In this document: piece by piece, positions 1 through 64,000 of the stretch | How positions within the stretch are numbered: the stretch's first letter is position 1 | Layout: every line of letters begins with the position of its first letter | Source: Candidatus Spongiisociaceae bacterium | GTDB lineage: Bacteria; Actinomycetota; Acidimicrobiia; Spongiisociales; Spongiisociaceae | Length of the DNA stretch: 64,000 nt | Assembly (NCBI GenBank): GCA_965262915.1 | Contig: OZ253564.1 | Location: forward strand, 1,952,001 to 2,016,000 | Reading direction: 5' to 3' | The notes under the pieces: generated by a model | Databases searched by the model: none | Told to the model about the DNA's origin: nothing | What the model saw: the letters and a program-made list of their open reading frames with translations, nothing else | Program-made: the position numbers and the translations under genes

Positions 1-70
1 TCTGAGTAATGCGGGCCCGTTGTTAACCTCAGCCTTCCGCACGCCTCCCAGTTCATAGCATTGGAACGTC

Positions 71-772
71 ATGATCCGGCTCCATAAGGTCTCCAAGGTC
101 TACGACGGTGGCATCGTCGCGGTGCGTGACATCGAGATGGACATCAGGAAAGGCGAGTTCGTGTTCCTGGTCGGGCCTTCCGGCTCGGGTAAGTCCACGT
201 TGATACGGATGTGCCTGCGCGAGGAGAAGGTGACCAGGGGCAGGATCTGGGTAGCGGGTAAGGATATCACCAGGATGCCGTCGTGGAGGGTGCCGTACCT
301 GCGCCGCACCGTGGGCACCGTGTTCCAGGACTTCAAGCTGCTGCCCAACAAGACCGTGGCCGAGAACGTGGCCTTCGCCATGAAGGTTACCGGACGTCCG
401 CGCTCCATCGTCCGCCGCCAGGTGCCCCAGATCCTGGAGTTGGTGGGCCTCTCCGCCAAGGCCGATCGCTATCCCCGGCAGCTGTCGGGAGGCGAGCAGC
501 AGCGGGTGTCGATCGCACGGGCCTTCGTCAACCGGCCCATGATCCTGCTGGCCGACGAGCCCACCGGCAACCTCGACCCGGCCACCTCGGTGGGCATCAT
601 GCGCCTCCTCGACCGTATCAACCGGACCGGAACGACGGTGATGATGGCCACTCACGATCATGCCATCGTGGATGCCATGCGCCGGCGGGTCGTGCAACTC
701 GACCGCGGCCGGGTGGTGCGGGACCAACCCGGATCCGGTTACGAATCGGGCCGTGAACTGATGGAGCCCTAG
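71..772 (+). CDS. ftsE: Cell division ATP-binding protein FtsE
   Basis: Walker A GPSGSGKST, LSGGEQQRV signature, LLADEPTGNLD; upstream of ftsX and smpB as in Actinobacteria. Confidence 0.95.
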   Translation: MIRLHKVSKVYDGGIVAVRDIEMDIRKGEFVFLVGPSGSGKSTLIRMCLREEKVTRGRIWVAGKDITRMPSWRVPYLRRTVGTVFQDFKLLPNKTVAENVAFAMKVTGRPRSIVRRQVPQILELVGLSAKADRYPRQLSGGEQQRVSIARAFVNRPMILLADEPTGNLDPATSVGIMRLLDRINRTGTTVMMATHDHAIVDAMRRRVVQLDRGRVVRDQPGSGYESGRELMEP

Positions 773-894
773 TGGTTAGTAGATGCACCCCTGCGGGTAA
801 GCCTTCGCGGGAGGGCCTCGGAGGGATCGGTGTCAACGGCGAATACGACGCTGCATCTTCCCGAGGGGTCGCTGCTAGTGAATCCCCGTAGCGC

Positions 895-1767
895 ATGAGC
901 ATCATCCTCTACCTGGTCAGCGAGGCTTTCATCAACCTGCGTCGCAACGTCCTGGTGGCGATGGGCGCGGTCCTGGCGGTGTTCGTCTCGCTGGCTCTGT
1001 CATTCGGCGCGCTGGTGTTCAACGAGCTGGTCCGGATCAATACGTTGCAGTGGCAGGAGGGGGATCACCTGATCGTCTTCCTCAAGGATGAAGGTGGGAC
1101 GGCGGCCCACCACGAACTCCTGAGACAGGTCAGTGAGTACGAAGAGGTGGAGAGGGCCTGGTATCTGGACAAGGCGGGCGCCTACCAGGAGTTCCAGGAG
1201 ATGTACAGTGACCAGCCGGCCCTGGCCGCCACCGTCACGGCCGCGGACCTTCCGGCATCCATACGGGTGGAACTGAAGGACATCTCCGCCTACCAGGAGG
1301 TGCAGTTCCGCCTCGTAGGCGATCCGCTGCTGCGGCGACTCTCCGTATTCAGCGAAGGCATCGAGCGGCTCATGAGCCTGACTCAGGTCCTCAACTCGAT
1401 CGGTATCGGTCTCGTGGCTGTCCTGGGGGCGGCCGCCGTGGTGCTGATCGCCAACACCATCCGGATGGCTATCTACGCCCGGCGGGAGGAGATAGCCATC
1501 ATGAAGCTGGTCGGGGCGGGGAACTGGTTCATCCGGGTGCCGTTCATCCTGGAAGGCGCCACCGTCGGCTTGTTGGGGGGCGCCCTGGCGGTGGCGGCGG
1601 TGTTCGCCAGCCACCAGTTGCTGGGGCGGATTCCCACCGACATCCTCATCCGTTTCCAAGTCGAATCGGACTTCCTATTCGGGCGCGGCATCATGATCCT
1701 TTCGTTCGGGGGTCTGGCAGGATTCTTGGGGAGCAGCCTCGGTCTGAGACGGTTCCTGAGGGTGTGA
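895..1767 (+). CDS. ftsX: Cell division permease FtsX
   Basis: Four hydrophobic segments and NTIRMAIYARREEIAIMKLVGA motif; follows ftsE. Confidence 0.93.
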   Translation: MSIILYLVSEAFINLRRNVLVAMGAVLAVFVSLALSFGALVFNELVRINTLQWQEGDHLIVFLKDEGGTAAHHELLRQVSEYEEVERAWYLDKAGAYQEFQEMYSDQPALAATVTAADLPASIRVELKDISAYQEVQFRLVGDPLLRRLSVFSEGIERLMSLTQVLNSIGIGLVAVLGAAAVVLIANTIRMAIYARREEIAIMKLVGAGNWFIRVPFILEGATVGLLGGALAVAAVFASHQLLGRIPTDILIRFQVESDFLFGRGIMILSFGGLAGFLGSSLGLRRFLRV

Positions 1768-1770
1768 CCG

Positions 1771-2976
1771 GTGCGCCGACGGGTGCTGGTCGGATGTCTG
1801 GCGGGACTCCTGCTGGCACTCGCCGCCATGACTGCTCCGGTGGTGGAAGCCCAGGATGAGGAGCAGAGGCTGGAAGATGTGGAGCGGCAGATCCAGGATT
1901 TCCGCAGTCGGATCGAGGCCGCCCGATCGGAACGCACCGCCTATGCGGAGGCTATCGAAGTGGCGCAGGCTCGGCTCGGCCAGCTGGCTGCCACCCTCTC
2001 GGAGGCCGAAGCGGCTCTGATGGCAGCCGAGTCCGTGGTGCGGGCCGGAGAGGACGCAGTGGCCGAACTGGATCGTAGGATCCGGCTGCTCGACGCTGAA
2101 CTCGGCGGGACGAGGCTGGAGCAACGCCTGACCCGTGACATGATCCGTGACCGGGCCGTGGAGTTGTACATGAACGCTTCGTCGGGCGTCTATACCGCCT
2201 TCTTCGGCACCGAGGATGTCGAGGCGGCCTCGATCAAGCTCGAATACACCCGGGGCCTCCTGGAGGACACTGAGATCTTGCTGGCCTCCCTACAGGTGTT
2301 GGAGCGGCAGGAGATCACCCGCCAGGATCGGTTGTGGGAGGAGCAGGACCGCGAGGCGGTGGTGCTGCAGCAACTGGAAGCCGAACTGGTCCGGGCCGAG
2401 GAGCACCGGACGGCGGTTGAAGCCGCCCGGGAGGATGTTCGGCGGGAGGTCTCCCTCCAGGAGTCCCTGCTGGCCGAGGTCACCGCCGAGATCGCGCAAC
2501 ACGAGGATCATGTGGTGGCCCTTGAGGCCGAATCCAAGCAGCTCGAGTTGGAGATCCTGCGGCGGCAGGTCAGGGAGGGACGGGCGCCTGGGCGGCTGGC
2601 CTGGCCGGTGGGTGGGGAGATCACGTCTCCGTTCGGGTGGCGTATCCATCCGATCCTGGGTGGTCGGCGGATGCACAACGGTATCGACATGGGCTCCTGG
2701 TCGGGAGAACCGATCCACGCCGCCGGCAACGGGACGGTCATCCTCGCCGAGCGATGGGGAGGTTACGGCCGGACGGTGGTCATCGACCACGGGGGTAGGG
2801 TGGCCACCCTGTACGGTCACCAGTCGTCGATCGCCGTGTCGGTGGGCGATGAGGTGCTTGCCGGTGACGTCATCGGGTATGTAGGGTGCTCCGGCTATTG
2901 CACCGGTCCGCACCTCCACTTCGAGGTTCGGGAGGTGGGCGCGCCTGTGGATCCTATGCTCTACCTGCCCCGGTAA
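1771..2976 (+). CDS. Coiled-coil M23 family peptidase (EnvC-like FtsEX partner)
   Basis: Signal peptide, long coiled coil, C-terminal HNGID and GPHLHFE M23 motifs. Confidence 0.9.
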   Translation: MRRRVLVGCLAGLLLALAAMTAPVVEAQDEEQRLEDVERQIQDFRSRIEAARSERTAYAEAIEVAQARLGQLAATLSEAEAALMAAESVVRAGEDAVAELDRRIRLLDAELGGTRLEQRLTRDMIRDRAVELYMNASSGVYTAFFGTEDVEAASIKLEYTRGLLEDTEILLASLQVLERQEITRQDRLWEEQDREAVVLQQLEAELVRAEEHRTAVEAAREDVRREVSLQESLLAEVTAEIAQHEDHVVALEAESKQLELEILRRQVREGRAPGRLAWPVGGEITSPFGWRIHPILGGRRMHNGIDMGSWSGEPIHAAGNGTVILAERWGGYGRTVVIDHGGRVATLYGHQSSIAVSVGDEVLAGDVIGYVGCSGYCTGPHLHFEVREVGAPVDPMLYLPR

Positions 2977-3000
2977 CCGAAGCATGAACGGGAAGGGCCG

Positions 3001-3480
3001 ATGAGCGGGAAGAAGCTGAACAGGGCCGCCATAGCCACGAACCGGCGCGCCCGGTACGACTACGTCTTCGAGGACGAGTACGAGGCGGGGATAGTCCTGA
3101 CCGGCTCGGAGGTGAAAAGTCTGAGGGCGGGCCAAGCGCAGCTCAAGGAGGCCTACGGTCTGGTCAGGGAGGGGGAGGTGTGGCTGGTCGGCGTGCATAT
3201 CGCCCCCTACAGGATGGCTCGGCACGGTGGCCACGAGCCCACCCGGGACCGGAAGCTGTTGCTGCACGCCGGCGAGATTGCCCGTATCTCCCGGCGGGTT
3301 CATGAGCGGGGCCGCACCCTGGTTCCGATCCGGATGTACTGGAAGGGTGGTCGTGCGAAGGTACTCCTGGGACTCGGCCGCGGCGCCCGCAAGTACGACA
3401 AGCGTCAGAAGATCAGGACCCGCGAGATGCGGAGGGAAGCCGAACAAGCCATCTCCGGCAAGGGCCGCCGTCCTCGCTGA
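3001..3480 (+). CDS. smpB: SsrA-binding protein SmpB
   Basis: NRRARYDY, EAGIVLTGSEVKSLR, RKLLLH and YDKR motifs; adjacent to tmRNA. Confidence 0.97.
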   Translation: MSGKKLNRAAIATNRRARYDYVFEDEYEAGIVLTGSEVKSLRAGQAQLKEAYGLVREGEVWLVGVHIAPYRMARHGGHEPTRDRKLLLHAGEIARISRRVHERGRTLVPIRMYWKGGRAKVLLGLGRGARKYDKRQKIRTREMRREAEQAISGKGRRPR

Positions 3481-3540
3481 CGCCCACGGTCGGCTGTGTG
3501 TGGTTGTATCGAGCGTGGCCGCGGTGTCCCCGTGTTGCGG

Positions 3541-3546
3541 TACACT
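3541..3546 (+). promoter_or_regulatory. Likely -10 box of ssrA promoter
   Basis: TACACT hexamer 15 nt upstream of the mature tmRNA 5' end. Confidence 0.5.
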
Positions 3547-3561
3547 TGGGGCCAGCCCTAT

Positions 3562-3915
3562 GGGGGTGAACTGGTTTCGACGTCGATAGTCGAGGTGTCG
3601 GAAGCGAGCCGAGGTCGCCGGAGTCCTCGTTAAATAGCCGGTAACAACCATAAGTGCCAGACCAAACCTTGCACTGGCTGCCTAGATAGACAGCCCGTCC
3701 GCCCGGGGGGTTCCTGCCCCGTCGGTGCCGGGCGTCGCTTAGCAGGATGGATCTCCGGGGTTCCCGGACCGGAGTATCGAGACTGATTCGGGATTAGGGC
3801 GGCCGGTCGCTCGCCGATGGAGTCCGGTCTCCCGAATGCTCGCCGTCGGCTGCGCTCGGAGATGCCGGCGCTGAGGTATCGACGGACCGGGGTTCGATTC
3901 CCCGCACCTCCACCA
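3562..3915 (+). ncRNA. ssrA: tmRNA; tag (A)ARPNLALAA encoded at 3656-3685
   Basis: 5' GGGGGTG pairs with 3' CACCTCC-A-CCA with a G3.U wobble; T-arm GGTTCGATTCC; ATAAGT-GCC resume context and LALAA-stop. Confidence 0.96.
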
Positions 3916-3943
3916 GTGACCTGCGGATATACTCCCAGGTCAC
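3916..3943. repeat. Inverted repeat directly after ssrA (terminator or att-adjacent hairpin)
   Basis: GTGACCTG (3916-3923) / CAGGTCAC (3936-3943). Confidence 0.55.
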
Positions 3944-4204
3944 AGGTTATTTGGAGGTTTGACTTATCATTTTGAGTATCGTCCGTCATACGCGTCTTGA
4001 TGAAGGCAGGCGCAGGCATCGTGAATGCGAATCGGCTGTTCGTAATCGTGCCAACAGCGCGACGGCGGATATTCTCTGGGAGCCATTGGCGACACGAAGG
4101 ACAGGTCAGGGCCGAAGACGGCCTTGGTCGGGTAGATACACCCCGACATCCGAAACCGGGTAACCATCACACTCTCCGGAAAGGCGGGGGTGCCTCTGTG
4201 TATG

Positions 4205-5264
4205 TCAAGCCGCCTTTGGATGGGGTCTGTTGACGTGGTGTCGGTGTCGTTCGTCGGCGAGCCTGATCCGCTAAACGCGCGATGCGATTTTGCGTTTGAG
4301 GCAGCGCATCGCTGCTTTGTGGGTCTTCCCTTCGTTGATCTTGCGGTCGCAGTATCGGCGGCCGGTGCTGTTGTGCATGCGGACCCGGGTGACAGCGATG
4401 AGATGCAGCGCCGAGGTCAGTTTCCGGTCACCGCTGCGTAACAGCCGGTGGACGGCCCGCTCGCCGGTGGAGACCTCTACGGGTGCGACACCGGCATAGC
4501 TAGCGAACGCGTCGGCGTTGGGGAACCCACAAGCCCCGGCCGCAGCGGCCTATGAGACGAACTGCCAGCACCGGCCCGATACCGTCAACGTCGAGCAGCC
4601 TGCTGGGGTAGTCGTGGAGCGCTTGGGTCATCTGCGCGGTTATCCCTTCCAGCCGGGTGTCAATACCTCGGATCTCGCGTACCAGGTCCCACCCGAGCGC
4701 CTTGCGGGTTGCTTCTGGTGGTGTCTTGGGACGGACTTTGCGTAGAGTATCCCCGCTGTGTTGGCCTTGAGCGCTTTGGGTGCGCCGCCCGGGATCAGGT
4801 CTCCGACACAGGGCGTGGGGCTGGTTTACGGACCGGACCCGCTGAGCCGCCAGGTTCGCCCGTCGCTTCTCCAACAGGGCGAACACCACAGTCTCGTCCT
4901 CCGCGACGACTACCGACGCGTCGCCTTGAAGCGCTGGAACATGGGCTGCCGCCGCAGCGGCGTCGATCACATCGTTCTTGCGTCGTCCGCCGCGGGACAG
5001 TTCACGCACCCGGGCGGTCGCGGCAGTCGACGCGTCGAGCACGGTCTCGTCTTGGGCGACCAGCCACTGCGCGAGATGACAGCCCAGGCCTTGGGCGTTT
5101 TCTACCGCCCAGCGTCGCTCACCGAACTGCCGTGCCCAGCGCAGCAACTGCCGATAACCGGCGACGCTGGCATCGACCCGCAACGACCCCACCGCCGTGT
5201 TCGTCGATGCGTCAACCGCCGTGGCGGTGTGGTTGGTCTTATGCGGATCAACCCCGATAATCAT
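4205..5264 (-). pseudogene. IS110 DEDD transposase/recombinase, frameshifted with premature stop
   Basis: MIIGVDPHK, WAVENAQG, KNDVIDA, then in another frame AGVAPVEVSTG...HRL...CLKRKIA; TAG at 4271-4273. Confidence 0.85.
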
Positions 5265-5289
5265 GCTCTTCCTTGGTCTCAGAGGAATG

Positions 5290-5480
5290 GGACACCGTGG
5301 TCGGCATGCCGACATCGAGACCCACTACGGGGGAATCGCGCCTCTGTTGAGCCAGACCGCAGCCGGCCGTCAACTGGGAGGCCCACCCCGGGAGAGCCAA
5401 CCAAAAGGTGGTAGGCGATTCACGAGCCAACCCAGCCAAGGACCTACCAGACGCTACGACCCCACAGCCACAGCGACCAG
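5290..5480 (-). ncRNA. Putative bridge RNA of IS110 element 1 (boundaries approximate)
   Basis: Guide-like matches: 5414-5423 = flank 5498-5507; 5340-5347 = right end 4192-4199; 5308-5313 = reverse complement of 5495-5500. Confidence 0.65.
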
Positions 5481-5754
5481 CCCACACATACAAAGTCGGC
5501 GATTCACTCCCGAGTTGATTCCACTCCCTCCGCAGAGATTCGACAGTTCTACCCGTTGGGTCGCCTCTTACGAAAGTCAGTTATCACTTCCAGTGAAACC
5601 GGTCAATCCTGGTTGGTCGATGGGGTGATCGCGTGGGCGTCAGGTGATAAGGCCGGGTGCTATGAATACAGGGAGCGCTCCGTGTTTCCCAGACGGCGGA
5701 ATCTGGCACTGGTGGAACGGTTGTGGTCGTCCCCGAACTCGCCGAGCGCCCGGC

Positions 5755-5935
5755 AGCCCGGGCCCCTACCCTGATCCCAGCCGCTTGGGGACTGTCACCC
5801 GCAACCCGACGATGGTTGTGACGGTCGGTACGTACGAGATCAGCCAGCAGCTTCGATCCGAGCGGGCTGGTCTTGCTCATCCCAGCCCGCGACGGTCCCG
5901 GTAGCGGAACACGGGACCTATGGGGTGCACGATTG
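5755..5935 (-). pseudogene. Internal fragment of a different IS110 transposase
   Basis: RYRDRR...KLLADLVRTDRHNHRRVAGDSP closely resembles actinobacterial IS110 transposases. Confidence 0.65.
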
Positions 5936-6132
5936 GAGGCTGTGCCCTGGATACTCGGGACGTGAGCGTCGTCGGGTGTCGTGCAGTTCGTCTGCAGATC
6001 CGTTCGCCATCACCACCCGGTGACGCAGCCGGGGTACCGGGTTCTCGCGCCTGCCCGTGGCGCGATTTTGCCGAGTAAGCTCTGGGGTATCTAATATTGA
6101 TCGTTGGCTCGCCGAGCCTGGAGACGGGCCGA

Positions 6133-6567
6133 ATGTTCAGAACTGGCTTTGAAGACATACAGGTCGGAGACCTCCAGATGTCGTTGGGGCGGACGATTGA
6201 TTCGGCCGACCTTTTGGCCTACTCGATGCTCTCCGGCGATTGGGCTGCGCACCACATCGACGCCGAATACACCGCACGCACCCGGTTCCGGGGGCGCATC
6301 GCCCATGGAACTATCCCGCTCGCCGCCGTCTTCGGTCTTCTCCGCCTGCCACCCGACTCGACCTGGAAGCTCATCTATGGGTTGCGGAGCGTACGTTGGA
6401 TTGCGCCTGTTTGCATCGACGACACGATTCGCGGGAGGCTCGAGGTCAAAGGCAAGCACGATAGCAAGGGACCAACCGGAACGCTGGAACTGGTCCTTAC
6501 GGTCTTGAATCAACGGGATGTGGAAGTGATGGTGGCACCGCTCAAATCAGAGGTCGCTCGTGGCTGA
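6133..6567 (+). CDS. MaoC-family (hotdog) dehydratase
   Basis: FEDIQVGD, SGDWAAHHID, RIAHG and APVCIDDTI motifs. Confidence 0.85.
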   Translation: MFRTGFEDIQVGDLQMSLGRTIDSADLLAYSMLSGDWAAHHIDAEYTARTRFRGRIAHGTIPLAAVFGLLRLPPDSTWKLIYGLRSVRWIAPVCIDDTIRGRLEVKGKHDSKGPTGTLELVLTVLNQRDVEVMVAPLKSEVARG

Positions 6568-6606
6568 CCAAGCCCTGGCGCGCAGAGCAGGCCTGGGGTT
6601 TGCATC

Positions 6607-7089
6607 GTGGTGAGCAGATTCTTCGATGAGTCGAAGGTCGGAGATGTCAACTACTCGCGAGAACGGGTTATCTCCGAGGGCGACGTACAGAGGTTTTGTG
6701 GATTCAGCGGCGACTGGTTCGGCTCTTGGAGCTTCGCCCACATGGATCGGGACACGGGACTCGATCAAGAGTTCGAGCGAGACCAACTGCATGGAACGGC
6801 CATCATCGGTTTGAGCTACGGGCTGCAGTATCTCGAGAACCCCAACGTCATCGTCGCCGCCTACGGGTACGACGACATCGAGCACTTACGTCCGTTGTGG
6901 ATCGGTGACTCCATTCGCTACGAGTTCGAAGTCATCGCAAAAGAAGACCGCGGTGATGGCACCGGCACGTTGAGCACCGAGACGCGTATCTTCAATCAGC
7001 ACGACGAACTCGTCCTCCGATTTACGACACGCTCGCGAACCCGGACAAGGGAGAATTGGGAAGCGATCGAGCGTCGCGGCCTCGAGTGA
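6607..7089 (+). CDS. MaoC-family dehydratase
   Basis: FFDESKVGD, FSGDW...HMD, LHG, RPLWIGDSI and NQHDELV motifs. Confidence 0.8.
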   Translation: MVSRFFDESKVGDVNYSRERVISEGDVQRFCGFSGDWFGSWSFAHMDRDTGLDQEFERDQLHGTAIIGLSYGLQYLENPNVIVAAYGYDDIEHLRPLWIGDSIRYEFEVIAKEDRGDGTGTLSTETRIFNQHDELVLRFTTRSRTRTRENWEAIERRGLE

Positions 7090-7094
7090 GCAGG

Positions 7095-7767
7095 TTATTG
7101 GGAAGCCGGGGCGTCGTCCTCAGCCACAGTCCTGGTGAGCCCCTGGCGTGACGGACCAGTCTCGGGTCGCGCTCCTTGGAACCGCCAGGGGTCATCGATC
7201 GGCCCCGTGGTGGGAGGTGGCCGAACTCCATCGCGGACACGACCAGATCTCCTTGCCCTGCTTCGCGGTAACGGCACACTGCGGCGGGTTTGTCGGCGCG
7301 AGACGCTTTGGGCCACCACACCCGGTCATACCAAGTCTCGACTTCGGGCCATGCTTCCGGAGCCACGTGAAGGCTCTCGATGCGCACGGCCACCGGCGGA
7401 ACCGCCGTAGCCGGAGACGGAGTGCTGGACCGTGTCACCAGACCGACGAAGACCGTGAAGTAGTCGGCGATCACGCTCGGGGCAATGCGCTGCGTTCATG
7501 GCGACGGATTTCGCCGCTGCTGTTCGAAACCTGCAGACCGATATGTCCGGACGTCTTCTAACGCGTACCAGGCCAGATGCTTCGGCCCACCCTCCACAGC
7601 CTCGAAGCGCGCCGCCCACAACACGCCTGGTATCGCCGCCAGATCCGGCAGATGCTCCTGGTTGTGAATTCGGCCTCATGGACCTGAGGCATGTCTGCCC
7701 ATACCAACAGAACCCCGCCCTTCGGCTCCCGCTCGTGCGATGCTCCGCCACTCACCTTGTCGTCCAT
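7095..7767 (-). pseudogene. Dimeric alpha/beta barrel (EthD/DUF4286-like) pseudogene
   Basis: VLLVWADMP..HEAEF, frameshift to QEHLPDLAAIPGVLWAARFEAVEGGPKHLAWY, in-frame TGA at 7496-7498, second repeat EVETWY. Confidence 0.55.
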
Positions 7768-7810
7768 GCCATCGCGCCGTCCGCTCTTTAGCCGGCTACC
7801 GATCTCTCGA

Positions 7811-8899
7811 TCAGCTCTCCGGCCCCGGTCGTATGACAGCCCTGATCGGACGGCCTGACTGTTTGGGGCCCATCATCTCGACGGCCTCGGAAACGCCCCC
7901 AAGGGGGAAGGTTCTTGACACCATCTCATGGAACGGGATCTCCTTGTGCTGCAGCAGACGCAGTGCAGTCCGGTACGAACCCGCGCCCTTTTCGAACACG
8001 CCGCGCAGTTCGATGTCGTTCCATACCAGTCGATCGAGGTTCACCGTCGATGACCTTCCGCTCAGGCCTGCCCAAATTAGGCGACCCTGGGGGGGTAATA
8101 AGCCGAGGTCGGCTTCGACCGCAGTTGCGTCGCCGGACGCATCGATCACCAGTTCCGGTCCGGGGTCGCCGACGAGGCGGCGGACTTTCGTCGGCTCCCC
8201 CTCGCCGGCGAGAAGCACCGCATCAGCCCCGAGTCGTTGTGCCAGCTTGTGGCGAGGTTCATCAGCATCACGCCCGATCAACACTACGGCGTCGGCTCCG
8301 GCGTGGCGGGCAACCGCCACACATGCCATCCCGTGGGCACCGTCACCGCGGACTACCACGGAAACGCCGGGACCTGCGCGTCCGACTTCAATCGTCCATG
8401 AGACGGCATTTGCTACTACCGACGCCAGGACCGCCGACTCAGGAGACACACTGTCGGGAATCCGATGGACAATCGAACCGGGCGCGAGGTACATCTCGTC
8501 GGCCATTGCACCCCAAAGGTGCGGCGGGACATCACACGATGTCGTCGTTCCGTAGCCCTTTCGGGCGGGGCAGTACTTGTAGATGCCCCTGCGGCACCAC
8601 GCGCAGCGGCCGCACGGAACCGTTGATTCGACGGCAACTCGATCTCCTGTCGTCACGTCCCACCGCTCTGCCGCGGCCGGTCCGATCCGCGCGATTCGCC
8701 CCACAATCTCATGTCCGAGGACCAGCGGAAGAGGAGCATCGATTTCGCCGTTGAAGAGGTGATAGTCGGTGCCGCAGACACCCGCTGACTCAACGGCAAG
8801 CACGGCGTCGTCGTCTCGTGGCCTTATCGCCTCGAACTGCCTTATCTCGACAGAGCCCGGCCTGGTAACCACCGCTGCTCGGACCACACAACCTCCCAT
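7811..8899 (-). CDS. Zinc-dependent medium-chain alcohol dehydrogenase
   Basis: GVCGTD, GHE and structural Zn site CGRCAWC-x7-C. Confidence 0.9.
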   Translation of the reverse strand: MGGCVVRAAVVTRPGSVEIRQFEAIRPRDDDAVLAVESAGVCGTDYHLFNGEIDAPLPLVLGHEIVGRIARIGPAAAERWDVTTGDRVAVESTVPCGRCAWCRRGIYKYCPARKGYGTTTSCDVPPHLWGAMADEMYLAPGSIVHRIPDSVSPESAVLASVVANAVSWTIEVGRAGPGVSVVVRGDGAHGMACVAVARHAGADAVVLIGRDADEPRHKLAQRLGADAVLLAGEGEPTKVRRLVGDPGPELVIDASGDATAVEADLGLLPPQGRLIWAGLSGRSSTVNLDRLVWNDIELRGVFEKGAGSYRTALRLLQHKEIPFHEMVSRTFPLGGVSEAVEMMGPKQSGRPIRAVIRPGPES

Positions 8900-9053
8900 G
8901 CGACTCCCAGCCGGTCAAGCATCAACACGGCCCGGTCCGGGGACCGATTCTCACCGGCGGCTCGCACCTTACGCTCAGAGACAGAACATACCCGGCGCCG
9001 TCATACAAGGCTGAGCGCAGGTACCGTGCCATCATCGACGTTAGGAGGTCGGA

Positions 9054-9398
9054 GTGCTCCAGACCACATCGGGGGAAGAGATTTCCGACGTAGTGGCCCA
9101 ATATTTCGCCGCGGTCATGGGGCGTGATCCTGATGGCCTGAGGAAGGTGTTCGCCGAAGATGCCGTTCTGCAGGATCCGATGGGCATCCGACGCGGTCCC
9201 ACCCAGATCGTGAGTGGGTTTGTGGATCGCTTCTTCGGATCGGAGGATTTTGTCCCTGAGCCGGGGCCACTGCTCATCGAGGGTGACCGCGTGGCGGTCG
9301 AGATCAGCTTGCGTCTCGGCGGCGAGGTCGTTCGCCTCGCCGACTTCTTCACCATCGCCGATGGCAAGATCACCCGGCTCGACATTTACCGGGGCTGA
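9054..9398 (+). CDS. SnoaL/NTF2-like protein
   Basis: 114 aa; FAEDAVLQDP...DFFTIADGKITRL pattern. Confidence 0.8.
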   Translation: MLQTTSGEEISDVVAQYFAAVMGRDPDGLRKVFAEDAVLQDPMGIRRGPTQIVSGFVDRFFGSEDFVPEPGPLLIEGDRVAVEISLRLGGEVVRLADFFTIADGKITRLDIYRG

Positions 9399-11026
9399 TC
9401 GACCGGACCCTGCGACGATCTCTTCGGGCGGCTTGCATCGCCTACTCGCCCGAGACTATCCCACGTGGCTCCGGTCGCTCCCGAGTTCCGCAGCTCCTGT
9501 TTCTGGACCCGGCCGAGTACCGAGCGAGGCAGGCTCTCAACCAACTCGACATACCTGGGGACCATGTGCTCGGGTAGATAGTTCCGCAGGAACTCGATGA
9601 AGTCACTGGTTTCGAGCGTCGAGCCCGGTTCGAGCTCCAAGACGATCTTCAGTTCCTCGTCGCCGAAGGCGTCCGGCACTCCAACGAGGACGGCTTCCAC
9701 GACGCCGCTGTACCTGGCGGCGGTCTGCTCGATGTCGTACACGGGAATCCGGGTGCCGCGTCTTCTGATTGCATCGGTCTCGCGGCGCACGAAGTACATG
9801 AACCCGGCCTCGTCCCGATAACCCACGTCTCCTGTGTGGTACCAGAGGTTGCGGAACGCTTCCAGGGTCTCGTCCGGCTGCTTGTAGTAGCCTTCCATGA
9901 TCGTAAATGGCAGGCGTGGCCTGGCGACGAATTCACCTTCCGCTCCGGGCGGAAGTTCCCGGCCTATAGCATCGACGACCCTCATCTCAGCTCCGCCCGG
10001 CATCGGGCGACCGCAAGACCCGAGGGGTGTTCCGTCGAATGGGCTCGTCGTGAGGGCGAGCGTCTCCGTCACAGCGTACCCGTCGAGGAGCTTCACTCCG
10101 AAGCGTTGCTCGAAGTCGCGATGGATGTCTTTGGGCATCGGGTTGCCGACGATGTAGTGCAGTGGGTGGTCCAGGTCGTCATCGCGCACGGGTTGGGACC
10201 AGAGGATAGGCACCATCCCACCGACCAGCATCGTCATGGTCGCGCTCGAGTCGCGAACGTTATCCCAGAACTGGCTTGCGCTGAACTTGTCGATGATCGC
10301 CAGCTGGGCGCCGACCAGCAGCGGGGTCAACAAGGCATGGAACTGGATGCCGTGGAAGAGCGGGAGGCAACAGAGGAACGTACCGTCGGTGTCGAGGATC
10401 GGTCTCTCATACGACTCGCTCTGTCTGGTGATGTTGGAGACGGCAAAATTGTGCGTGATCATGACGCCCTTCGGCGGCCCGGTCGTTCCGCCCGTGTAGA
10501 TGACGCCGACGAGGTCGTGGGGCCTAACTTCGGGAAAGGCACCACCGTCATCGGTCGCGTAGAGCGCATCGAGGGACAGAAGCGTCGCGGCCGGAAAGGC
10601 AGGCACGGTGGATATGTCTCCCCGTCCCACGAGAGTTGTCAACGACGGAGCGAGTTCCAGCTCCGATCGAAGCCCACGGAGCCGGTCGGCTTCTGCTATG
10701 AGAACGGTGGCGTCGCAGTGGCCGAGGACGTATTCGAGAGGCTGGCCCCGGAACTGCGGATTGATCGGTACGTGGACCGCACCAAGCTTGGCTAGGGCGT
10801 AGAAGAGCACAACGAAGTCGTCACAGTTCGGAAGCATCACTGCCACTTTGGCTGCTCTGTCGATGCCGATGCGGGCCAGGCCCGATGCCAGATGGGCGAC
10901 GCGGTCGGCCAATTCTCCGTAGGTGACTGTCCCGGATCCGTGGCTGAGGTAGACCCGATCGGCGTAAGCGGCTGTGAACCGGTCGAAGGTTCCGCCAACC
11001 GTTGTCATCTCAGGATGTTCGCTCAC
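9386..11026 (-). CDS. Acyl-CoA synthetase (CaiC-like AMP-binding enzyme)
   Basis: YTGGTTGPPKG, GYAVTE and AFRNLWYHTGD motifs. Confidence 0.9.
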   Translation of the reverse strand: MSEHPEMTTVGGTFDRFTAAYADRVYLSHGSGTVTYGELADRVAHLASGLARIGIDRAAKVAVMLPNCDDFVVLFYALAKLGAVHVPINPQFRGQPLEYVLGHCDATVLIAEADRLRGLRSELELAPSLTTLVGRGDISTVPAFPAATLLSLDALYATDDGGAFPEVRPHDLVGVIYTGGTTGPPKGVMITHNFAVSNITRQSESYERPILDTDGTFLCCLPLFHGIQFHALLTPLLVGAQLAIIDKFSASQFWDNVRDSSATMTMLVGGMVPILWSQPVRDDDLDHPLHYIVGNPMPKDIHRDFEQRFGVKLLDGYAVTETLALTTSPFDGTPLGSCGRPMPGGAEMRVVDAIGRELPPGAEGEFVARPRLPFTIMEGYYKQPDETLEAFRNLWYHTGDVGYRDEAGFMYFVRRETDAIRRRGTRIPVYDIEQTAARYSGVVEAVLVGVPDAFGDEELKIVLELEPGSTLETSDFIEFLRNYLPEHMVPRYVELVESLPRSVLGRVQKQELRNSGATGATWDSLGRVGDASRPKRSSQGPVDQPR

Positions 11027-11111
11027 AAACCAGCCTTCACAACGCTCACATCCGGGGTAACGTTGCGGGAATGTCTATGCACAAGGACCGACCGTGGAGA
11101 GGATGGCGATC

Positions 11112-12926
11112 ATGCCTAGATTGAGTCTGAAGCGTAGCATTCCGGCAGTTGCTACGGTCCTGGTGCTCCTTGCCGCTGCGTGCGGTGACACCGCCGACAC
11201 GACTACTACCACCGCAGCGGCGACGACTCAGCCTGCGGCACCTGCTACGACCCAGGCCGAGGCAGCGGCGACGACCCAGGCCGAGGCAGCGGCGACGACC
11301 CAGGCCGAGGCAGCGGCGACGACCCAGGCTGCGGCAGCGGCGACGACCCAGGCTGCGGCAGCGGCGACGACCCAGGCTGCGGCAGCGGCGACGACCCAGC
11401 CCCCACAACCCGCCGTCAGCGGAACCGTGACGGTCGCACTGGCCAATCTCGGCACTGAATCCCTCGATCCCGGACTCGGGCAGAGCCGGGACAAGCTCTA
11501 TTGGGGCCCGATGTACGACTTCTTCATCGGTGCGGATCCCGATGGCAACCTGTCTCCGGATCTCGGGGCGTTGGAGCGATGGGACGCCAATGCCGACGCG
11601 ACGGAGTGGACACTCACCATCCGCACGGGAATGCGGTGGCACGATGGCACACCGGTCACGGCGGACGACGGCGTGTTCTCGATCGAGCGGTACCTGGCCG
11701 AGGATGCCGTCTGTAGCAGATGTCCGGCGTTGCAGAACCTGATCAACCGGGCCGAGAAGGTCGACCAGCAGACCTTCAGGGTGATCCTTGACTCCCCGTT
11801 CCCGTCCTTCGATGGAGACCTCAGTCCGTTGTCGGGCACCATCCCGATCCTTCCCAAGCACTACTTCGAGGCAGTGGGAGCGGCAGAATTCGGCAACAAC
11901 CCGATGGGGAGCGGGCCCTTCAAGTTCGTCGAACGCCAGATCGGGGAGTCGATCGAATTCGAGGCCAATCTCGACTATTGGAACCCGGACCGCGTTCCCA
12001 CGGTGGAGAGGCTCCGAATCATCGCGGTGCCTGAGGCCTTCAATCGCCTCACCCTCCTCGGCACCGGTGAGTTGGACCTCGCCCTTATGAGCCCCGTGCT
12101 CATAGACGACATCCTGGAAAGCGGGTTTCGCGTGATGGGACCCCAGAAGGTCCATACAGTGATGGCTGCTCTGGGACAGAGTTGGCGCGAGGACTACGAC
12201 ACAAGGCTGCTCGACATGCGTCGAGCCATGGCGCTGGCGGTAGATCAGGTGGCCCTCGTGAATGCCGTCTACGGGGACTCTGGGGTCCCGGCAGCCTCGT
12301 TCATAGGTTCCCCCGTCCACCCCGGCTACGACCCAACTCTCGAGGTCTACCCCTACGACCCCGGAGAGGCGACCCGAATCCTCCAAGATGCGGGCCTCGC
12401 CGGGTCCACTGTCACGATCTACACATGGACGAGCTTCTCGGCCCTGCCTGAAGCACCTCTGGTGCTCGAAGCGATCGCGGCATTCCTCGATCAAGTCGGG
12501 CTCGAGACCGAGATCGTCCCGACCGACTTTGCCTCCATCGCCCCGCAGCTCTACATGTCCGAGGGGTCGGAGGCCGGCATCGAGGGCGACAACGCAATCC
12601 ACATCTGGTTCGTCCAATCGGCTGGCTCTCTGGAGAGTGCGATCCGATTCGGGCTCGTTTGTCAGGCAGACGGAGGCAACTTTGGCGCGTATTGGGACTG
12701 CCCAACCGTGAACCGACTGTATGGCGATCTCTTGTCGTCGTCGGACGTTGCGAAGCGACACGAGATCGCTTTGGAGCTCAATCGCGCGGCGCATGACACG
12801 TTCGCCGCCCTTCCTGTCGCCCTAGTCGATCAGGTGTGGGCAGTCGGACCCCGGGTGACGGGCTGGTCCCCTACGGACTTTTCGTCCGAAGACCCACGTT
12901 ACGAAACGATCAGCATCTCGGGCTGA
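11112..12926 (+). CDS. ABC substrate-binding lipoprotein, family 5 (OppA/DppA-like)
   Basis: Lipobox LAAAC, Ala/Thr linker, WHDGTPVTADD and PMGSGPFKF motifs. Confidence 0.9.
   Translation: MPRLSLKRSIPAVATVLVLLAAACGDTADTTTTTAAATTQPAAPATTQAEAAATTQAEAAATTQAEAAATTQAAAAATTQAAAAATTQAAAAATTQPPQPAVSGTVTVALANLGTESLDPGLGQSRDKLYWGPMYDFFIGADPDGNLSPDLGALERWDANADATEWTLTIRTGMRWHDGTPVTADDGVFSIERYLAEDAVCSRCPALQNLINRAEKVDQQTFRVILDSPFPSFDGDLSPLSGTIPILPKHYFEAVGAAEFGNNPMGSGPFKFVERQIGESIEFEANLDYWNPDRVPTVERLRIIAVPEAFNRLTLLGTGELDLALMSPVLIDDILESGFRVMGPQKVHTVMAALGQSWREDYDTRLLDMRRAMALAVDQVALVNAVYGDSGVPAASFIGSPVHPGYDPTLEVYPYDPGEATRILQDAGLAGSTVTIYTWTSFSALPEAPLVLEAIAAFLDQVGLETEIVPTDFASIAPQLYMSEGSEAGIEGDNAIHIWFVQSAGSLESAIRFGLVCQADGGNFGAYWDCPTVNRLYGDLLSSSDVAKRHEIALELNRAAHDTFAALPVALVDQVWAVGPRVTGWSPTDFSSEDPRYETISISG
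11223..11399 (+). repeat. 24-bp coding tandem repeat (TTQAEAAA / TTQAAAAA)
   Basis: 3x ACGACCCAGGCCGAGGCAGCGGCG then 3x ACGACCCAGGCTGCGGCAGCGGCG from 11247, plus degenerate end units. Confidence 0.95.
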
Positions 12927-13003
12927 AGGCACTGCTCGGCGCCACGGGAAGGGTTCTGAGTGCTGCGTTCCCTGCGTGGACGCCGAAAGGAAGGTAAGGG
13001 AGG

Positions 13004-13333
13004 TTGAACTTGATCGTCGACTATCGGGCATACACATTCAAGCCGGGTTCCGTGCCCACGTTTCTTCGGATGTTCGAAGAGGAAGGGCTTGAGATCCAGC
13101 AGCGGATCTGTGGGCGCTTCCTGGGGATCTTCCGGACTGAGGTCGGCAACCTGAATGAAATCATCCAGATGTGGGGGTACGACAGCCTTGCCGAACGCGA
13201 GCGGCGGCGGAAGCTGTTGTTCGAGGATGAGCATTTTCTCGATTACGCCGAGAGAGCCCGGGAAATCATCGTGTCTCAGGAAGTTCGCGTCCTGGAGATG
13301 CCGGCTTTCGCGGCTCACGAGTTGATCGGGTAG
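13004..13333 (+). CDS. NIPSNAP family protein
   Basis: IVDYRAYTFKPG...TEVGNLNEIIQMWGYDSLAERERRR pattern. Confidence 0.88.
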   Translation: MNLIVDYRAYTFKPGSVPTFLRMFEEEGLEIQQRICGRFLGIFRTEVGNLNEIIQMWGYDSLAERERRRKLLFEDEHFLDYAERAREIIVSQEVRVLEMPAFAAHELIG

Positions 13334-13667
13334 AAACCGCTAAGCCGTCGCTCCGGCATCGAGTCCGAGTTATGCACCGGTATCGAAGAGGTCCCTCCTA
13401 CGCTTGACGGAGACCCGGTTGTCCACGATGCAACTCGTACTACTCGTACGATCCGAGCACGAGGCCCACGCCGTTGCTCCTTCAGCGACCACCTGAACCC
13501 GGAGACCATGGCGGGCCTGCCATCGGGACTCTCGTGAGCCCTGCCGATCAAATGGATCGCTCGACGGTGCATGGTCGGTTCCGAGGCGTCCGGCCCGAGT
13601 ACAGTGGGTGTCGCGGCTTCCGAGCAGCGACCGGAATGCGGCGGTGAAGCGAGCCCGGAGGCGCTTG

Positions 13668-14438
13668 GTGGGAACGCGTGAAGTAGCGGTGATCACGGGT
13701 TCGGGCAGGCCTTGGAGTCTCGGGCGCGCTTGCGCTGTCCTACTCGCGTCTAAAGGAGTCGACATCGCCGTCGTCGACCTTCGGGCGGATTGGGGGAGAG
13801 AGGCCGTCACGGCCGTTGAACAGGCCGGAGCGAAGGGCTTCTTCGCTCATACCGACATCTCCCGCCGCGACGACGTAGAGGCGATGGTGGCGGGCGTCCT
13901 CGACGAGTTCGGTCGCATCGACACGCTCATTAACAGCGCGGCCGTCGTCGAGAACAGGCCCCTTGACGAGATCACTGATGAGCATTTCGATCGTGTCATC
14001 GGTATCAACCTGCACGGAACGATCCTCACCTGTCAGGCAGTAGCACCGACCATGCGACGGCTCGGCCGAGGCCGGATCATCAACATAGCCTCCGGGGCCG
14101 CCGTCCGGCCGCTGCGAACCACCGGTGTGTACAGCGCTTCCAAAGCGGCGGTAGTCGGCTTCAGCCGGGTCCTCGCACTAGAGTTGGCCGAAGACGACAT
14201 CGTGGTCAATGTCGTTGCGCCGGGGACGATGGGCAATGCAATGGGGAGTGAGCGTGGCCCGGAGGTCCGGGGCGATGTCGGATCGGCGAAGCTCGCGGCG
14301 GCGCTCCCCGCGCAGCCCTTCGGAACGCTCCCGACCATCGATCAAGTGACGGACCTCATCGCCTACCTCGCCACCTCGGACTCGCCGATCCTTGCCGGAC
14401 AGACATTGCACGCCAATGCTGGGGCGTGGATGGTGTGA
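13668..14438 (+). CDS. Short-chain dehydrogenase/reductase
   Basis: VITGSG..LG, INSAA, IINIAS and YSASK catalytic motif; start chosen by GGAGG RBS. Confidence 0.9.
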   Translation: MGTREVAVITGSGRPWSLGRACAVLLASKGVDIAVVDLRADWGREAVTAVEQAGAKGFFAHTDISRRDDVEAMVAGVLDEFGRIDTLINSAAVVENRPLDEITDEHFDRVIGINLHGTILTCQAVAPTMRRLGRGRIINIASGAAVRPLRTTGVYSASKAAVVGFSRVLALELAEDDIVVNVVAPGTMGNAMGSERGPEVRGDVGSAKLAAALPAQPFGTLPTIDQVTDLIAYLATSDSPILAGQTLHANAGAWMV

Positions 14439-14774
14439 GGTCGATTCAGTCTGCGCCGCGGTGAGTTGTGCCCCTGATGCCACGGTGCCTCAAGCATGGT
14501 GTCGGACCTCGATAGATCGACCCGACGGGATATCGCCTTCGACCGGCAACAGGATCCCAGTAGCGATAGGCGTGGAGCCGTCCGATAGGTCGATCCGTGG
14601 CCCTAGTCCCGTGGCACCGGCGACGCCGAGGTTGAGGATGGGTCGGTTCCAATTCAGTCTCGAACCTTTCCGCAAGACTTTCCAAACAGGCTGAGAGGAT
14701 TTTCCGAGTTGTCAGCGATATCCTGAGGGCTGACCCCTAGAGTCTACGATCCGAGCGATACCAGAGGAGGCTGC

Positions 14775-15833
14775 ATGGAATCGACGGCAGGCACCTCCGG
14801 CCCGCCGAAATCACCGGTTTCCACCTTGACTCACGAGGCAGTCTTGTCGGTGCGGGACCTCAGGACCTACGTGTTCACACGCCGCGGTGAAGGGAAGGCC
14901 GTCGACGGTGTCAGCTTTGATGTCTATCGCGGTAAGACGCTGGGTGTGGTCGGCGAATCCGGATCAGGAAAGAGCATGACGGCGCTGTCGATTCTCGGTC
15001 TGAACCCGAAACCGGAGACCCGAATCGTGAGCGGCGAGATCGTCCTCAACGGGGAAGACCTTCTCGGCAAGACTCCCCGCGAAATGCGTGCCGTCCGTGG
15101 CAAGCTCCTCGGCATGATCCTCCAGGATCCGATGACGGCCCTGAACCCGGTACTGACGATAGAGGATCAGGTATCCGAACCGCTCCTCGTTCACCGATTG
15201 TACTCCGGCCGAGGGATCCGGGAACGCGTCATCGATCTCCTCCGCATGCTGCGCATCCCTGGAGCGGAAAGCAGGCTGAAGAACTTTCCGCACCAATTCT
15301 CCGGTGGAATGCGCCAGCGCGTGGTGGGCGCAATTGCAATGTCCTGCAACCCCGACGTGCTGATCGCGGACGAGCCGACAACTGCGCTGGACGTGACTCT
15401 GCAGGCTGCCTACCTTGAGGTGCTGAAACGAATCCAGCAGGATCACTCGGTGGCGATCATCTTCATCACGCACGATTTCGGCATCGTCGCCGACATGTGC
15501 GACCGCGTCGCCGTGATGTACGCCGGCAAGATCGTCGAGGATGCGGCGACGGTCGAGTTGTTCGATCATCCCGCACACCCCTACACGATGGGCCTCCTGG
15601 GGTCGATACCCAATGTCGAAGAGGATGTCGCGCGCCTGGTTTCGATACCTGGCAGTCCGCCTTCGATTTTCGACAGGACACCCGGCTGCTCCTTTGCCCC
15701 CCGGTGCCGGTTTGCCACCGACCAGTGTGGTGCCGAAGAACCGCCTGTTGTGGAGGTCGCGATCAACCATTTCTCGCGGTGCTGGTACGCACGGGAGATC
15801 CACTCTGGAGAGATCAGCGACCATGACGCCTGA
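14775..15833 (+). CDS. Peptide/nickel-type ABC ATP-binding protein (OppD-like)
   Basis: GESGSGKS, FSGGMRQR, DEPTTALD, HPYT and C-terminal Cys cluster. Confidence 0.93.
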   Translation: MESTAGTSGPPKSPVSTLTHEAVLSVRDLRTYVFTRRGEGKAVDGVSFDVYRGKTLGVVGESGSGKSMTALSILGLNPKPETRIVSGEIVLNGEDLLGKTPREMRAVRGKLLGMILQDPMTALNPVLTIEDQVSEPLLVHRLYSGRGIRERVIDLLRMLRIPGAESRLKNFPHQFSGGMRQRVVGAIAMSCNPDVLIADEPTTALDVTLQAAYLEVLKRIQQDHSVAIIFITHDFGIVADMCDRVAVMYAGKIVEDAATVELFDHPAHPYTMGLLGSIPNVEEDVARLVSIPGSPPSIFDRTPGCSFAPRCRFATDQCGAEEPPVVEVAINHFSRCWYAREIHSGEISDHDA

Positions 15834-16845
15834 GCCGATGGCCCTCCCGGATGCTGCACCTCTCCTCGAGGGTCGCAACCTCACGAAGCATTTCAGCGTG
15901 GCGCGCCGCAAGCCATGGGGAGATCGGGAATCGGTTCGTGCCGTCGACGGCGTTTCGTTCTCGGTCAAGCCCCACGAGACCTTCGGCCTCGTGGGCGAGT
16001 CTGGATGTGGCAAGACAACCACGGCACGAATGCTGCTACGGCTCGAAACGCCGACCTCCGGGGAAGTCCTTTACAAAGGGCAGAACGTGAGCGAACTCCG
16101 CGGCGAAGGCTTGCGGGCCTACCGCGGCGCTGTCCAAGCCGTGTTCCAGGATCCGTGGAGCTCGCTCAATCCCAGGATTCGAGCCGGGTCGATCATCGCT
16201 GAGCCGCTCGTCGTCAACGAGAACCTCAGCAGATCCCAGATCAGGCAGAAAGTGGGTGATCTGCTCACGGCGGTTGGTCTCGAGCCGGCGCTCGCCTTCA
16301 ACTACCCGCATGAGTTCAGCGGTGGCATGCGTCAGCGGATTGCTGTTGCGCGCGCGCTGTCGTTGAACCCTGATCTGATCGTCCTCGACGAGCCGGTCAG
16401 CGCACTCGACGTGAGCATTCGGGCCCAGATCATGAACCTGCTGCGCGACCTCCAGGATGAGTTCGGAGTCGCTTACTTTCTCGTCGCGCACGACCTCGCA
16501 ACCGTCCGCTATCTCAGTCACTGGGTAGCCGTGATGTACCTCGGGCAGATCGTCGAGATCGCCCAATCTGACGAGCTGTTCTCCAATCCGCTGCATCCCT
16601 ACACGGAGGCCCTCATCTCGGCGGCCCTGCCGGCTCATCCCAGGCGGAAGCGCCAGCCCATCATCCTGTCCGGCGAGGTTCCCTCGCCGACCCACCCACC
16701 CTCGGGTTGCCGATTCCACACCCGGTGCCCGGTCTCGCTCACAGCCGCCGCGGACGGAGATCCGTTCTTCGAGCTCACGATCAGCGAAGTCCCCGAGCTC
16801 AAGGAAGTCGCTCCCGACCACTTCGTACGATGTCACCAATACTGA
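15823..16845 (+). CDS. Peptide/nickel-type ABC ATP-binding protein (OppF-like)
   Basis: GESGCGKT, FSGGMRQR, DEPVSALD and PSGCRFHTRC; start overlaps end of OppD-like gene. Confidence 0.93.
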   Translation: MTPEPMALPDAAPLLEGRNLTKHFSVARRKPWGDRESVRAVDGVSFSVKPHETFGLVGESGCGKTTTARMLLRLETPTSGEVLYKGQNVSELRGEGLRAYRGAVQAVFQDPWSSLNPRIRAGSIIAEPLVVNENLSRSQIRQKVGDLLTAVGLEPALAFNYPHEFSGGMRQRIAVARALSLNPDLIVLDEPVSALDVSIRAQIMNLLRDLQDEFGVAYFLVAHDLATVRYLSHWVAVMYLGQIVEIAQSDELFSNPLHPYTEALISAALPAHPRRKRQPIILSGEVPSPTHPPSGCRFHTRCPVSLTAAADGDPFFELTISEVPELKEVAPDHFVRCHQY

Positions 16846-16879
16846 GATCGGACCGCGGGCAATTCGCTCTGCCCTCCCG

Positions 16880-17794
16880 ATGAAGGTCGGAATCTTCGGC
16901 CTGGGACTCGATGGGGCCGGCCTCGGAATGGAGGTCCGCACATCGCGCGGGCGGGCCGTGACCGTGGTAGGCCTCGACGAGGACCCGGACCGGACTCGCA
17001 AATCCCACGCTGCGGGAGCCATTGACGAAGCGGCTCCGGACGTGGCGACGCTGGCCGCCATACCTACGATCTTCGTCGCCGTCGAACCGGCCGCCCTGGA
17101 GCGCGCATTCCGCACGCTCAGTCCCCACCTCCGTCCCGGTGCTGTGGTGAGCGAGGTCGCCCCCGTCAAGAGTCCAGGCGCGATGCTCGCAGGAAGGATC
17201 CTGCCCCCTTCGGTCTCTTTTGTCGGCAGCCATCCTGTCGAGCGTGCCGGGCCGCCCACTGATATCCATGACGGTTGCCGGGTATGGTGTCTCACTCCCG
17301 GACAAGGTGCGACTGCCGACGCCATCGCGACGCTCAGCGACCTCGCCGTTGCCATGGACTACCGACCCTTGATCCTGACCCCCGAGGAACACGACCTCTT
17401 TGTCGGCGGGACTCAACACCTTCCTGCCCTGGCCAGGGCAGCCCTGCTCGCGATCGTCGTCGGCAGTGCCGGCTGGCGGGACCTGGCTCCGCTTGCTGCG
17501 GATCTCGGTGCAACGAAGGTGGCTATACCCACACCGGCCGATCTCGTCGCCAACCACGAGCCGGTCACTCACTGGCTGGACAGACTCCAAGCGCAGCTGG
17601 ACGAGATCAAAGGCGTGCTGGCCGCTGGCGACACGGACGGCATTGCTCGCCTACTCGAGGATCTCGCCCTGCACGAAGGCCGTATCACCGCATCCGAAGC
17701 CGAAACCCACGAACCCGGCTTTTTCCGGCGCGTCGCCGAAGGACTGTTCGGCGATCGATTGGTGAAGATCGTGGGCGGAAGGCCAGTGCCGTGA
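16880..17794 (+). CDS. Prephenate/arogenate dehydrogenase (TyrA)-fold protein, divergent
   Basis: GIFGLGLDG Rossmann start, SEVAPVK, GSHP and EEHD...QHLP. Confidence 0.7.
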   Translation: MKVGIFGLGLDGAGLGMEVRTSRGRAVTVVGLDEDPDRTRKSHAAGAIDEAAPDVATLAAIPTIFVAVEPAALERAFRTLSPHLRPGAVVSEVAPVKSPGAMLAGRILPPSVSFVGSHPVERAGPPTDIHDGCRVWCLTPGQGATADAIATLSDLAVAMDYRPLILTPEEHDLFVGGTQHLPALARAALLAIVVGSAGWRDLAPLAADLGATKVAIPTPADLVANHEPVTHWLDRLQAQLDEIKGVLAAGDTDGIARLLEDLALHEGRITASEAETHEPGFFRRVAEGLFGDRLVKIVGGRPVP

Positions 17795-19311
17795 ACGCAG
17801 CCGGGAACGGATCTATAGATCTGCTCATCACCGGCGGCACCGTTGTCGACGCCGGTGGATCGACGATCGCCGACCTCGCGGTGACGAACGGGACTATCAC
17901 CGCGGTAGGAGAACTCGCGGGCTGGCTGGACGCGGCACAGACATTGGACGCGACCGGATTGCTGGTCTTGCCCGGCCTCGTCGACGGCCACTTCCACTGC
18001 GCTGCGGCCTCGGCGTCACCGGTGGCCGACGACATGCGTCAGGGAACGATCAGCGCGGTCCACGGTGGCGTCACCACGGTCATGGTGCACGTGTTCGGCA
18101 GTCGCGGTCAGCCGTTGACGGAAGCCCTCGAATCCTTCGCTGCCACCGCCGGTGCCCAATCGCTGATCGACTACGGGATGCACTGCGGTGTGCGGCCGGA
18201 ACCGGAGTTGGTCGACCAGATCCCCACCGTGGTGTCTCTCGGCAGCCGGTCATTCAAGTTCCACCTCGATTATCGCAAGACGGGCGACGGCAGGATGTTC
18301 GATACCGACCTGCTTCTCGCCGGCATGGAGCACGTTGCATCGGTCGGCGCCGTCGCTATCGTCCACGCCGAGGATGGCCACGTCATCGACCACCTAGAGA
18401 ACAAGGTCTCCGCTCTCGGGCAAAGCGCGGTGTCGTCTTTCCTCGGCACCCGGCCCGACATAGCTGAAGAGATGGCAATCGAGCGGGTTGCCGCACTCAG
18501 CGAGTTGAGTGGCTGCCCGGTGGTCTTCGCCCACGTCACATCGGCTCGCTCCTCCTCCCGGCTTGCCGAGCTTCAGGCGAGGCGATCCGGTCTCCATGCC
18601 GAGACGCAACCCCACTACCTCGTCCTTACCGATGATGACCTCCAAAAGCAAGGCGCCATGGTGAAGGTCGGCCCTCCCCTTCGATCGGCGGCAGACAATT
18701 CGGCGATGTGGGAGGCCCTCCGGCGGGGAACGGTCGAGAGCCTTTCCAGCGACCACGTCCCCTACCGCCGTGCGATGAAAGCCGCGGCCGGGTCCGACTT
18801 CCTCGTCGATACGCCCTTCGGACTGCCCGGCGTGGAGACAATGTTGGGAGTTGCCTACACCCACGGCGTGACTGAGGGCCGGGTGTCCTTGCCCCAGATG
18901 GTGCGCTTCCTTTCGGAAGCGCCGGCCCGTCGCTTCGGTATCTATCCCCGGAAGGGGTCCCTGCGGCCGGGGGCCGACGCTGACATCGTAATCTTCGATT
19001 CGCGATCGAGATGGACGGTGAATTCGGATGACTTGCACTCGGCGGCCGACTTCACGCCATATGAAGGCTGGACGTTTGAGGGCCGGGTCAAGTCTGTGTT
19101 CCAACGCGGACGCCAAGTCGTGGCCGATGGCGAGCTCTTGGCGGAGCCGGGTGACGGGAAGTATGTGCCACAGACCGCCGTCGATCACATCGGCGTTCTA
19201 GCGGTGCCGAATACCGAGAGGGAGACCGTCGGAGGTAGTGTCAGGCATGTCGGCGAATCATCCGTCGGTCGATCCGTGAGGGCCGGACCGACGATGGGGA
19301 GGACGAGATGA
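17791..19311 (+). CDS. Dihydropyrimidinase/hydantoinase-like cyclic amidohydrolase
   Basis: DGHFH, SFK (carboxylated Lys), VHAED, FAHVT, SSDH and KGSLRPGADAD; GTG overlaps previous stop. Confidence 0.88.
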   Translation: MNAAGNGSIDLLITGGTVVDAGGSTIADLAVTNGTITAVGELAGWLDAAQTLDATGLLVLPGLVDGHFHCAAASASPVADDMRQGTISAVHGGVTTVMVHVFGSRGQPLTEALESFAATAGAQSLIDYGMHCGVRPEPELVDQIPTVVSLGSRSFKFHLDYRKTGDGRMFDTDLLLAGMEHVASVGAVAIVHAEDGHVIDHLENKVSALGQSAVSSFLGTRPDIAEEMAIERVAALSELSGCPVVFAHVTSARSSSRLAELQARRSGLHAETQPHYLVLTDDDLQKQGAMVKVGPPLRSAADNSAMWEALRRGTVESLSSDHVPYRRAMKAAAGSDFLVDTPFGLPGVETMLGVAYTHGVTEGRVSLPQMVRFLSEAPARRFGIYPRKGSLRPGADADIVIFDSRSRWTVNSDDLHSAADFTPYEGWTFEGRVKSVFQRGRQVVADGELLAEPGDGKYVPQTAVDHIGVLAVPNTERETVGGSVRHVGESSVGRSVRAGPTMGRTR

Positions 19312-20222
19312 TCTCGTTTATCGCGAAGCGCCTGGCTCAGGCTGCAATCACCATGATCGCGGTCACCATCGCCGTCTTCCTCCTGAGCCACGCGACGGGG
19401 AATCCGGCCGACGTGATACTCCCGATCGAAGCTACCGGCGAGCAGCGCGCCGCTCTCATCGACCGCCTCGGCCTCAATGAGCCCCTTCCCGAGCAGTATT
19501 GGATCTTCATCACAAACGCCGTGCAGGGGGATTTCGAGCGTTCGATCCGGACGCGCTCTCCCGTCATGGACCTCGTCGGCGACCGCTTCTGGAACTCGAT
19601 CAAGCTCGCGACTGCGGCGATCGGTTTTACGATCCTGGTCAGTGCTCCGCTCGGTGTGATTGCGGCCGTGAGGCGAGGCCGGTGGGCCGACAAGGGCGCG
19701 ATGACCTTCGCCACCCTGGGCCAGTCGTTACCGCCTTTCTTCACCGGCGTGCTTGCGATTCTCGTGTTCGCAGTCTGGTTCCGTGTTCTCCCTGCTCAGG
19801 GTGCCGACACCTGGAAACACTACGTCTTGCCGGCCGTCACGATGGGCTGGTTCACGGGGGCCGGCGTAACCCGCCTGATGCGTTCGGGCATGTTGGAAGT
19901 GCTCGATAGTGAGTACATCAAGCTAGCCCGGGCCAAGGGCACCTCAGAGACCAAGGTCATCTGGAAGCACGCCATGCGCAATGCTCTGATCCCGGTCGTG
20001 ACCTTCGTAGGGCTTATGTACGGGATTCTTCTAGCCGCCGCCGTTTCGACCGAGGTTGTGTTCGGGTGGCCAGGCATGGGCCGACTCGCTTTCGAAGCCG
20101 TTTCCTGGCGGGATTTCCCTCTGTTGCAAGCGGTTGTGCTCGTATGGTCCCTTGTCATCATTGGAATCAACCTCGTGGTGGACCTGAGCTATGGCCTTCT
20201 CGACCCTCGCATCCGGCGCTGA
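19308..20222 (+). CDS. ABC permease (OppB-like)
   Basis: LDSEYIKLARAKG...HAMRNA and EVVFGWPGMG. Confidence 0.93.
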   Translation: MISFIAKRLAQAAITMIAVTIAVFLLSHATGNPADVILPIEATGEQRAALIDRLGLNEPLPEQYWIFITNAVQGDFERSIRTRSPVMDLVGDRFWNSIKLATAAIGFTILVSAPLGVIAAVRRGRWADKGAMTFATLGQSLPPFFTGVLAILVFAVWFRVLPAQGADTWKHYVLPAVTMGWFTGAGVTRLMRSGMLEVLDSEYIKLARAKGTSETKVIWKHAMRNALIPVVTFVGLMYGILLAAAVSTEVVFGWPGMGRLAFEAVSWRDFPLLQAVVLVWSLVIIGINLVVDLSYGLLDPRIRR

Positions 20223-20223
20223 C

Positions 20224-21114
20224 ATGGTGCCCGAAATGCACGCACCTTCGAAACCTCGGCTTGGCCGGTTACGGAAGACCCGTGCCGCGTTGCGCGGTAT
20301 CCCGAAGCTCCCGATGCTCGTTGTGCTGACTACGGTGTTCCTCGCGCTCTTCGGAGAGGCGATCGCTCCGTACGGACCAACGACGATCGATCTTGCCAAC
20401 GCCCGTCTCCCCCCGTTTTGGGCAGGAGACGGCAGTACACAGTTTCTCCTCGGAACCGACGAGTTAGGCCGTGACGTCCTGAGCCGCGTGATAGTGGGAG
20501 CCAGAGTATCCCTCGGCGTAGCCGTCGTCACTATCGCCGTCGGAGGGATTATCGGCACCACTCTGGGGATCTGGGCCGGGTACGCAGGCGGGTTAACGGA
20601 TGTCGTCATAATGCGTATCGTCGACGGCTTCCTGGCGTTTCCCGCCATTCTCATCGCGCTCGTGTTCTCAGTGACGGTCGGTCCGGGCTTCGGTGTCGTC
20701 GTGCTCGTGCTCGCGTTGATGCTGTGGTCGCGTTACGCCCGCCTCATCCGGGGCGAGGTCTTGAGTCTACGCGACCGTGATTTCGTGAACCTGGCGAGGG
20801 TGGCTGGAGCTTCGCCGTTCCGAATAGTGCTCGTACACATCTTTCCCAATGTGCTGAGCACTTTGCTGGTTCTGTCGACACTGCAGGTCGGGTGGGCTAT
20901 TACCGTGGAGGCAACCCTTAGCTTCCTCGGAGCGGGTGTCCCGCCACCCGATCCGACGTGGGGCGGCATGGTGGCCGGTGGGCAGGATCTCCTCAGACGG
21001 GAGTGGTGGGTGTCGGTCTTCCCGGGGGTAGCCATCGGAGCCGTCGTACTGTCATTCAACTTGCTGGGCGATTGGATCCGTGACGCGCTCGATCCCAAGC
21101 TGCGGCAGTTGTAG
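20224..21114 (+). CDS. ABC permease (OppC-like)
   Basis: LLGTDELGRD, EATLSFLG, FNLLGD and DPK. Confidence 0.93.
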   Translation: MVPEMHAPSKPRLGRLRKTRAALRGIPKLPMLVVLTTVFLALFGEAIAPYGPTTIDLANARLPPFWAGDGSTQFLLGTDELGRDVLSRVIVGARVSLGVAVVTIAVGGIIGTTLGIWAGYAGGLTDVVIMRIVDGFLAFPAILIALVFSVTVGPGFGVVVLVLALMLWSRYARLIRGEVLSLRDRDFVNLARVAGASPFRIVLVHIFPNVLSTLLVLSTLQVGWAITVEATLSFLGAGVPPPDPTWGGMVAGGQDLLRREWWVSVFPGVAIGAVVLSFNLLGDWIRDALDPKLRQL

Positions 21115-21169
21115 GGCATCAGGTATCGCGCCCCAAGTCCAGAGCGTTAGCACAGAAAGGCTGAACAAA

Positions 21170-22165
21170 GTGCAATTCGGAGCGACATTCCTTACCGATC
21201 CTCCGGTGCGCCGGATCGTCGAACTTGCCAAGAAAGCAGAAGATGCGGGCTTCGACTACGTGTGGCTCGTCGACAGTCAGGTGCTCTGGCAAGACTCGTG
21301 GATCGCGGCCGCGCTCATCGCGGAAGCCACAGAACGCATCAGAATCGGCCCGATGGTCACCAATCCGGTGACGAGGGATTGGTCGGTCATAGCGAGCATG
21401 CTCGCCGTGCTCGACGAAGTGTCCGGAGGCCGGATCGTGTGCGGGATAGGCCGTGGCGACTCGGCCGTACGCACCGTCGGGCTCAAGCCGTCCTCCGTCG
21501 ATGAGTTCCGCCGTTCGATCGGGGTCATCAAGGGCCTTTTTGCAGGAAGGTCGGTCGAGCACAACGGGGTGGACGTCAAGATCGAATGGGCCGAAGGGCG
21601 GGACTTGGAAGTGTGGGGAGCCGGATACGGACCGCGCGTTCTCAACGTCGTGGGTGGTGAATGCGACGGTTTCATCCTTCAACTGACGGACCCCGACATC
21701 TTCGAGTGGATACTGCCGCTCGTCCGCAAAGGTGCGGCTGCTGCCGGCAGAATCGAGGGATCGGTGAAAGCGATGGTTGCGGGCCCCGCCTACATCACCA
21801 GCGGCAACCGGGAGCACGCGCACGCGCAGCTCAGATGGTTTGCCGGTTCGGTGGCCAATCACGTGGCCGACCTCATAGCGACCCACGGTGTAGAGCAGTT
21901 CCCACCAGCGCTGACCACCTTCATGGCCGGTCGGCCCAAATACGACTACAACAGGCACGGCCAGGTGGGCAATCCTTCGACCGAGTACGTTCCGAGCGAA
22001 ATCAATGAGCGATTCTGCGTGATCGGTGAACCGCAGGAGCATATCGAGAAGTTGCAGCGGTTGCGGGACCTCGGGATGGATCAGTACAACATCTACTTCA
22101 TCCACGATGCGGTGGAAGCGACGATGGAGGGATATGGCGAACACGTGATCCCGGCCTTTCGATAG
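21170..22165 (+). CDS. LLM-class oxidoreductase, TIGR03842-like (probably F420-dependent)
   Basis: TDPP, GPMVTNPVTRDW, CGIGRGDSAVR, GYGPR, NHVADL and YDYNRHG. Confidence 0.85.
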   Translation: MQFGATFLTDPPVRRIVELAKKAEDAGFDYVWLVDSQVLWQDSWIAAALIAEATERIRIGPMVTNPVTRDWSVIASMLAVLDEVSGGRIVCGIGRGDSAVRTVGLKPSSVDEFRRSIGVIKGLFAGRSVEHNGVDVKIEWAEGRDLEVWGAGYGPRVLNVVGGECDGFILQLTDPDIFEWILPLVRKGAAAAGRIEGSVKAMVAGPAYITSGNREHAHAQLRWFAGSVANHVADLIATHGVEQFPPALTTFMAGRPKYDYNRHGQVGNPSTEYVPSEINERFCVIGEPQEHIEKLQRLRDLGMDQYNIYFIHDAVEATMEGYGEHVIPAFR

Positions 22166-22173
22166 GCCCAGGA

Positions 22174-23412
22174 TCAAACGGTCCGGGGGTCACCGGCCGG
22201 GAGCCTCCGGTTGTGCATGTATCGAGCCGTCGCGAGCAGCGCCGCAGCAATTACTGCCCACACCGCCAGAAGCGTCCACGCCATCTCGAACGAGGTTGTC
22301 TCGAGGACATACCCGAAGAGTACGGGGGTCACTATCCCGCCGAGAGAACCGCCCGTGAGCAACATCCCGGCTGTAGCCCCGGGATTCTCGGGATACATTC
22401 GCCCGAGCGCGAAGAACACGATCGCAGGGAATCCCCACCCGAAACCGAACGCCACGATCGTCCCGATGATCATGGCCGCGGGTGCCCCGGTGGCCAGAAG
22501 GGCGTAGCCGACGAAGCCGGCGGCGATCATCCACGCGGCAACCAGCAGATGGCTGTGAGTCCAGCGATCGGCGAGCCTCCCGGTGATCAGGCGTGCGACG
22601 ATGGACGACGCCCCACCGATAGCGAGTACAAACCCGGCTTCACCTTTGCCGATGCCGGCGTCAACCGCCGACTCGACCAGAAAGGTGCTCATCGTTGTTG
22701 CGGCGCCAAACCCGAACGCCACGGCAACCGCAATGATGGCAGGCCCGCGCAGCGGCACCGGTTTCCGGCGTTCGCCATCTGGATTCCGAGAAACTGCCGC
22801 AACTTTCGGAACTAAGAATAGAACGCACGCCGCCAGGATCCCCGCCCCACCGAAGACCCAGCGCCACCCGAGTGTCAAGGCAACCAGCGGCACCGCGAAA
22901 CCGCCGACGAGGGCGGCCCCGGGGGGACCGGCCTGCTGGAAGCCGAACGCGATGCCGCGCCGGCCCACCCGAACGGCTCGGGCGATGAAGGCGCTCATCG
23001 CCGGACCCGCCAGCGCGCTGGCCACACCGCCGAGCACGAGCCATGCCACCAGCGCTCCCCACGAGTCAGCGAAAAGCCCGATGCCGATCGCTGTGATAGC
23101 GGTTAGCGAGACGGCGGCCCGCATAGCGCGAGACGGCCCGGTGATGTCGACCACGCGACCGAGGGTGGCCGACGATAGGGTCACGATGCCACGAAAGGAA
23201 GCTGCCGCGATCCCGAGCTGGGTCGGTGAGAAGTCGAGGTCGGCGCGGAGTTGCACTGCAAGGGCACCCAGAAGAAAGGGCGGGGAGACCGCCACCAGGC
23301 TGACGGAACCGGCGGCGAGGACGGCCCGTCGCAACGATGGCGAACTTTCCTCGACCCTGCCGGACGGGCTTGCCGACTGCGGATCCACGTCGCCGGAACC
23401 TGTAGGCCTCAT
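22174..23412 (-). CDS. MFS transporter
   Basis: About 12 hydrophobic helices; GRVVDITGPSR and GRLADRW loop motifs. Confidence 0.85.
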   Translation of the reverse strand: MRPTGSGDVDPQSASPSGRVEESSPSLRRAVLAAGSVSLVAVSPPFLLGALAVQLRADLDFSPTQLGIAAASFRGIVTLSSATLGRVVDITGPSRAMRAAVSLTAITAIGIGLFADSWGALVAWLVLGGVASALAGPAMSAFIARAVRVGRRGIAFGFQQAGPPGAALVGGFAVPLVALTLGWRWVFGGAGILAACVLFLVPKVAAVSRNPDGERRKPVPLRGPAIIAVAVAFGFGAATTMSTFLVESAVDAGIGKGEAGFVLAIGGASSIVARLITGRLADRWTHSHLLVAAWMIAAGFVGYALLATGAPAAMIIGTIVAFGFGWGFPAIVFFALGRMYPENPGATAGMLLTGGSLGGIVTPVLFGYVLETTSFEMAWTLLAVWAVIAAALLATARYMHNRRLPAGDPRTV

Positions 23413-23498
23413 ACTCTGTTCACGATTGGAAGGATTGTGGCATCGTTTCGACGGTGGTGAGAGGTACCTATCCTGCAAGACGAAGACCGGAGGATCCC

Positions 23499-24566
23499 AT
23501 GACGACTCAACCGGCAATACTGCTCGGCCAGGACGACCTTGAAGCCATCATCTCCATGCGAGATGCTGTCGAGGCAGTACGGCGCGCTCACGTCGAATGG
23601 GCAGACCAGCAGGATCTCAACGCGATCTGTCATCGAATTCATACGCCGACCAATGTCCGTATCTGTACTCACCAGGGTGCCATTCCTGTGCTCTCGGCGG
23701 CGGGACTTCTCGTGCATTGCGAGCGGCTCGACGAGTCGGCAGACCAGCAGAGCTTCGCAACGGCCGACCCTCCTGTGTCCGTCGTGTATGACGCCGTGAG
23801 CGGCCGACTCCGCGGCATCCTCGTCGGAGAGCCGACCTGTACAGAGCTCCCGAAGACGCGCGGCGTCGCCGGCTTGCGGACGGCGGCCACCAGCGCTCTT
23901 GGTACGATCGCGCTGGCTCGGCGGGACGCGGTTACGGTGGCGATGATAGGCTCCGGCAAGCAGGCAGCGCTACATCTGACCGCTCTTCACGGCGTGCGGC
24001 CGCTACGGCGGGTTAGCGTTTTCAGCCGGAATCCGGACAGGAGACACCGGTTTGCAGCCACGATGTCCGGCGTCCTCGAAACAGCGGTGATTCCGGTCGC
24101 CACGGCCGCCGCCGCAGTCGCCGGCAGCGACATCGTGCTCACCGCCACCAACTCCATGCGGGCGGTGATCGAAGGGACCCTCCTTGAGCCCGGTCAACAC
24201 GTCACATCCATCGTCGGGGGTGGGCAAGGCTCCGGGCCGGTTGAGCCTCGCCGCAGCGAACTCGACGCGACAGCCGACGAGCGTGCCGCAGTGATTGGGA
24301 TGGCGTCCGTCGCTCAGGCACGTGCGGGCTTCTTTCCTCTCGCCGAGAAAGGGCAGGTGAAAGGGGAGACGGCGACTGCGGCGTATCCCCATTGGCACAA
24401 GTGCGTCGAGCTTCACGATCTCCTCACGGGCCGTCATACAGCCCGCAACGGGGATGCCGACATCACGATCTTCAAGAACAACGCGGGACAAGGAGTCGCC
24501 GATGTTGCTTTGGCGGGGGCCTTGCTCGATCGTGCCGCTGCCCTGGGACGGGGAACACCCGTCTGA
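23499..24566 (+). CDS. Ornithine cyclodeaminase/mu-crystallin family protein
   Basis: LRTAATSA, IGSGKQA, DIVLTAT, PGQHV and ITIFK...GVAD. Confidence 0.87.
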   Translation: MTTQPAILLGQDDLEAIISMRDAVEAVRRAHVEWADQQDLNAICHRIHTPTNVRICTHQGAIPVLSAAGLLVHCERLDESADQQSFATADPPVSVVYDAVSGRLRGILVGEPTCTELPKTRGVAGLRTAATSALGTIALARRDAVTVAMIGSGKQAALHLTALHGVRPLRRVSVFSRNPDRRHRFAATMSGVLETAVIPVATAAAAVAGSDIVLTATNSMRAVIEGTLLEPGQHVTSIVGGGQGSGPVEPRRSELDATADERAAVIGMASVAQARAGFFPLAEKGQVKGETATAAYPHWHKCVELHDLLTGRHTARNGDADITIFKNNAGQGVADVALAGALLDRAAALGRGTPV

Positions 24567-24780
24567 CCGGAGTGATCGGTTGGGGTGGCCGTCGGGAGGA
24601 TGGCAGCACTCGACGCCGTCTTGGCGGTTGCGACACTCGGTCCTCACGTGGACCGCCGATGCGGCCACGGGCTCCTGGCGATCTCGGATCGCGCAATCCG
24701 ACGCGAAATGCCAGAGATGGCTATCTTTGCATGAAGCGCCGAGGAGGATCGTTACGTCGGAGTTCTCAGAAACCGAAGAT

Positions 24781-25299
24781 GTGCCCAAGTACGCGGAACT
24801 CATGCTCCAAGGCCTCAAGGAGGCGGACGTTTCGATCGTCACGGCGCTTCCCGAATCACTCCTGAAGTCGCTCTACCGACTCCTGGCAGCGGATCCGGAT
24901 ATTCGATACGTCCTGGTTGCCAACGAGGGAGAAATGCCCGGCATCGCGGCCGGCGCCTATCTCGGCGGAAAGAAAGCCGTGATGATCATGGAGAACTCCG
25001 GCCTGCGCCAAGCGCTGGAGCCGATAGCTCGGTTCGCTCTCAGCCATCAGGTCCCACTCGTCATGCTGATGCCCTACCGCGGTGACTTCGGTGAACGGAC
25101 ATGGTGGGGCCACAGCCATGCCCAGACCATGGAGCCGATTCTCAACGCCCTTAACATCCCGTATCGCATTGTGCGCCGCCTCGACGAGATCAAAGCGGCG
25201 ATCGCCAAAGCTGTGACGCATGCCGATTCCAGCCAGTACCCGGCCGCGCTGATCTTTGCCGATGAGTGCCTGGAGACACCCCGATATGCGAAGGATTGA
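24781..25299 (+). CDS. ThDP decarboxylase alpha subunit (ComD-like pyrimidine-binding domain)
   Basis: LPESLLK, NEGE.GIAAGAYLGG, MENSG and YRGDFGE; start uncertain. Confidence 0.8.
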   Translation: MPKYAELMLQGLKEADVSIVTALPESLLKSLYRLLAADPDIRYVLVANEGEMPGIAAGAYLGGKKAVMIMENSGLRQALEPIARFALSHQVPLVMLMPYRGDFGERTWWGHSHAQTMEPILNALNIPYRIVRRLDEIKAAIAKAVTHADSSQYPAALIFADECLETPRYAKD

Positions 25300-25897
25300 C
25301 GGCGTGCGAATACTCGGCGAACTGCTGACCTCCGAGGACCTCGTGATCAACCGAGTCGGGCCGCTCAGCGACGACTGGTGGAACCATCGACCGCAAGGCG
25401 CCGACATGGCTTTCGCTCCGGTCATTCTCGGCTCTATTACATCGACTGCTCTCGGACTGGCTCTGGCACTCCCGCACCGTCGTGTCGCGGCGTTTGACAC
25501 CGACGGTTCGATTCTCATGAATACCGGCATTCTCGCCACCCTCGGCAACGAGCGCCCGACCAACCTGACCGTGTTCGTGTTCGACAACGAGGTGTACGAG
25601 AGCATCGGTTCTGCGCCGACTCATACGGCGGGAAACACGGACCTCGCCGCTATGGCCGAAGGAGCGGGATGTATCAACTGCGTCACCGTGTCCGGCGAGG
25701 CCGCCTTCGCCGGACACGCCGAGTCCATGCTCAATGATGACGAGATGGGGTTTCTGGTCGCCAAGATCGAACCGGGTCACGATCACTGGCCGTGGGAACA
25801 GCGCAAGGAGACCGACGGCGTCGAGGACAAGTACCGATTCATGCGTCACGTTGAGCGACTGGAAGGAACCACGGTGCACGATCTGAGGTTCTGGTGA
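25286..25897 (+). CDS. ThDP decarboxylase beta subunit (ComE-like), copy 1
   Basis: LGLALALPHRRV, DTDGSILMN...DNEVY pyrophosphate-binding motif. Confidence 0.8.
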   Translation: MRRIDGVRILGELLTSEDLVINRVGPLSDDWWNHRPQGADMAFAPVILGSITSTALGLALALPHRRVAAFDTDGSILMNTGILATLGNERPTNLTVFVFDNEVYESIGSAPTHTAGNTDLAAMAEGAGCINCVTVSGEAAFAGHAESMLNDDEMGFLVAKIEPGHDHWPWEQRKETDGVEDKYRFMRHVERLEGTTVHDLRFW

Positions 25898-26556
25898 TGG
25901 CGACACGCGGGAGTCCGGCGGGAATGACCCGGGTCGATGTCCTTGACACGCTGGCTCATCTGCTCGACGAGGAGGATATCCTGGTCACGATCCCATCGGC
26001 CCGCCGCCACTTCCGCGAGGTCACTCGCTCCATCATCGGAATGGAACCACCCCACAACACCTTCGCTCCGGTCGTTCTCGGATCGATCTCTTCGACAGCC
26101 TTCGGACTGGCGCTGGCGATGCCGCACCGTCGCATCGTGGCGCTCGACACCGACGGTTCGGTTCTTATGAACACCGGCATCCTCGCCACCCTCGGCAACG
26201 AACGTCCCCCGAATCTGACCGTCATCGTGCTCGACAACGAGGTTTACGAGAGTATCGGTCTGCATCCTACGCACACGGCGGGGTTGACTGATCTGGCTCA
26301 AATGGCAAAGGGAGCAGGGTGTCTGAATTGCAGCACCGTATTCGATGTCGAGCAGGTCGCGGATCGTGTGGGGAAGGCGCTGGATGACGGAGAGTTCGGA
26401 TTCATCGTCACGAAAATCGCCCCAGGGGGCATGCCGCCCGAGTGGAGCAAATCCCGGCTCCCCGGCGACACTGATGGAGTCGAAGACAAGTATCGCCTCA
26501 TCCGGCACATCCAGGCGCTGGAAGGCGTAGCGATCCACGATGTCCGCTTCTGGTGA
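25897..26556 (+). CDS. ThDP decarboxylase beta subunit (ComE-like), copy 2
   Basis: Paralog of previous gene (DTDGSVLMNTGILATLGNERP; both end HDxRFW); TGATG coupling. Confidence 0.8.
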   Translation: MATRGSPAGMTRVDVLDTLAHLLDEEDILVTIPSARRHFREVTRSIIGMEPPHNTFAPVVLGSISSTAFGLALAMPHRRIVALDTDGSVLMNTGILATLGNERPPNLTVIVLDNEVYESIGLHPTHTAGLTDLAQMAKGAGCLNCSTVFDVEQVADRVGKALDDGEFGFIVTKIAPGGMPPEWSKSRLPGDTDGVEDKYRLIRHIQALEGVAIHDVRFW

Positions 26557-26634
26557 GACGACCGACCGGCCGTAATGGGGCCTCGCTCCGCGTTGCGCTG
26601 CACGCGTACCCACCCCCGAGGCCCGAGCGGACCC

Positions 26635-28911
26635 GTGTCTAAGCACTTTTCGTCGGCGGCCGGCAGCACGATCACTAGGCAGCAGCAGCGTGAGCGATAC
26701 GGCGTGGGCTCAGACGCGGTGCGGCCCGATGGCCGTGCCAAGGTCCGCGGCGAGTTCGCATTCTCATCCGATCTTTGGGCAGACCGGATGCTGTGGGGAG
26801 TGACGGTGCGCAGCCCCCACCCTTACGCCAGGATTAGACGTGTCGATCTCACGGCCGCTCTTCGAATCCCGGGTGTAGCCGCGGTGATCACCGCCGACGA
26901 CGTGCCGGGACGACCCTGCTTCGGGATCGCGGTCAGCGACCAGCCGGTATTCGCTTCCGATGTCGTTCGCTATTCCGGCGAACCGGTAGCTGCGGTTGCT
27001 GCAGAGCGGCTTAGCACCGCAAGGGCCGCCGCGGCGGCCGTCGAGGTGGATTACGAAGTGCTCGACCCGCTGACCGATCCGGAGGCTGCGATCACTGCCG
27101 CACCCATCCATCCCGACGGCAATGTGTTCAGACACGTCCGCCTACGGAGAGGGGACCCTGAGGTGACGGGTGATGTGGTCGTCGAGGGTGAATACTCGGT
27201 GGGCATGCAGGATCAAGCGTTCCTAGGGACGGAATCGGCGCTCGCTATTCCGGGCAGCGACCGTGTGGATCTTTTCGTATCCACACAGGCTCTTCACGGT
27301 GACCACAATCAGGTAGCGGCGTCGTTGGACCTCCCGCCGGAAAGGATTCGGCTGCACCTCGCCGGTGTCGGCGGCGCGTTTGGCGGCAAGGAGGACGTGA
27401 GCGTGCACATCCACGCCTGCCTACTAGCACTGCGGACGGGGCGGGCCGTCAAGATGCACTACTCGCGTCCAGAGTCTTTCGTCGGACACGTCCACCGGCA
27501 TCCGGCACGAATGTGGTACCGGCATCACGCGTTGCGCGATGGAACCCTGGTCAAGGTCGAAGCACGAATCGTGTTCGACGGAGGGGCCTACGCATCGACC
27601 AGCGGGTTCGTCATCGGCAATGCTGTTGCCTTCGGGGCCGGTCCCTACCGGGTTCCCAACGCGGCCGTCGACGGCTGGGCGATGCGGACCAACAACCCTC
27701 CGTGCGGTTCGATGCGTGGACTCGGGACACCACAGGTTTGCTTCGGCTACGAGTCGCAGATGGACAAGCTCGCAGCTGCGCTCGAAATCGACGAGGTCGA
27801 GATTCGCATCCTCAATGCGCTCGAATCCGGGGACACACTCATCACAGGCCAGCGATTGGAGGGACCCGCTCCCGTCACAGAGTGCCTTCGTGCCGCTGCA
27901 AGCTTTCCGCTTCCGCGGCGTGCCTCGTCCGACCACCGGACCCTGCCGGGTGGTACAGGCCTGTCCGCCGACGAACGCCGGATCCGCCGCGGTATCGGAT
28001 TCGCGGTCGGATTCAAGAACCTGATGTCGCCGGAAGGCCGCGACGACTTCGCGACGGCACAGGTCACACTGGATCTGGGCATCGACGGTAAAGCGCTGGC
28101 CACGGTACGAAGCGCGGCTGCTGAGATAGGTCAGGGCTTCGTGACTCTGGCGCAGCAGATCGTGCGCACCGAACTCGGAGTCGACCAGGTCATTCTCGAG
28201 CCACCGGACACGACAATGGGCTCCGCAGGGTCCTCGAGCGCATCCCGCCAGACGTGGATGAGTGGCGGTGCCATCCAGCAGGCATGTCACAACATCTTGT
28301 TCCAGATCGAGAAGCGACGAACAGCCGCCGCATCGAACGAGAGCGCGACGCGAAGGGCCGGATCGCTCGAAGCGTTGCTTCACGCCGGTCCGGTAACGGC
28401 CACAGTCGTGTACCGCCACGCTCCAACGAAGCCGCTGGACGCGAATGGGCAGGGCACTGCACACGTGGCTTTCGCGTTCGTTGCCCACCGTGCCGTCGTG
28501 GACGTCGACCTCGATTTGGGGTTGGTGAAGGTCGTCGAGATTGCGACCGGCCAGGATGTCGGCAGGGCCCTGAACCCCGCCCATGTCGTCGGCCAGATCG
28601 AAGGTGGCATCGCGCAGGGCCTAGGGCTGGCGCTCATGGAAGAGTTGGTCGTGGATCAAGGTGTGATCCGCAACGATTCGCTCACCGACTACCTGCTCCC
28701 GACGACACTCGACATGCCCCCTGTGCGGATCGAACTCATCGAGATGCCCCACCCCGAAGGTCCGTTCGGCGCCAAGGGCGTCGGCGAGCCGCCGATCATC
28801 TCCTCTCCCGCCGCCATCGCGGCAGCTGTTCGGAACGCGGCCGAGGCCGACATCAGGCGGCTCCCTATTCTCCCGGAGCACATCCTTGCACCGTATCTCC
28901 GAATCGAGTGA
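26635..28911 (+). CDS. Xanthine dehydrogenase family molybdopterin-binding subunit
   Basis: RSPHPYARI, GGAFGGK, MRGLG, EIGQG, GQIEGG and GAKGVGE; start uncertain (ORF opens at 26575). Confidence 0.9.
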   Translation: MSKHFSSAAGSTITRQQQRERYGVGSDAVRPDGRAKVRGEFAFSSDLWADRMLWGVTVRSPHPYARIRRVDLTAALRIPGVAAVITADDVPGRPCFGIAVSDQPVFASDVVRYSGEPVAAVAAERLSTARAAAAAVEVDYEVLDPLTDPEAAITAAPIHPDGNVFRHVRLRRGDPEVTGDVVVEGEYSVGMQDQAFLGTESALAIPGSDRVDLFVSTQALHGDHNQVAASLDLPPERIRLHLAGVGGAFGGKEDVSVHIHACLLALRTGRAVKMHYSRPESFVGHVHRHPARMWYRHHALRDGTLVKVEARIVFDGGAYASTSGFVIGNAVAFGAGPYRVPNAAVDGWAMRTNNPPCGSMRGLGTPQVCFGYESQMDKLAAALEIDEVEIRILNALESGDTLITGQRLEGPAPVTECLRAAASFPLPRRASSDHRTLPGGTGLSADERRIRRGIGFAVGFKNLMSPEGRDDFATAQVTLDLGIDGKALATVRSAAAEIGQGFVTLAQQIVRTELGVDQVILEPPDTTMGSAGSSSASRQTWMSGGAIQQACHNILFQIEKRRTAAASNESATRRAGSLEALLHAGPVTATVVYRHAPTKPLDANGQGTAHVAFAFVAHRAVVDVDLDLGLVKVVEIATGQDVGRALNPAHVVGQIEGGIAQGLGLALMEELVVDQGVIRNDSLTDYLLPTTLDMPPVRIELIEMPHPEGPFGAKGVGEPPIISSPAAIAAAVRNAAEADIRRLPILPEHILAPYLRIE

Positions 28912-29075
28912 CGCGAACGAAGTAGGACAAAAAGTAGGTGGAAATACAAACTGAATAGAGAGTTGGCAAGTATCTGGCTAGATTGAGCGAAGGGCGAGGG
29001 CTGTAGTCGGTACGCTGAGGCCCGGCCTATTTTGACACCCCCTGTACCGGATCGCAGACCATGAAGGAGAAATCG

Positions 29076-30830
29076 ATGAAAATCCGAAGACTGTTGGCTG
29101 CTCTCTTGGCGCTTGCCCTCATGGCAGCGGCGTGCGGCGACGACGACCAAGAGCAGGCACCGGCGACGACCCAGGCACCGGCGACGACTCAGGCCGAGGC
29201 AGCGACGGCGACGACTCAGGCCGAGGCAGCGACGGCGACGACTCAGGCCGAGGCAGCGACGGCGACGACTCAGGCCGAGGCAGCGACGGCGACGACCGCG
29301 CCGGAAGCTATGCCTGCCGGTCCAACCGGCACACTCACGGTGGCGCTGCCTACGTTCGGCAAGGAAGTGTTCGATCCGAGCATCGGCACCTCCCTGGAGA
29401 AGTCGATCTACGGGCCGATGTACGACTTCTTCGTCGGCCTCAGCCAGGACGGAGTCGAGAGCGCACCCGGCGGAGCGCTGGAGAGTTGGGAGATGGCGCC
29501 CGACGGCATGTCGTGGACACTCACGCTCCACCCGAACATGACGTGGCACGATGGGACTCCGGTCACATCTGCCGACTCCAAGTTCAGCTTCGAGCGGTAC
29601 GCTGAAGAGACTGCCACCTGCAGCCGCTGCCAGGCCCTCAAGACCATCCTCGGCGCCGTCGAGATCATCGACGACCTGACGGTTAAGGTGAACTTCACAT
29701 CGCCGAATCCGGCACTACTCGGCGACCTCACGGCCGCCCAGGGTGACATTCCGATCCTGCCCAAGAACTACTACGAGTCGCTGGGTACCGATGGTTTCAA
29801 TGCCGCCCCGATAGGCAGCGGACCCTTCAAGTTCGTCGACCACAAGGTTGGCGAAGAGATCGTATACGAGGCTTATCTGGATTACTGGAACCAGGATCGG
29901 CTGGCCGGCTTCGAGCGCCTCGTCATCAAGGTGGTCCCCGAAAGCCTTTCCCGCCTCGCCCTGGTCGAGACGGGCGATGTCGATCTGGCCCTCATGGAAC
30001 CACAAGTCGTTGGCAACATTCGCGACGCGGGTCTCCGAGTCGGCGGGCCAAAGGCCATCGCGACGGTAATGGCCGCACTGGCGCACAGCTACGAACCCCA
30101 CTTCGAGATGAGCAACGAGGAGTTCCGCAAGGCGGTCATCCTCGCGGTCGACAAGGCTGCACTCATCGGGGCGATCTATCCGGAAGGCACTGCTATACCG
30201 GCCGCCTCATTGATCAACGTGCCGACCCATCTCGGGTACGACCCCGATTTGGAGCCGCGTCCATACGATCCCGACGAGTCACGCCGGATCATCGCTGCCA
30301 ACGGGTGGGAGGGTACGCCGGTCACGTTGTACTCCTGGAGCACCTGGTCGAGCATTCCTGAACTGCCGACGCTGATGGAAGCGATCGCTGGTTACCTCGA
30401 TGCTGTGGGCCTCGATCCGGAGATCAAGCCCGTCGATTACACGGCGATACGACCCAACCTGCTGAGGCTCGAAGGCAACACGATCACCGACCCGAACCCC
30501 ATTCACGGCTGGTTCGTCACGTCGACCGGGGCCTTCGAGACACTGGTGCGCATCGGCCTGCTGGCTCACGCCGACGGCGGCCTCTACGGGGCTTACCACG
30601 ATGCCGCAACCGTCGATCGGATCTACGACACGATGTCCGCTGAGATCGACCTTGCAAAGCGGGGCGAGCTTGCCGCCGAGTTCAACCAAGCCGTGTACGA
30701 CACCTGGGGTTTGCTGCCCATTGCCGTCACAGACTCGATCTGGGCGATCGGACCTGGCGTGGGCGACTGGAGGCCCACCAACTTCACGCCGAGCGATTAC
30801 CGCTTCGAGACGGCAACTCCGGCGTCGTAG
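29076..30830 (+). CDS. Second family-5 ABC substrate-binding lipoprotein
   Basis: Lipobox MAAAC; paralog of 11112-12926 (GPMYDFF, WHDGTPVT, CSRC). Confidence 0.9.
   Translation: MKIRRLLAALLALALMAAACGDDDQEQAPATTQAPATTQAEAATATTQAEAATATTQAEAATATTQAEAATATTAPEAMPAGPTGTLTVALPTFGKEVFDPSIGTSLEKSIYGPMYDFFVGLSQDGVESAPGGALESWEMAPDGMSWTLTLHPNMTWHDGTPVTSADSKFSFERYAEETATCSRCQALKTILGAVEIIDDLTVKVNFTSPNPALLGDLTAAQGDIPILPKNYYESLGTDGFNAAPIGSGPFKFVDHKVGEEIVYEAYLDYWNQDRLAGFERLVIKVVPESLSRLALVETGDVDLALMEPQVVGNIRDAGLRVGGPKAIATVMAALAHSYEPHFEMSNEEFRKAVILAVDKAALIGAIYPEGTAIPAASLINVPTHLGYDPDLEPRPYDPDESRRIIAANGWEGTPVTLYSWSTWSSIPELPTLMEAIAGYLDAVGLDPEIKPVDYTAIRPNLLRLEGNTITDPNPIHGWFVTSTGAFETLVRIGLLAHADGGLYGAYHDAATVDRIYDTMSAEIDLAKRGELAAEFNQAVYDTWGLLPIAVTDSIWAIGPGVGDWRPTNFTPSDYRFETATPAS
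29154..29296 (+). repeat. Coding tandem repeats: 2x 18 bp then 4x 27 bp (ATTQAEAAT)
   Basis: GCGACGACTCAGGCCGAGGCAGCGACG at 29181, 29208, 29235 and 29262. Confidence 0.95.
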
Positions 30831-30950
30831 ACCGGCACACGAGAAAGAGACAAAGACGAGTGACGCGGCGGGGCGCCCGGAGTCGGGTGCCCCGCCCGTT
30901 TTGTGGGTCGCTAACTCAGCGAACGGGAACTGGACGACAAGGAGACGGTT

Positions 30951-31952
30951 GTGGACAAAGTAGGGATGGCGTTTCTCGATCGCCCGTCCGCCATGGAGCA
31001 GGTGCGACTGGTGAAGAAGATCGAGGACCTGGGCTACGAATCGGCTTGGATCGCCGAGACAAGACTGGCCCGGGATGCGTTCTCGATCCTCGGGGCGTTC
31101 GCGGTGAACACGAGCCGCATAACGATCGGCCCCGGCGTCGTCAACACCTGGACTCGCGGGCCGGCGCTGATGGCCGTGACACTCGCCACGCTCCACGAAA
31201 TGGCGCCCGGAAGGGTGGTCGCCGGTATCGGCGCCTATTGGGACCCTCTGGCGTGGAAGCAGGGAATCGAGCGACGTAAGCCGCTCACCCAGATGCGAGA
31301 GTACGCGAACGTCTTGCGCAGGCTGCTGGCGCTGGACGAAGGAGTAACCCTCGAGGGCGAAGTCGTCCAGGTCCGGGACCTGACGCTCGATCTCGGCCAT
31401 GGGGCCCCTCGTGTGCCGGTGGACGTCCCCCTCTATGTCGGGCCGACCGGCCCGAAGATGATGGAGCTCGCCGGCGAGATCTTCGATGGCGCGCTGATCA
31501 ACGGTTTGCTCTCGACCGATTACACGAGATGGGCCGTCGATCACATCAAGGCCGGAGCAGCCAAGGCCGGAAGAGACCCCGAAGAGATCGATCGGCCCCA
31601 ATTCGTCAACGTCGCGATGGCCGACGACGCCTCGGAGGCACGCCAGGTTGCAAAGCATCTCGTCACGAAATACCTCGGCCAGCAGCCCCACATCGCCAAG
31701 GCCAGCGGGCTCGAGGAGGATCTCATCGCGAAGCTCAACGAGACAATGGGCGGCTGGCCGGCACGTCCGGGTGGCGTCGAAGACGCGATGCGGCTCGTCT
31801 CCGACGACATCGTTGACCGCCTTGCGATATCGGGAGACCCCGGGCACTGTCGGAGCCGTATCGGCGAGTGGGTGGAAGCAGGCGCTTCCTATCCGATCAT
31901 CGTTCCCATGACGGACAACTTCGATCAGATCGCCGAGGAGCTCGCTCCGTGA
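30951..31952 (+). CDS. LLM-class oxidoreductase (Mer-like)
   Basis: GYESAWIAE, IGPGVVNTWTR and GPKMMELAGEIFDG. Confidence 0.88.
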   Translation: MDKVGMAFLDRPSAMEQVRLVKKIEDLGYESAWIAETRLARDAFSILGAFAVNTSRITIGPGVVNTWTRGPALMAVTLATLHEMAPGRVVAGIGAYWDPLAWKQGIERRKPLTQMREYANVLRRLLALDEGVTLEGEVVQVRDLTLDLGHGAPRVPVDVPLYVGPTGPKMMELAGEIFDGALINGLLSTDYTRWAVDHIKAGAAKAGRDPEEIDRPQFVNVAMADDASEARQVAKHLVTKYLGQQPHIAKASGLEEDLIAKLNETMGGWPARPGGVEDAMRLVSDDIVDRLAISGDPGHCRSRIGEWVEAGASYPIIVPMTDNFDQIAEELAP

Positions 31953-32007
31953 TCTACGGCGTCTCGCACTCCGCTGTCGCTCCGGGGAGAGCACCGCGGG
32001 CGACATC

Positions 32008-33000
32008 GTGACCACTGCCTTCGGGCTGAACCTCCCGAACAGCGGCGTTCGCGACAACTTCGACCTGGCCCGGTATGCCGACTCCCGTGGAGTCGACTCG
32101 TTATGGGTGTCGGAACCGCAGATTGCTGCCGACGCCCTCACCCCTCTGGCTGCATACGCCGCGGTCACCGAGCGTATCCGACTCGGCACATCGGTCATTC
32201 CGATCTGGACCAGGAACCCTGCCCTGATAGCTCAGAGCTTCGCCGCACTGGACATGCTCGCCCCGGGTCGCACGATCCTCGGGCTAGGCGCTTGGTGGAA
32301 CCCGTTGGCCGAACAGGTCGGTATCCAGATGGACAAACCCATTCGAGCGATGCGAGAGGTCATCGAATCATGCCGGCTGCTGTGGGCCAAGGACGCTCCC
32401 GTCGACTACGCCGGCGAGCTGGTGTCGCTTCGGAGGGTGTTCATGGAAGGCCCGGCCGTGTCACACGACATCAAGGTCTTCATCGGCGCAGTAGGTCCAC
32501 AGATGTTGCGTCTGACCGGCGGCATCGCCGACGGCGTGATCCTCAACGGTAACCACACGGTGGAGGCCACGGCGCTGGAGATAGCGCACTTGGCCGAGGG
32601 TGCGGCCGCCGCCGGCCGGTCCCTGGACGATATCGAGATCGCCAAGATGATCCGGGTCAAGATCGGGGACCGGGACCGCCTGCTCGCTGAAGAGAAGCCG
32701 CGGGTTGCCCGCTACGTGGCTCAGCAGCCCCATATCGCCGGTCCGGCCGGGATCACGCCCGACCTGTTGGCGCGGCTTCAGGAGCGCATCACCTGGCCGG
32801 CGACCGATGAAGAGGTCGAATCCGGCGCCCGGCTGCTATCGGACGACGCTGTCGCGGCCTTGGGCTGCTTCGGAGACGCGGATGAGGTTCGGAAGCGTAT
32901 GCGCGAATACGCGGATACGGGCGTGGATCTCTTCATTCTCTCGCGAGACACCCCAGAGCGCATGGGCGATGCCGTCGACGTCTTGCTGGAGGGTTGGTGA
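32008..33000 (+). CDS. LLM-class oxidoreductase (Mer-like)
   Basis: SLWVSE, TERIRLGTSVIPIWTRNP and GPQMLRLTGGIADG. Confidence 0.88.
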   Translation: MTTAFGLNLPNSGVRDNFDLARYADSRGVDSLWVSEPQIAADALTPLAAYAAVTERIRLGTSVIPIWTRNPALIAQSFAALDMLAPGRTILGLGAWWNPLAEQVGIQMDKPIRAMREVIESCRLLWAKDAPVDYAGELVSLRRVFMEGPAVSHDIKVFIGAVGPQMLRLTGGIADGVILNGNHTVEATALEIAHLAEGAAAAGRSLDDIEIAKMIRVKIGDRDRLLAEEKPRVARYVAQQPHIAGPAGITPDLLARLQERITWPATDEEVESGARLLSDDAVAALGCFGDADEVRKRMREYADTGVDLFILSRDTPERMGDAVDVLLEGW

Positions 33001-33036
33001 TGTGATGTCCGCAGGCTGTGTCACCACAGAGCGACC

Positions 33037-34020
33037 GTGAAGTTCGCGGCGACGTTCCTCACCGACCCTCCGTCCGAGCTTCTGGTCTCGCGTGCCCGGA
33101 AACTGGAAGCCGCCGGTTTCGACTACGTCTTCCTCAACGAGGCCCAGACCCTGTTCATGGACCCGTGGCCCGTGTTCGCCCAGATGGTTGCGGCAACGGA
33201 GTTCATTTCGATCGGACCATGCGTGACCAACCCGACGCTGAGAGATCCGGTGGTCACCGCGGCGCTCCTTGCCACCCTCAACGAGATGAGCTCAGGCCGT
33301 ATGGCCTGCGGCATCGGTCGTGGCGATGCCGCCCCGCGGACCCTTGGTCGGCGACCGTCCACGGTTGCCGAGCTCGACGAGGCGATTCGCATAATCAGCG
33401 AGCTCGTCGCCGGCGGGTCGACCCGAATCGGCTCCCGAGAGGTCACGCTGCGGTGGAACCGAGGCTGGCCCCTCGAGATCTGGGGAGCCGGGTACGGACC
33501 TCGCGTGCTTGGAATGATCGGATCCCGTTGCGATGGTTTCATCGTCCAGGCTGCTCATGAGGATTTCCTGACCCTCGCCAGGCGGTTTGCCGGGCGTGAA
33601 GCGGAGGGCGCGCCGTCGACCGGTTCGCCGGCGGCCATGGTCGCCGCTCCTGCTCTCGTCGGGGAGATGGGTAACGGATGCGACAAACTCCGCTGGTTCG
33701 TGCCGTCGGTCGCGAATCACGTCGCGGACCTCACCAAGACCTACGACGAACCGCTGCCCGCCAGCATGACGGATCTTCTCGACAATCGCACCGAATACGA
33801 CTATCAGGCCAAGGGGCGTATGCACAATCCCGGCGCCGACTACGTCACCCCGGAGATGACCAGGGCGTTCACGTTCGTGGGCCCGGCCGAGGCCCACATC
33901 GCCAAGATCGGCTATCTCGCAGATCTTGATGTCGATGTCGTCAATGTGTATCTGATCCACGACGAAATCGATGCGACTATCGATGCCTACGGTCGAGACA
34001 TCATCCCTGCGTTCCGATGA
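33037..34020 (+). CDS. LLM-class oxidoreductase, TIGR03842-like, second paralog
   Basis: TFLTDPP, GPCVTNP, CGIGRGDA, WGAGYGPR and ANHVADL shared with 21170-22165. Confidence 0.85.
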   Translation: MKFAATFLTDPPSELLVSRARKLEAAGFDYVFLNEAQTLFMDPWPVFAQMVAATEFISIGPCVTNPTLRDPVVTAALLATLNEMSSGRMACGIGRGDAAPRTLGRRPSTVAELDEAIRIISELVAGGSTRIGSREVTLRWNRGWPLEIWGAGYGPRVLGMIGSRCDGFIVQAAHEDFLTLARRFAGREAEGAPSTGSPAAMVAAPALVGEMGNGCDKLRWFVPSVANHVADLTKTYDEPLPASMTDLLDNRTEYDYQAKGRMHNPGADYVTPEMTRAFTFVGPAEAHIAKIGYLADLDVDVVNVYLIHDEIDATIDAYGRDIIPAFR

Positions 34021-34226
34021 GCCCGCCGAACGCTCCGACACCCCGTCCCGGCGCCCCGATACCAGCCTCGATCGGGGCGCTCCTCCATGCATCGGATGCC
34101 TCGGTCGTGGCCGATATCGAGCGAGAAACCGAACAGGTCACCGAACGGCTTGCTGCTGCTACGCGCCGCCGAGGCGTTTCCATCGTGCCTGCTACGCCAC
34201 ACCAGCCTGCGCAGGCGATTCGGTGA
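34017..34226 (+). CDS. Small 69-aa protein coupled to amidase (possible GatC/AtzG-like partner)
   Basis: ATGA overlap with upstream stop and GTGA overlap with amidase start; fills the gap exactly. Confidence 0.55.
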   Translation: MSPPNAPTPRPGAPIPASIGALLHASDASVVADIERETEQVTERLAAATRRRGVSIVPATPHQPAQAIR

Positions 34227-35629
34227 CTGAGCGATCGGTCTTCACGATCGGCACAGCTGCGGCCGCGCTCGACTCCGGACATCTTTCTGCGGTCGAACTC
34301 GCCACCACGGTGCTGGAGCGGATCGGGCGTTTCGATGCGAAGGTCGGAGCGTTCATCACCCTTCGTTCCCGCAACGCCATCCTCGCCGACGCCGCTGCAT
34401 CCGACGCCCGACGTAGGTCGGGCGATGCTAGAGGGCCGCTCGACGGTATCCCGGTCGCACACAAGGACAACATCACGACGGCAGGCATCCGAACGACCGC
34501 CGGCTCCAAGGTTCTCAGTGATTGGGTGCCGCAGGAGGACGCGGCAGTCGTCACCCGGCTGCGCGACGCTGGGACCGTGCTCATCGGCAAGCTCAAGAAC
34601 TACGAATTCGCCCACTCCGCGGTCGACAACCAGCACTTCGGCCGGACGGTCAACCCCCATGATCAGGACCGGGTCACCGGGGGCTCCAGCTCCGGCTCAG
34701 CCGCGGCCCTGGCTGCGGGGTTCTGCCTGGGAGCGACCGGTACCGACACAGGTGGCTCGATCCGCATCCCTGCCTCATTCACCGGTGTCGTCGGGGTGAA
34801 ACCGACCTTCGGTCTGATCAGCCGTCATGGCGTGGTACCGACTTCGTGGTCGCTGGACACGGTCGGTCCCATGGCGCTGACGGCAGCCGATGCTTCGTTG
34901 CTGCTTGCGGCTATGGAGGGTCACGACTCACGCGATCCGGGCTCGGTACGCGGTGCCCGCGCCTCCGCGTTTGCCCCCAGGGCCGACCTGGCCGGATTGC
35001 GGGTCGGTGTGGAGCGTGACTACTTCGGATCCGGTCTTGCGCTCGATGTGCGAAGCGTTTTCGAAGAGACATTGGCGGTCATGGCCGGCTTGGGGGCAGA
35101 AATCGTTGAGGTCACGATCCCGAGCGCGGCCCACAGTATCGCCGCCGAGAAAGCCATCGTGTATCCGGAGTCGACTGTTGCGCACGAGAAGTGGCTTGAG
35201 GACCAGTTCCACGATTATGGAACAAGACTGCGCAAGGCGCTGCTTACCGGATATTTCTTTCGGGCCGTCGACTACGTACGCGCCCAGCAAGTGCGGCGAT
35301 CTCTCATCGATGAGGTCGAAGCCGTGCTTGCTGGAGTCGACGTTATTGCGACGCCGACGACACCGATGGTGGCCCCCCGTTTTGACGAAACCATGGCCGA
35401 CGCCGCGGGTGCCTCGGACCTGCTCCATGAATACATCCGGTTGCTCGTCCTCGCCAACCTCACCGGTCACCCCGCCATCTCGGTCGCGTGCGGCCGCGGC
35501 AACGGTGAGATGCCGGTCGGTTTGCAACTCATCGGTAGAGCGTTTGATGATGGCTTCGTTCTCTCGGTGGCCCACGCAGTCGAGGAGCATGCCCGTGCAG
35601 CAGGAGCTATCGATCTAGGAGGGTGGTGA
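34223..35629 (+). CDS. Amidase signature family enzyme (GatA/AtzE-like)
   Basis: GPLDGIPVAHKDN, GGSSSGS and GTDTGGSIRIPA (Lys-Ser-Ser triad). Confidence 0.9.
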   Translation: MTERSVFTIGTAAAALDSGHLSAVELATTVLERIGRFDAKVGAFITLRSRNAILADAAASDARRRSGDARGPLDGIPVAHKDNITTAGIRTTAGSKVLSDWVPQEDAAVVTRLRDAGTVLIGKLKNYEFAHSAVDNQHFGRTVNPHDQDRVTGGSSSGSAAALAAGFCLGATGTDTGGSIRIPASFTGVVGVKPTFGLISRHGVVPTSWSLDTVGPMALTAADASLLLAAMEGHDSRDPGSVRGARASAFAPRADLAGLRVGVERDYFGSGLALDVRSVFEETLAVMAGLGAEIVEVTIPSAAHSIAAEKAIVYPESTVAHEKWLEDQFHDYGTRLRKALLTGYFFRAVDYVRAQQVRRSLIDEVEAVLAGVDVIATPTTPMVAPRFDETMADAAGASDLLHEYIRLLVLANLTGHPAISVACGRGNGEMPVGLQLIGRAFDDGFVLSVAHAVEEHARAAGAIDLGGW

Positions 35630-35739
35630 AGAACGGTGATACATGTTGGCCCGCCGTCCGCTGAGCTGCCATTCTCGATCGACCGTCGGGCCGGCAGGGG
35701 GTTTCTCAGCACCCTTCTAGCGAACCACGCAGCGATGCT

Positions 35740-36732
35740 ATGAAACTCTCCTGGGCGTTTCTCGACCGGCCTCGCCTCTCGGAACAACTCGAGTTCGTGA
35801 CACTGCTCGATGCGCTTGGATACGAAACGGTGTACACGGTGGAAACCCGCCTTGTACGCGACGGCGTGACCGTCCTGGGCGCATTTGCAGCGAAGACGGC
35901 CAGGATCCGACTCGGGCTGCTCTCGAACAGCTGGAGCCGTGACCCCGACCTCATGGCTTCGACTCTGGCATCGCTCGCGGAAATGGCTCCAGGACGCGTC
36001 CTGGTTGCGCTCAGCGAGTACTGGGATCCACTTGCGGCCAACCAGGGAATAGTGCGCAGGTCACCCGAGATACAGATACGCGAGTACGTTCACGCCCTCC
36101 GACAGTTTCTTTCCGGCGAGGACGGCACCTTCACAGGGACGATCATCCGCAGCGGTGGCGGACGCCTGTCCACGGTGCCTCGTGAAGCTCCGCCGGTACA
36201 CTTGCTGGGGACCGGCGCCATGATGGCCGCAGCGGCCGGCGAGGTTGCGGACGGGGTTCTCCTCAACGGTTTTCTCCCACCTGAAGGCACCGTTAGCCTC
36301 CTAGCGATGGCACGCCAAGGTGTGGCGAACAGCAATCGTATGTGGGACACCTTCGATCGACCCCAAATCGTCAATGTCGCGATGGCCGACGATCCCGAGG
36401 ATGCCCGAATGGCGGGCCGACGTCTGATTGCCCGCTACGTGGCCCACCAGCCTCACATCGCGACCGCGAGCGGATTACCTCAACCCACGGTCGAAGCGCT
36501 GCGGCAGATTGTCGGACCATGGCCCGGTCCACCCGAGCGTGTCGAGGGTGCGCTTCACCTCATCGATCACGACACGGTCGACCGTTTGATGGTCGCGGGG
36601 ACTGCCGGCGAATGCCGCGACGCCCTCCTCACCTGGTTCGAAGCAGGAGCGAGCGAGATCGTGGTGGTACCTGTGACGGACGGTATCGCCGAGATGGCGA
36701 GAGTCCTTGCCTCGGCCGGAGCAGCCGGATGA
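35740..36732 (+). CDS. LLM-class oxidoreductase (paralog of 30951-31952)
   Basis: AFLDRP, ETRLVRD, YWDPLA, DRPQIVNVAMADD and QPHIA shared motifs. Confidence 0.85.
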   Translation: MKLSWAFLDRPRLSEQLEFVTLLDALGYETVYTVETRLVRDGVTVLGAFAAKTARIRLGLLSNSWSRDPDLMASTLASLAEMAPGRVLVALSEYWDPLAANQGIVRRSPEIQIREYVHALRQFLSGEDGTFTGTIIRSGGGRLSTVPREAPPVHLLGTGAMMAAAAGEVADGVLLNGFLPPEGTVSLLAMARQGVANSNRMWDTFDRPQIVNVAMADDPEDARMAGRRLIARYVAHQPHIATASGLPQPTVEALRQIVGPWPGPPERVEGALHLIDHDTVDRLMVAGTAGECRDALLTWFEAGASEIVVVPVTDGIAEMARVLASAGAAG

Positions 36733-36847
36733 ACCCGACGTGTCCGGGCGAGCTTGCCGATCGGACCGCGCCCGCTCGCGGCGGCCTACCCGGGCGGCCG
36801 CTTCGGGCGGTTCCCGTACTCGTCCCGATCCAATCGTCGTGCATCTC

Positions 36848-37786
36848 GTGAACACCGACTCGCGTATCGACTTCGGGATCGCAATACCGCAGGTCTTCGT
36901 CGACGAGGAGGTCGATCCGAATCTGATCGGCGACTTTGTGGTGCGGGCGGAGTCGTATGGCTTTGCCGGCCTGTGGGTGATGGAGACCGGTTCACGCCAC
37001 GGCCGGGTCACCGCGCAGCTGGAGCCGCTGTCCTTGCTCGCCTACGTCGCGGCCCTCACCACCGTTGCCCGACTCGGCACGTCGGTTCTGCTGACCGGGT
37101 TCCGCAACCCGATCCGGCTGGCGAAGACGCTCGCGACGATCGACCATCTCGCCTGCGGCCGTCTCACTGTGGGGGTCGGCCTTGGCGATGCCGAACGGGC
37201 GTCCATCTACGGCATTCCCTCCGAGGAGTGGACCGCCCGGTTCGAGGAGGGTCTCGAAGTTGTGAACGCACTGTGGCGGCCCGGGACCACCGACTTCGAT
37301 GGGCAGTTCTGGAGCTTCGAAGGTCTGGGAATCGAACCCAAGCCTCTCCAGGTTCCCCATCCGCCGATCCTGTTCGGAGCTCATGCACCTGCGGCTTTGC
37401 GCCGGGCGGCACGTATGGGGAGCGGCTGGATGGGCGCCGGAGCATCGTCCCACGAGGACTTCGCCGAGCAGAGCCGCCTACTGCTGAGGTATCTCGAAGA
37501 ATCGGGGAGGAGCGAGGCGACGTTCGCCATCTCGAAACGGGTGTACATTGCAGTCGATTCCAACGCAGACCGCGCCGAAGCTCGCGTGCGGAACTTCTTC
37601 GCCGCTCACTATCGGAGCGCCGACCTGGGCTCACGGTGCGCGGTCTGGGGCTCTCCCGATCGGTGCGTAACTGCTCTCGACGCCCTGCGCTCCGAAGGGG
37701 TGGGCATGATCATGCTGAATCCCATGTTCGATCATCTGAGACAACTCGAGATCCTTGCTGACAACGTTCTACCTGCGCTTCACTGA
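36848..37786 (+). CDS. LLM-class oxidoreductase (TIGR03619-like)
   Basis: RLGTSVL, LAKTLATIDHL, PKPLQVPHPPI and ALRRAAR. Confidence 0.87.
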   Translation: MNTDSRIDFGIAIPQVFVDEEVDPNLIGDFVVRAESYGFAGLWVMETGSRHGRVTAQLEPLSLLAYVAALTTVARLGTSVLLTGFRNPIRLAKTLATIDHLACGRLTVGVGLGDAERASIYGIPSEEWTARFEEGLEVVNALWRPGTTDFDGQFWSFEGLGIEPKPLQVPHPPILFGAHAPAALRRAARMGSGWMGAGASSHEDFAEQSRLLLRYLEESGRSEATFAISKRVYIAVDSNADRAEARVRNFFAAHYRSADLGSRCAVWGSPDRCVTALDALRSEGVGMIMLNPMFDHLRQLEILADNVLPALH

Positions 37787-38682
37787 CGCGACGCGAAGTT
37801 CTCTCCGTAGAACGCAGCAGCTCGGTCGATGAGGTCGCGAAGACGGTCAGGCTGGTAGACATCGTGATGTGTCATACCACGCAGCATGATCAAGCCCTTC
37901 GGATCACCCGCCCGCTCGAAAAGGGCACGCGTATGTTCCGCCGGAGTCAACCGATCGCCCTCAACGCCGACGAAGAGCACCGCGCGCGGCGAGATCTGCG
38001 CGACGATGTCGATGGGTCGGAACTCCATGATGGCGTCCGCGGACTCCAGCGTCAGCCTGTACGAACGCTGCGGAAAGTCTGCGTCGAGCTTCGCCGCCAG
38101 CTCCGCCGACTCGGGATCCCGCAGCATGATCTCGCCCGGATCTACGAGCTCCGACTCTCCGGTGAGAATCCGGCGTTGCCGGTCCGCCGCCAGTCGTTTC
38201 TCGAATTCGAGCCACTCCCAATGGCGACGCAGCGACTTCAGCCACGTGTAGCCATCGGCGATCCCGACGGCGGAAACGGTGGCCCGAACCCGCCGGTCGA
38301 CGGCGGCTGCGTATACAGCGACGGCACCTCCGAAACTGACCCCGTACAGACCAAGCCTATGCGGGTCGACGGCCTCGAGCGAAGCTAGGAAGCCGACAGC
38401 GGCGCGAGCATCCTCGACTTGCTCGAGTGGAAAGAGCCGGTCCCGAGGACCGTCGCTGTCACCGAAGCCACGGTAGTCAAAGATGAGCGCGGCGATTCCC
38501 CGCTCGGCGAGCTCGGAGGCGATGTCGTTGACCCAGTACTTGCGAATACTGCCGAACCCGTGACACACCGCCACCGCCGGAAACGGCGGCAGCGCGTCGG
38601 GCAAGTAGAGATCGGCCGAGATCCGAGCACCGAGGCTGTAGAAGTGGACGGGTTCGGCGCTGCGGCGGTTCTCGGTCGTCAT
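37780..38682 (-). CDS. Alpha/beta hydrolase
   Basis: CHGFG, FDYRGFGDSDG, nucleophile elbow GVSFGG, C-terminal His (THHDVY). Confidence 0.88.
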   Translation of the reverse strand: MTTENRRSAEPVHFYSLGARISADLYLPDALPPFPAVAVCHGFGSIRKYWVNDIASELAERGIAALIFDYRGFGDSDGPRDRLFPLEQVEDARAAVGFLASLEAVDPHRLGLYGVSFGGAVAVYAAAVDRRVRATVSAVGIADGYTWLKSLRRHWEWLEFEKRLAADRQRRILTGESELVDPGEIMLRDPESAELAAKLDADFPQRSYRLTLESADAIMEFRPIDIVAQISPRAVLFVGVEGDRLTPAEHTRALFERAGDPKGLIMLRGMTHHDVYQPDRLRDLIDRAAAFYGENFASRQ

Positions 38683-38810
38683 GGGTGGCTCACCTCCTGA
38701 CGATTGGTCTCGTCTCGCATCCCGAGATCGGATCCAGGGTTTGGGATACGACTCCAGTACGAGTGACAGTAGCAATAGCGGCGGTGACAGTGGGAGCCCA
38801 CACCAATCGT

Positions 38811-38825
38811 CGTATGCAACATACG
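38811..38825. promoter_or_regulatory. Candidate operator palindrome in divergent intergenic region
   Basis: CGTATG-CAA-CATACG. Confidence 0.3.
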
Positions 38826-38943
38826 TTCGCCCATGCCGCGTCTCCTGCTTGAGGCCACTGCCCCACCCGGCAGGTGCGCCGGATCAGGGCTGTGCCGCGT
38901 CGCCTAATCTTTCCTGTGCGCGATCGATCAAGGAGCTTCTGGC

Positions 38944-39468
38944 ATGGTGAGCAAAACCGGGTGGGAGGGCCGTTTCTACGAGGACTTCATCGATGGGGAC
39001 GTCTTCCGCCATCCATTGGGGCGAACGATCACTGAGTCGGACAACACATGGTTCACGCTGCTGACATTGAACACGAACCAGAGCCACTTCAACGCCCATT
39101 ACGCAGCCGGCGGCGTGTTCGGGAAACCGATCGTCAACAGTATGCTGACGATCGCCATGGTTCTCGGTATGAGCGTGATCGATACCAGCTACAACGCCTT
39201 TGCCAACTTGGGTATCGACGGGCTCAGGCTGACCTCGCCCGTGTTCGTCGGTGACACGCTCTATGCAGAGTCGCTGGTGCTCGGCAAACGCGAGTCGGCA
39301 TCACGCCCCTATGGTGGCATCGTCGAGGTGAAGACAAGAGGCATCAATCAGGATGGAGACGTCGTGATGCGGCTTACGAGGAAGTTCTTCGTTCACAAGC
39401 GCGACTCGCCGTACCGCAAGGAGCATTTCCCGGAGCCGACGGTTGCGATCGATGCCGACGAAAGCTGA
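38944..39468 (+). CDS. MaoC-family dehydratase
   Basis: GRFYEDF..GD..RHPLGRTITESDN and PVFVGDTLYAES. Confidence 0.88.
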   Translation: MVSKTGWEGRFYEDFIDGDVFRHPLGRTITESDNTWFTLLTLNTNQSHFNAHYAAGGVFGKPIVNSMLTIAMVLGMSVIDTSYNAFANLGIDGLRLTSPVFVGDTLYAESLVLGKRESASRPYGGIVEVKTRGINQDGDVVMRLTRKFFVHKRDSPYRKEHFPEPTVAIDADES

Positions 39469-39574
39469 AGTTCGCACCGTTCCGCCTGCCCCGCTCGGCG
39501 AGGCCGAGTTCAGCCATGGATTGCAGCTTTACCCCCGAGCAGCAACTCTTTCGCAGCACGATGCGCGACTTCGT

Positions 39575-39780
39575 AAGTACTTCGCCTCCGAGGTCGCTGT
39601 CGAGAACGCTCTGGAGGCAATGCGAATCCACGGCGGAATGGGCTACTCGACGGAGCTCGACATAGAACGAATCTGTCGGGACGCTCCGTTGATGGCGATC
39701 GGGAAGGGACGAACGACATCCAGCTCGTCGTCATCGCCCGGGGCTTCTCGACGGTCGCATCGCGATCGGCAAGTGATTTA
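39575..39780 (+). pseudogene. Acyl-CoA dehydrogenase C-terminal remnant
   Basis: KYFASEVAVENALEAMRIHGGMGYSTELDIER..RDAPLMAIG, frameshift, then NDIQLVVIAR; N-terminal part absent. Confidence 0.8.
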
Positions 39781-39977
39781 CCCGACGACCACCACCCGCA
39801 GAACGAACGGAGAGGCAATGAGCCATATCGGAAGCGTCGCCATGGGCGACGACATCTCCGGCACGCCCGACGAATCGATGGACCGCATTGACAGGTGGGG
39901 AGATGCCGGAGCCGGCTATCCGAGCATCATCCCGATCACCAGCACCGAGAAGCGTATCGCAAGGACATTCGCCGCTC

Positions 39978-41555
39978 ATGTATGACCTTCTGATTCGCGG
40001 CGCACGCGTCTACGACGGCACCGGGCTCGACTGGTTCGACGCGACCGTGGCCATCGACGGAGACACGATCCGCTTGTTGCGGGGCGACACGTCCCCTGTG
40101 CAATCGCGCAAGACGATCGACGCTGCCGGCATGGCCGTCTGTCCGGGGTTCATCGACATGCACGCCCATTCGACGATGGCGATCCTGGCCAACCCGCACC
40201 ACGACGTGAAGGTGCGTCAGGGGGTCACTACGGAGCTGATCGGCGTTGACGGCAACTCGTACGCTCCGTTCGAAGATCCCGAAGAGTTGGAGCGGTGGTC
40301 CGTGCTCAACGCGGGTCTCGATGGCGCCAAACCGCCGGGCATGTCATGGTCGTCCGTGGCGGAATACCTCGACTTGTACGACGAGCGGGTGGCGGTAAAC
40401 ATCGCTTACGTCGTAGGCAATTCACCCCTTCGTATCGCCGCCGTTGGATGGAGCGACCGTGCCTCGACCGGCGCCGAGATGAGAACGCAAAAGGCGATGC
40501 TGCGCACTGCGCTCGCTGAGGGCGCGTTCGGCATCTCGACAGGACTCACCTATCCGCCCGGTGGATTCGCCTCCACCGACGAACTCGCCGATCTCTGCCG
40601 CGTCGTCAGCGATGACGGCGGAGTTCATGTGTGCCACGTCCGCTATAGCCTCGGCGACGCCTTCAGGGACCCGTTCCTGGAAGCGATCGAGATCAGCAGG
40701 CAGAGCGGCGTGCCACTCCACATCTCTCACTACGCCAGCCGATGGAAGGTCAACGGCCAGTTTCGCCCGCTCCTGCGGCTGGTCGACGATACGCGGGAAG
40801 AGGGCCTGGGTGTGACCTTCGATGCGTATCCCTACAACCAGGGGAGTAGCAGAGCAACGGTGGCCCTGCCCGATTGGCTTCAGGAGGACGGCCCCGACGC
40901 CCTGCTCGAGCGGCTCGAGGATCCGAAGGCCCGCGCCCGGATGCGGTCCGAAACGGACCCTCGACAGTCGCGGTGGCGCGATCCGATGGGTTGGCATCTC
41001 ACCGGATTCGCAGAAGAAGCGAACAAGCGGTTCGACGGGTTGAACCTCCACGAGATCGCTGACATCCTGGCTGAGGACCCGCTCGACGCACTGTGCGATC
41101 TTCTGCTCGAAGAGCAACTGCGCTTGTCGTTCGTCGGTCACGACTCCAACAACCACGTCACAGTGCGTAAGCTGCTCGCACATCCGCTGTGCATGGTCGG
41201 CAGCGACGGACTGCTCATCGGTGACTTCCCCAGCCCGCGTACCTACGGCACCTTCCCCAAGATGCTCGGGGATCTGGTCCGGGAGGAAGGGCTGATGAGT
41301 ACGCAGGAAGCCATCCGCAAGATGACGTGGTTCCCCGCTCAAGTTCTCGGCCTTTCCGATCGCGGCATGATTCGTGACGGCGCCAAAGCCGACCTAGTGG
41401 TGTTCGACCCCGATCGCATCCACGCACCGGCCACTCTGGCAAACCCGACCCAGTACCCCGAGGGCATCCCCCACGTGATCGTCAACGGGGTACCCGTCAT
41501 CGAAGAGTACGAGCACACCGGAAAAACCCCGGGCCGGGCGCTGCGCAAGACCTGA
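39978..41555 (+). CDS. N-acyl-D-amino-acid deacylase family amidohydrolase
   Basis: PGFIDMHAH, QGVTT, GISTGLTY, FDAYPY, VGSDG and PRTYGTFP. Confidence 0.9.
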   Translation: MYDLLIRGARVYDGTGLDWFDATVAIDGDTIRLLRGDTSPVQSRKTIDAAGMAVCPGFIDMHAHSTMAILANPHHDVKVRQGVTTELIGVDGNSYAPFEDPEELERWSVLNAGLDGAKPPGMSWSSVAEYLDLYDERVAVNIAYVVGNSPLRIAAVGWSDRASTGAEMRTQKAMLRTALAEGAFGISTGLTYPPGGFASTDELADLCRVVSDDGGVHVCHVRYSLGDAFRDPFLEAIEISRQSGVPLHISHYASRWKVNGQFRPLLRLVDDTREEGLGVTFDAYPYNQGSSRATVALPDWLQEDGPDALLERLEDPKARARMRSETDPRQSRWRDPMGWHLTGFAEEANKRFDGLNLHEIADILAEDPLDALCDLLLEEQLRLSFVGHDSNNHVTVRKLLAHPLCMVGSDGLLIGDFPSPRTYGTFPKMLGDLVREEGLMSTQEAIRKMTWFPAQVLGLSDRGMIRDGAKADLVVFDPDRIHAPATLANPTQYPEGIPHVIVNGVPVIEEYEHTGKTPGRALRKT

Positions 41556-43069
41556 TGGAGCGGACCACCGGCAGCCTTGTCGACAAGGCTGCGGTGCTGT
41601 TCACGGACCGGCCCTGGCTCTACTACGACGGCGAGGTCACAACATTCGGAGAGCTCAAGGAGCGTTCGGATAGCGCCGCGGCCGAACTCCTGAAGCTCGG
41701 TGTCACCAGAGGCGATCGCGTCGTGTTCTGTGCCCCCAACAGTCCCGATCTCATCTTCCAGTGGCTCGGGGCGAACAAGGTTGGGGCTGCGTTCGTGCCG
41801 CTGAATCCAGCCGCTCCGGCGAATGACCTGGCCGGCGTAGTGCAACGGATCAGGCCCGGAGCCATGATCCTCGATGCCCGCGCCGAGGCTGCCGCCGACC
41901 TCGCCGATAGCCCTCCCGACGGAGTGGCTGTCGCAGGACTCGACGAGATCGCGGCCAGCCGAGACGCCCCTCGCTTTCTGCCCGAACTTGCTGCCGACGA
42001 CATCGCGGCATTGATAGCAACATCCGGCACGACAGGGGTAGCGAAGCTCGTGATGCATTCTCACGCCACGTACGTGCTCACCGCTGAGGGGTTCCCTTGG
42101 TGGCTCGGGCTGGGCGAAGCGGACCGGCTGATGACGTCGCTTCCGCTGTTCCATCTCAACGCCCAGGTGTACTCGACTCTCGGCTCTCTCGTCGCCGGCG
42201 CCGCGCTGGTGTTGCTGCCGCGGTTCTCGGCGTCACGATTCTGGGACGACGCCGCAGAGCATGGAGCCACGGAGGTCAACGTAATAGGCGCCATGCTCGA
42301 GATACTGATGCGCCGGCCCGAACGGGATGTGGAACGCAACCACAGTGTCAGGATTGTATACACCGCTCCCGCCTTCACTGAGGAGCGGCATAGGGAGATC
42401 GAGCAGCGATTCGGCACCAGCGTCGTCATCGGCTACGGGCTGTCCGAAAGTCCGTACGGGGCGATCTGGCCTCGGGGCGAGACGCCATACGGATCGATGG
42501 GCCGGCTGCGGCAACACCCTGAGCTGGGAGAGATCAACACAGCCCGAATCGTGAACGTAGAGGGTCTTGATGTCGCCGACGGCGAGACCGGGGAGCTGCT
42601 ACTGAATAACCCTGCCGTGATGCGGGGATACTTCGACATGCCGGAGGAGACGGCGGCGGCGCTCGAGGGCGGTTGGTTGCATACCGGCGACCTCGTCTAC
42701 GAGGACCGTGACGGATATCTGCACTTCGTGTCGCGCAAGAAGCATGTCATCCGGCGGCGCGGGGAAAACCTGTCGCCGGCAGAGGTCGAAGCTGTGCTCG
42801 ACGCTTGCCCGGCAGTCGTCGAGTCGGCCGTGATAGGTGTGGCATCGGAGTTGTCTGATGAAGACGTGAAGGCCTTTGTTATCCCGGATCACGATACGAC
42901 GGCAGTGGAGTTGTGGGAGTGGTGCACCGCGCGGCTAGCCCGGTTCAAGGTTCCTCGTTACATCGAGTTCGTCGAGAAGCTGCCGCACACTCCGACCCGG
43001 CGAATTGCAAAAGACGAGCTTCCGAGACAGCTCACCGGCCGGGAGCATGATGCGGAGCCCGGGACCTGA
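41555..43069 (+). CDS. Acyl-CoA synthetase (CaiC-like)
   Basis: TSGTTGVAK, GYGLSE, WLHTGD and RRRGEN. Confidence 0.9.
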   Translation: MERTTGSLVDKAAVLFTDRPWLYYDGEVTTFGELKERSDSAAAELLKLGVTRGDRVVFCAPNSPDLIFQWLGANKVGAAFVPLNPAAPANDLAGVVQRIRPGAMILDARAEAAADLADSPPDGVAVAGLDEIAASRDAPRFLPELAADDIAALIATSGTTGVAKLVMHSHATYVLTAEGFPWWLGLGEADRLMTSLPLFHLNAQVYSTLGSLVAGAALVLLPRFSASRFWDDAAEHGATEVNVIGAMLEILMRRPERDVERNHSVRIVYTAPAFTEERHREIEQRFGTSVVIGYGLSESPYGAIWPRGETPYGSMGRLRQHPELGEINTARIVNVEGLDVADGETGELLLNNPAVMRGYFDMPEETAAALEGGWLHTGDLVYEDRDGYLHFVSRKKHVIRRRGENLSPAEVEAVLDACPAVVESAVIGVASELSDEDVKAFVIPDHDTTAVELWEWCTARLARFKVPRYIEFVEKLPHTPTRRIAKDELPRQLTGREHDAEPGT

Positions 43070-43072
43070 GGC

Positions 43073-43879
43073 TCATCTCTTCTCGGCCATTGCGCGCACG
43101 CGGGTGAAGGTCTCCCGGTAGGTGTCTCCATCGCGGGCCGCAGCCGATGTCTCTGCTACGGCGCGAGCGACGAATTCCGTGGCCTGGGGCTCGTCGAGGC
43201 GGGCTGTCCACGGCAACAACGTCTGGCTCACGAGCCACCCTACGTAATCGGGTTGCGTGAACTCTCGATGCTGGGTCACCAACTCGCATGTGACACCGAC
43301 AAACCCGGCATCTGCGAGCAGTGCCTCGTAGTCACGAGGGTCCGGGAAATACCACGGATTGCCCACGTCTCCCAGCGCCGAGGAAAAGTCCGGTGTTCCG
43401 GCGATCGAGGTCATGATTCCCACGGTCCGGGCTACGTTGCCGACCCCGCCGAACTCCGCGAGGAGGCGCCCGCCCCTGCGCAACGCCCGATGCAGCCCCG
43501 CCAGGAACACAGGATGGTCCGAGCCGGGGACCCAATGCAGCGCAGCTATCGAGGTCGCCACAGTGAACTGATCGACGAACGCGATGTCCTGGGCGCGACA
43601 GAGCTCAAAGCTGAGGTTGGGAAGAGATCGCTGTGACGCGGTCGACACCATGTCCGGTGCAGAGTCGATGCCAACGACGGCCGCGTCGGGGAACCGGGCC
43701 GCCAACGATGCGGAGACGGCGCCGTCACCACATCCGATGTCGAGCAAGCGGTCTCCGGGTCCGAGTGTGATCTCACTGAGAAATGCAGGGTCGTGGCGGC
43801 GATGATGTTCGGTATGCTCCCGGTACACGCTTCCCCGCCAGGCGTCGTGGAGGCTCGCCCCGCCCTCAGCCACCGGCAT
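43073..43879 (-). CDS. Class I SAM-dependent methyltransferase (Tam-like)
   Basis: LLDIGCGDG, GIDSAPDM and AALHWV; start uncertain. Confidence 0.85.
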   Translation of the reverse strand: MPVAEGGASLHDAWRGSVYREHTEHHRRHDPAFLSEITLGPGDRLLDIGCGDGAVSASLAARFPDAAVVGIDSAPDMVSTASQRSLPNLSFELCRAQDIAFVDQFTVATSIAALHWVPGSDHPVFLAGLHRALRRGGRLLAEFGGVGNVARTVGIMTSIAGTPDFSSALGDVGNPWYFPDPRDYEALLADAGFVGVTCELVTQHREFTQPDYVGWLVSQTLLPWTARLDEPQATEFVARAVAETSAAARDGDTYRETFTRVRAMAEKR

Positions 43880-43989
43880 ACCGCTTCTGGACCTCGTCGC
43901 TCTCGAGAAGAGCTCTCGCATGGTGGGATTCGCTGGTCGTGCCACCACCGACGACGCGTGCTCCGCGGCTGATCTCGGGAGCCGTTGTG

Positions 43990-44200
43990 AGCTTCCTTTC
44001 CAGCATCAGTATGTGGCGCCGCGCAGCTTCACATCCGGCACCTGCTCCACGTGAACTCGACGAGAACGGGGCCAAGTCCGCCGGCCGGCTCGTCGAGCGG
44101 CAGGATATCGGGTTCGGTAATGAGGGCACGAACCAATCGCCACTATCTGCTGTTCACCGCCGGAGAGCAATCTGGCGTGAACGGTTTCTTTGCTCCTGCA
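43990..44200 (-). pseudogene. Branched-chain amino acid ABC ATPase (LivF-like) remnant
   Basis: LSGGEQQIVAIG then shifted frame ALITEPDILPLDEPAGGLGP; no Walker A. Confidence 0.6.
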
Positions 44201-44275
44201 GTTGCACCAGACAAGGTCTTTGGCCATCTGCGCAAGTTCGACGACCACTAGCCCGAGAGCAGCGAACGCATTCCA

Positions 44276-45676
44276 TCAATCGCCTCCTTGCCGGGCAGGG
44301 CGACGGACGATCGGGGGCGTCTTGTACCGAGCGTCTCCGAACTCGTCTTGTTGAATGAACGTGATCATGGTACGGACGATAAGGCGGGACCGAATCGCCG
44401 CCTCGATTTCTGCGGCGAGACCCGCAGGCGCAGTGGAACCCGACGGAACCTCGACCTCGACCGGTATGGGAGGTTCCACCGCAAACCCGGCGCCTTCCGG
44501 GAGAGCGACTCGGATCCTCCCGGTCACTGCCGGTTCGTACTCGGCGACTACCGCCTGGATGGCAGACGGATATACGTTCACACCCCTTACGATGAACATG
44601 TCGTCAGCACGGCCCTCGATTCGCAACTTGAAGCTCGTCCTCCCGCAGCCACACTCGATGCCCGTGATTCTGACGATGTCTCCGCTGCAAAACCGGATGA
44701 CGGGCACGGCCTCGCGAACGAGCGATGTGTACACCATCTCGCCTACCGCACCCTTCTCGATCTCGATCGGGACTCCGGTGTCGGGGTCGATCAACTCGGG
44801 CCACACGTAGCCCTGACCGCAGAAGTGCATGCCGTCTTTCATCGGGCACTCTCCGAACAATGAAGGGGTCACATCTCCGATTCCTGACGCCTCGGTGACA
44901 TCCGCGCCGAAAGCCTCTTCGATACGCTTTCTGATGGCCGGGATCCCGCCGCCCGGTTCTCCCCCGACGACGAGATGTCTGAGACCGGCGTCCGGTCCGG
45001 CGAGTCCGCGGTTCTCGAAGACCGAGGCGAGATACAGGGCGAAAGAAGGCGTTGCGAGCAACGTGTCGACGATGCCGGCGTCGCAAGCAGACAACACCCG
45101 CTCGAGGTCACCGGGCCCCACCGGCACCCGGCGCGCCCCGATCCGGTCGAGCGTCCAATGGGTGTGGCCGGCTACGAACGGCCCTGCCCCGAAGGTAGTC
45201 AGAACGGAGTGGTGCGGGTGGATCCCGGTGGCGTAGTACGAGCGAGCGCCGATTGCTGTCCAGGTCTCCAGATCCCGGTTGGTCATTGCGATCAAGCTCG
45301 GACGGCCCGACGACCCGCTCGTCTGGTACACGCGCTTGACGGCTGCCGGGTCGACGCCGAGATGTCCGCCAAACGGCGGGTGCTGCTTACGTGTTGCGAG
45401 CGTGTCGGCCTTCGACATGGTGGGCAGTTCTACCAGCTCCGTCACCGAAGACAAGCGGGCCGGGTCCACGCCCGCCTCGGCAAATCGTTCGCGGTAGAAC
45501 GGCGATCGGGCGACGATTCCCACAGCCTGCGCCCGCCAGGCGACATCGGCAACCGCGATGTTCTCTCCAGGCGACCGTGTCTCGCCCTCGCGGTCCCATA
45601 TCCAATCGAGCCCGCAGTCGTCCTCGAGCAGCGGGCCTGTCGTGGACGTAGGCCACGGCAATCCCGCGACGTTCAT
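44276..45676 (-). CDS. Phenylacetate-CoA ligase family protein
   Basis: TSGSSGRP, VGGEPG, CGCGRT and GRADDMFIVRGVNVYPS. Confidence 0.9.
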   Translation of the reverse strand: MNVAGLPWPTSTTGPLLEDDCGLDWIWDREGETRSPGENIAVADVAWRAQAVGIVARSPFYRERFAEAGVDPARLSSVTELVELPTMSKADTLATRKQHPPFGGHLGVDPAAVKRVYQTSGSSGRPSLIAMTNRDLETWTAIGARSYYATGIHPHHSVLTTFGAGPFVAGHTHWTLDRIGARRVPVGPGDLERVLSACDAGIVDTLLATPSFALYLASVFENRGLAGPDAGLRHLVVGGEPGGGIPAIRKRIEEAFGADVTEASGIGDVTPSLFGECPMKDGMHFCGQGYVWPELIDPDTGVPIEIEKGAVGEMVYTSLVREAVPVIRFCSGDIVRITGIECGCGRTSFKLRIEGRADDMFIVRGVNVYPSAIQAVVAEYEPAVTGRIRVALPEGAGFAVEPPIPVEVEVPSGSTAPAGLAAEIEAAIRSRLIVRTMITFIQQDEFGDARYKTPPIVRRPARQGGD

Positions 45677-46824
45677 CCCAGGCCAGCGCCGTTGGCAAGG
45701 ATCGCTGTCGCCGTCGCCGTGTAAACACCGCCAAGGCCGTGCACGAAAGACAGCTTGGCGTCATCGATCTGGCGGTCGCCCGCGGAATGCGTTAGCTGGG
45801 CTACGGCTTCGAGAATGAGGTTCATGCCGAGCATGCCAGGATGCCGGTGGGACAACCCTCCGCCGTCCGTGTTCAGCGGCAGCGACCCTCCCGGCCGGGA
45901 CTTCTGGTCCTCCAGGAAGGCGCCTCCTTCTCCCTTGGCGCACAGGCCGATGTCCTCGACGGCGAATATGACCGCGATCGTGAACGGGTCGTAGAGCTGG
46001 AAGTGGTCGATGTCTTCGAGTCCAACCCGTGCCTTCTCGAGAGCGGCGGGCCCCGTCCATGCGCCGGGCGAAGTCACGAAATCGGGGAGCGCAGACATAT
46101 AGCGCGCCACGTGCGCCTCTGAGGCGCCGAGCAAGTAGATAGGGTTCTCCGTCAGATCGGCCGCCCGTTCAGGGGAGGTGACAACGAGGGCGCCCCCGCC
46201 GTCCGTGACGAGACAGCAGTCGAGTCGGTGGAGGGGAGAAGCGATCATCGGAGAATCGAGGACATCGTCGATGGTGATGGGCTTCCGCATCTTCGCCGCC
46301 GGATTCAGGCCCGCCCAACTGCGGGCAGAGACCGCAACTTCGGCGAGTTGCTCCGGGGTTGTGCCGAACTCGTACATATGCCGCTGAGCTTGCATCGCGT
46401 ATCCGGCAATCGGCCAGAGGGGTCCGTAAGGGATCTCGTACGCCAGCGGTTCGGACATTGACTTGACGAAGCGGCTTCCTATCGACCGTTGCGTACTGCC
46501 GTATGCAATGAGGCCCATTGTCATCTCGCCGACACGGATGGCGGCGGAGGCGTGCCGGAGATGGGCCACGAATGAGCAGCCCCCGATCGTCGTCGAGTCG
46601 CTGTATCGCGGAGTGATCCCGAGGTACTCGCCGAGGTTCAGCGTTGGCATGTAGTAGAACGACGACGCGCTGAACAGCCCGTCGATCTCGGCTTTCTCCA
46701 CCCCCGCATCCAGGATCGCCTCGGCGCCGGCCTCGGCCATCAGCCCGGCGGGCGTGAGCTTTCCCGAGTCCTGGGATGAGGCGTGGGCGGCGCCGACGAT
46801 GGCAAGGATGGGCTCACCCGGCAT
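45673..46824 (-). CDS. Thiolase-like protein (SCP2-thiolase/Ltp2-like)
   Basis: DCCLVTDGG, LYDPFT, NTDGGGLS..HPG and EAVAQL. Confidence 0.85.
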   Translation of the reverse strand: MPGEPILAIVGAAHASSQDSGKLTPAGLMAEAGAEAILDAGVEKAEIDGLFSASSFYYMPTLNLGEYLGITPRYSDSTTIGGCSFVAHLRHASAAIRVGEMTMGLIAYGSTQRSIGSRFVKSMSEPLAYEIPYGPLWPIAGYAMQAQRHMYEFGTTPEQLAEVAVSARSWAGLNPAAKMRKPITIDDVLDSPMIASPLHRLDCCLVTDGGGALVVTSPERAADLTENPIYLLGASEAHVARYMSALPDFVTSPGAWTGPAALEKARVGLEDIDHFQLYDPFTIAVIFAVEDIGLCAKGEGGAFLEDQKSRPGGSLPLNTDGGGLSHRHPGMLGMNLILEAVAQLTHSAGDRQIDDAKLSFVHGLGGVYTATATAILANGAGLG

Positions 46825-47245
46825 CGGCCATCTCCTCGACAGAGGCAAACACAGGTACGTCGAAGTCCTCCCCGATGGAAGCCCACCGCACCTCGACGGC
46901 CATCCCTATGTGGATATCGTCGCTTCCGACGACTCGAGACAGAAGCCGAGGGCCCTCGGACAGTTCGACCATCGCGACGATGTACGGTCGCTGGCCCGCG
47001 AAACCGGGAGCGTCGCGGTGCTGGACCGTGTATGTGAACACCGTTCCGCGGCCGGAGGCTTCCACCCAATCGGGCGACGCGGCCAGGCACTCTTTGCAGA
47101 TGGATCGCGGGGGGAACTGGTATTCGTCGCACTCCGCACATTGCTGGATCATGAGCCGGTGCGTGCGGCAGTGCTCGAACCAGACGGCCTCTTCGCCCGT
47201 GGCTGGGGGTATGGGCGCCGGGTAGTCGAATTCTCCCTGCGTCAC
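46814..47245 (-). CDS. Zn-ribbon/OB-fold DUF35 protein
   Basis: CAEC-x10-CKEC, SGRGTVFTYT and VELSEGPR; adjacent to thiolase. Confidence 0.9.
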   Translation of the reverse strand: MTQGEFDYPAPIPPATGEEAVWFEHCRTHRLMIQQCAECDEYQFPPRSICKECLAASPDWVEASGRGTVFTYTVQHRDAPGFAGQRPYIVAMVELSEGPRLLSRVVGSDDIHIGMAVEVRWASIGEDFDVPVFASVEEMADAG

Positions 47246-48624
47246 GACGTAGCCAGCCTGAAGCCGCCCAGGGCCAGCAGGGAGAACCCGCTCTCGAAGG
47301 CAGTCCTTATCGTGGCCATGTCCTCGTCCGTGATGGCCGTCGAGATCGTCATCAACAGCCGGTTCGGGGCCACAAAGACCCCATCGCCGAGCATCGAGAG
47401 GAAGAGTAGTTCGAGGGGGAGCTTCGGCAGTGCCGCCGAATCCCGAAACGACCGGGGCGGTGTGGTTCCGGCGTGCACCTGCACGACACTCCCATACCCG
47501 GTTGCGACGAGTGGGAGATCGCGTTCGCGACAGGTGCGATTGATCCAGTCGCGCAGGTCGTCGCCAAGCCCATTGATCCGCTCCGCCGCCTCGGGTGTGA
47601 GGGCCTGGAGCGTGTGCAAGCCGGCGGCCATCGTGAGCGGGTTGGCGTTGAACGTCCCGGCGTGCATCAAGGCGTCCGGGTTACGCGGATCGGCCACAGC
47701 CATGACGTCGGCACGGCCGCCGAAGGCGCCGACCGGTGTACCCCCGCCGATGATCTTGCCCATTGCCGTTAGGTCCGGATAGACGCCGATCTCACCCTGA
47801 AGGCCGCCGTAGCCGAGGCGCAACGTCATCACCTCGTCGAAGATCAGGAGGCAACCTGCACGCTCGCAGGCGTCGCGGACGGCTTCGAGATAACCCGGTT
47901 CAGCGCGAATCGCACCGGCCGACCCCTGCATCGGTTCGATCATCAAGGCAGCCGATCGGGGGCCGACCTCGTCGATTATCCGCACGGCCGTCTCCGTGTC
48001 ATTGAACGGAATGATGTGGGTTTGGTGGGCAGTTCCGGGATGTATTCCGGTCTCGACGACGCTCTCATTGGCGTCCTCCCCCATGTGCTTCACCGAGACC
48101 TGGGCGGCTTCGAACCCGCCGTGGTAACCGCCCTCGACCTTGATGATGTCGTTGCGGCCGGTGAATGCCCTCGCCGCGCGAATCGCGTAGAGGCACGCCT
48201 CAGTTCCCGAGTTGGCGAACCTGACCTGATCGACGGCCTCCATTCGACCCACCATCTCCTCGGCCAGCAGCACCTCGTTTTCCGTCGGTGTGCCGAAAGC
48301 CACGCCTTTGTCCACTTGCTCGGCGATGCGCCGGCGCGACTCGTCGGTGAGATGCCCGTGTACCAGGCTCGTGTAGTTGTTGACGAGATCGAGATGCGTC
48401 AGACCGTCGACGTCGTAGAGCCATTGCGCCTCGGCCGACTCCACGTAGAAGGGAAAGGGCTCGAAGTAGAGCTGGGACCGCGAGTTTCCGCCGGGCAGCG
48501 CTTTGAGCCCGCGCTGGTAGAGCTCCTCCGAGCGGGGGTGGGCGGATGCATATTCGCCCTGCAGTTCGGGCAGGAGACCTTCGAGTGCCCCGAGACTGAA
48601 CTCTTGGGTTGGCTGCAGGGTCAC
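47242..48624 (-). CDS. Class III aminotransferase (glutamate-semialdehyde aminomutase-like)
   Basis: NSGTEA, GGYHG, IFDEVMT, MGKIIGGG and HAGTFN. Confidence 0.88.
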   Translation of the reverse strand: MTLQPTQEFSLGALEGLLPELQGEYASAHPRSEELYQRGLKALPGGNSRSQLYFEPFPFYVESAEAQWLYDVDGLTHLDLVNNYTSLVHGHLTDESRRRIAEQVDKGVAFGTPTENEVLLAEEMVGRMEAVDQVRFANSGTEACLYAIRAARAFTGRNDIIKVEGGYHGGFEAAQVSVKHMGEDANESVVETGIHPGTAHQTHIIPFNDTETAVRIIDEVGPRSAALMIEPMQGSAGAIRAEPGYLEAVRDACERAGCLLIFDEVMTLRLGYGGLQGEIGVYPDLTAMGKIIGGGTPVGAFGGRADVMAVADPRNPDALMHAGTFNANPLTMAAGLHTLQALTPEAAERINGLGDDLRDWINRTCRERDLPLVATGYGSVVQVHAGTTPPRSFRDSAALPKLPLELLFLSMLGDGVFVAPNRLLMTISTAITDEDMATIRTAFESGFSLLALGGFRLATS

Positions 48625-49490
48625 GCTACCACCGACTCGGTCAGGGTCTCATACAGGTCAGGCCGCCGGTACTTGTAGAAGTTGAGGGCCTTGCGGCTGT
48701 CTGCAACGTACTCCGGGTCGATGTCTGCGTAGATGATTCCGTCCTGATCGTCCGCGCGCTCGATCCGAATTCCCTCTGGATCGAAGAAGACCGACCGTCC
48801 TGGAAAGGAACCTTCGAGGCCGGGGCCCGTCAGCGGCCCGACCTTGTTGATGCCGGCCACATAGAGCGTGTTGGACCATGCCATCGCCTGCAGTCCCGGC
48901 TCCCACATCGTCTCGATGACGAACTTCCGGTATGAAGCGGTCGGCACGAAGATGATGTTGGCACCCTTGATTCCCAGCGTTCTCGGGCCTTCGGGGAAGT
49001 GGCGGTCGTAGCAAATGACGATGCCGACGTTGAGACCGAGCGACGTCTCCCACACGTTGAATCCGGTATCGCCGGGAGAGAAATACCACGCCTCGTCGGC
49101 GCCGCGCTGGCCCTTCCGGGCCCTTGAGGTAGGCACGTGCGACTTGCGGTAGATCATCTGCAACCCATCGACGGGGTCGATCATCGTTGCGGTGTTGTAG
49201 CGGATATCCCCCACTGCTTCGTACAGAGGGAAGACGACATGCATATCGTTGGCGGCGGCCGCGGCCTCGATTCTCTCCGTGCTCGGGCCCGGGATGGTCT
49301 CTGCGAGGTCGAGCCGGGCGGCGTTGCGGTGGTCAAAGCAGAAGTACGTCGTAGTCGCAAGCTCGTGGAAGGCAATCATCTTCGCCCCTGAAGCAGAGGC
49401 CTCGGCGATTTGCTTCTCGATCATCGTGAGGTTCTGATCGGCATCATCGGTCGATGCGAATTGGCCCAAGGCCACTTTGATCGCCGGCAT
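48621..49490 (-). CDS. Carbon-nitrogen hydrolase (beta-ureidopropionase/carbamoylase-like)
   Basis: Glu-Lys-Cys triad FHEL, YRKSH, ICYDRHFPE; C-terminal RRPDLY. Confidence 0.88.
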   Translation of the reverse strand: MPAIKVALGQFASTDDADQNLTMIEKQIAEASASGAKMIAFHELATTTYFCFDHRNAARLDLAETIPGPSTERIEAAAAANDMHVVFPLYEAVGDIRYNTATMIDPVDGLQMIYRKSHVPTSRARKGQRGADEAWYFSPGDTGFNVWETSLGLNVGIVICYDRHFPEGPRTLGIKGANIIFVPTASYRKFVIETMWEPGLQAMAWSNTLYVAGINKVGPLTGPGLEGSFPGRSVFFDPEGIRIERADDQDGIIYADIDPEYVADSRKALNFYKYRRPDLYETLTESVVA

Positions 49491-49789
49491 GCCACCCTCC
49501 TCGAAAAGTTTGGTAATGCGGATCTTACCCTCCCGCTAAGCACAGAATCACCGAATCTCGGACCAGACACCGGTGCACGTAGCCTCCGACACGGGCGTCC
49601 CGCGCTGGGGTCGACCGTGCCCACCCGAAGGCGATCTCTCCACCGCTCCACCTTCTGCGTCCTCGCCGGACAGGAAGAGAGCCTTCCGGTGGATGACGAT
49701 ACCTCGACAGCGGTCATGGAGTTCATGCGCCACTTCATTACCCGAGACGGCGGCGCTCGTGGGCCTCTCCAAACGGTGAGCCGTAGGGC

Positions 49790-51157
49790 TCAGTCGCGCG
49801 GAGCCGAGCCGATATACGTGCCCGTCGGATTGTCGCCCGTCGCATCGCCTACACGGACCGCAACAACACCGCGTCGCACGACGTCACGAGGGAAGCCGCT
49901 GGAAGACAGCGACTCGTACAGCGAGTAGTCGGCCTTGCCGTGCAGGTTCTCCGGGACGATGGGCCTTGAGGGCGCTTCCTTTGGTATCACGACGAGGTCC
50001 GCATCAGAGCCGACGCGAATGGCACCCTTGCTCGGGTAGATATTGTGAACCTTCGCCGCGTTGGTGGCGGTGAGGCGGGCGACGTCCTCGATCGAGATAC
50101 GTCCCGCTTCGAACCCCAGGCTGTAGATGAGAGGGAGCATGGGCTCCACTCCCCCGATGCCACCGTATGTGGCGTCGAGTATGTCGTCGGTTGCCAGCTT
50201 GACTTTCGTCGACTTCGGCGAGTGGTCGCTGCTGATGTGACTCAGCAATCCTTCCTCGGTCACCGCCCAGATCGCGGCAATGTCCGCTTCCTCCTTGAGC
50301 GGCGGGCCCACCTTGCCGAGCGGTCCCCTTGCAAGTACCTCCGCATTGGTGAGAGCCAGGTAGTGAGGCTGTGTCTCGCTCTCGATCCGGGCTCCGTAGG
50401 GACCCGCTTTGAGTTGGCGCAGCATAGCGGCGCCCTCCTTTGAGGTGAGATGGACGAAAAGGAGCCGTGTGCCGGTGAGCCCGGCGAAGGTTGCGGCGCG
50501 GAACATCCCCTCGGCCTCGAACACACCCGGCTGAGCCCGGAGGAGGCTTCCGTTGTCGACACCGCGCCGCCGCTCGATGCTCTCGAGGTAGTCGATACCG
50601 CCACCGTTCTCCGCGTGGATCATCGTGAGGCCGCCGACATCCGCCACTGTCGCCATCATGCGCATCAGATGCTCGTCGTCGAACATCAGTCCCTTCTTGT
50701 TGTAGGCGACCATCGCCTTGTAGGACATCACACGGATGTCGGCACCACCCCTGACGGCCCCCTCGATGTCGTCACCGGGCAGAAGCAGGCCATTCATGAA
50801 GAAGTCACTATGTGCCTCGGCATTGCCGTAGTCGATGAGACTGCGCATCACCGCGACGATGTCCTTCTGCGGCGTGCGCTGTACGAACACACCCAGAGTG
50901 GTCACGCCGCCCATGAGCCCGGAAGCGCTAGCGTCGACGAGGTCGTCGAGGATCGGCTCCATCGTCGAGTAGCCCTCCAGAGATACGTGAATGTGCGGAT
51001 CGATGGCCCCCGGCAGAACCCAGCAGTCCGTGGCGTCGAGAAGAACGTCGCCGTCGAAACCGTCTCCGATTCTGACGATGACGCCGTCGGAGATCGCGAT
51101 ATCGCCTTCGACGACGCCGTTCTCGGTAACGATGCTGCCGCCGCGCACGAGTGTCAT
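49790..51157 (-). CDS. Second dihydropyrimidinase/hydantoinase-like amidohydrolase
   Basis: PGAIDPHIH, SYK, IHAENG, FVHLT, SSDH and KGAIRVGSDAD. Confidence 0.88.
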   Translation of the reverse strand: MTLVRGGSIVTENGVVEGDIAISDGVIVRIGDGFDGDVLLDATDCWVLPGAIDPHIHVSLEGYSTMEPILDDLVDASASGLMGGVTTLGVFVQRTPQKDIVAVMRSLIDYGNAEAHSDFFMNGLLLPGDDIEGAVRGGADIRVMSYKAMVAYNKKGLMFDDEHLMRMMATVADVGGLTMIHAENGGGIDYLESIERRRGVDNGSLLRAQPGVFEAEGMFRAATFAGLTGTRLLFVHLTSKEGAAMLRQLKAGPYGARIESETQPHYLALTNAEVLARGPLGKVGPPLKEEADIAAIWAVTEEGLLSHISSDHSPKSTKVKLATDDILDATYGGIGGVEPMLPLIYSLGFEAGRISIEDVARLTATNAAKVHNIYPSKGAIRVGSDADLVVIPKEAPSRPIVPENLHGKADYSLYESLSSSGFPRDVVRRGVVAVRVGDATGDNPTGTYIGSAPRD

Positions 51158-51429
51158 GAGTCCCTCCGGATGAGTCGACCTGTGGATTCGGATGCCAAGT
51201 AGGTGTGCCCGTCGGTGTCCGTCAGTCGGCACCCGTCAGCGCTCGTGGCTTGGTAGGGATGTGGCCAGAAGTACAACCGGGTGCGGCTGTTGCAGCCGGG
51301 TAGAACGTCGACCACCCGGCCCTGGAGTTTCCCGGACCTCGGGCGCGCTCCTGCGTATTCGAGGTGCACCGACTCGATTGCTGCACGGGGCACGCGCTCG
51401 GCGAAGAGCGATTCGGAAGCGACGACCAT
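51154..51429 (-). pseudogene. Truncated class III aminotransferase (N-terminus only)
   Basis: EYAGARPRS...LPGCNSRTRLYFWPHP...DTDGHTYL aligns by eye with the N-terminus of 47242-48624. Confidence 0.75.
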
Positions 51430-51433
51430 AGCT

Positions 51434-52477
51434 TCAAACCTCTTTCAGAGCCGGGATGACCTCGTCGTCGAGAAGCTTCAGCGATGCCAGGGTCATCTCG
51501 GCCGGCATCCCGCTCCAATGGCTACGGAAAAGAAAGTGGTCGACACCGAGTTCGGTTCGCCAGGGCCGCAGCTGAGCGATGCAGTCGTCCGGTGTGCCCA
51601 GGATGAATCGGTCCTTCTCGAGCTCCTCGACAGGGATCTTGAACGACTCGTTCCCGGGGAGAGCCTTGTCCTGGCCCCAATCGGCGTACACCCGGTACTT
51701 TTTCGACAGGTACGGGTAGGCCATACGGGTCGCCTCCTCACGCGTCGGAGCGCAGAACACCTCACGGATCAGCGGCAGTTCGGAGACGGGCGGCAATCCG
51801 GCGCTAACCCGCTCGACCCGGAACATCTCCAGCTGGTTTGCGATCGTGTCCACCGTGGCGTGCGGGTTGATCATCCACGAATCGGACAGGCGGGCGGCGC
51901 GGCGTACCGCAGCGTGGGCGTTTGCTGCGATCCATATGGGAGGGCGCGGTCGCTGGATCGGCGGCATTGTGAGCTGCGCATCGTCGAGCCGGCACCAGGG
52001 CAGGTTCGCGGTCACCCGCTCGCCCATGAGCAGTCGGGTTGCGATATCCAGATTGCGGGTGAACCGCTCCACCCGGTTGCCGCGGTCGACTGCGAATGCG
52101 TTGTTCTCCACGTCGCGGTAACCCAAACCGACGCCGAACACGAAGCGGCCTCCGGTGGTGACGTCGAGGCTGGCGACCAGCTCGGCCGCGTCGACCGGGT
52201 TGTAAAGGGCGATCAGCAGGACGCCGAGACCCACTGCCATGTCGTCGGACTCGGCCGCCATGCGTGCCAGGAACGGGATCGGCTGCGGCATTGCCATACC
52301 CTCCGGCAGATAGTGCTGGCCGGCGAACACCGAATCCCAGCCGGCGTCCCTGGCGAAGCGGAACGTGTCAAGCTGGCCCTCTTGGCCTGCGATGACATCG
52401 GATTCGGGCGGATGCTGGTTGGTGAGGAACAGCCCAAACCTCACCGGCTTATCGTGGCCGCGTCCAGGGGTGATCAT
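51434..52477 (-). CDS. LLM-class oxidoreductase
   Basis: GWDSVFAGQH, AELVASLD, GVGLGYR and QRPRPPIWIAA. Confidence 0.88.
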   Translation of the reverse strand: MITPGRGHDKPVRFGLFLTNQHPPESDVIAGQEGQLDTFRFARDAGWDSVFAGQHYLPEGMAMPQPIPFLARMAAESDDMAVGLGVLLIALYNPVDAAELVASLDVTTGGRFVFGVGLGYRDVENNAFAVDRGNRVERFTRNLDIATRLLMGERVTANLPWCRLDDAQLTMPPIQRPRPPIWIAANAHAAVRRAARLSDSWMINPHATVDTIANQLEMFRVERVSAGLPPVSELPLIREVFCAPTREEATRMAYPYLSKKYRVYADWGQDKALPGNESFKIPVEELEKDRFILGTPDDCIAQLRPWRTELGVDHFLFRSHWSGMPAEMTLASLKLLDDEVIPALKEV

Positions 52478-52483
52478 CTTTCC

Positions 52484-52710
52484 TCAGTTCTTGAAGCGCA
52501 GACCGATGGTCTCCGCGATCGTGGCGCGCTTTACCTCGTCGCTTCCATCCGGAATCCGCAGATTGCGAGCGATCTGTAAGAGCCTGTTGATATCGATATT
52601 CATCATCACGCCCCGCGTCGTCGAATCCGAAGTGCTGTGTCCGGGATTCGATGAAGCGTTTCATCGTTGACGAGCTTCATCGTGCAGACCTCGCGGATTT
52701 CCCTCTTCGG
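52484..52710 (-). pseudogene. Second acyl-CoA dehydrogenase C-terminal remnant
   Basis: MKLVNDETLHRIPDTALRI, frameshift, GVMMNIDINRLLQIARNLRIPDGSDEVKRATIA. Confidence 0.7.
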
Positions 52711-53040
52711 GCCTCGGCGTTTTCCACCACGGCCCGAGTCGTTCATGACCGACGTGACGGCAACGGACACGAATCTAACCGGATGCTAGTGCGCATGGAT
52801 GTCGGCGGATCATCGAATGAATGGCCCTGGTTGGCAGCCAGCCGCTTGTACCGATGATGCACCCGTATGCCCGCTTGGTCGCCTTGTCGATGAGGTTCTT
52901 GCCCAAGCGTGCGCACATTCCGCGCGGCGCATACGCGTCCAGAAGATTGACGGACGGTATCGCGATTCTGAACCCTTGGCTGCGCTCATCCATGGTGGGT
53001 AATCGGTCTCGCTGTTGTATCCACACTCGCTTCCGGCCGG

Positions 53041-53988
53041 TCACGTCGCCGCGGCCGAGGCGCGTGGCGCGGCCACAGTCTCGTACAGCATTGTGAACTG
53101 CTCGACTGCCTCCTCCGGTCGGCCGCCGTACAAGAAAATGAGGTGACGGACACCGGCCGCGGCGTATGCCTCGACACGCTCCCCAACCTCTTCCGGGTTC
53201 CCGGCGAGACACAACGTCTCGATGAGGCCAGCGGAAAAGTCGCTGTGGTAGCGCTTGCTCAAATGAATGCGCAGATCCTCGCGCGCTTCGTCACCGTCGG
53301 GCCCGACCCTGGTTGGGATCATCATCGCCGGAGTAATAGCGTGCGGATCTCGTCCGGCATCGATCGCGTGACCGCGGACTTTGGCGAGGTGCTTCGCGTA
53401 GCGGTCGGGCGAGACCATGTATCCCATCCAGCCGTCGGTCAGTTTTCCCGCCCTTGCCAGAACTGCATCAGCTCGTCCCCCAACCCAGATTGGAGGTCCA
53501 CCCGGAGTCACCGGCAGAGGGTTCAGCCCTACATCGTTGAAGTCGGAGAATCTGCCGTGGAAGCTCGCCTCCGGCACATCCCAGAGCGCCCGGAGCACCC
53601 GGATGCCCTCGTCGGTCCGTGCGCCCCGCTCGTGGCGGGCCACGCCCACCATTTCGAAATCTTTCTGGCTGTCACCGCCGACGCCCAGCCCGCAGATGAG
53701 CCTGCCCCCGCACAGATAGTCGAGTGTTGCCATTTGCTTGGCCACAAGGGCCGCGGGCCGCAACGGCAGCAACAGGACTCCGGTGCCGATCGTGATCGTT
53801 GTCGTGTAGCCGGCGAAGGCCGATACTGCGACGGTACCTTCCAGGACCGGGTTGCCGAACGAGAGGTGGTCACCGCACCAGAGCGAGTCGTAGCCAAGCT
53901 CTTCGGCTGCTGCCGCGATGTCGCGGAACACCCCCGGGTCGGGCAGGCCTTCGGGCATCTGCCCGCTTGCCATGACTCCGAATTTCAC
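53041..53988 (-). CDS. LLM-class oxidoreductase (TIGR03619-like)
   Basis: GYDSLWCGDH, AKQMATLD, RGARTDE and GPPIWVGG. Confidence 0.88.
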   Translation of the reverse strand: MKFGVMASGQMPEGLPDPGVFRDIAAAAEELGYDSLWCGDHLSFGNPVLEGTVAVSAFAGYTTTITIGTGVLLLPLRPAALVAKQMATLDYLCGGRLICGLGVGGDSQKDFEMVGVARHERGARTDEGIRVLRALWDVPEASFHGRFSDFNDVGLNPLPVTPGGPPIWVGGRADAVLARAGKLTDGWMGYMVSPDRYAKHLAKVRGHAIDAGRDPHAITPAMMIPTRVGPDGDEAREDLRIHLSKRYHSDFSAGLIETLCLAGNPEEVGERVEAYAAAGVRHLIFLYGGRPEEAVEQFTMLYETVAAPRASAAAT

Positions 53989-54007
53989 GCAAGACTCGAC
54001 TTGGCGG

Positions 54008-55390
54008 TCAACCGGTATCGGTAGCGAGCATCGAGATGAGTTCGGGGAAGCTCGAAGCGCTCCCGAGGCCGGCGACGGCTGTGGCAATCGCGTCCTGGCG
54101 TTGCACCGAGTACACAGGCCCGGTGATGTCGTCGAACTTTGTCCTGAGTTCCCCGGGTGAGAGCGGATTCGTGGGGTCGCCCTTCGGGTCGTCGATCTCT
54201 GCCCTCAGCGTGCGGCCGTCGGTCGTGATCACCTCGGCCCAACTTCTCCATTGATGAGGGTAGGTGAGATCGAGGTCCGTGTCTATGACACGATCTGTGG
54301 CATCCATCAAGCGGTGCATCTCGGGGTCATCGAAGCGCGACTCGTCGTATTGCGCCAGCGATGCCCGCCCTTCGGTGAGCGCCACCGCGACCCCATACGG
54401 CATCGAGAACTGGGCATCGACGACGGTAGACGGACGGCGTTTTGCCTCGATCGGCTGCCAGACGATGTCCTCAGCGACGCTCAGCAGCCCGATCTTGATC
54501 CCGGCAACATCATCGCTGCTGAGGTCGTAGTTGGAACGGAGTTCCAAGAGAGCATCGATCGGGCCCTGCTTGTAGCGGCAACAGGTGTGTGCCTTGATAC
54601 TGGTGTTCTGCACCTCAAGCGGCCGATCGCCCCAGCCGGCGAGGATCTCCTTGGGGTTCGGATCGTCTGAGTATCCGGCCAGGAATCCACGCTCTCCACC
54701 GATTCCGTCGTCGGTTCCCTTGAACCCGTGTCGAGCCATCAACGCCGCTTCCACACCGTTGCGGGCAGCCTGAGCGGGATGGAGACGCTTGGTCCACGCG
54801 CCGTCGAGAAGGAACTGCATGCTGCCGGCTGCCATCGTTGCCGCTATGCCGAGAGCAGAAACCGTCTCATCGACACCCAGTCCGAGTATCGAGGCGGCCG
54901 TAGCGGCCGCTCCGAAATGGCCGGTAGTACCGGTGGGGTGGAAGTGGCGCCGGTAGTGAGCGAGTGGTTTGGCGGCGCGGCCGATCCGGCACATCACCTC
55001 GTAGCCGACGATGACGCCGAGCAGAAAGCGCTGTGCATCCGCATCAGAGAGCTGCGCTGCCGCGATAGCCGCCGGGAACACGGCAACGCCGGGATGACTC
55101 GAGGCAGCGTTGTGCACGTCGTCATATTCGATGGAGTGAGCGGCGACCGCGTTGGCCATGGCCGCGTGGAGAGGATTCGCGGTGAGGCTCGTTCCGATGA
55201 TCGGGGCGCCGCCCGGGGTCGACGACACCGCGAAGGATTGCATTGCCCGTCCCGAGTCGGTAGTTGCACCGTTGGCCGCGACGCCGAGATGGTCGAGAAG
55301 GAGTTCTCGGGTCGCCTCCAGATCGCGGTCTGTGAGTTCCGAATAGGTCAACTCCCAGACCCGCTCGACAAGGTCCCTCGTCAGCGACAT
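54008..55390 (-). CDS. MmgE/PrpD family protein
   Basis: HSIEYDDVH, HPG, GYEV, FHPTG, AQFSMPY and PKGDP. Confidence 0.92.
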   Translation of the reverse strand: MSLTRDLVERVWELTYSELTDRDLEATRELLLDHLGVAANGATTDSGRAMQSFAVSSTPGGAPIIGTSLTANPLHAAMANAVAAHSIEYDDVHNAASSHPGVAVFPAAIAAAQLSDADAQRFLLGVIVGYEVMCRIGRAAKPLAHYRRHFHPTGTTGHFGAAATAASILGLGVDETVSALGIAATMAAGSMQFLLDGAWTKRLHPAQAARNGVEAALMARHGFKGTDDGIGGERGFLAGYSDDPNPKEILAGWGDRPLEVQNTSIKAHTCCRYKQGPIDALLELRSNYDLSSDDVAGIKIGLLSVAEDIVWQPIEAKRRPSTVVDAQFSMPYGVAVALTEGRASLAQYDESRFDDPEMHRLMDATDRVIDTDLDLTYPHQWRSWAEVITTDGRTLRAEIDDPKGDPTNPLSPGELRTKFDDITGPVYSVQRQDAIATAVAGLGSASSFPELISMLATDTG

Positions 55391-55830
55391 TCAACCCTCC
55401 GATTGTTACCCGGTGAAAAAGTCTGACAAAGGATACCGCCACCCTTAAGAATCCGAAAGAGGAGATCGGTGATGTTGTCTCGCTGATCGGCGAACGGTGC
55501 GTAGTACTGATCGGTGGCAAGCTCTGGCTGCCCGATCGTTGCTGGGAGACAAGTCCCTCGAACCTTCGCTAGTTCGGAGATGTCGCGTAGTGCATTCGGT
55601 ATAGCTTTGGTTGTTGCGGAGCGCCCCGGTGGCGGGTCTCACGGGTCCGAATCCCACTCCCACCACGGGCCGGTCAGCGGTATCGATCAGCACGTTCGTC
55701 ACACTAACACCTCGCAGGTGCAGTTGCTCGGACATGAGATCAGACACTGAGGCCTCCCTGGATCGGCGTCTTGGCTATTCGCCGATTCCAGCTGGGCCTC
55801 ACCCCCTTTCCAGGGATGCTCCTACGGTTG

Positions 55831-57060
55831 TCAAGTCGGTGACGGGGCGGGTTGGTGGGTTAGGAGCCAGTTGTGGTATTGGCTGGCGAGTTGGTGGTTG
55901 TGGTCTCGGCCGTGTTCGAGTTCTGAGATGCGGGCGGTGTGGGTTCGGAGGGCTTGGGCGGCTTGGGTGATGGTGATGCCGCCTTGTTGGCGCTGGTTGC
56001 GTAGGCGGGCGCAGTTCGGGGTTGGTGGCGGGTTGGTGAGTAGTCGGTAGATCTGTGGGGCGATGTGGCGTTTGAGGCAGCGGATGATCTCTTTTCGGTT
56101 CTTGCCTTCTCCCTGGCGTCTGGTCACATATTCTTTGGTGGCAGCGTCGGTACGTATCCGGGTGGTAGCGCATCGGCCACAGCGCTGTTGGCTTGGCGGT
56201 TGCCGCCCCGGTTGAGACGATGCCGTATGGTCTGTCCTGATGATGCCTGGACAGGGCTGGTGCCGCACAGCGCCGCGAAGGACGCTTCTGTTTTCATTCG
56301 CCCGGGGTTGTCGCCGGCGGCGACCAGCAGAGCGGCGGCTGTGTCAGGGCCCACACCGGTGGCGGCCAACAACGCCGGGTTCGCCCGGGCGCAGAGACGG
56401 CGGATGTCTCTCTCGAGTTGGGTGATCTCAGCGTTGAGGGTTTGGTATCGGCGGGCCAGGTGGCGTAGAGCCTTCTTCGCGTACGCGGCTGTGGTCTGTG
56501 CTTGGCCGGGACGCCAGCGGGCACAAACCGCTACTCGTGCTCTGAGGTTGAGGCCCTTGAGCTGGTGTTTTACCGGCTCTGGGGCACCAACGATCACAGA
56601 ATGGATCTGGTTAGCCGCCTGGGTGCGGGCCTTGGTCGCCCAGCGGCGGGCCACCAACAGCATCCGCAGGGCACTCAACCGGCCCATCACCAGATTTGGG
56701 AACCGCCGCCGCCTCCCCGCTAGCAGCCGCCCGGGCTGGTGCCTCGGCGTCGACGCTGTCAGACTTGCCGCCCTTCTGGCGGCGTAGTTGCCGGTTGGGG
56801 CGGTTCACCTCCACCACCTCGATGTCGGCTGCGGTCAGATAGCGAGCCAGGCCGGCGCCGTAGCTGCCTGTCCCTTCCATCCCGACCCGAACCAGCCGAC
56901 CCTGCGACCCGAACCAGGCGACCATACGCCGATACCCGGATGCCTCCGCGGAGAACGACTCCCACCCCAACAGCCGACCAGCGCTATCCACCAACGCCCC
57001 CACATGCGTATCCCGATGGGTGTCAACCCCACCGAAAACAACAACCCCATCTTCTGACAC
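55831..57060 (-). pseudogene. IS110 recombinase with C-terminal HTH, two frameshifts
   Basis: GVDTH, MEGTGSYG, KSDSVDA (DEDD), CGTSPVQASSG, RCLKR; split over ORFs 56611-57060, 56124-56690 and 55831-56268. Confidence 0.88.
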
Positions 57061-57099
57061 GACCCACCTCCCCGTGGACTACCGTCTTTCCAAATGGGG

Positions 57100-57330
57100 T
57101 TCCGGCCAAAAACGGCAGACAATACACTCACGGTGCTGGCAAGCTAAAGCTCCTACAAGGTCATGTCCGCTTCGAGCCAAAACCCTCCCCCCGGACCGGG
57201 GACAGGCCGACAGATCCTTGGAAAGGCGCTCCACACGCCAGATTTCACCGGGGTCAGACCCGCCCCCGGTCCAACCGGGCCACCCATGCGCAGTGGCCGC
57301 CAAAGAACCGGACACCACCCATGGGACACC
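57100..57330 (-). ncRNA. Putative bridge RNA of IS110 element 2 (boundaries approximate)
   Basis: Four guide segments at 57241-57249, 57214-57226, 57149-57156 and 57125-57130 match target and donor sequences in the expected orientations. Confidence 0.8.
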
Positions 57331-57623
57331 ACCCATTATGAGTGATTTCACCCCACCAACCCCACACTTCTGCGCAGCCTCAGAAAGCGCAGGCTTTGGA
57401 TAGCTGTCTGAGCTTGGGTGAATGGCCGGAGGGCTGGAGTCGGTTATGACTTCTGGTGTCAACAGCGACCAGGTAGGGCCGGATAGCTACAGGTATCGTG
57501 AAAGCCAACCGCTCACTCCCAAGGTTCTTCCGGCTGGAGCCCCGCGGTCGCACTCCACGGATTCTGTGGGATACAGGGTGGGACGAACACTCCGGAAATG
57601 ACTCTCTATCGGGACCTTTAACC

Positions 57624-58999
57624 GGCTCATCGGAATTCAGTGGGGAGTGACGGTCGCCGGCAGGTCCCAGTTCGGTGTTCCGGCGTGGAGGAGTGCCCGT
57701 ATTCGGTAGTTGGCGAAGTTGGGTAACCCGAACGCGCTCCGTTTGATGCGTTTGATGAGGTTGTTGAGGGCTTCGGTGGGTCTGTTGGTGACTCGGGACT
57801 GGTGCCAGTTGGTGATCTGAGTGGACCATCGGGCGATGACACGGCCGAGGCGGTTGATCTCGGGGGGCATGATTGGTCTCCGAGGTCGGTGGCGAGCTGG
57901 TTGGTGTATCCGACGGCGAGGGTCAGGAAGTCGACAGTGTAGATGCCTCGGACGGTTTCGGTGACGTGCCACCCCAGGCGGACTTCCCGTGGGGGTCGCC
58001 GGTTTCGAGGAGTCCGAGGAGTCGTGTTCGGCCGCGGTCGCTGATGCGTTCATGCGCTTTGGTGAGTCGGCGTGCTCCGTAGAGGGGATCGCGTTTGCGT
58101 CCTCGATAGCCCAGGGTTTCGTTCTGGACGCGTCGTCTGACCTCGTCGAGGCGATGGTTAGCGAGGCGCACGACGTGGAACGGGTCGGCGACCTGGCGGG
58201 CGGGGGGCAGCACCCGGTCGTAGGCAACGTGATAGGCGCCTGACATGTCCAACACTGCCCAGCGGACACCCGCAAGCCACTCGGTAGGCTGGGCCCGAAA
58301 CCAGGCGGCGTCACTGTCAGTTGTTCTACCACCGACTATGTCGGACAACTGTCGGCCGCCGACATCGACAACAGGCGTGCACCACTGCTTGGTATGCCAC
58401 CGTCCCCGTCGCCGGAACAACGTCTCGTCCACCCCCACAGCCTCCACCGCTCCGAACCGATCCTTGTCCGCTTCGAGCAGTGCTTCCCCCCAGCGTGCGG
58501 CCTCCTTGTTGACCGTATGCCACCCACAGCCCAACTCCGCGGCAACATCGTGGGTCGTCCGTCCCAGCCGACCGACCCCGATGGTCACCCACCTCCCGGC
58601 CCGAGAGGTCAACAACCCCCGTTCCGAGCAATCTGAGGGTCTTGTTCCACAAACGACCCAACACCACACGACTCATCCGGACATACCCAGCGGCGTTTCC
58701 GCCAACCGAGCCGTACCGGTCGGCCGAACGCCGGGAGGTCCACCAACACCACCGTCCGCTCCCCCTTGGACCACACCGGCCCGCCACAACCTTCACACAC
58801 CGGCCGGGCCCTACGGCTACGGATCACCACCCCCAGCGGCCCCTCTCCCGTGTAGTCGATACCTACCACTCAACCTTGCCCAGGCCACCAGCCGCTCGCA
58901 CATGTGCGCAGGGATCAGCTTCCACAGGGGGTCCTCCTGCCTCGGATGCGATTGCTGAACTCCGACTACGGAGGACCCCTCCTCACTTCCGGTAGATCA
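57624..58999 (-). mobile_element. ISL3-family element with frameshifted transposase (57637-58925)
   Basis: CEGC zinc finger, VGVDE, DMSGAY, DPFHVV, NRPTEALNNLIKRIKRSAFG; GGCTC-type terminal IR at 57624-57646. Confidence 0.85.
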
Positions 59000-59069
59000 C
59001 CGAGTCCCCACTCATTTCCGAAGAGCTAGATAACTTCGGCCTTGCCCACCTTGAGCGCCGCGGCGACAG

Positions 59070-59288
59070 GTGGGCCCTAAAGGGGACAGCCTCGCGCTGT
59101 ACCTGCGACGACATAGCTGGGCATTTGGATACACCTGCGTGGTCAACGACCGGGTCCGATACATCTCGGCAGGTGACAGGATCGATCTTCTTCTCCCCCG
59201 TATCCTTGGAGGATTCCGCAATCTGATTGAGTTGAAGAGACCGGATAAGAGAATACTCGTACGGGATAGATCGACCGCGCCGGTCTAG
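59070..59288 (+). pseudogene. Fragment of a PD-(D/E)XK nuclease resembling Shedu/DUF4263
   Basis: SWAFG...RIDLLL...NLIELKRP pattern; truncated on both sides. Confidence 0.45.
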
Positions 59289-59599
59289 ACCCGGGAATGC
59301 GCAGAAACGTGACCACCTCAGAGTCGGTACTGACCTGGGAAGCGCCGACATCAGGAGGAACCGTCGATACTTATACCATCAAAACGTGTTCAACCACAGT
59401 AGCGGTCCGCTAACAGCTCAGGCAGTGGTCTCGACCCTCACCTAGGATGCCTCGACGTGGGTAAACCTATTCGGATCGGACGTTACAGTACAGATCCGAG
59501 CACGTAACTCAGCCGGGAACTCGCCCTGGACAGAAGCAGTATCATCCAACCCCGCCCGCCTGAACCACCCACTGGACTTGAACCGGCCCGTGCTCGTCG

Positions 59600-59810
59600 G
59601 TTACCCGACTGCAGACAGCCTGGGAAGCGTTCCCAGTTGATAGCGTTGAATCCGCCTTGGTTTGTCTTGTTCGGGTCGGCGTTCGGTACGGCGGGCCCAT
59701 TAGCAGGACTGATGGTGATCCTGATCGTCTATCTATCACCGGTGTGGAACAAACAACGGCGGGGCTGGCATGACAAGACATCCAGCACCGTCGTAGTCAA
59801 AGCCATCTGA
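59600..59810 (+). pseudogene. RDD family membrane protein C-terminal remnant
   Basis: SPVWNKQRRGWHDKTSSTVVVKAI-stop preceded by a hydrophobic stretch. Confidence 0.6.
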
Positions 59811-60269
59811 CTACTCCACGGCTCCAACTATCCGTTGAGTATCCTATCGGGTAATCGAAGAGATGACTCTGCTCTGGCCTAGAGTCCGGCCCGGTCCTCG
59901 GGGTATCTGTCCGCCGAAGGAAGTGGCTCGCTCCTATCAGCGAATAAGGCGCGACGGCTGACACGCCGAGCACAACGTCGAACCCTCCCTGCTTCGCCGA
60001 CCAAGAGCTGGTCCTACTGGTCGGGCCGCGGGCCGCGTATCGAGTTGTCCGGCTCCGGCAGCCCGTGACCCGGGCGACCCTCTATCTTGGTCTCGACAAG
60101 TAGGGTTAGAATGTGGCCTCCCCGTCCGTCTCCTTCGCGACCGGATTGACGCACACTCCTTGCGAGTGTGCCCGATAGTGTCGGCGGTCGTTCCAAGCTC
60201 CCTGGGCTCCTCCACCTGTGCCGAGCGACCGGGCAGCGCAGTTCGTTCGTTGCGGGCCTTCGGATTGCG

Positions 60270-60932
60270 GTGAGGAGGGCACCGATCTCCGTCGACCTTA
60301 AGCTGGCTCGACTCCGCCAGGAGTACGAGACCGAGGGGTTGTCGATGGCAGGTCTCGATCCCGATCCGATCCGGCAGTTCGCGAGGTGGATGGACGCCGC
60401 CGTGAGCGCCGGCGTGCCACAACCCAACGCGATGACCGTGGCCAGCGCCGATGCCCGGGGCAGGCCCTCCGCCCGGGCGGTGTTGCTGAAGGGATACGAG
60501 TCGTCCGGTTTCGTGTTCTACACCAACCTGGAGAGCCGCAAGGCCCGCGAGATCGACGCTAACCCGTGGGCGGCACTGTGCATCGTGTGGCTCGAACTGC
60601 ATCGGCAGGTGCGGATCGAAGGGCCGGTGGAGCGAGTTGATGACGGGGTGGCCGATGATTACTTCGCATCCCGGCCTCGGGAGGCGCAGATCGCCGCAGC
60701 CGCCTCCCCGCAGAGCCGGGTGGTGCGCGACCGGGCCGCCCTGGAGGCACTGGTGGGACAAAGGGAGGTCGAGTACGGCGAAGCGGAAGTGTCGAGGCCC
60801 GGGCACTGGGGAGGCTTGAGGGTCTGTCCCGAACGGATCGAGTTCTGGCAGGGCCGCCGTCACCGCCTTCACGACCGCATCGTCTACGAGACCGGTGGGG
60901 GAGGGTGGCGAAAGGCGCGGCTGGCGCCTTGA
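60270..60932 (+). CDS. pdxH: Pyridoxamine 5'-phosphate oxidase
   Basis: LRQEY, PSARAVLLK, FYTNLESRK, RQVRIEG and EFWQGR..RLHDR; start uncertain. Confidence 0.93.
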   Translation: MRRAPISVDLKLARLRQEYETEGLSMAGLDPDPIRQFARWMDAAVSAGVPQPNAMTVASADARGRPSARAVLLKGYESSGFVFYTNLESRKAREIDANPWAALCIVWLELHRQVRIEGPVERVDDGVADDYFASRPREAQIAAAASPQSRVVRDRAALEALVGQREVEYGEAEVSRPGHWGGLRVCPERIEFWQGRRHRLHDRIVYETGGGGWRKARLAP

Positions 60933-61327
60933 TCGCGGCCCGCGCCCGGCTTCCCGAGGCCATGAGGGCTGCGATGATCGCCCACGCGGCGGATGCTGCG
61001 CCGCGCGAGGCATGCGGTCTGGTGGCGTATGACAGGCTGGGCCGCCCCGCTCGCCTGTACCGGCTCACCAACGTGGATCCGGATCCCGCTCGCTTCGAGA
61101 TAGATCCGGCCGAGCACTTCCATGTTATCCAGGAGGCGGAGGCCGAAGGCTGGCGGGTAGGGGCTGTGTACCACTCCCATCCCCGTGGTGCGGCGGTCCC
61201 TTCGGATACCGACCTGCGGGCCGGTATCGACCGGGAGTGGATCTCGTTCATTGTCGGTCGCCGGAAGAGCCGGTGGACAGTGGTTCCGTTCGCCATGGAG
61301 GAGGAAAGCGCCCGCCCTCTCATCTAG
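60929..61327 (+). CDS. JAB/MPN+ (M67) metallopeptidase, Mec-like
   Basis: EACGL, YHSHP and PSDTD JAMM motif. Confidence 0.88.
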   Translation: MIAARARLPEAMRAAMIAHAADAAPREACGLVAYDRLGRPARLYRLTNVDPDPARFEIDPAEHFHVIQEAEAEGWRVGAVYHSHPRGAAVPSDTDLRAGIDREWISFIVGRRKSRWTVVPFAMEEESARPLI

Positions 61328-61379
61328 CGTTCGCACCGAAATTCGTTGACTTCGATGCTCGTTCGACGAAGATGTCCTT

Positions 61380-62303
61380 ATGCCGTCGGAACATGCTCTC
61401 GCCGCGGGTGCAGAACCCGCATCCGGTCCCGTTCGATGGTGGGAACCGGGATTGGACAGCTACCTGTCGCGTCTCGAGAGCCAGCGCGGTCTGTCCCCCA
61501 ACACCGTGGCTGCCTACCGGCGGGACCTCCGGCAGTTCTTCGGTTACGTCGACCGCAGAGGGGTGGACGGGCTGGGACGGATCGACCGGAAGGTCATCCG
61601 GGGATTTCTCGGTTCGCTCGACCGGCAGGGATACGCCCGGCGTTCCGTCGCCCGAAAGGCCTCGGCGATCCGCGCCTTTCTGACCGACTGCGTGCGGCGG
61701 GGAGATCTGGAGGTCAACCCCGCTGACGGGCTGGCCAGGCCCAAGACCCCCCGGACCCTCCCGCAGGCCCTCACCCAACGAGACGTAACCTCTCTACTCG
61801 ACTCCATCGACGGTGACGACCCGAACTCACTGCGCGACCGGGCGGTGCTGGAGACCCTCTATGCCACCGGGATGAGGGTGTCCGAGTTGGCGTCGCTCAC
61901 AGTGGACACGGTCCGCGGGAAGGACCGGCTCCTGGTCACGGGTAAGGGAGGGCACGACCGGGTCATACCTCTCGGTGTCCACGCCCGGGATGCCATCGAG
62001 CGCTACCTGCAGACCGGGCGACCGGCGCTTGCAGGGCAGCGTCCCACTACCGCTCTCTGGATAGGGGGACGGGGTGTCGAGATGAGTGCCCGGAGCCTGC
62101 GCCGGCTGGTCCGGGCGCGGGCGGGCACCTTTCCTCACGCCCTCCGCCACTCGTTTGCCACCCACCTCCTGGAGGGGGGCGCCGATCTGAGCACCGTACA
62201 GCAGTTGCTCGGGCATGTGGAGCTCGGTACAACGCAGATCTACACGTCCCTGAGCCGGCACCACCTACGCGCCACCTACGAGCGGAGCCATCCGCGCGCG
62301 TGA
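61380..62303 (+). CDS. xerC: Tyrosine recombinase XerC
   Basis: SPNTVAAY, LYATGMRVSEL, GKG, HALRHSFATHLL, LLGH and TQIY; usual position before rpsB. Confidence 0.85.
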   Translation: MPSEHALAAGAEPASGPVRWWEPGLDSYLSRLESQRGLSPNTVAAYRRDLRQFFGYVDRRGVDGLGRIDRKVIRGFLGSLDRQGYARRSVARKASAIRAFLTDCVRRGDLEVNPADGLARPKTPRTLPQALTQRDVTSLLDSIDGDDPNSLRDRAVLETLYATGMRVSELASLTVDTVRGKDRLLVTGKGGHDRVIPLGVHARDAIERYLQTGRPALAGQRPTTALWIGGRGVEMSARSLRRLVRARAGTFPHALRHSFATHLLEGGADLSTVQQLLGHVELGTTQIYTSLSRHHLRATYERSHPRA

Positions 62304-62459
62304 GGCTGCGGGCAATGCCGACCGATCCTCGGTTCGTTCGCGCCGGCCGGTGGTCAGGGAGCGACGTCGACCGCGGGGCCGATCGTAATCCCATCGTTCC
62401 CCGGCCGCGTAGCGTTTCCGGAGGGGCCGGCACTGGTTTATTGCGGGGCACTCACCTAC

Positions 62460-62580
62460 ACTCCGCCTCAATCACGCACGTTCACCGCAGCCTCCCGCGG
62501 TCGGGCCGTATGGCTCGGGGAGGTTCGGAGGCGCCCTCTGAGAACGGGTGAACGGAGGCCGGAACCAAATAGAGGAGGAG
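62460..62580 (+). promoter_or_regulatory. Structured rpsB 5' leader (likely S2 autoregulatory element)
   Basis: CGTTCACC (62479-62486) / GGTGAACG (62547-62554) stem ahead of the GAGGAG RBS. Confidence 0.45.
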
Positions 62581-62586
62581 GCGCAC

Positions 62587-63315
62587 TTGTCTGCGGTCAC
62601 CATGAAGCAGTTGCTTGAGGCCGGTGTCCATTTCGGTCATCAGACCCGCCGCTGGAACCCCAAGATGGCCCCGTACATATTCGGGGAGCGCAACGGGATC
62701 CATATCATCGACCTCCGCAGAACGCTGCAGGAGATCGACAAGGCCTACGAGTTCATCCGCGATCTGGTAGCGGACGGCGGCTCCGTGCTGTTCGTAGGCA
62801 CCAAGAAGCAGGCCCGGCCGGCCATCCTCGAAGCTGCGGTCACTGCCGAGATGCCCTACGTCAACTTCCGGTGGCTGGGTGGGATGCTGACCAACTTCAA
62901 GACGATCAACCAGCGGATCTTCTACATGAAGGAACTCGCCGCGATGGAACACTCGGGCGATATCGAGCAGTTGCCAAAGAAGGAGCGTCTCCGGCTCAGG
63001 CGGGAGTTCGCCGCTCTGGAGCGGACGCTGGGAGGCGTTGCCGATATGGAAAAACCCCCGGCGGCGATGTTCGTGGTCGATCTCAACGCCGAGCATATCG
63101 CGGTACGCGAGGCCTTTCGTCTCGACATTCCGGTGATCGCCCTCGTCGATTCTAACTGCAACCCAGACGATATCGACTTCGTCATACCGGGCAACGACGA
63201 TGCCATCCGGGCCGCCTCGCTCGTTGCCGGCGCCATCGCCTCCGCCTGCGTGGAAGGCAGGCAGCAGGCCCTGGCAGGGGACGAGAGCGACGCCGGGAGC
63301 GAGGCCGGCGACTAG
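62587..63315 (+). CDS. rpsB: 30S ribosomal protein S2
   Basis: [28 protein letters not shown] and PGNDDAIR. Confidence 0.98.
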
Positions 63316-63353
63316 GGGAACGACCAGATGAGAGCTTCCTGAAGGACGGCGAT

Positions 63354-63974
63354 ATGGCACAGTTCACAGCCAAAGACGTGCAGACCCTCCGTCGCGCGAC
63401 AGGCGTCGGGATGATGGATTCCAAGAAGGCGCTCGTCGAGTGCGACGGCGACATGGACAAGGCCAAGGAGTGGCTGCGGGAAAAAGGCCTGGCCGACGCC
63501 AAGAAGCGGGCCGGGCGCGATGCCAACCAGGGCACGGTGGGCTACTACGTGCATCAGCCTTCCGGCTACCCCACGGTGGGCGTGATCCTTGAGTTGGCTT
63601 CGGAGACCGATTTCGTGGCGAAGAGCGGTCCCTTCCAGAAGATGGCGCGGGACCTCGCCATGCACGTGGCCGCGGCGCAGCCTCGCTGGGTGCGCCGCGA
63701 GGACGTTCCCGAGGACACGATCGGCAAGGAGAGGGAACTCATCGCCCGTGAGGCCCGCGCCTCGGGTAAGCCGGATCGCGTGGTCGAGATGATCGTGGCC
63801 GGCAAGGTGCAGTCCTACCTCGAGGAACACGTGCTTTACGAGCAGGATTTCATCCGGACCGACCAGTATGACGGTAAGGTCGGTGACATGGTGACGGAAC
63901 TGGCCGCCGCGATGGGTGAGAACATCGCGATACGCCGGTTCTCCCGGATCGCGGTAGGCGAGCGGGAGCTCTAG
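63354..63974 (+). CDS. tsf: Elongation factor Ts (short form)
   Basis: LRRATGVGMMDSKKAL, ETDFVA and GENIAIRRF. Confidence 0.97.
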   Translation: MAQFTAKDVQTLRRATGVGMMDSKKALVECDGDMDKAKEWLREKGLADAKKRAGRDANQGTVGYYVHQPSGYPTVGVILELASETDFVAKSGPFQKMARDLAMHVAAAQPRWVRREDVPEDTIGKERELIAREARASGKPDRVVEMIVAGKVQSYLEEHVLYEQDFIRTDQYDGKVGDMVTELAAAMGENIAIRRFSRIAVGEREL

Positions 63975-64000
63975 GTGCCGCCGGCCCGCCGCCGGGTGCT
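63975..64000 (+). CDS. pyrH: UMP kinase, 5' end only
   Basis: GTG immediately after tsf stop, reads MPPARRRV; rpsB-tsf-pyrH synteny. Confidence 0.6.

Follow-up and report, generated by a model that had tools for sequence, protein, structure and literature searches.

Which activity, if any, unites a block of about 40 genes with eight LLM oxidoreductase genes and five amide hydrolase genes is the question raised by this locus, which lies within a stretch of 64,000 nucleotides (the window, whose coordinates are used throughout). The host genome carries four WhiB genes and no Omp85, as befits an actinobacterium. A first-pass annotation proposed an undescribed F420-dependent system for the degradation of N-heterocycles. 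We lean towards reading the block as a catabolic island, accessory and subject to rearrangement, in an actinobacterium that produces the deazaflavin F420; the island would support F420H2-driven reductive breakdown of N-heterocycles or ureido compounds.

Gene content of the block

The window was scanned with Pfam (74 ORFs of at least 150 aa plus 60 short ORFs from the gaps) and 42 of its proteins were scanned with NCBIfam. All gene classes named in the first-pass annotation were recovered; the start of the cluster moved from 6133 to 6097, where the first gene begins, and the block spans to 55390. Genes beyond the earlier list encode SnoaL_2, NIPSNAP, SDR, Zn-ADH, TyrA-like dehydrogenase, MFS, alpha/beta hydrolase and methyltransferase proteins and a C-terminal fragment of an acyl-CoA dehydrogenase. 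No regulator gene was recognised in the block by the Pfam and NCBIfam scans. The left segment (6097-13333), which is not conserved with the rest, comprises according to Pfam two MaoC genes (6097-6567 and 6607-7089, both +), a Zn-ADH (7811-8899, -), SnoaL_2 (9054-9398, +), an acyl-CoA ligase (9386-11026, -), an SBP_bac_5 binding protein (11094-12926, +) and NIPSNAP (13004-13333, +). It is followed by a short-chain dehydrogenase gene (13608-14438, +; PF00106, E 9e-50) with 80% DNA identity in G001, a congener that also bears the block.

The importer is of the Dpp/Opp type with two binding proteins, two ATPases (14775-16845, +; PF00005 and PF08352) and two permeases (19308-21114, +; PF00528). The second binding protein, SBP2 (29061-30830, +; PF00496), is 95% identical in G001. 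An MFS transporter (22174-23517, -; PF07690) is also present. Between the ATPase and permease genes are a TyrA-like NAD(P) enzyme of the prephenate/arogenate dehydrogenase family (16880-17794, +; PDB prephenate dehydrogenase, E 1e-16) and Hyd1, a cyclic amidohydrolase resembling dihydropyrimidinase and hydantoinase (17812-19311, +; TIGR02033, 359 bits, cut-off 393). Identification of the TyrA-like enzyme as Fno was rejected, as PDH_N and PDH_C are present and F420_oxidored matched at only 16 bits. The second hydantoinase-like enzyme, Hyd2 (49790-51232, -), scored 243 bits with TIGR02033; catalytic residues are kept in both proteins (HxH, K, H, H and D in Hyd1). Further hydrolases are an amidase-signature amidase (33971-35629, +; PF01425, E 2e-106) with GatA, FAAH and biuret and allophanate hydrolases as PDB matches, a D-aminoacylase homologue (39888-41555, +; PDB D-aminoacylase, E 3e-67; N-acyl-D-Glu deacylase 3GIQ, 2e-65) and an alpha/beta hydrolase (37780-38775, -; Pfam).

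An enzyme of the ornithine cyclodeaminase/mu-crystallin family (23454-24566, +; PF02423, E 8e-29) precedes three ORFs (alpha, beta, beta) for a ThDP decarboxylase (24454-26556, +) which resembles sulfopyruvate and phosphonopyruvate decarboxylases at about 100 bits, below the cut-offs of TIGR03845 and TIGR03846. The beta ORFs share 54% identity. The adjoining Mo-hydroxylase large subunit (26575-28911, +) is of the PucD/XdhA type (TIGR03196, 813.7 bits, cut-off 783.65). No Fe-S/FAD partner was found in the window, which has no Fer2_2 gene, against 18 in the rest of the genome. The CoA-linked part consists of three CoA ligases (two AMP-binding, one PaaK-like), three MaoC proteins, an SCPx-type thiolase with DUF35 and an MmgE/PrpD-family protein. 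One MaoC hydratase lies with the acyl-CoA dehydrogenase fragment (38944-39985, +; Pfam), and one acyl-CoA ligase at 41555-43069 (+; PF00501). A minus-strand run (43073-49490; Pfam and NCBIfam) holds a methyltransferase, the PaaK-like ligase, the thiolase, DUF35 (46814-47245, -; Pfam), a class-III aminotransferase and a CN_hydrolase. The MmgE/PrpD-family protein (54008-55390, -; PDB IDS epimerase, E 1e-42) was ruled out as PrpD proper: the PrpD model gave 49 bits versus 950, and its closest relatives are IDS epimerase and IRG1.

Mobility and conservation

The block sits in a variable interval bordered on the left by the tmRNA gene ssrA (3562-3915, +; ARAGORN; Rfam RF00023, 148.6 bits) and on the right by pdxH (60168-60932, +; Pfam), the first conserved gene by synteny in congeners. 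Among congeners, ssrA and pdxH lie between 1.2 and 56 kb apart. IS remnants flank the block on both sides, namely an IS110-family transposase reduced to its N-terminal domain (4500-5315, -; PF01548, E 2.4e-17) and frameshifted IS110-family and ISL3-family transposases at the right border (56124-58869, -; Pfam); the genome contains the IS110-type element at least 25 times. The part of the window from 13.6 to 55.4 kb recurs in one of seven congeners, G001, where about 42 kb with all eight LLM genes at 71-95% protein identity are kept in rearranged form at another chromosomal site. The left segment was not found at E≤1e-40 in G001, the sole other genome with the block. The MaoC and acyl-CoA dehydrogenase fragment constitute an insertion specific to the present genome, as the abH-DAA orthologues of G001 leave no room for it. 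The ABC-TyrA-Hyd1-LLM1 unit of island type was seen only in the genus-level lineage of the host, in G001, L019 and one of 80 metagenome loci. Because module order differs between both block-bearing genomes, the left 7 kb were not found in G001 and the MaoC/acyl-CoA dehydrogenase genes were inserted, a rearranging mosaic fits better than one pathway.

This variability also bears on a second reading, to which we give limited credence, in which a recombination hotspot piled up unrelated catabolic operons (ABC/hydantoinase, Mo-hydroxylase/ThDP, LLM/amidase and CoA units) and the LLM count reflects a genome-wide expansion rather than a common pathway. The elastic ssrA-pdxH interval, the bordering IS remnants, the altered order in G001 and the left segment not found there are compatible with such an origin, as are paralogous sub-modules that stand apart elsewhere in a genome with at least 40 LLM genes, where an amidohydrolase model has 35 matches and Mo-hydroxylase Fe-S genes number 18. 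However, the 42 kb remained together in G001 despite the different site, and the kinds of hydrolase present are those that the steps after ring reduction call for. Moreover, of all PF00296 matches in the genome (40 in 5,055,038 bases), eight lie within 49 kb, or 1% of the sequence, where ~0.4 would be expected. The clustering of LLM genes exceeds chance.

LLM families and the F420 cofactor

The eight LLM genes of the block were identified as PF00296 members in the Pfam scan. The best NCBIfam family was of the F420 class for all eight, and its cut-off was passed by LLM1, LLM4 and LLM8; LLM2, LLM3, LLM5, LLM6 and LLM7, like Hyd1 and Hyd2, fell below the cut-offs of their best families. LLM1 (21173-22165, +) is a diverged member of TIGR03842, a Mer-like family of the F420 class (422 bits, cut-off 295; PDB Mer, E 3.5e-37), and its sister in the tree, LLM4 (33037-34020, +), matched the same model at 301.6 bits (cut-off 295.45). 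For LLM2 (30951-31952, +; PDB Mer, E 2e-41) and LLM3 (32008-33000, +) Mer was the best family at 183 and 142 bits, both below its cut-off, and the tree placed LLM5 (35740-36732, +) in Mer-like clade B. Judged by these matches, LLM1-5 resemble Mer. LLM6 (36707-37786, +) is TIGR03619-like (161.8 bits, cut-off 166.9), and the clade C proteins LLM7 (51434-52477, -) and LLM8 (53041-54087, -) scored 111.8 and 192.7 bits with this model and have FMN luciferases as top PDB matches. LLM6-8 may use either F420 or FMN.

Mer, an F420-dependent methylene-H4MPT reductase, is treated together with the "reductase" branch of F420-dependent LLM proteins by Mascotti et al. (2018; PMC6279831) and Grinter and Greening (2021; PMC8498797); it transfers hydride to the pterin ring of its substrate at a C-N bond. 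It shares a superfamily with the island proteins, and no solved structure is closer to LLM1 and LLM2, but the island scores lie under the Mer equivalog cut-offs and the genes stand in wholly different surroundings. Neither "uracil" nor "hydantoin" occurs in the text of the review by Grinter and Greening.

The genome encodes cofE/fbiB (251 bits, cut-off 181) and cofH within a 758-aa fbiC frame (497 bits, cut-off 374), with cofD/fbiA slightly under its cut-off (247 bits against 257), so that the F420 biosynthesis genes presupposed by the first-pass annotation are in place. A TIGR03557 F420_G6P-family dehydrogenase (231 bits, cut-off 210) is encoded ~30 kb past the right end of the window. No Fno was found, and the best match to the FGD model was under its cut-off. 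As cofE occurs in 148 of 151 genomes of the class, co-occurrence with F420 genes has no discriminating value there.

It is unlikely, in our estimation, that some or all of the LLM proteins are instead FMNH2-dependent monooxygenases (Rut-like, Baeyer-Villiger or C-N cleaving) served by a flavin reductase encoded elsewhere, with the hydrolases acting on oxygenated products. The luciferase matches of LLM7 and LLM8 would suit this reading, as would the 84 bits of LLM7 with the FMN-class model TIGR04027. Large LLM ("FMNO") expansions in SAR202 Chloroflexota, marine-type heterotrophs in which many LLM paralogues likewise accompany CoA-linked enzymes, are read as Baeyer-Villiger monooxygenases in passages of Landry et al. 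(2017; PMC5395668). The present host, in contrast, is an actinobacterium whose LLM genes cluster with amide hydrolases and are read as encoding reductases. LLM1-5 are nearest to Mer and F420-class families, and the RutA model gave only 40 bits with LLM6 against a cut-off of 498. Neither RutB nor RutF was found in the window by the Pfam scans, and both scans bore out the earlier remark that no flavin reductase is recognisable there. The conserved operons of the LLM1/LLM4 family, moreover, lack only the reductive first enzyme. That the LLM proteins might prove to be FMN monooxygenases of unrelated function had been named as fatal to the first proposal; the Mer-like LLM1-5 and the three F420-class assignments speak against this, whereas LLM6-8 may be of either class.

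Comparison with pyrimidine and purine catabolism

Judged by score and tree, TIGR03842 is represented in the island by two additional, diverged copies, LLM1 and LLM4; this genome has three genes of the family versus one in each of the 44 other positive genomes among 151. Within the class, 17 of 20 TIGR03842 loci have dihydropyrimidinase and CN-hydrolase orthologues at most 7 kb from the LLM gene; MMSDH is present in 13 and an aminotransferase in 11. In other Actinomycetota, both neighbours were found at 42 of 49 loci. The genes thus co-occur in other genomes, and the order of ring reduction, ring opening, decarbamoylation and deamination suggested earlier fits these operons, some of which are adjoined by NCS1 or uracil/xanthine permeases. 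The genome has its own canonical operon (dihydropyrimidinase 573 bits, cut-off 393; MMSDH 742, cut-off 448; TIGR03842 LLM 552).

The pathway of reductive pyrimidine catabolism (Pyd) proceeds through PydA/PreTA, the dihydropyrimidinase PydB and the beta-ureidopropionase PydC, followed by beta-alanine aminotransferase and (methyl)malonate-semialdehyde dehydrogenase. The island similarly has dihydropyrimidinase/hydantoinase-family amidohydrolases, a nitrilase-superfamily carbamoylase-like enzyme and a class-III aminotransferase, and the LLM1/LLM4 family is embedded in operons of exactly those enzymes across Actinomycetota. However, a Mer-like F420-class LLM stands in place of PydA/PreA: only one full DHO_dh-family gene exists in the genome, and therefore no PydA/PreA homologue. 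The island copies also have diverged (LLM1 422 and LLM4 301 bits versus about 550 for the canonical copy; both hydantoinase-like enzymes below 393) and are coupled to a Dpp-type ABC importer, TyrA-like dehydrogenase and amidase. Owing to this divergence and coupling, uracil or thymine is probably not a substrate of the island enzymes.

Gene content, F420 synthesis genes, family membership, the conserved neighbourhoods of both Mer-like LLM clades, the lack of a PydA homologue and the mobility of the block were observed; the steps below, with their cofactor and substrates, are inferred, and the modules may or may not form a single pathway. The ABC system with its two binding proteins and the MFS protein would import at least one N-heterocycle resembling pyrimidines, hydantoins or purines, or a ureido compound, in which LLM1-5 with F420H2 may reduce a C=C or C=N bond of the ring in place of PydA/YgfK-type reductases. 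Hyd1 and Hyd2 would open the reduced ring; the CN-hydrolase, amidase and D-aminoacylase homologue could remove carbamoyl or acyl groups, and the aminotransferase and OCD-like enzyme the amino group. The ThDP enzyme might decarboxylate the resulting 2-oxo acid, and the ligases, MaoC hydratases and thiolase/DUF35 would process the carbon skeleton as CoA esters. That the cluster instead makes a small N-containing natural product with the LLM proteins as tailoring enzymes is highly improbable despite its methyltransferase, SnoaL_2 protein and three adenylating ligases, as no PKS, NRPS, cyclase or exporter core was matched by the Pfam and NCBIfam scans, an importer with two solute-binding proteins and five amide hydrolases are present, and SnoaL_2 belongs to the non-conserved left segment.

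The proposed reductive route has a parallel in the uric acid pathway of anaerobes, which passages of Li et al. (2025; PMC12507026) assign to XdhD, YgfK/UacX, SsnA, HyuA, YgeW/UacY, YgeY plus YgeX. The same paper mentions, as a putative replacement of that pathway's ring reductase, an F420 protein of the luciferase family, so the earlier description of the system as undescribed was only partly right. The common order is that of a Mo-hydroxylase, a dearomatising reductase, cyclic amidohydrolases and a D-aminoacylase-type hydrolase with decarbamoylation. In contrast, the marker SsnA is absent (best score anywhere in the genome 228 bits versus 456), the island Mo enzyme is of the PucD/XdhA type without a fused Fe-S domain, and neither a YgeY nor a YgeX homologue was noted in the window. 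The clade that LLM2, LLM3 and LLM5 form in the tree (SH-aLRT 98) includes LLM proteins from purine Mo-hydroxylase clusters of three other genomes; in these related clusters, the amidohydrolase adjoining the LLM gene is an 8-oxoguanine deaminase, not SsnA.

Gene content and borders of the block

The ORFs were assigned by Pfam matches, as GC3 gene calling failed to tell genes and shadow ORFs apart at 63% GC (62–66% across the window) and was dropped. The Pfam scans covered 74 long ORFs and 60 short gap ORFs, and 42 proteins were scanned against NCBIfam. The left end of the window comprises ftsE, ftsX, an M23 peptidase gene, smpB and the tmRNA gene (3562–3915), for which the short tag peptide ARPNLALAA was predicted, and the right end harbors pdxH, an xerC-like recombinase gene, rpsB and tsf. 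The catabolic block (6097–55390) is flanked on the left by an IS110-type transposase remnant (4500–5315) and on the right by a frameshifted IS110-type remnant (56124–57060) and an ISL3-type remnant (57637–58869). The IS110-family element at 55815–57320, which is frameshifted here, is represented genome-wide by at least 25 copies with 78–97% identity.

All of the gene classes that the first-pass annotation had listed for the cluster were recovered by the Pfam and NCBIfam scans. Genes for SnoaL_2, NIPSNAP, SDR, Zn-ADH, TyrA-like dehydrogenase, MFS, alpha/beta hydrolase, methyltransferase and DUF35 proteins, and an acyl-CoA dehydrogenase fragment, were additional to that list. Eight of the 40 PF00296 luciferase-like (LLM) matches in the genome (5,055,038 bases) fall within the 49 kb of the block, where ~0.4 would be expected: LLM1 (21173), LLM2 (30951), LLM3 (32008), LLM4 (33037), LLM5 (35740), LLM6 (36707), LLM7 (51434) and LLM8 (53041). 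The block also encodes two hydantoinase-like cyclic amidohydrolases, Hyd1 (17812–19311) and Hyd2 (49790–51232), and the SBP_bac_5 binding proteins SBP1 (11094–12926) and SBP2 (29061–30830). Comparison of SBP2 with the PDB returned only generic cluster-C binders (agrocinopine, dipeptide, nickel) which give no clue to the ligand. Regulator families were not matched in the block in Pfam scans of either the long or the short ORFs. The ThDP decarboxylase includes two beta-subunit genes in tandem (25256–26556), with 54% identity between them. The spacer between the amidase gene and LLM5 (35610–35725) contains a hairpin-forming repeat of ~105 bases (−50 kcal/mol) which has 65 blastn matches in the genome as well as copies in the congener G003, and which has the appearance of a REP or MITE-type element.

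LLM clades and the supply of F420

The island LLMs were distributed among three clades in a tree of 38 LLMs. Clade A (support 100) includes LLM1 and LLM4 as sisters inside family TIGR03842 with the third copy in this genome, along with LLMs of Kribbella, Pseudonocardia, Trebonia, Actinopolymorpha and uncultured Actinomycetota. LLM2, LLM5 and LLM3 form clade B (support 98) with a paralogue located at 4.09 Mb and with LLMs of three genomes that belong to other orders in the same class. LLM6, LLM7, LLM8 and other TIGR03619-like paralogues make up clade C (support 99). Three of the eight proteins passed cut-offs for F420-class NCBIfam/TIGRFAM families, namely LLM1 (422 vs 295 bits), LLM4 (301.6 vs 295.45) and LLM8 (192.7 vs 166.9). 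LLM6 fell short by 5 bits (161.8 vs 166.9), and LLM2, LLM3, LLM5 and LLM7 scored under the cut-offs with F420-class families as their best matches. The closest solved structure for both LLM1 (E 3.5e-37) and LLM2 (E 2e-41) is Mer, the F420-dependent methylene-H4MPT reductase. The top PDB matches for LLM7 and LLM8 are FMN luciferases with Mer close behind, so that either cofactor may serve these two proteins; more broadly, the sequences of LLM6–8 are ambiguous between F420 and FMN classes. The excerpted text of PMC6279831 describes no sequence motif that tells F420 from FMN LLMs.

The host is an actinobacterium as judged by four WhiB genes and the lack of an Omp85 match in the genome, features that led to rejection of an affiliation with SAR202 or Gemmatimonadota. 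Capacity for F420 biosynthesis, on which the first-pass annotation had made its proposal depend, is probable from genome profile searches for cofE, cofD and cofH: cofE/fbiB scored 251 bits against a cut-off of 181, the adjoining cofD/fbiA was slightly below its threshold (247 vs 257), and cofH (497 vs 374) resides inside a 758-aa fbiC-type frame. No Fno was found in the genome, and the TyrA-like gene was ruled out as a hidden Fno with an F420_oxidored score of only 16 bits. The best match to the FGD equivalog model (182 vs 420 bits) is a gene situated ~30 kb past the right edge of the window that passes the F420_G6P family model TIGR03557 (231 vs 210) and is a candidate source of F420H2. Co-occurrence of F420 biosynthesis with TIGR03842 proved uninformative as evidence within the class, as cofE is present in 148 of 151 genomes. 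This genome has three TIGR03842 copies, compared to one in each of the 44 other positive genomes among the 151.

Pyrimidine and purine contexts of the Mer-like LLMs

The third TIGR03842 LLM (552 bits; 4790783–4791778) belongs to an operon at 4.78–4.79 Mb, distinct from the island, that also includes genes for a CN-hydrolase, an aminotransferase, dihydropyrimidinase (573 vs 393) and methylmalonate-semialdehyde dehydrogenase (742 vs 448). The proteins of this canonical operon were used as queries in counting neighbors within 7 kb of TIGR03842 LLMs. Among 20 loci in the same class, orthologues of dihydropyrimidinase and of the CN-hydrolase were each located at 17, methylmalonate-semialdehyde dehydrogenase at 13 and the class-III aminotransferase at 11. 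In other Actinomycetota, an amidohydrolase and a CN-hydrolase were both near the LLM in 42 of 49 loci. Single loci included an NCS1 nucleobase permease in Actinopolymorpha and, elsewhere, an aldehyde dehydrogenase with a xanthine/uracil permease. PF01180 has one full-length DHO_dh representative in the genome (pyrD, 1805989) which is conserved in all eight genomes of the genus. As this is the single full gene of the family here and in each of the seven congeners, PydA/PreA, the DHO_dh-fold enzyme of the Pyd pathway, has no counterpart. The reductive pyrimidine pathway's first step is the only one without a candidate in this genome, and the LLM is the sole conserved gene of the operon without a role. 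From gene context, we infer that the canonical TIGR03842 LLM reduces pyrimidines in an F420H2-dependent manner. An F420-dependent dihydropyrimidine or uracil reductase, TIGR03842 and CPS_4043 were not described in any paper found in the full-text literature, coverage of which is incomplete.

Of the Pyd-pathway enzymes, the PydB model (TIGR02033; cut-off 393) was not reached by either Hyd1 (359) or Hyd2 (243), although both retain the metal and catalytic residues despite their divergence. The decarbamoylase and aminotransferase of the pathway have candidates at family level only, in the adjoining CN_hydrolase and Aminotran_3 genes (47242–49490), the former of which has AguB as its best match (179 vs 410 bits). 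For the Rut pathway (RutA with RutB and RutF), the best island score on the RutA model (TIGR03612) was 40.5 vs 498 for LLM6, and neither an isochorismatase nor a flavin reductase was matched in the Pfam scans of block ORFs, in agreement with the prior observation that no flavin reductase was recognizable.

Clade B LLMs have a different setting. Among 150 other genomes of the class, 50 encode orthologues of the island Mo-hydroxylase (52–63% identity). In five of 14 fetched contexts, an LLM2 orthologue (43–46%) is near both the Mo-hydroxylase orthologue and a second Mo enzyme, which is a fused Fe-S/Mo protein in both annotated contexts; a split ThDP enzyme is also nearby in two of these five. 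At one locus (L074) the fused enzyme scored 782 vs 830 bits on the selenium-dependent XDH model. The amidohydrolase that adjoins the LLM there scored 604 vs 532 as 8-oxoguanine deaminase, and this identity led to rejection of an SsnA-like assignment for the amidohydrolase next to LLM2 orthologues. These associations place clade B LLMs within purine-ring clusters.

A reductive urate pathway with SsnA as its marker has been described (Li et al., 2025; PMC12507026), and the components outlined in the excerpted text were compared with the island. Strict membership was rejected as SsnA, XdhD, YgeY and YgeX are lacking. The best genome score for SsnA (TIGR03314) was 227.6 vs 455.5, with none in the window. 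Unlike the XdhD-type Mo enzyme, which has an Fe-S domain, the island enzyme is of PucD type, a large subunit that stands alone and has hammerhead and MoCoBD domains only; Fer2_2 and FAD_binding_5 were not matched in the window, and all 18 Fe-S small-subunit genes are elsewhere in the genome. The D-aminoacylase homologue (39888–41555; D-aminoacylase E 3e-67, 3GIQ 2e-65) is related to UacY by homology only. No homologue of the M20 peptidase YgeY or the PLP lyase YgeX was present in the scanned window ORFs, among which PF01546 was unmatched and the sole PF00291 match was below cut-off and on the Zn-ADH.

The Mo-hydroxylase (26575–28911) is 57–63% identical to proteins from other orders of the class compared to 52–57% within its own order, and 50–54% identical to the other copy in this genome, which has an Fe-S partner; this pattern hints that the island gene was acquired from outside. 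Elsewhere in the genome, positions 2705000–2724900 carry a fused Fe-S/Mo XdhD-like gene (860 aa) followed by amidohydrolase and 4Fe-4S protein genes, while genes for an LLM and a D-aminoacylase paralogue lie ~10 kb away; the region is a possible reductive purine locus of this genome. A further region (370000–388000) encodes a CoA-transferase III, an MmgE/PrpD protein, a triple RidA fusion, an SCPx thiolase, an ACAD, an LLM and a MaoC protein. The thiolase and MaoC proteins are 48% and 65% identical to their island counterparts, respectively, suggesting a recurring PrpD-like/thiolase/MaoC/LLM unit.

A proposed reductive pathway and the distribution of the block

In the pathway considered most likely, a Dpp-type system would import substrates whose rings would be reduced by LLM1–5 with F420H2 and then opened by Hyd1 and Hyd2. 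Carbamoyl or acyl groups would be released by the CN-hydrolase, the amidase and the D-aminoacylase homologue, the products transaminated and oxidized, and the ThDP enzyme would perform decarboxylation before CoA-linked steps completed the breakdown. The model is built on observed gene content, family membership and context, from which the cofactor, reaction direction, substrates and unity of the pathway are predicted. The many scores below cut-offs, the ambiguity of LLM6–8, the orphan Mo subunit and the mosaic nature of the block count against this reading, as do the absence of a regulator from the block and the narrow spread of the island-type unit. The first-pass annotation had interpreted the cluster as a candidate undescribed F420-dependent system for N-heterocycle degradation. 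This interpretation is in keeping with the F420 genes, the Mer-like LLM1–5 and gene co-occurrence, is limited by the ambiguous cofactor of LLM6–8 and the mosaic block, and is only partly right in calling the system undescribed. Overall, the observed gene content was confirmed and the interpretation is partly supported, and the island is read as a form of known reductive heterocycle catabolism with an F420-type reductase on accessory DNA. None of the conclusions draws on the unpublished genome G022. The island with three Mer-like LLM lineages and diverged hydrolases is new here; the idea of F420 as a stand-in for the reductase is itself already in print for urate, as the excerpted text of PMC12507026 relates.

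The three TIGR03842 copies, the diverged Hyd1 and Hyd2 with preserved residues and the changed site and order in G001 mark the block as a mobile, evolving set of diverged nucleobase-catabolic paralogues, a composition in better accord with new substrates than with redundancy. A wider proposal is tentative, and we consider it somewhat less probable than its negation. TIGR03842 LLMs would provide the enzyme that is missing at the start of pyrimidine breakdown in Actinomycetota, namely a uracil/thymine reductase that depends on F420H2 and has no relation to PydA. The island would comprise neofunctionalized copies (LLM1, LLM4) and a purine-ring counterpart (LLM2, LLM3, LLM5) which, with diverged hydantoinases and a dedicated importer, would dearomatize and open non-standard heterocycles such as modified bases and marine alkaloid-like ureides in a multi-substrate F420-driven reductive N-heterocycle degradation system. 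If correct, this would fill the apparent pyrimidine-reductase gap in Actinomycetota and involve F420 in the catabolism of nucleobases and N-heterocycles, a function absent from the excerpted review text on F420 (PMC8498797). The island would also provide a natural set of diverged ring reductase/ring hydrolase pairs, useful for discovery of new substrates and for hydantoinase-type biocatalysis with a deazaflavin ene- or imine-reductase.

A 20-kb DNA query from the block produced long matches (79–87%) in one of seven congeners, G001, and none in 23 relatives outside the genus. G001 carries window 13.6–55.4 kb on three contigs with 71–95% protein identity and all eight LLMs, in rearranged form: the ABC/TyrA/Hyd1/LLM1 unit has the opposite orientation and lies directly against SBP2, and there is no MaoC or ACAD fragment. 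Window 5800–13500 was not found in G001. Both ThDP beta-subunit genes are retained there (90% and 82%). As smpB and pdxH are 5 kb apart in G001, the block occupies another site in that genome. The ssrA–pdxH interval (window 3916–60167; congener contexts L086–L092) spans 1.2 kb in G004, 4–5 kb in G002 and G001, and 17–19 kb in G003 and G005, compared with 56 kb in this genome, and is a variable hotspot within the genus. The block clearly illustrates how a large catabolic unit can move within a genus.

A composite transposon was rejected, as the IS110-type elements on the left and on the right are not similar at the DNA level. An integrative island targeted to the tmRNA gene was also rejected because the ssrA 3′ end lacks a direct repeat; the genome has no second copy of more than 16 bases of this end, and the sole tyrosine recombinase is the conserved xerC-like gene. 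The island-type unit was seen only in G001, at locus L019 and in one of 80 metagenome loci recovered with Hyd1 as query, the last of which shares the identities of G001 and so adds no new lineage. Near-identical DNA was present in 15 runs from at least seven studies. Contigs from three metatranscriptomic runs (two studies), libraries of a type that can contain DNA, matched parts of window 19300–39299, and the longest of these spans 2781 bases across SBP2–LLM2 with 53 differences.

Follow-up and report, generated by a model that had tools for sequence, protein, structure and literature searches.

Upstream of its broken recombinase gene, an insertion sequence in the window (the whole 64,000-nucleotide stretch of contig OZ253564.1 analysed here) carries short copies of its own flanks and ends. 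This raises the questions of whether these copies are the guides of a bridge RNA, how many target letters they specify and whether such a copy can still be mobile. Our analysis makes it very probable that the locus is a defective IS110-group insertion sequence on the minus strand, seated inside the left end of an ISL3-family element, with a bridge RNA for a 14-nt target. The coordinates of its features are collected in Table 1.

Element boundaries and recombinase gene

An IS110-type element had been proposed here from the letters alone, and this is borne out by domain matches, ends and sister copies. The traits found are those of the IS110 group: a DEDD and a Tnp domain, a long left and a short right non-coding end (283 and 13 nt), a two-loop RNA in the left end, guides that covary with the flanks, and a short core. 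A guide RNA 3' of the gene and a long right end, both traits of the IS1111 group, were not found; here the guides precede the gene, and the right end measures 13 nt. Terminal inverted repeats are absent, and the ends ACTCAT... and ...TAGGAGC, read directly, are not inverted copies of each other.

An ISL3-family IS carries the insertion site in its left end, 67 nt before the transposase start, and the ISL3 leader has an inverted repeat ~10 nt beyond the right target. Eleven ISL3 left ends hold the site, eight of them uninterrupted at GGTGAA ATC CTTGG and three with the window element's right end there. Empty sites had been suggested as a check on the boundaries, and the eight unoccupied ones, from the same genome, place them exactly at ATC, which is present at both junctions. 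A core of ATC or TC, as previously read, is compatible with the data, and the unoccupied sites of four classes narrow the letter always common to target and donor to C alone; no other target duplication was seen. A Pfam scan of the ORF at 55445-55747 gave no match.

The recombinase gene runs through three frames: one C has been added within 56664-56676, and the stretch 56167-56186 shows a net change of −1. Its pieces match PF01548 (DEDD; 2.9e-16, ORF piece 57060-56611) and PF02371 (Transposase_20; 2.3e-14, piece 56690-56124), and the last piece holds a C-terminal HTH-like stretch. The whole-protein score is that of an intact sister of 410 aa (L005:1759-2988), the window copy being frameshifted, and reaches 209.2 bits with NF033542, 'IS110 family RNA-guided transposase' (cut-off 140). 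This sister also matches IS621 (8wt6, 1.8e-10, in two short stretches) and ISCro4 (9t56), and the D, E, D and D positions are visible in its alignment with IS621. In the same alignment its SSGQ stands opposite ESGSS of IS621, and the window copy retains ...VQASSGQ...; by our own reading of this alignment, which carries no position numbers, the SSGQ stretch probably holds the catalytic serine (S241). In a plasmid collection only the coding region was matched, at ~65-70% identity ('IS110 family transposase' or 'transposase'), and no match reached the left end.

Table 1. Positions in the window of the element, its RNA and its surroundings
Feature	Position	Strand	Remarks
Element body	55818..57343	-	1526 bp, ACTCAT...TAGGAGC; ends common to ~24 sister copies; limits set by unoccupied sites
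Left target GGTGAAATC	57344..57352	-	identical to left target guide; last letters ATC = 57346-57344, repeated at right junction
Right target ATCCCTGGAAAGG	55805..55817	-	positions 10-14 guided; positions 15-19 (AAAGG) would fit the scaffold by coincidence
IS110-family recombinase pseudogene	55831..57060	-	GTG start at 57060, GGAGG 7 nt upstream; three frames
5' stem-loop of non-coding RNA	57283..57325	-	centroid fold and alignment; in the window class, c01 and G3, missing from the shorter left ends of other classes
Target-binding loop	57193..57272	-	outer stem around internal loop
Left target guide GGUGAAAUC	57241..57249	-	same sense as left flank; would pair with the flank's bottom strand
Small hairpin GGCG...CGCC	57225..57240	-	between target guides; last two C's taken as guide in the sequence-only reading
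UUU linker	57222..57224	-	conserved in sisters regardless of target; taken as guide in the sequence-only reading
Right target guide	57214..57221	-	variable CCAAG (target positions 14-10) and invariant GAU (positions 9-7)
Donor-binding loop with outer stem	57104..57178	-	outer stem columns 113-126 / 170-182, compensatory changes
Left donor guide GUAGGAGC	57149..57156	-	same sense as the element's right end
Right donor guide	57122..57130	-	UGAGUG antisense to left-end start, and three flanking letters
-10-like hexamer CATAAT	57335..57340	-	left end; faces the -35 only in circular form
-35-like hexamer TTGACA	55829..55834	-	right end, 11 nt from end
ISL3 left-end tip, upstream of insertion	57353..57380	-	aligns with left ends of other ISL3 copies
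ISL3 left-end continuation past insertion	55690..55804	-	aligns with other copies for ~90-130 nt, then ISL3 lost

Guides in the left end and in sister elements

The four string matches on which the guides had been read were all confirmed: 57241-57249 equals 57344-57352 (GATTTCACC on the plus strand), 57214-57226 agrees with the reverse complement of 55805-55817 at 12 of 13 letters, 57149-57156 equals 55818-55825, and 57125-57130 equals the reverse complement of 57339-57344. Between the first two there is a GGCG/CGCC stem at 57239-57236 / 57228-57225. The single deviating letter in the right flank is a C for T at 55813, and against the usual unoccupied site (ATCCTTGG...) and the flank of the second copy the right match is 13/13. 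In the window the 9-mer occurs twice (0.42 expected; at least two in 3/100 shuffles), as does the 13-mer when at most one mismatch is allowed (0.06 expected; at least two in 1/100 shuffles). The window by itself thus excludes a chance origin of the matches only moderately, and the 8-mer and 6-mer matches would have little meaning taken singly. True proof of the guides is comparative, in that the same four positions of the sisters hold other letters, which fit the sisters' own flanks and ends.

The sister elements of this genome and its relatives gave 41 insertions with both flanks, falling into 16 guide classes. A left guide matches its cognate flank at 8.50 of 9 letters, compared with 4.10 of 9 for the 240 non-cognate pairs, and the corresponding values for the right guide are 4.56 and 1.38 of 5. 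In total 209 of 224 cognate letters match, which was reached by 0 of 20,000 permutations (maximum 141). Covariation among homologues had been named as a check, and over these classes the guides do covary with the flanks. In the left donor guide only the first letter varies, and it does so in step with the right end, being G in the window and c01 classes and A elsewhere; the left target guide ends in C in 14 of the 16 classes. Spacing differs between classes, the guide block finishing at the shared C in some and one letter short of it in others. The pattern scans were run with certain letters of the scaffold preset (GAT and one or two letters at the start of the linker), which by itself accounts for part of the scaffold constancy in their output; in the 11 sisters retrieved by BLAST the constancy is independent of these scans. 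Taken together, the comparison strongly supports reading the left end as a putative bridge RNA.

Folding, also suggested earlier, points the same way. In the consensus fold of 10 sisters the target loop is closed by an outer stem of 13 pairs, of which two show compensatory changes; in the donor loop, too, the outer stem is conserved with changes of this kind. The target guides are unpaired, and the guides sit in internal loops rather than in paired stems. The proposed order of target loop and then donor loop, each with a same-sense 5' guide and an antisense 3' guide, is therefore borne out by consensus fold and covariation. The stem arms of the target loop are paired in the single-sequence fold as well (P(unpaired) 0.01-0.06). 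In that fold GAAA of the left guide is base-paired with the UUU linker and some of the right guide (UUU has a P(unpaired) of 0.10), and therefore the free RNA of the window copy may be partly closed. The GAU of the right target guide is complementary to the ATC just after the element's right end, and in sisters the right donor guide is flanked by three letters that vary with target positions 8 and 7. In the window class the letters beside the right donor guide do not fit that class's own target.

That all evidence consists of DNA sequence would suit another explanation, in which the flank and end repeats are sites at the DNA level (sub-terminal repeats bound by protein, or captured copies of the target) and not RNA guides. 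We regard this as extremely improbable, since a same-sense and an antisense segment in each loop, enclosed by compensated stems, is what a folded RNA predicts and DNA repeats do not. Moreover, the recombinase is homologous to those of IS621 and ISCro4, for both of which an RNA mechanism has been solved, and a promoter across the joined ends would read into the guide region.

A search of Rfam families over 55000-58500 (E-value threshold 1) gave no match, and among sequencing runs on record as RNA none contains the stretch. Two short contigs (154 and 156 nt, zero differing letters) span 57113-57280, that is both loops, and come from runs whose kind was guessed, so that they cannot show transcription. 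Other short contigs from the same runs of guessed kind (four runs, one study) cover parts of the gene and likewise cannot show transcription.

With the bridge RNA as the preferred reading, one high-G+C genome and its relatives provide, as a natural resource, 16 differently programmed guide sets that share a conserved scaffold and have unoccupied sites to match. In these sets the programmable letters (9 + 5) can be told from scaffold letters without experiment, as can the position of the shared letter and the tracking of the target by the neighbours of the right donor guide.

Length of the right target guide

A long right target guide, giving a target of 17-19 bp, had been deduced from the window element. 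The sisters do not bear this out, as the five extra letters are the UUU linker and two C's of the hairpin. The linker starts with TT in all 11 sister left ends found by similarity (TTT in 10, TTA in one), and across the 16 guide classes it is TTT in 13, TTA in two and TTG in one. Extra guide letters that vary with the target were not found among the relatives in the 16 classes compared. The extra letters being mostly fixed scaffold, the system looks from these sequences like an ordinary 14-letter one, with a programmable target of 9 + 5 nt as in IS621 and IS622. Long complementarity in a single element is a tempting observation that need not reflect a guide.

A reading that we regard as unlikely has the UUU linker of the window class, perhaps together with the two C's of the stem, pairing with positions 15-17 (or 15-19), which would give 17-19 bp recognition and a bias to AAA(GG) sites. 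CC plus linker fits positions 15-19 at 5/5 at the window site and at the second copy, and at 4/5 at the usual unoccupied site, where it is hence less striking. By a rough base-composition estimate the chance of a 5/5 fit is ~6e-4 per class, which is low for one class, and ~1% over 16 classes; the fit is 5/5 in the window class only, whereas the same letters, constant in sisters with unrelated targets, fit at 0-2/5 in all 15 other classes. Durrant 2024 reports that IS621 prefers flanks able to pair with the three letters immediately 5' of the natural right guide of 4 nt, that longer pairing raises specificity and that some orthologues have longer right guides. In the present family, however, the five variable letters already extend to position 14, the IS621 protein wedges at positions 1 and 14, and a 4-bp hairpin would have to open if the two C's were to pair. 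At an AATGG site there is a remnant of the same class, and in another genome ATATG (3/5) is the site of a right end whose guided letters are the same.

There are only two AAAGG sites and both are occupied, compared with 1/9 of the other sites, which could also be taken in favour of a long guide. We rejected this occupancy argument, as the two sites are not independent but have a near-identical right flank of ~89 nt in common, and conversion or recombination fits.

Promoter geometry, mobility and known systems

With right and left end joined, 24 of 24 copies show a -35-like hexamer and CATA.T separated by a spacer of 17 nt, and no promoter-like site was found in the linear form. This geometry would be in line with a circular intermediate and RNA-dependent recombination. 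Our proposal builds on the complementarity, the 16-class covariation, the conserved fold, the boundaries and the promoter geometry, and borrows from IS621 where cleavage occurs, in what order strands are exchanged and that a circle forms. The 283-nt left end would encode a bridge RNA made up of 5' stem-loop, target-binding loop and donor-binding loop. In the target loop, GGUGAAAUC matches target positions 1-9 and would pair with the bottom strand, and positions 14-8 of the top strand would be paired by CCAAG with GA. In the donor loop, GUAGGAGC matches the right end, and UGAGUG is the antisense of the left end. If it behaves like IS621, the element would excise as a circle, in which the junction of right and left end would form a TTGACA-17-CATAAT promoter for both the bridge RNA and the recombinase gene. 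Strand exchange after the shared C, by a tetramer of the recombinase with the RNA, would then leave ATC on both sides, and the five further matching letters would be fixed scaffold that fits this target by coincidence.

The locus had been read as a programmable recombinase system; the recombinase gene is broken, and the window copy is therefore not a working system on its own; with its two frameshifts it could move only with a sister recombinase in trans. It is somewhat probable that this copy is a dead relic with readable guides, and that its near-identical second copy arose by recombination or conversion and not by new insertion. Both full copies carry the same two frameshifts, an insertion of 2.8 kb additionally divides the second, the surrounding ISL3 is truncated, and the letters flanking the right donor guide misfit the class target. 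The identity gradient between the flanks of the copies (~99% over 89 nt on the right, many differences on the left) suggests conversion. On the other hand, the loops are intact and identical to those of a copy in another genus, whose contig ends before the right flank, and 20 of 24 sisters have ORFs of at least 409 aa and the same ends, which makes supply in trans conceivable. A trans-acting recombinase is reported for ISPpu10 in a preprint (10.64898/2026.03.19.712850). That the two full copies are independent insertions made after the frameshifts, and thus prove mobilisation in trans, was considered and rejected; a near-identical right flank of ~89 nt with differing left flanks fits conversion or recombination. 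Elsewhere in genome contigs the window guide set was found in one further record, on the same contig as L037, and in metagenome contigs neither the loop pattern nor the right-junction pattern was found.

A wider scenario, which we consider quite unlikely, is a guild of co-resident bridge-RNA elements on different ISL3 sites (left tip, leader 67 nt before the start codon, stop codon and right inverted repeat). The window class would be its non-autonomous member, with working bridge RNA and ends, riding on sister recombinases and using the UUU linker as a fixed auxiliary extension (17 bp).

The mechanism proposed for the defective bridge-RNA element is the one described for IS621 in 2024, and nothing in it is new in kind. 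A narrow literature search for IS110 elements with bridge RNA that target ISL3 ends found nothing relevant, and we do not claim that the case is unpublished; the clade may already be among the thousands of bridge RNAs that the 2024 papers predict and list in their supplementary tables. The bridge RNA and recombinase of IS621 from E. coli (PMC11208160, Durrant et al. 2024; PMC11208158, Hiraizumi et al. 2024; PDB 8wt6) are like those of the window element in having a recombinase with DEDD and Tnp domains, a left-end non-coding RNA that runs from 5' stem-loop over target loop to donor loop, a 9-nt same-sense left target guide, an antisense right guide, a 14-nt target and a promoter rebuilt on circle formation. 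The window clade further resembles it in a near-invariant last core letter (here C, 14/16 classes) and in letters beside the right guides that track the other partner in a handshake-like manner. In contrast to IS621, to which the protein similarity is distant, the shared letter is C (donor TC) and not CT, the natural right guide spans positions 8-14 and not 4 nt, and the match of the left donor guide stops three letters short of the shared C, whereas it reaches position 8 in IS621. The letter at position 7 is the same in target and donor here, a situation reported to hinder exchange for IS621/IS622, yet one that is also found in the most prolific class. IS621 targets REP sequences, whereas the target here is an ISL3 end.

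ISCro4 / IS622 (Perry et al. 2025, preprint, 10.1101/2025.05.14.653916; PDB 9t56) has 14-nt recognition, handshake guides and domain order in common with the window element and differs from it in the same points as IS621. ISPpu10 of Pseudomonas putida (preprint, 10.64898/2026.03.19.712850) is likewise an IS110 element with all insertions in copies of one repeated sequence and a hairpin beside the target, to which the inverted repeat ~10 nt away here may be comparable, but the repeat is intergenic there and another IS here. IS4321/IS5075 of the IS1111 group, cited in PMC11208160, target transposon inverted repeats and are thus, like the window element, specialised on the termini of a different mobile element; IS1111-group elements have the guide RNA in the right end as well as sub-terminal inverted repeats, whereas the window element has its guides in the left end and showed no repeats of this type. 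For engineering, the window clade offers recombinases that already have a full-length right guide and, compared with IS621, ~65 extra C-terminal residues with a helix-turn-helix match.

Covariation of guides and flanks

The sequence-only reading had proposed that four bridge-RNA guides can be read directly from this IS110-group element, and all four string matches were found exactly where it had placed them (see table). For the two longer matches, counts within the window by itself are uncommon without being decisive: there are two occurrences of the 9-mer where 0.42 would be expected, and two of the 13-mer, allowing one mismatch, where 0.06 would be.

Features of the window copy and its flanks
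Feature	Position	Strand	Remark
Left flank GGTGAAATC	57352-57344	minus	element sense strand
Element start ACTCAT...	57343	minus	
Left target guide, copy of GGTGAAATC	57249-57241	minus	same letters as left flank
Small hairpin GGCG...CGCC	57240-57225	minus	
CCTTTCCAAGGAT	57226-57214	minus	reverse complement of right flank, 12/13
Left donor guide GTAGGAGC	57156-57149	minus	last eight letters of element
Right donor guide TGAGTG	57130-57125	minus	antisense to first letters of element
Recombinase gene, three overlapping ORF pieces	57060-56611, 56690-56124, 56268-55831	minus	PF01548 (DEDD_Tnp_IS110) and PF02371 (Transposase_20)

Alignment of the left ends of sisters (related IS110 elements in the same genome and its relatives) gave a fixed scaffold, which runs from GGTCTGAC plus three letters through nine variable positions to a TGGC...GCC hairpin, followed by TTT (TTA in one sister), a further five variable positions, GAT and finally CTGTCG. 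A scan with this scaffold, in which the 9 + 5 letters were left free and the first one or two letters of the TTT linker were fixed, gave hits in 7/29 family genomes and, at the level of the order, in 14/401 sampled genomes. The variable letters were then compared with the element's own flanks for insertions with both ends, one-ended rows being excluded (8/30 in one set, 8/14 in another). The data set comprised 41 insertions in 16 guide classes. The results showed clear covariation among homologues, a check that the sequence-only reading had proposed: cognate pairs, one per class, matched at 8.50 of 9 left and 4.56 of 5 right positions, compared to 4.10 and 1.38 in non-cognate pairs (n=240). 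The summed cognate match was 209/224, and none of 20,000 permutations came as high (maximum 141). The donor side is nearly invariant; a single letter varies in the left donor guide (G or A), and in 20/20 combinations of guide and end it agrees with the right end. The guide anatomy had been read correctly. One sister copy, L014 (C1:3663632-3665083), misfits its own guides (5/9 and 1/5), and its site resembles another class's target (AAAGAAC...). Possible origins of this copy are recombination between two classes or an insertion that was off-target or half-matched.

Unoccupied sites and the shared C

Matching stretches were found at 54 places in the same genome, and in all 24 copies with both ends recognisable the element starts (C)ACTCATA and finishes TAGGAGC, followed by ATC. 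The window flanks are the left end of an ISL3-family IS, intact copies of which encode a 398-aa protein (PF01610 at 1.3e-57), and the insertion site precedes the ISL3 start codon by 67 nt, as counted on the sequence. The ISL3 leader motif gave 13 matches, 11 of them with the site present. Since eight of these sites read through uninterrupted (...GGTGAA ATC CTTGG...) and the other three carry the right end of the window class at exactly that ATC, the boundaries are where they had first been drawn.

Unoccupied sites are known for four classes. Besides the eight of the window class, they comprise CGCGGAAAC followed by GTGGG for a class inserted ~22 nt further upstream within this ISL3 end (one of eight read-through left ends, genome 690567, the rest differing by at least one letter), ACTGAAATC C GAWGAGCC for the class that uses the right inverted repeat of ISL3 (16 of 17 sites) and ACTGAAATT C CCCAC for the c01 sister class (two sites); one additional site fits the c25 class. 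On their sequence, all of these sites fit one joined-end sequence, in which the right end ...TAGGAGCAT and the left end ACTCAT... would meet at one shared C. The AT preceding this C is part of the element, and three letters look duplicated in the window class because its target itself reads ATC. In some classes, the window class among them, the block that the left guide matches runs up to the shared C, and in others it stops one letter earlier, a difference of 14 vs. 15 letters from first to last guided letter on a fixed scaffold.

The three letters past the right donor guide complement target position 8 in 14/20 combinations and position 7 in 13/20, but donor position 8 in only 2/20. This pattern is as expected for the handshake and incoming-core pairing that Durrant 2024 (PMC11208160) and Hiraizumi 2024 (PMC11208158) describe for IS621. 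In the window class these letters misfit the element's own target.

At least four sister classes target separate points of ISL3, namely the left tip, the leader (window class), the stop codon, where the left flank encodes ...AARGILVT and then stop, and the right inverted repeat, with 16 insertions having both flanks and 17 such right ends unoccupied. Sister L037 (G025:C69), which comes from a different genus within the family, has an identical target loop and is inserted in an ISL3 left end of the same kind; its left flank reads ...GGGTGGGTTGAAATC and its contig stops short of the right junction. A second ISL3-family transposase gene lies at 57637-58669 (minus); it is probably frameshifted, since its two overlapping ORF pieces both match PF01610. 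Its right end, near 57630-57660, contains …CACTGAATTC C GATGAGCC, an unoccupied variant of the site that the most prolific sister class uses. At 55745-55800 and in other ISL3 left ends, an inverted repeat, GAGGCC.CGCTGGA ... TCCAGGGAGGCCTC, is found ~10 nt past the right target, just before the start codon. For ISPpu10, a hairpin adjoining the target was reported as important (preprint, 10.64898/2026.03.19.712850).

The right target guide and the predicted RNA fold

The right target guide had been read as unusually long, and this did not hold. The 13 letters are two hairpin-closing C's, a UUU linker, five variable letters (CCAAG) and GAU, and only the five variable letters depend on the target. 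The linker, its first one or two letters being fixed by the scan, is TTT in 13 classes, TTA in two and TTG in one; in 11 sisters found by similarity it is TTT in ten and TTA in one. Linker and stem C's are conserved across classes with differing targets, and CC plus linker fits target positions 15-19 at 5/5 in the window class but at 0-2/5 in all 15 others. GAU complements the ATC past the right end of every sister and fits the target only where that itself reads ATC. Mapped onto IS621, the left guide covers positions 1-9, GA the core (9-8), U handshake position 7 and the five variable letters positions 10-14, and by this mapping the right guide of the clade is naturally the "extended" one, at 7 nt, and its target measures 14 nt. 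According to the two 2024 papers (PMC11208160, PMC11208158), the IS621 protein wedges into the duplex, and positions 15-19 fall past the wedge point. It is conceivable, though we consider it unlikely, that UUU contributes some pairing where a site contains AAA, as a property of the target rather than a longer programmable guide; IS621 has a comparable preference, for flanks complementary to the letters immediately 5' of its short guide (PMC11208160). The same guided letters occur at AATGG (a remnant, genome 3668928) and ATATG (sister L076). Because such sites exist, extension past position 14 is not required.

A consensus fold of ten sisters showed a 13-pair outer stem round the target loop (two pairs with compensatory changes), an invariant 3-pair hairpin and a second outer stem enclosing the donor guides. 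Here both target guides are unpaired, in line with guides lying in loops. When the window copy is folded alone, its outer stem is firm but a pairing is predicted between GAAA of its left guide and UUUC after the hairpin. This predicted pairing is a peculiarity of the window guide set, not of the family.

A defective member and its relation to IS621

In the window copy, alignment with an intact sister reveals two frameshifts, a +1 C within 56664-56676 and, within 56167-56186, a net -1 change. The 410-aa protein of intact sister L005 (L005:1759-2988) matches NF033542 ("IS110 family RNA-guided transposase", 209 bits) and the solved IS621 and ISCro4 proteins. HTH_31/HTH_3 matches lie at its residues 352-386, outside the IS621-aligned part, and the last window ORF piece has a weak helix-turn-helix match; the clade recombinases carry ~65 additional C-terminal residues, in which these matches fall (L005:1759-2988; window 55831-56268). 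ORFs of at least 409 aa are present in 20/24 sister copies, counted by length with frame integrity checked for part of them. The non-coding ends of the window copy measure 283 nt (left) and 13 nt (right).

When right and left ends are joined, TTGACA (55834-55829) stands 17 nt upstream of CATAAT (57340-57335), and a -35-like hexamer, 17-nt spacer and CATA.T across the joined ends are found in 24/24 copies; no promoter-like site was found in the linear stretch 55700-57500. The geometry seen on joining of the ends parallels that of IS621, for which PMC11208160 describes a promoter rebuilt upon excision.

Every feature that defines the IS110 group and is open to a sequence test is present. Compared to IS621, the clade differs in that the letter common to target and donor is C, the right guide is naturally full-length, the left donor guide stops three letters before the shared C, target and donor are identical at position 7, the recombinase has a C-terminal helix-turn-helix, and the window class and several sister classes target ISL3 ends. 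The comparison drew on Durrant 2024, Hiraizumi 2024, Perry 2025 (preprint, 10.1101/2025.05.14.653916), the ISPpu10 preprint and a half-match preprint; the clade may already be among the listings of earlier published work.

The window element is a defective member of the IS110 group. Both frameshifts are common to the second copy of its class (genome 2806461-2806828 and 2809606-2810864), which is split just past its start codon by a 2.8-kb insertion (C1:2806828-2809606). At the far end of that insertion is an unoccupied site of another sister class, CCGGGAAAC C CGGGG. The right flanks of the two copies are near-identical over ~89 nt, and the left flanks differ. A single +1 C, located in a run of C's, disrupts the recombinase gene in the window copy, the second copy (2809606-2810864) and the 90%-identical c01 class (L003) alike; one c01-class copy (genome 4465628-4466855) has a compensating deletion near it.
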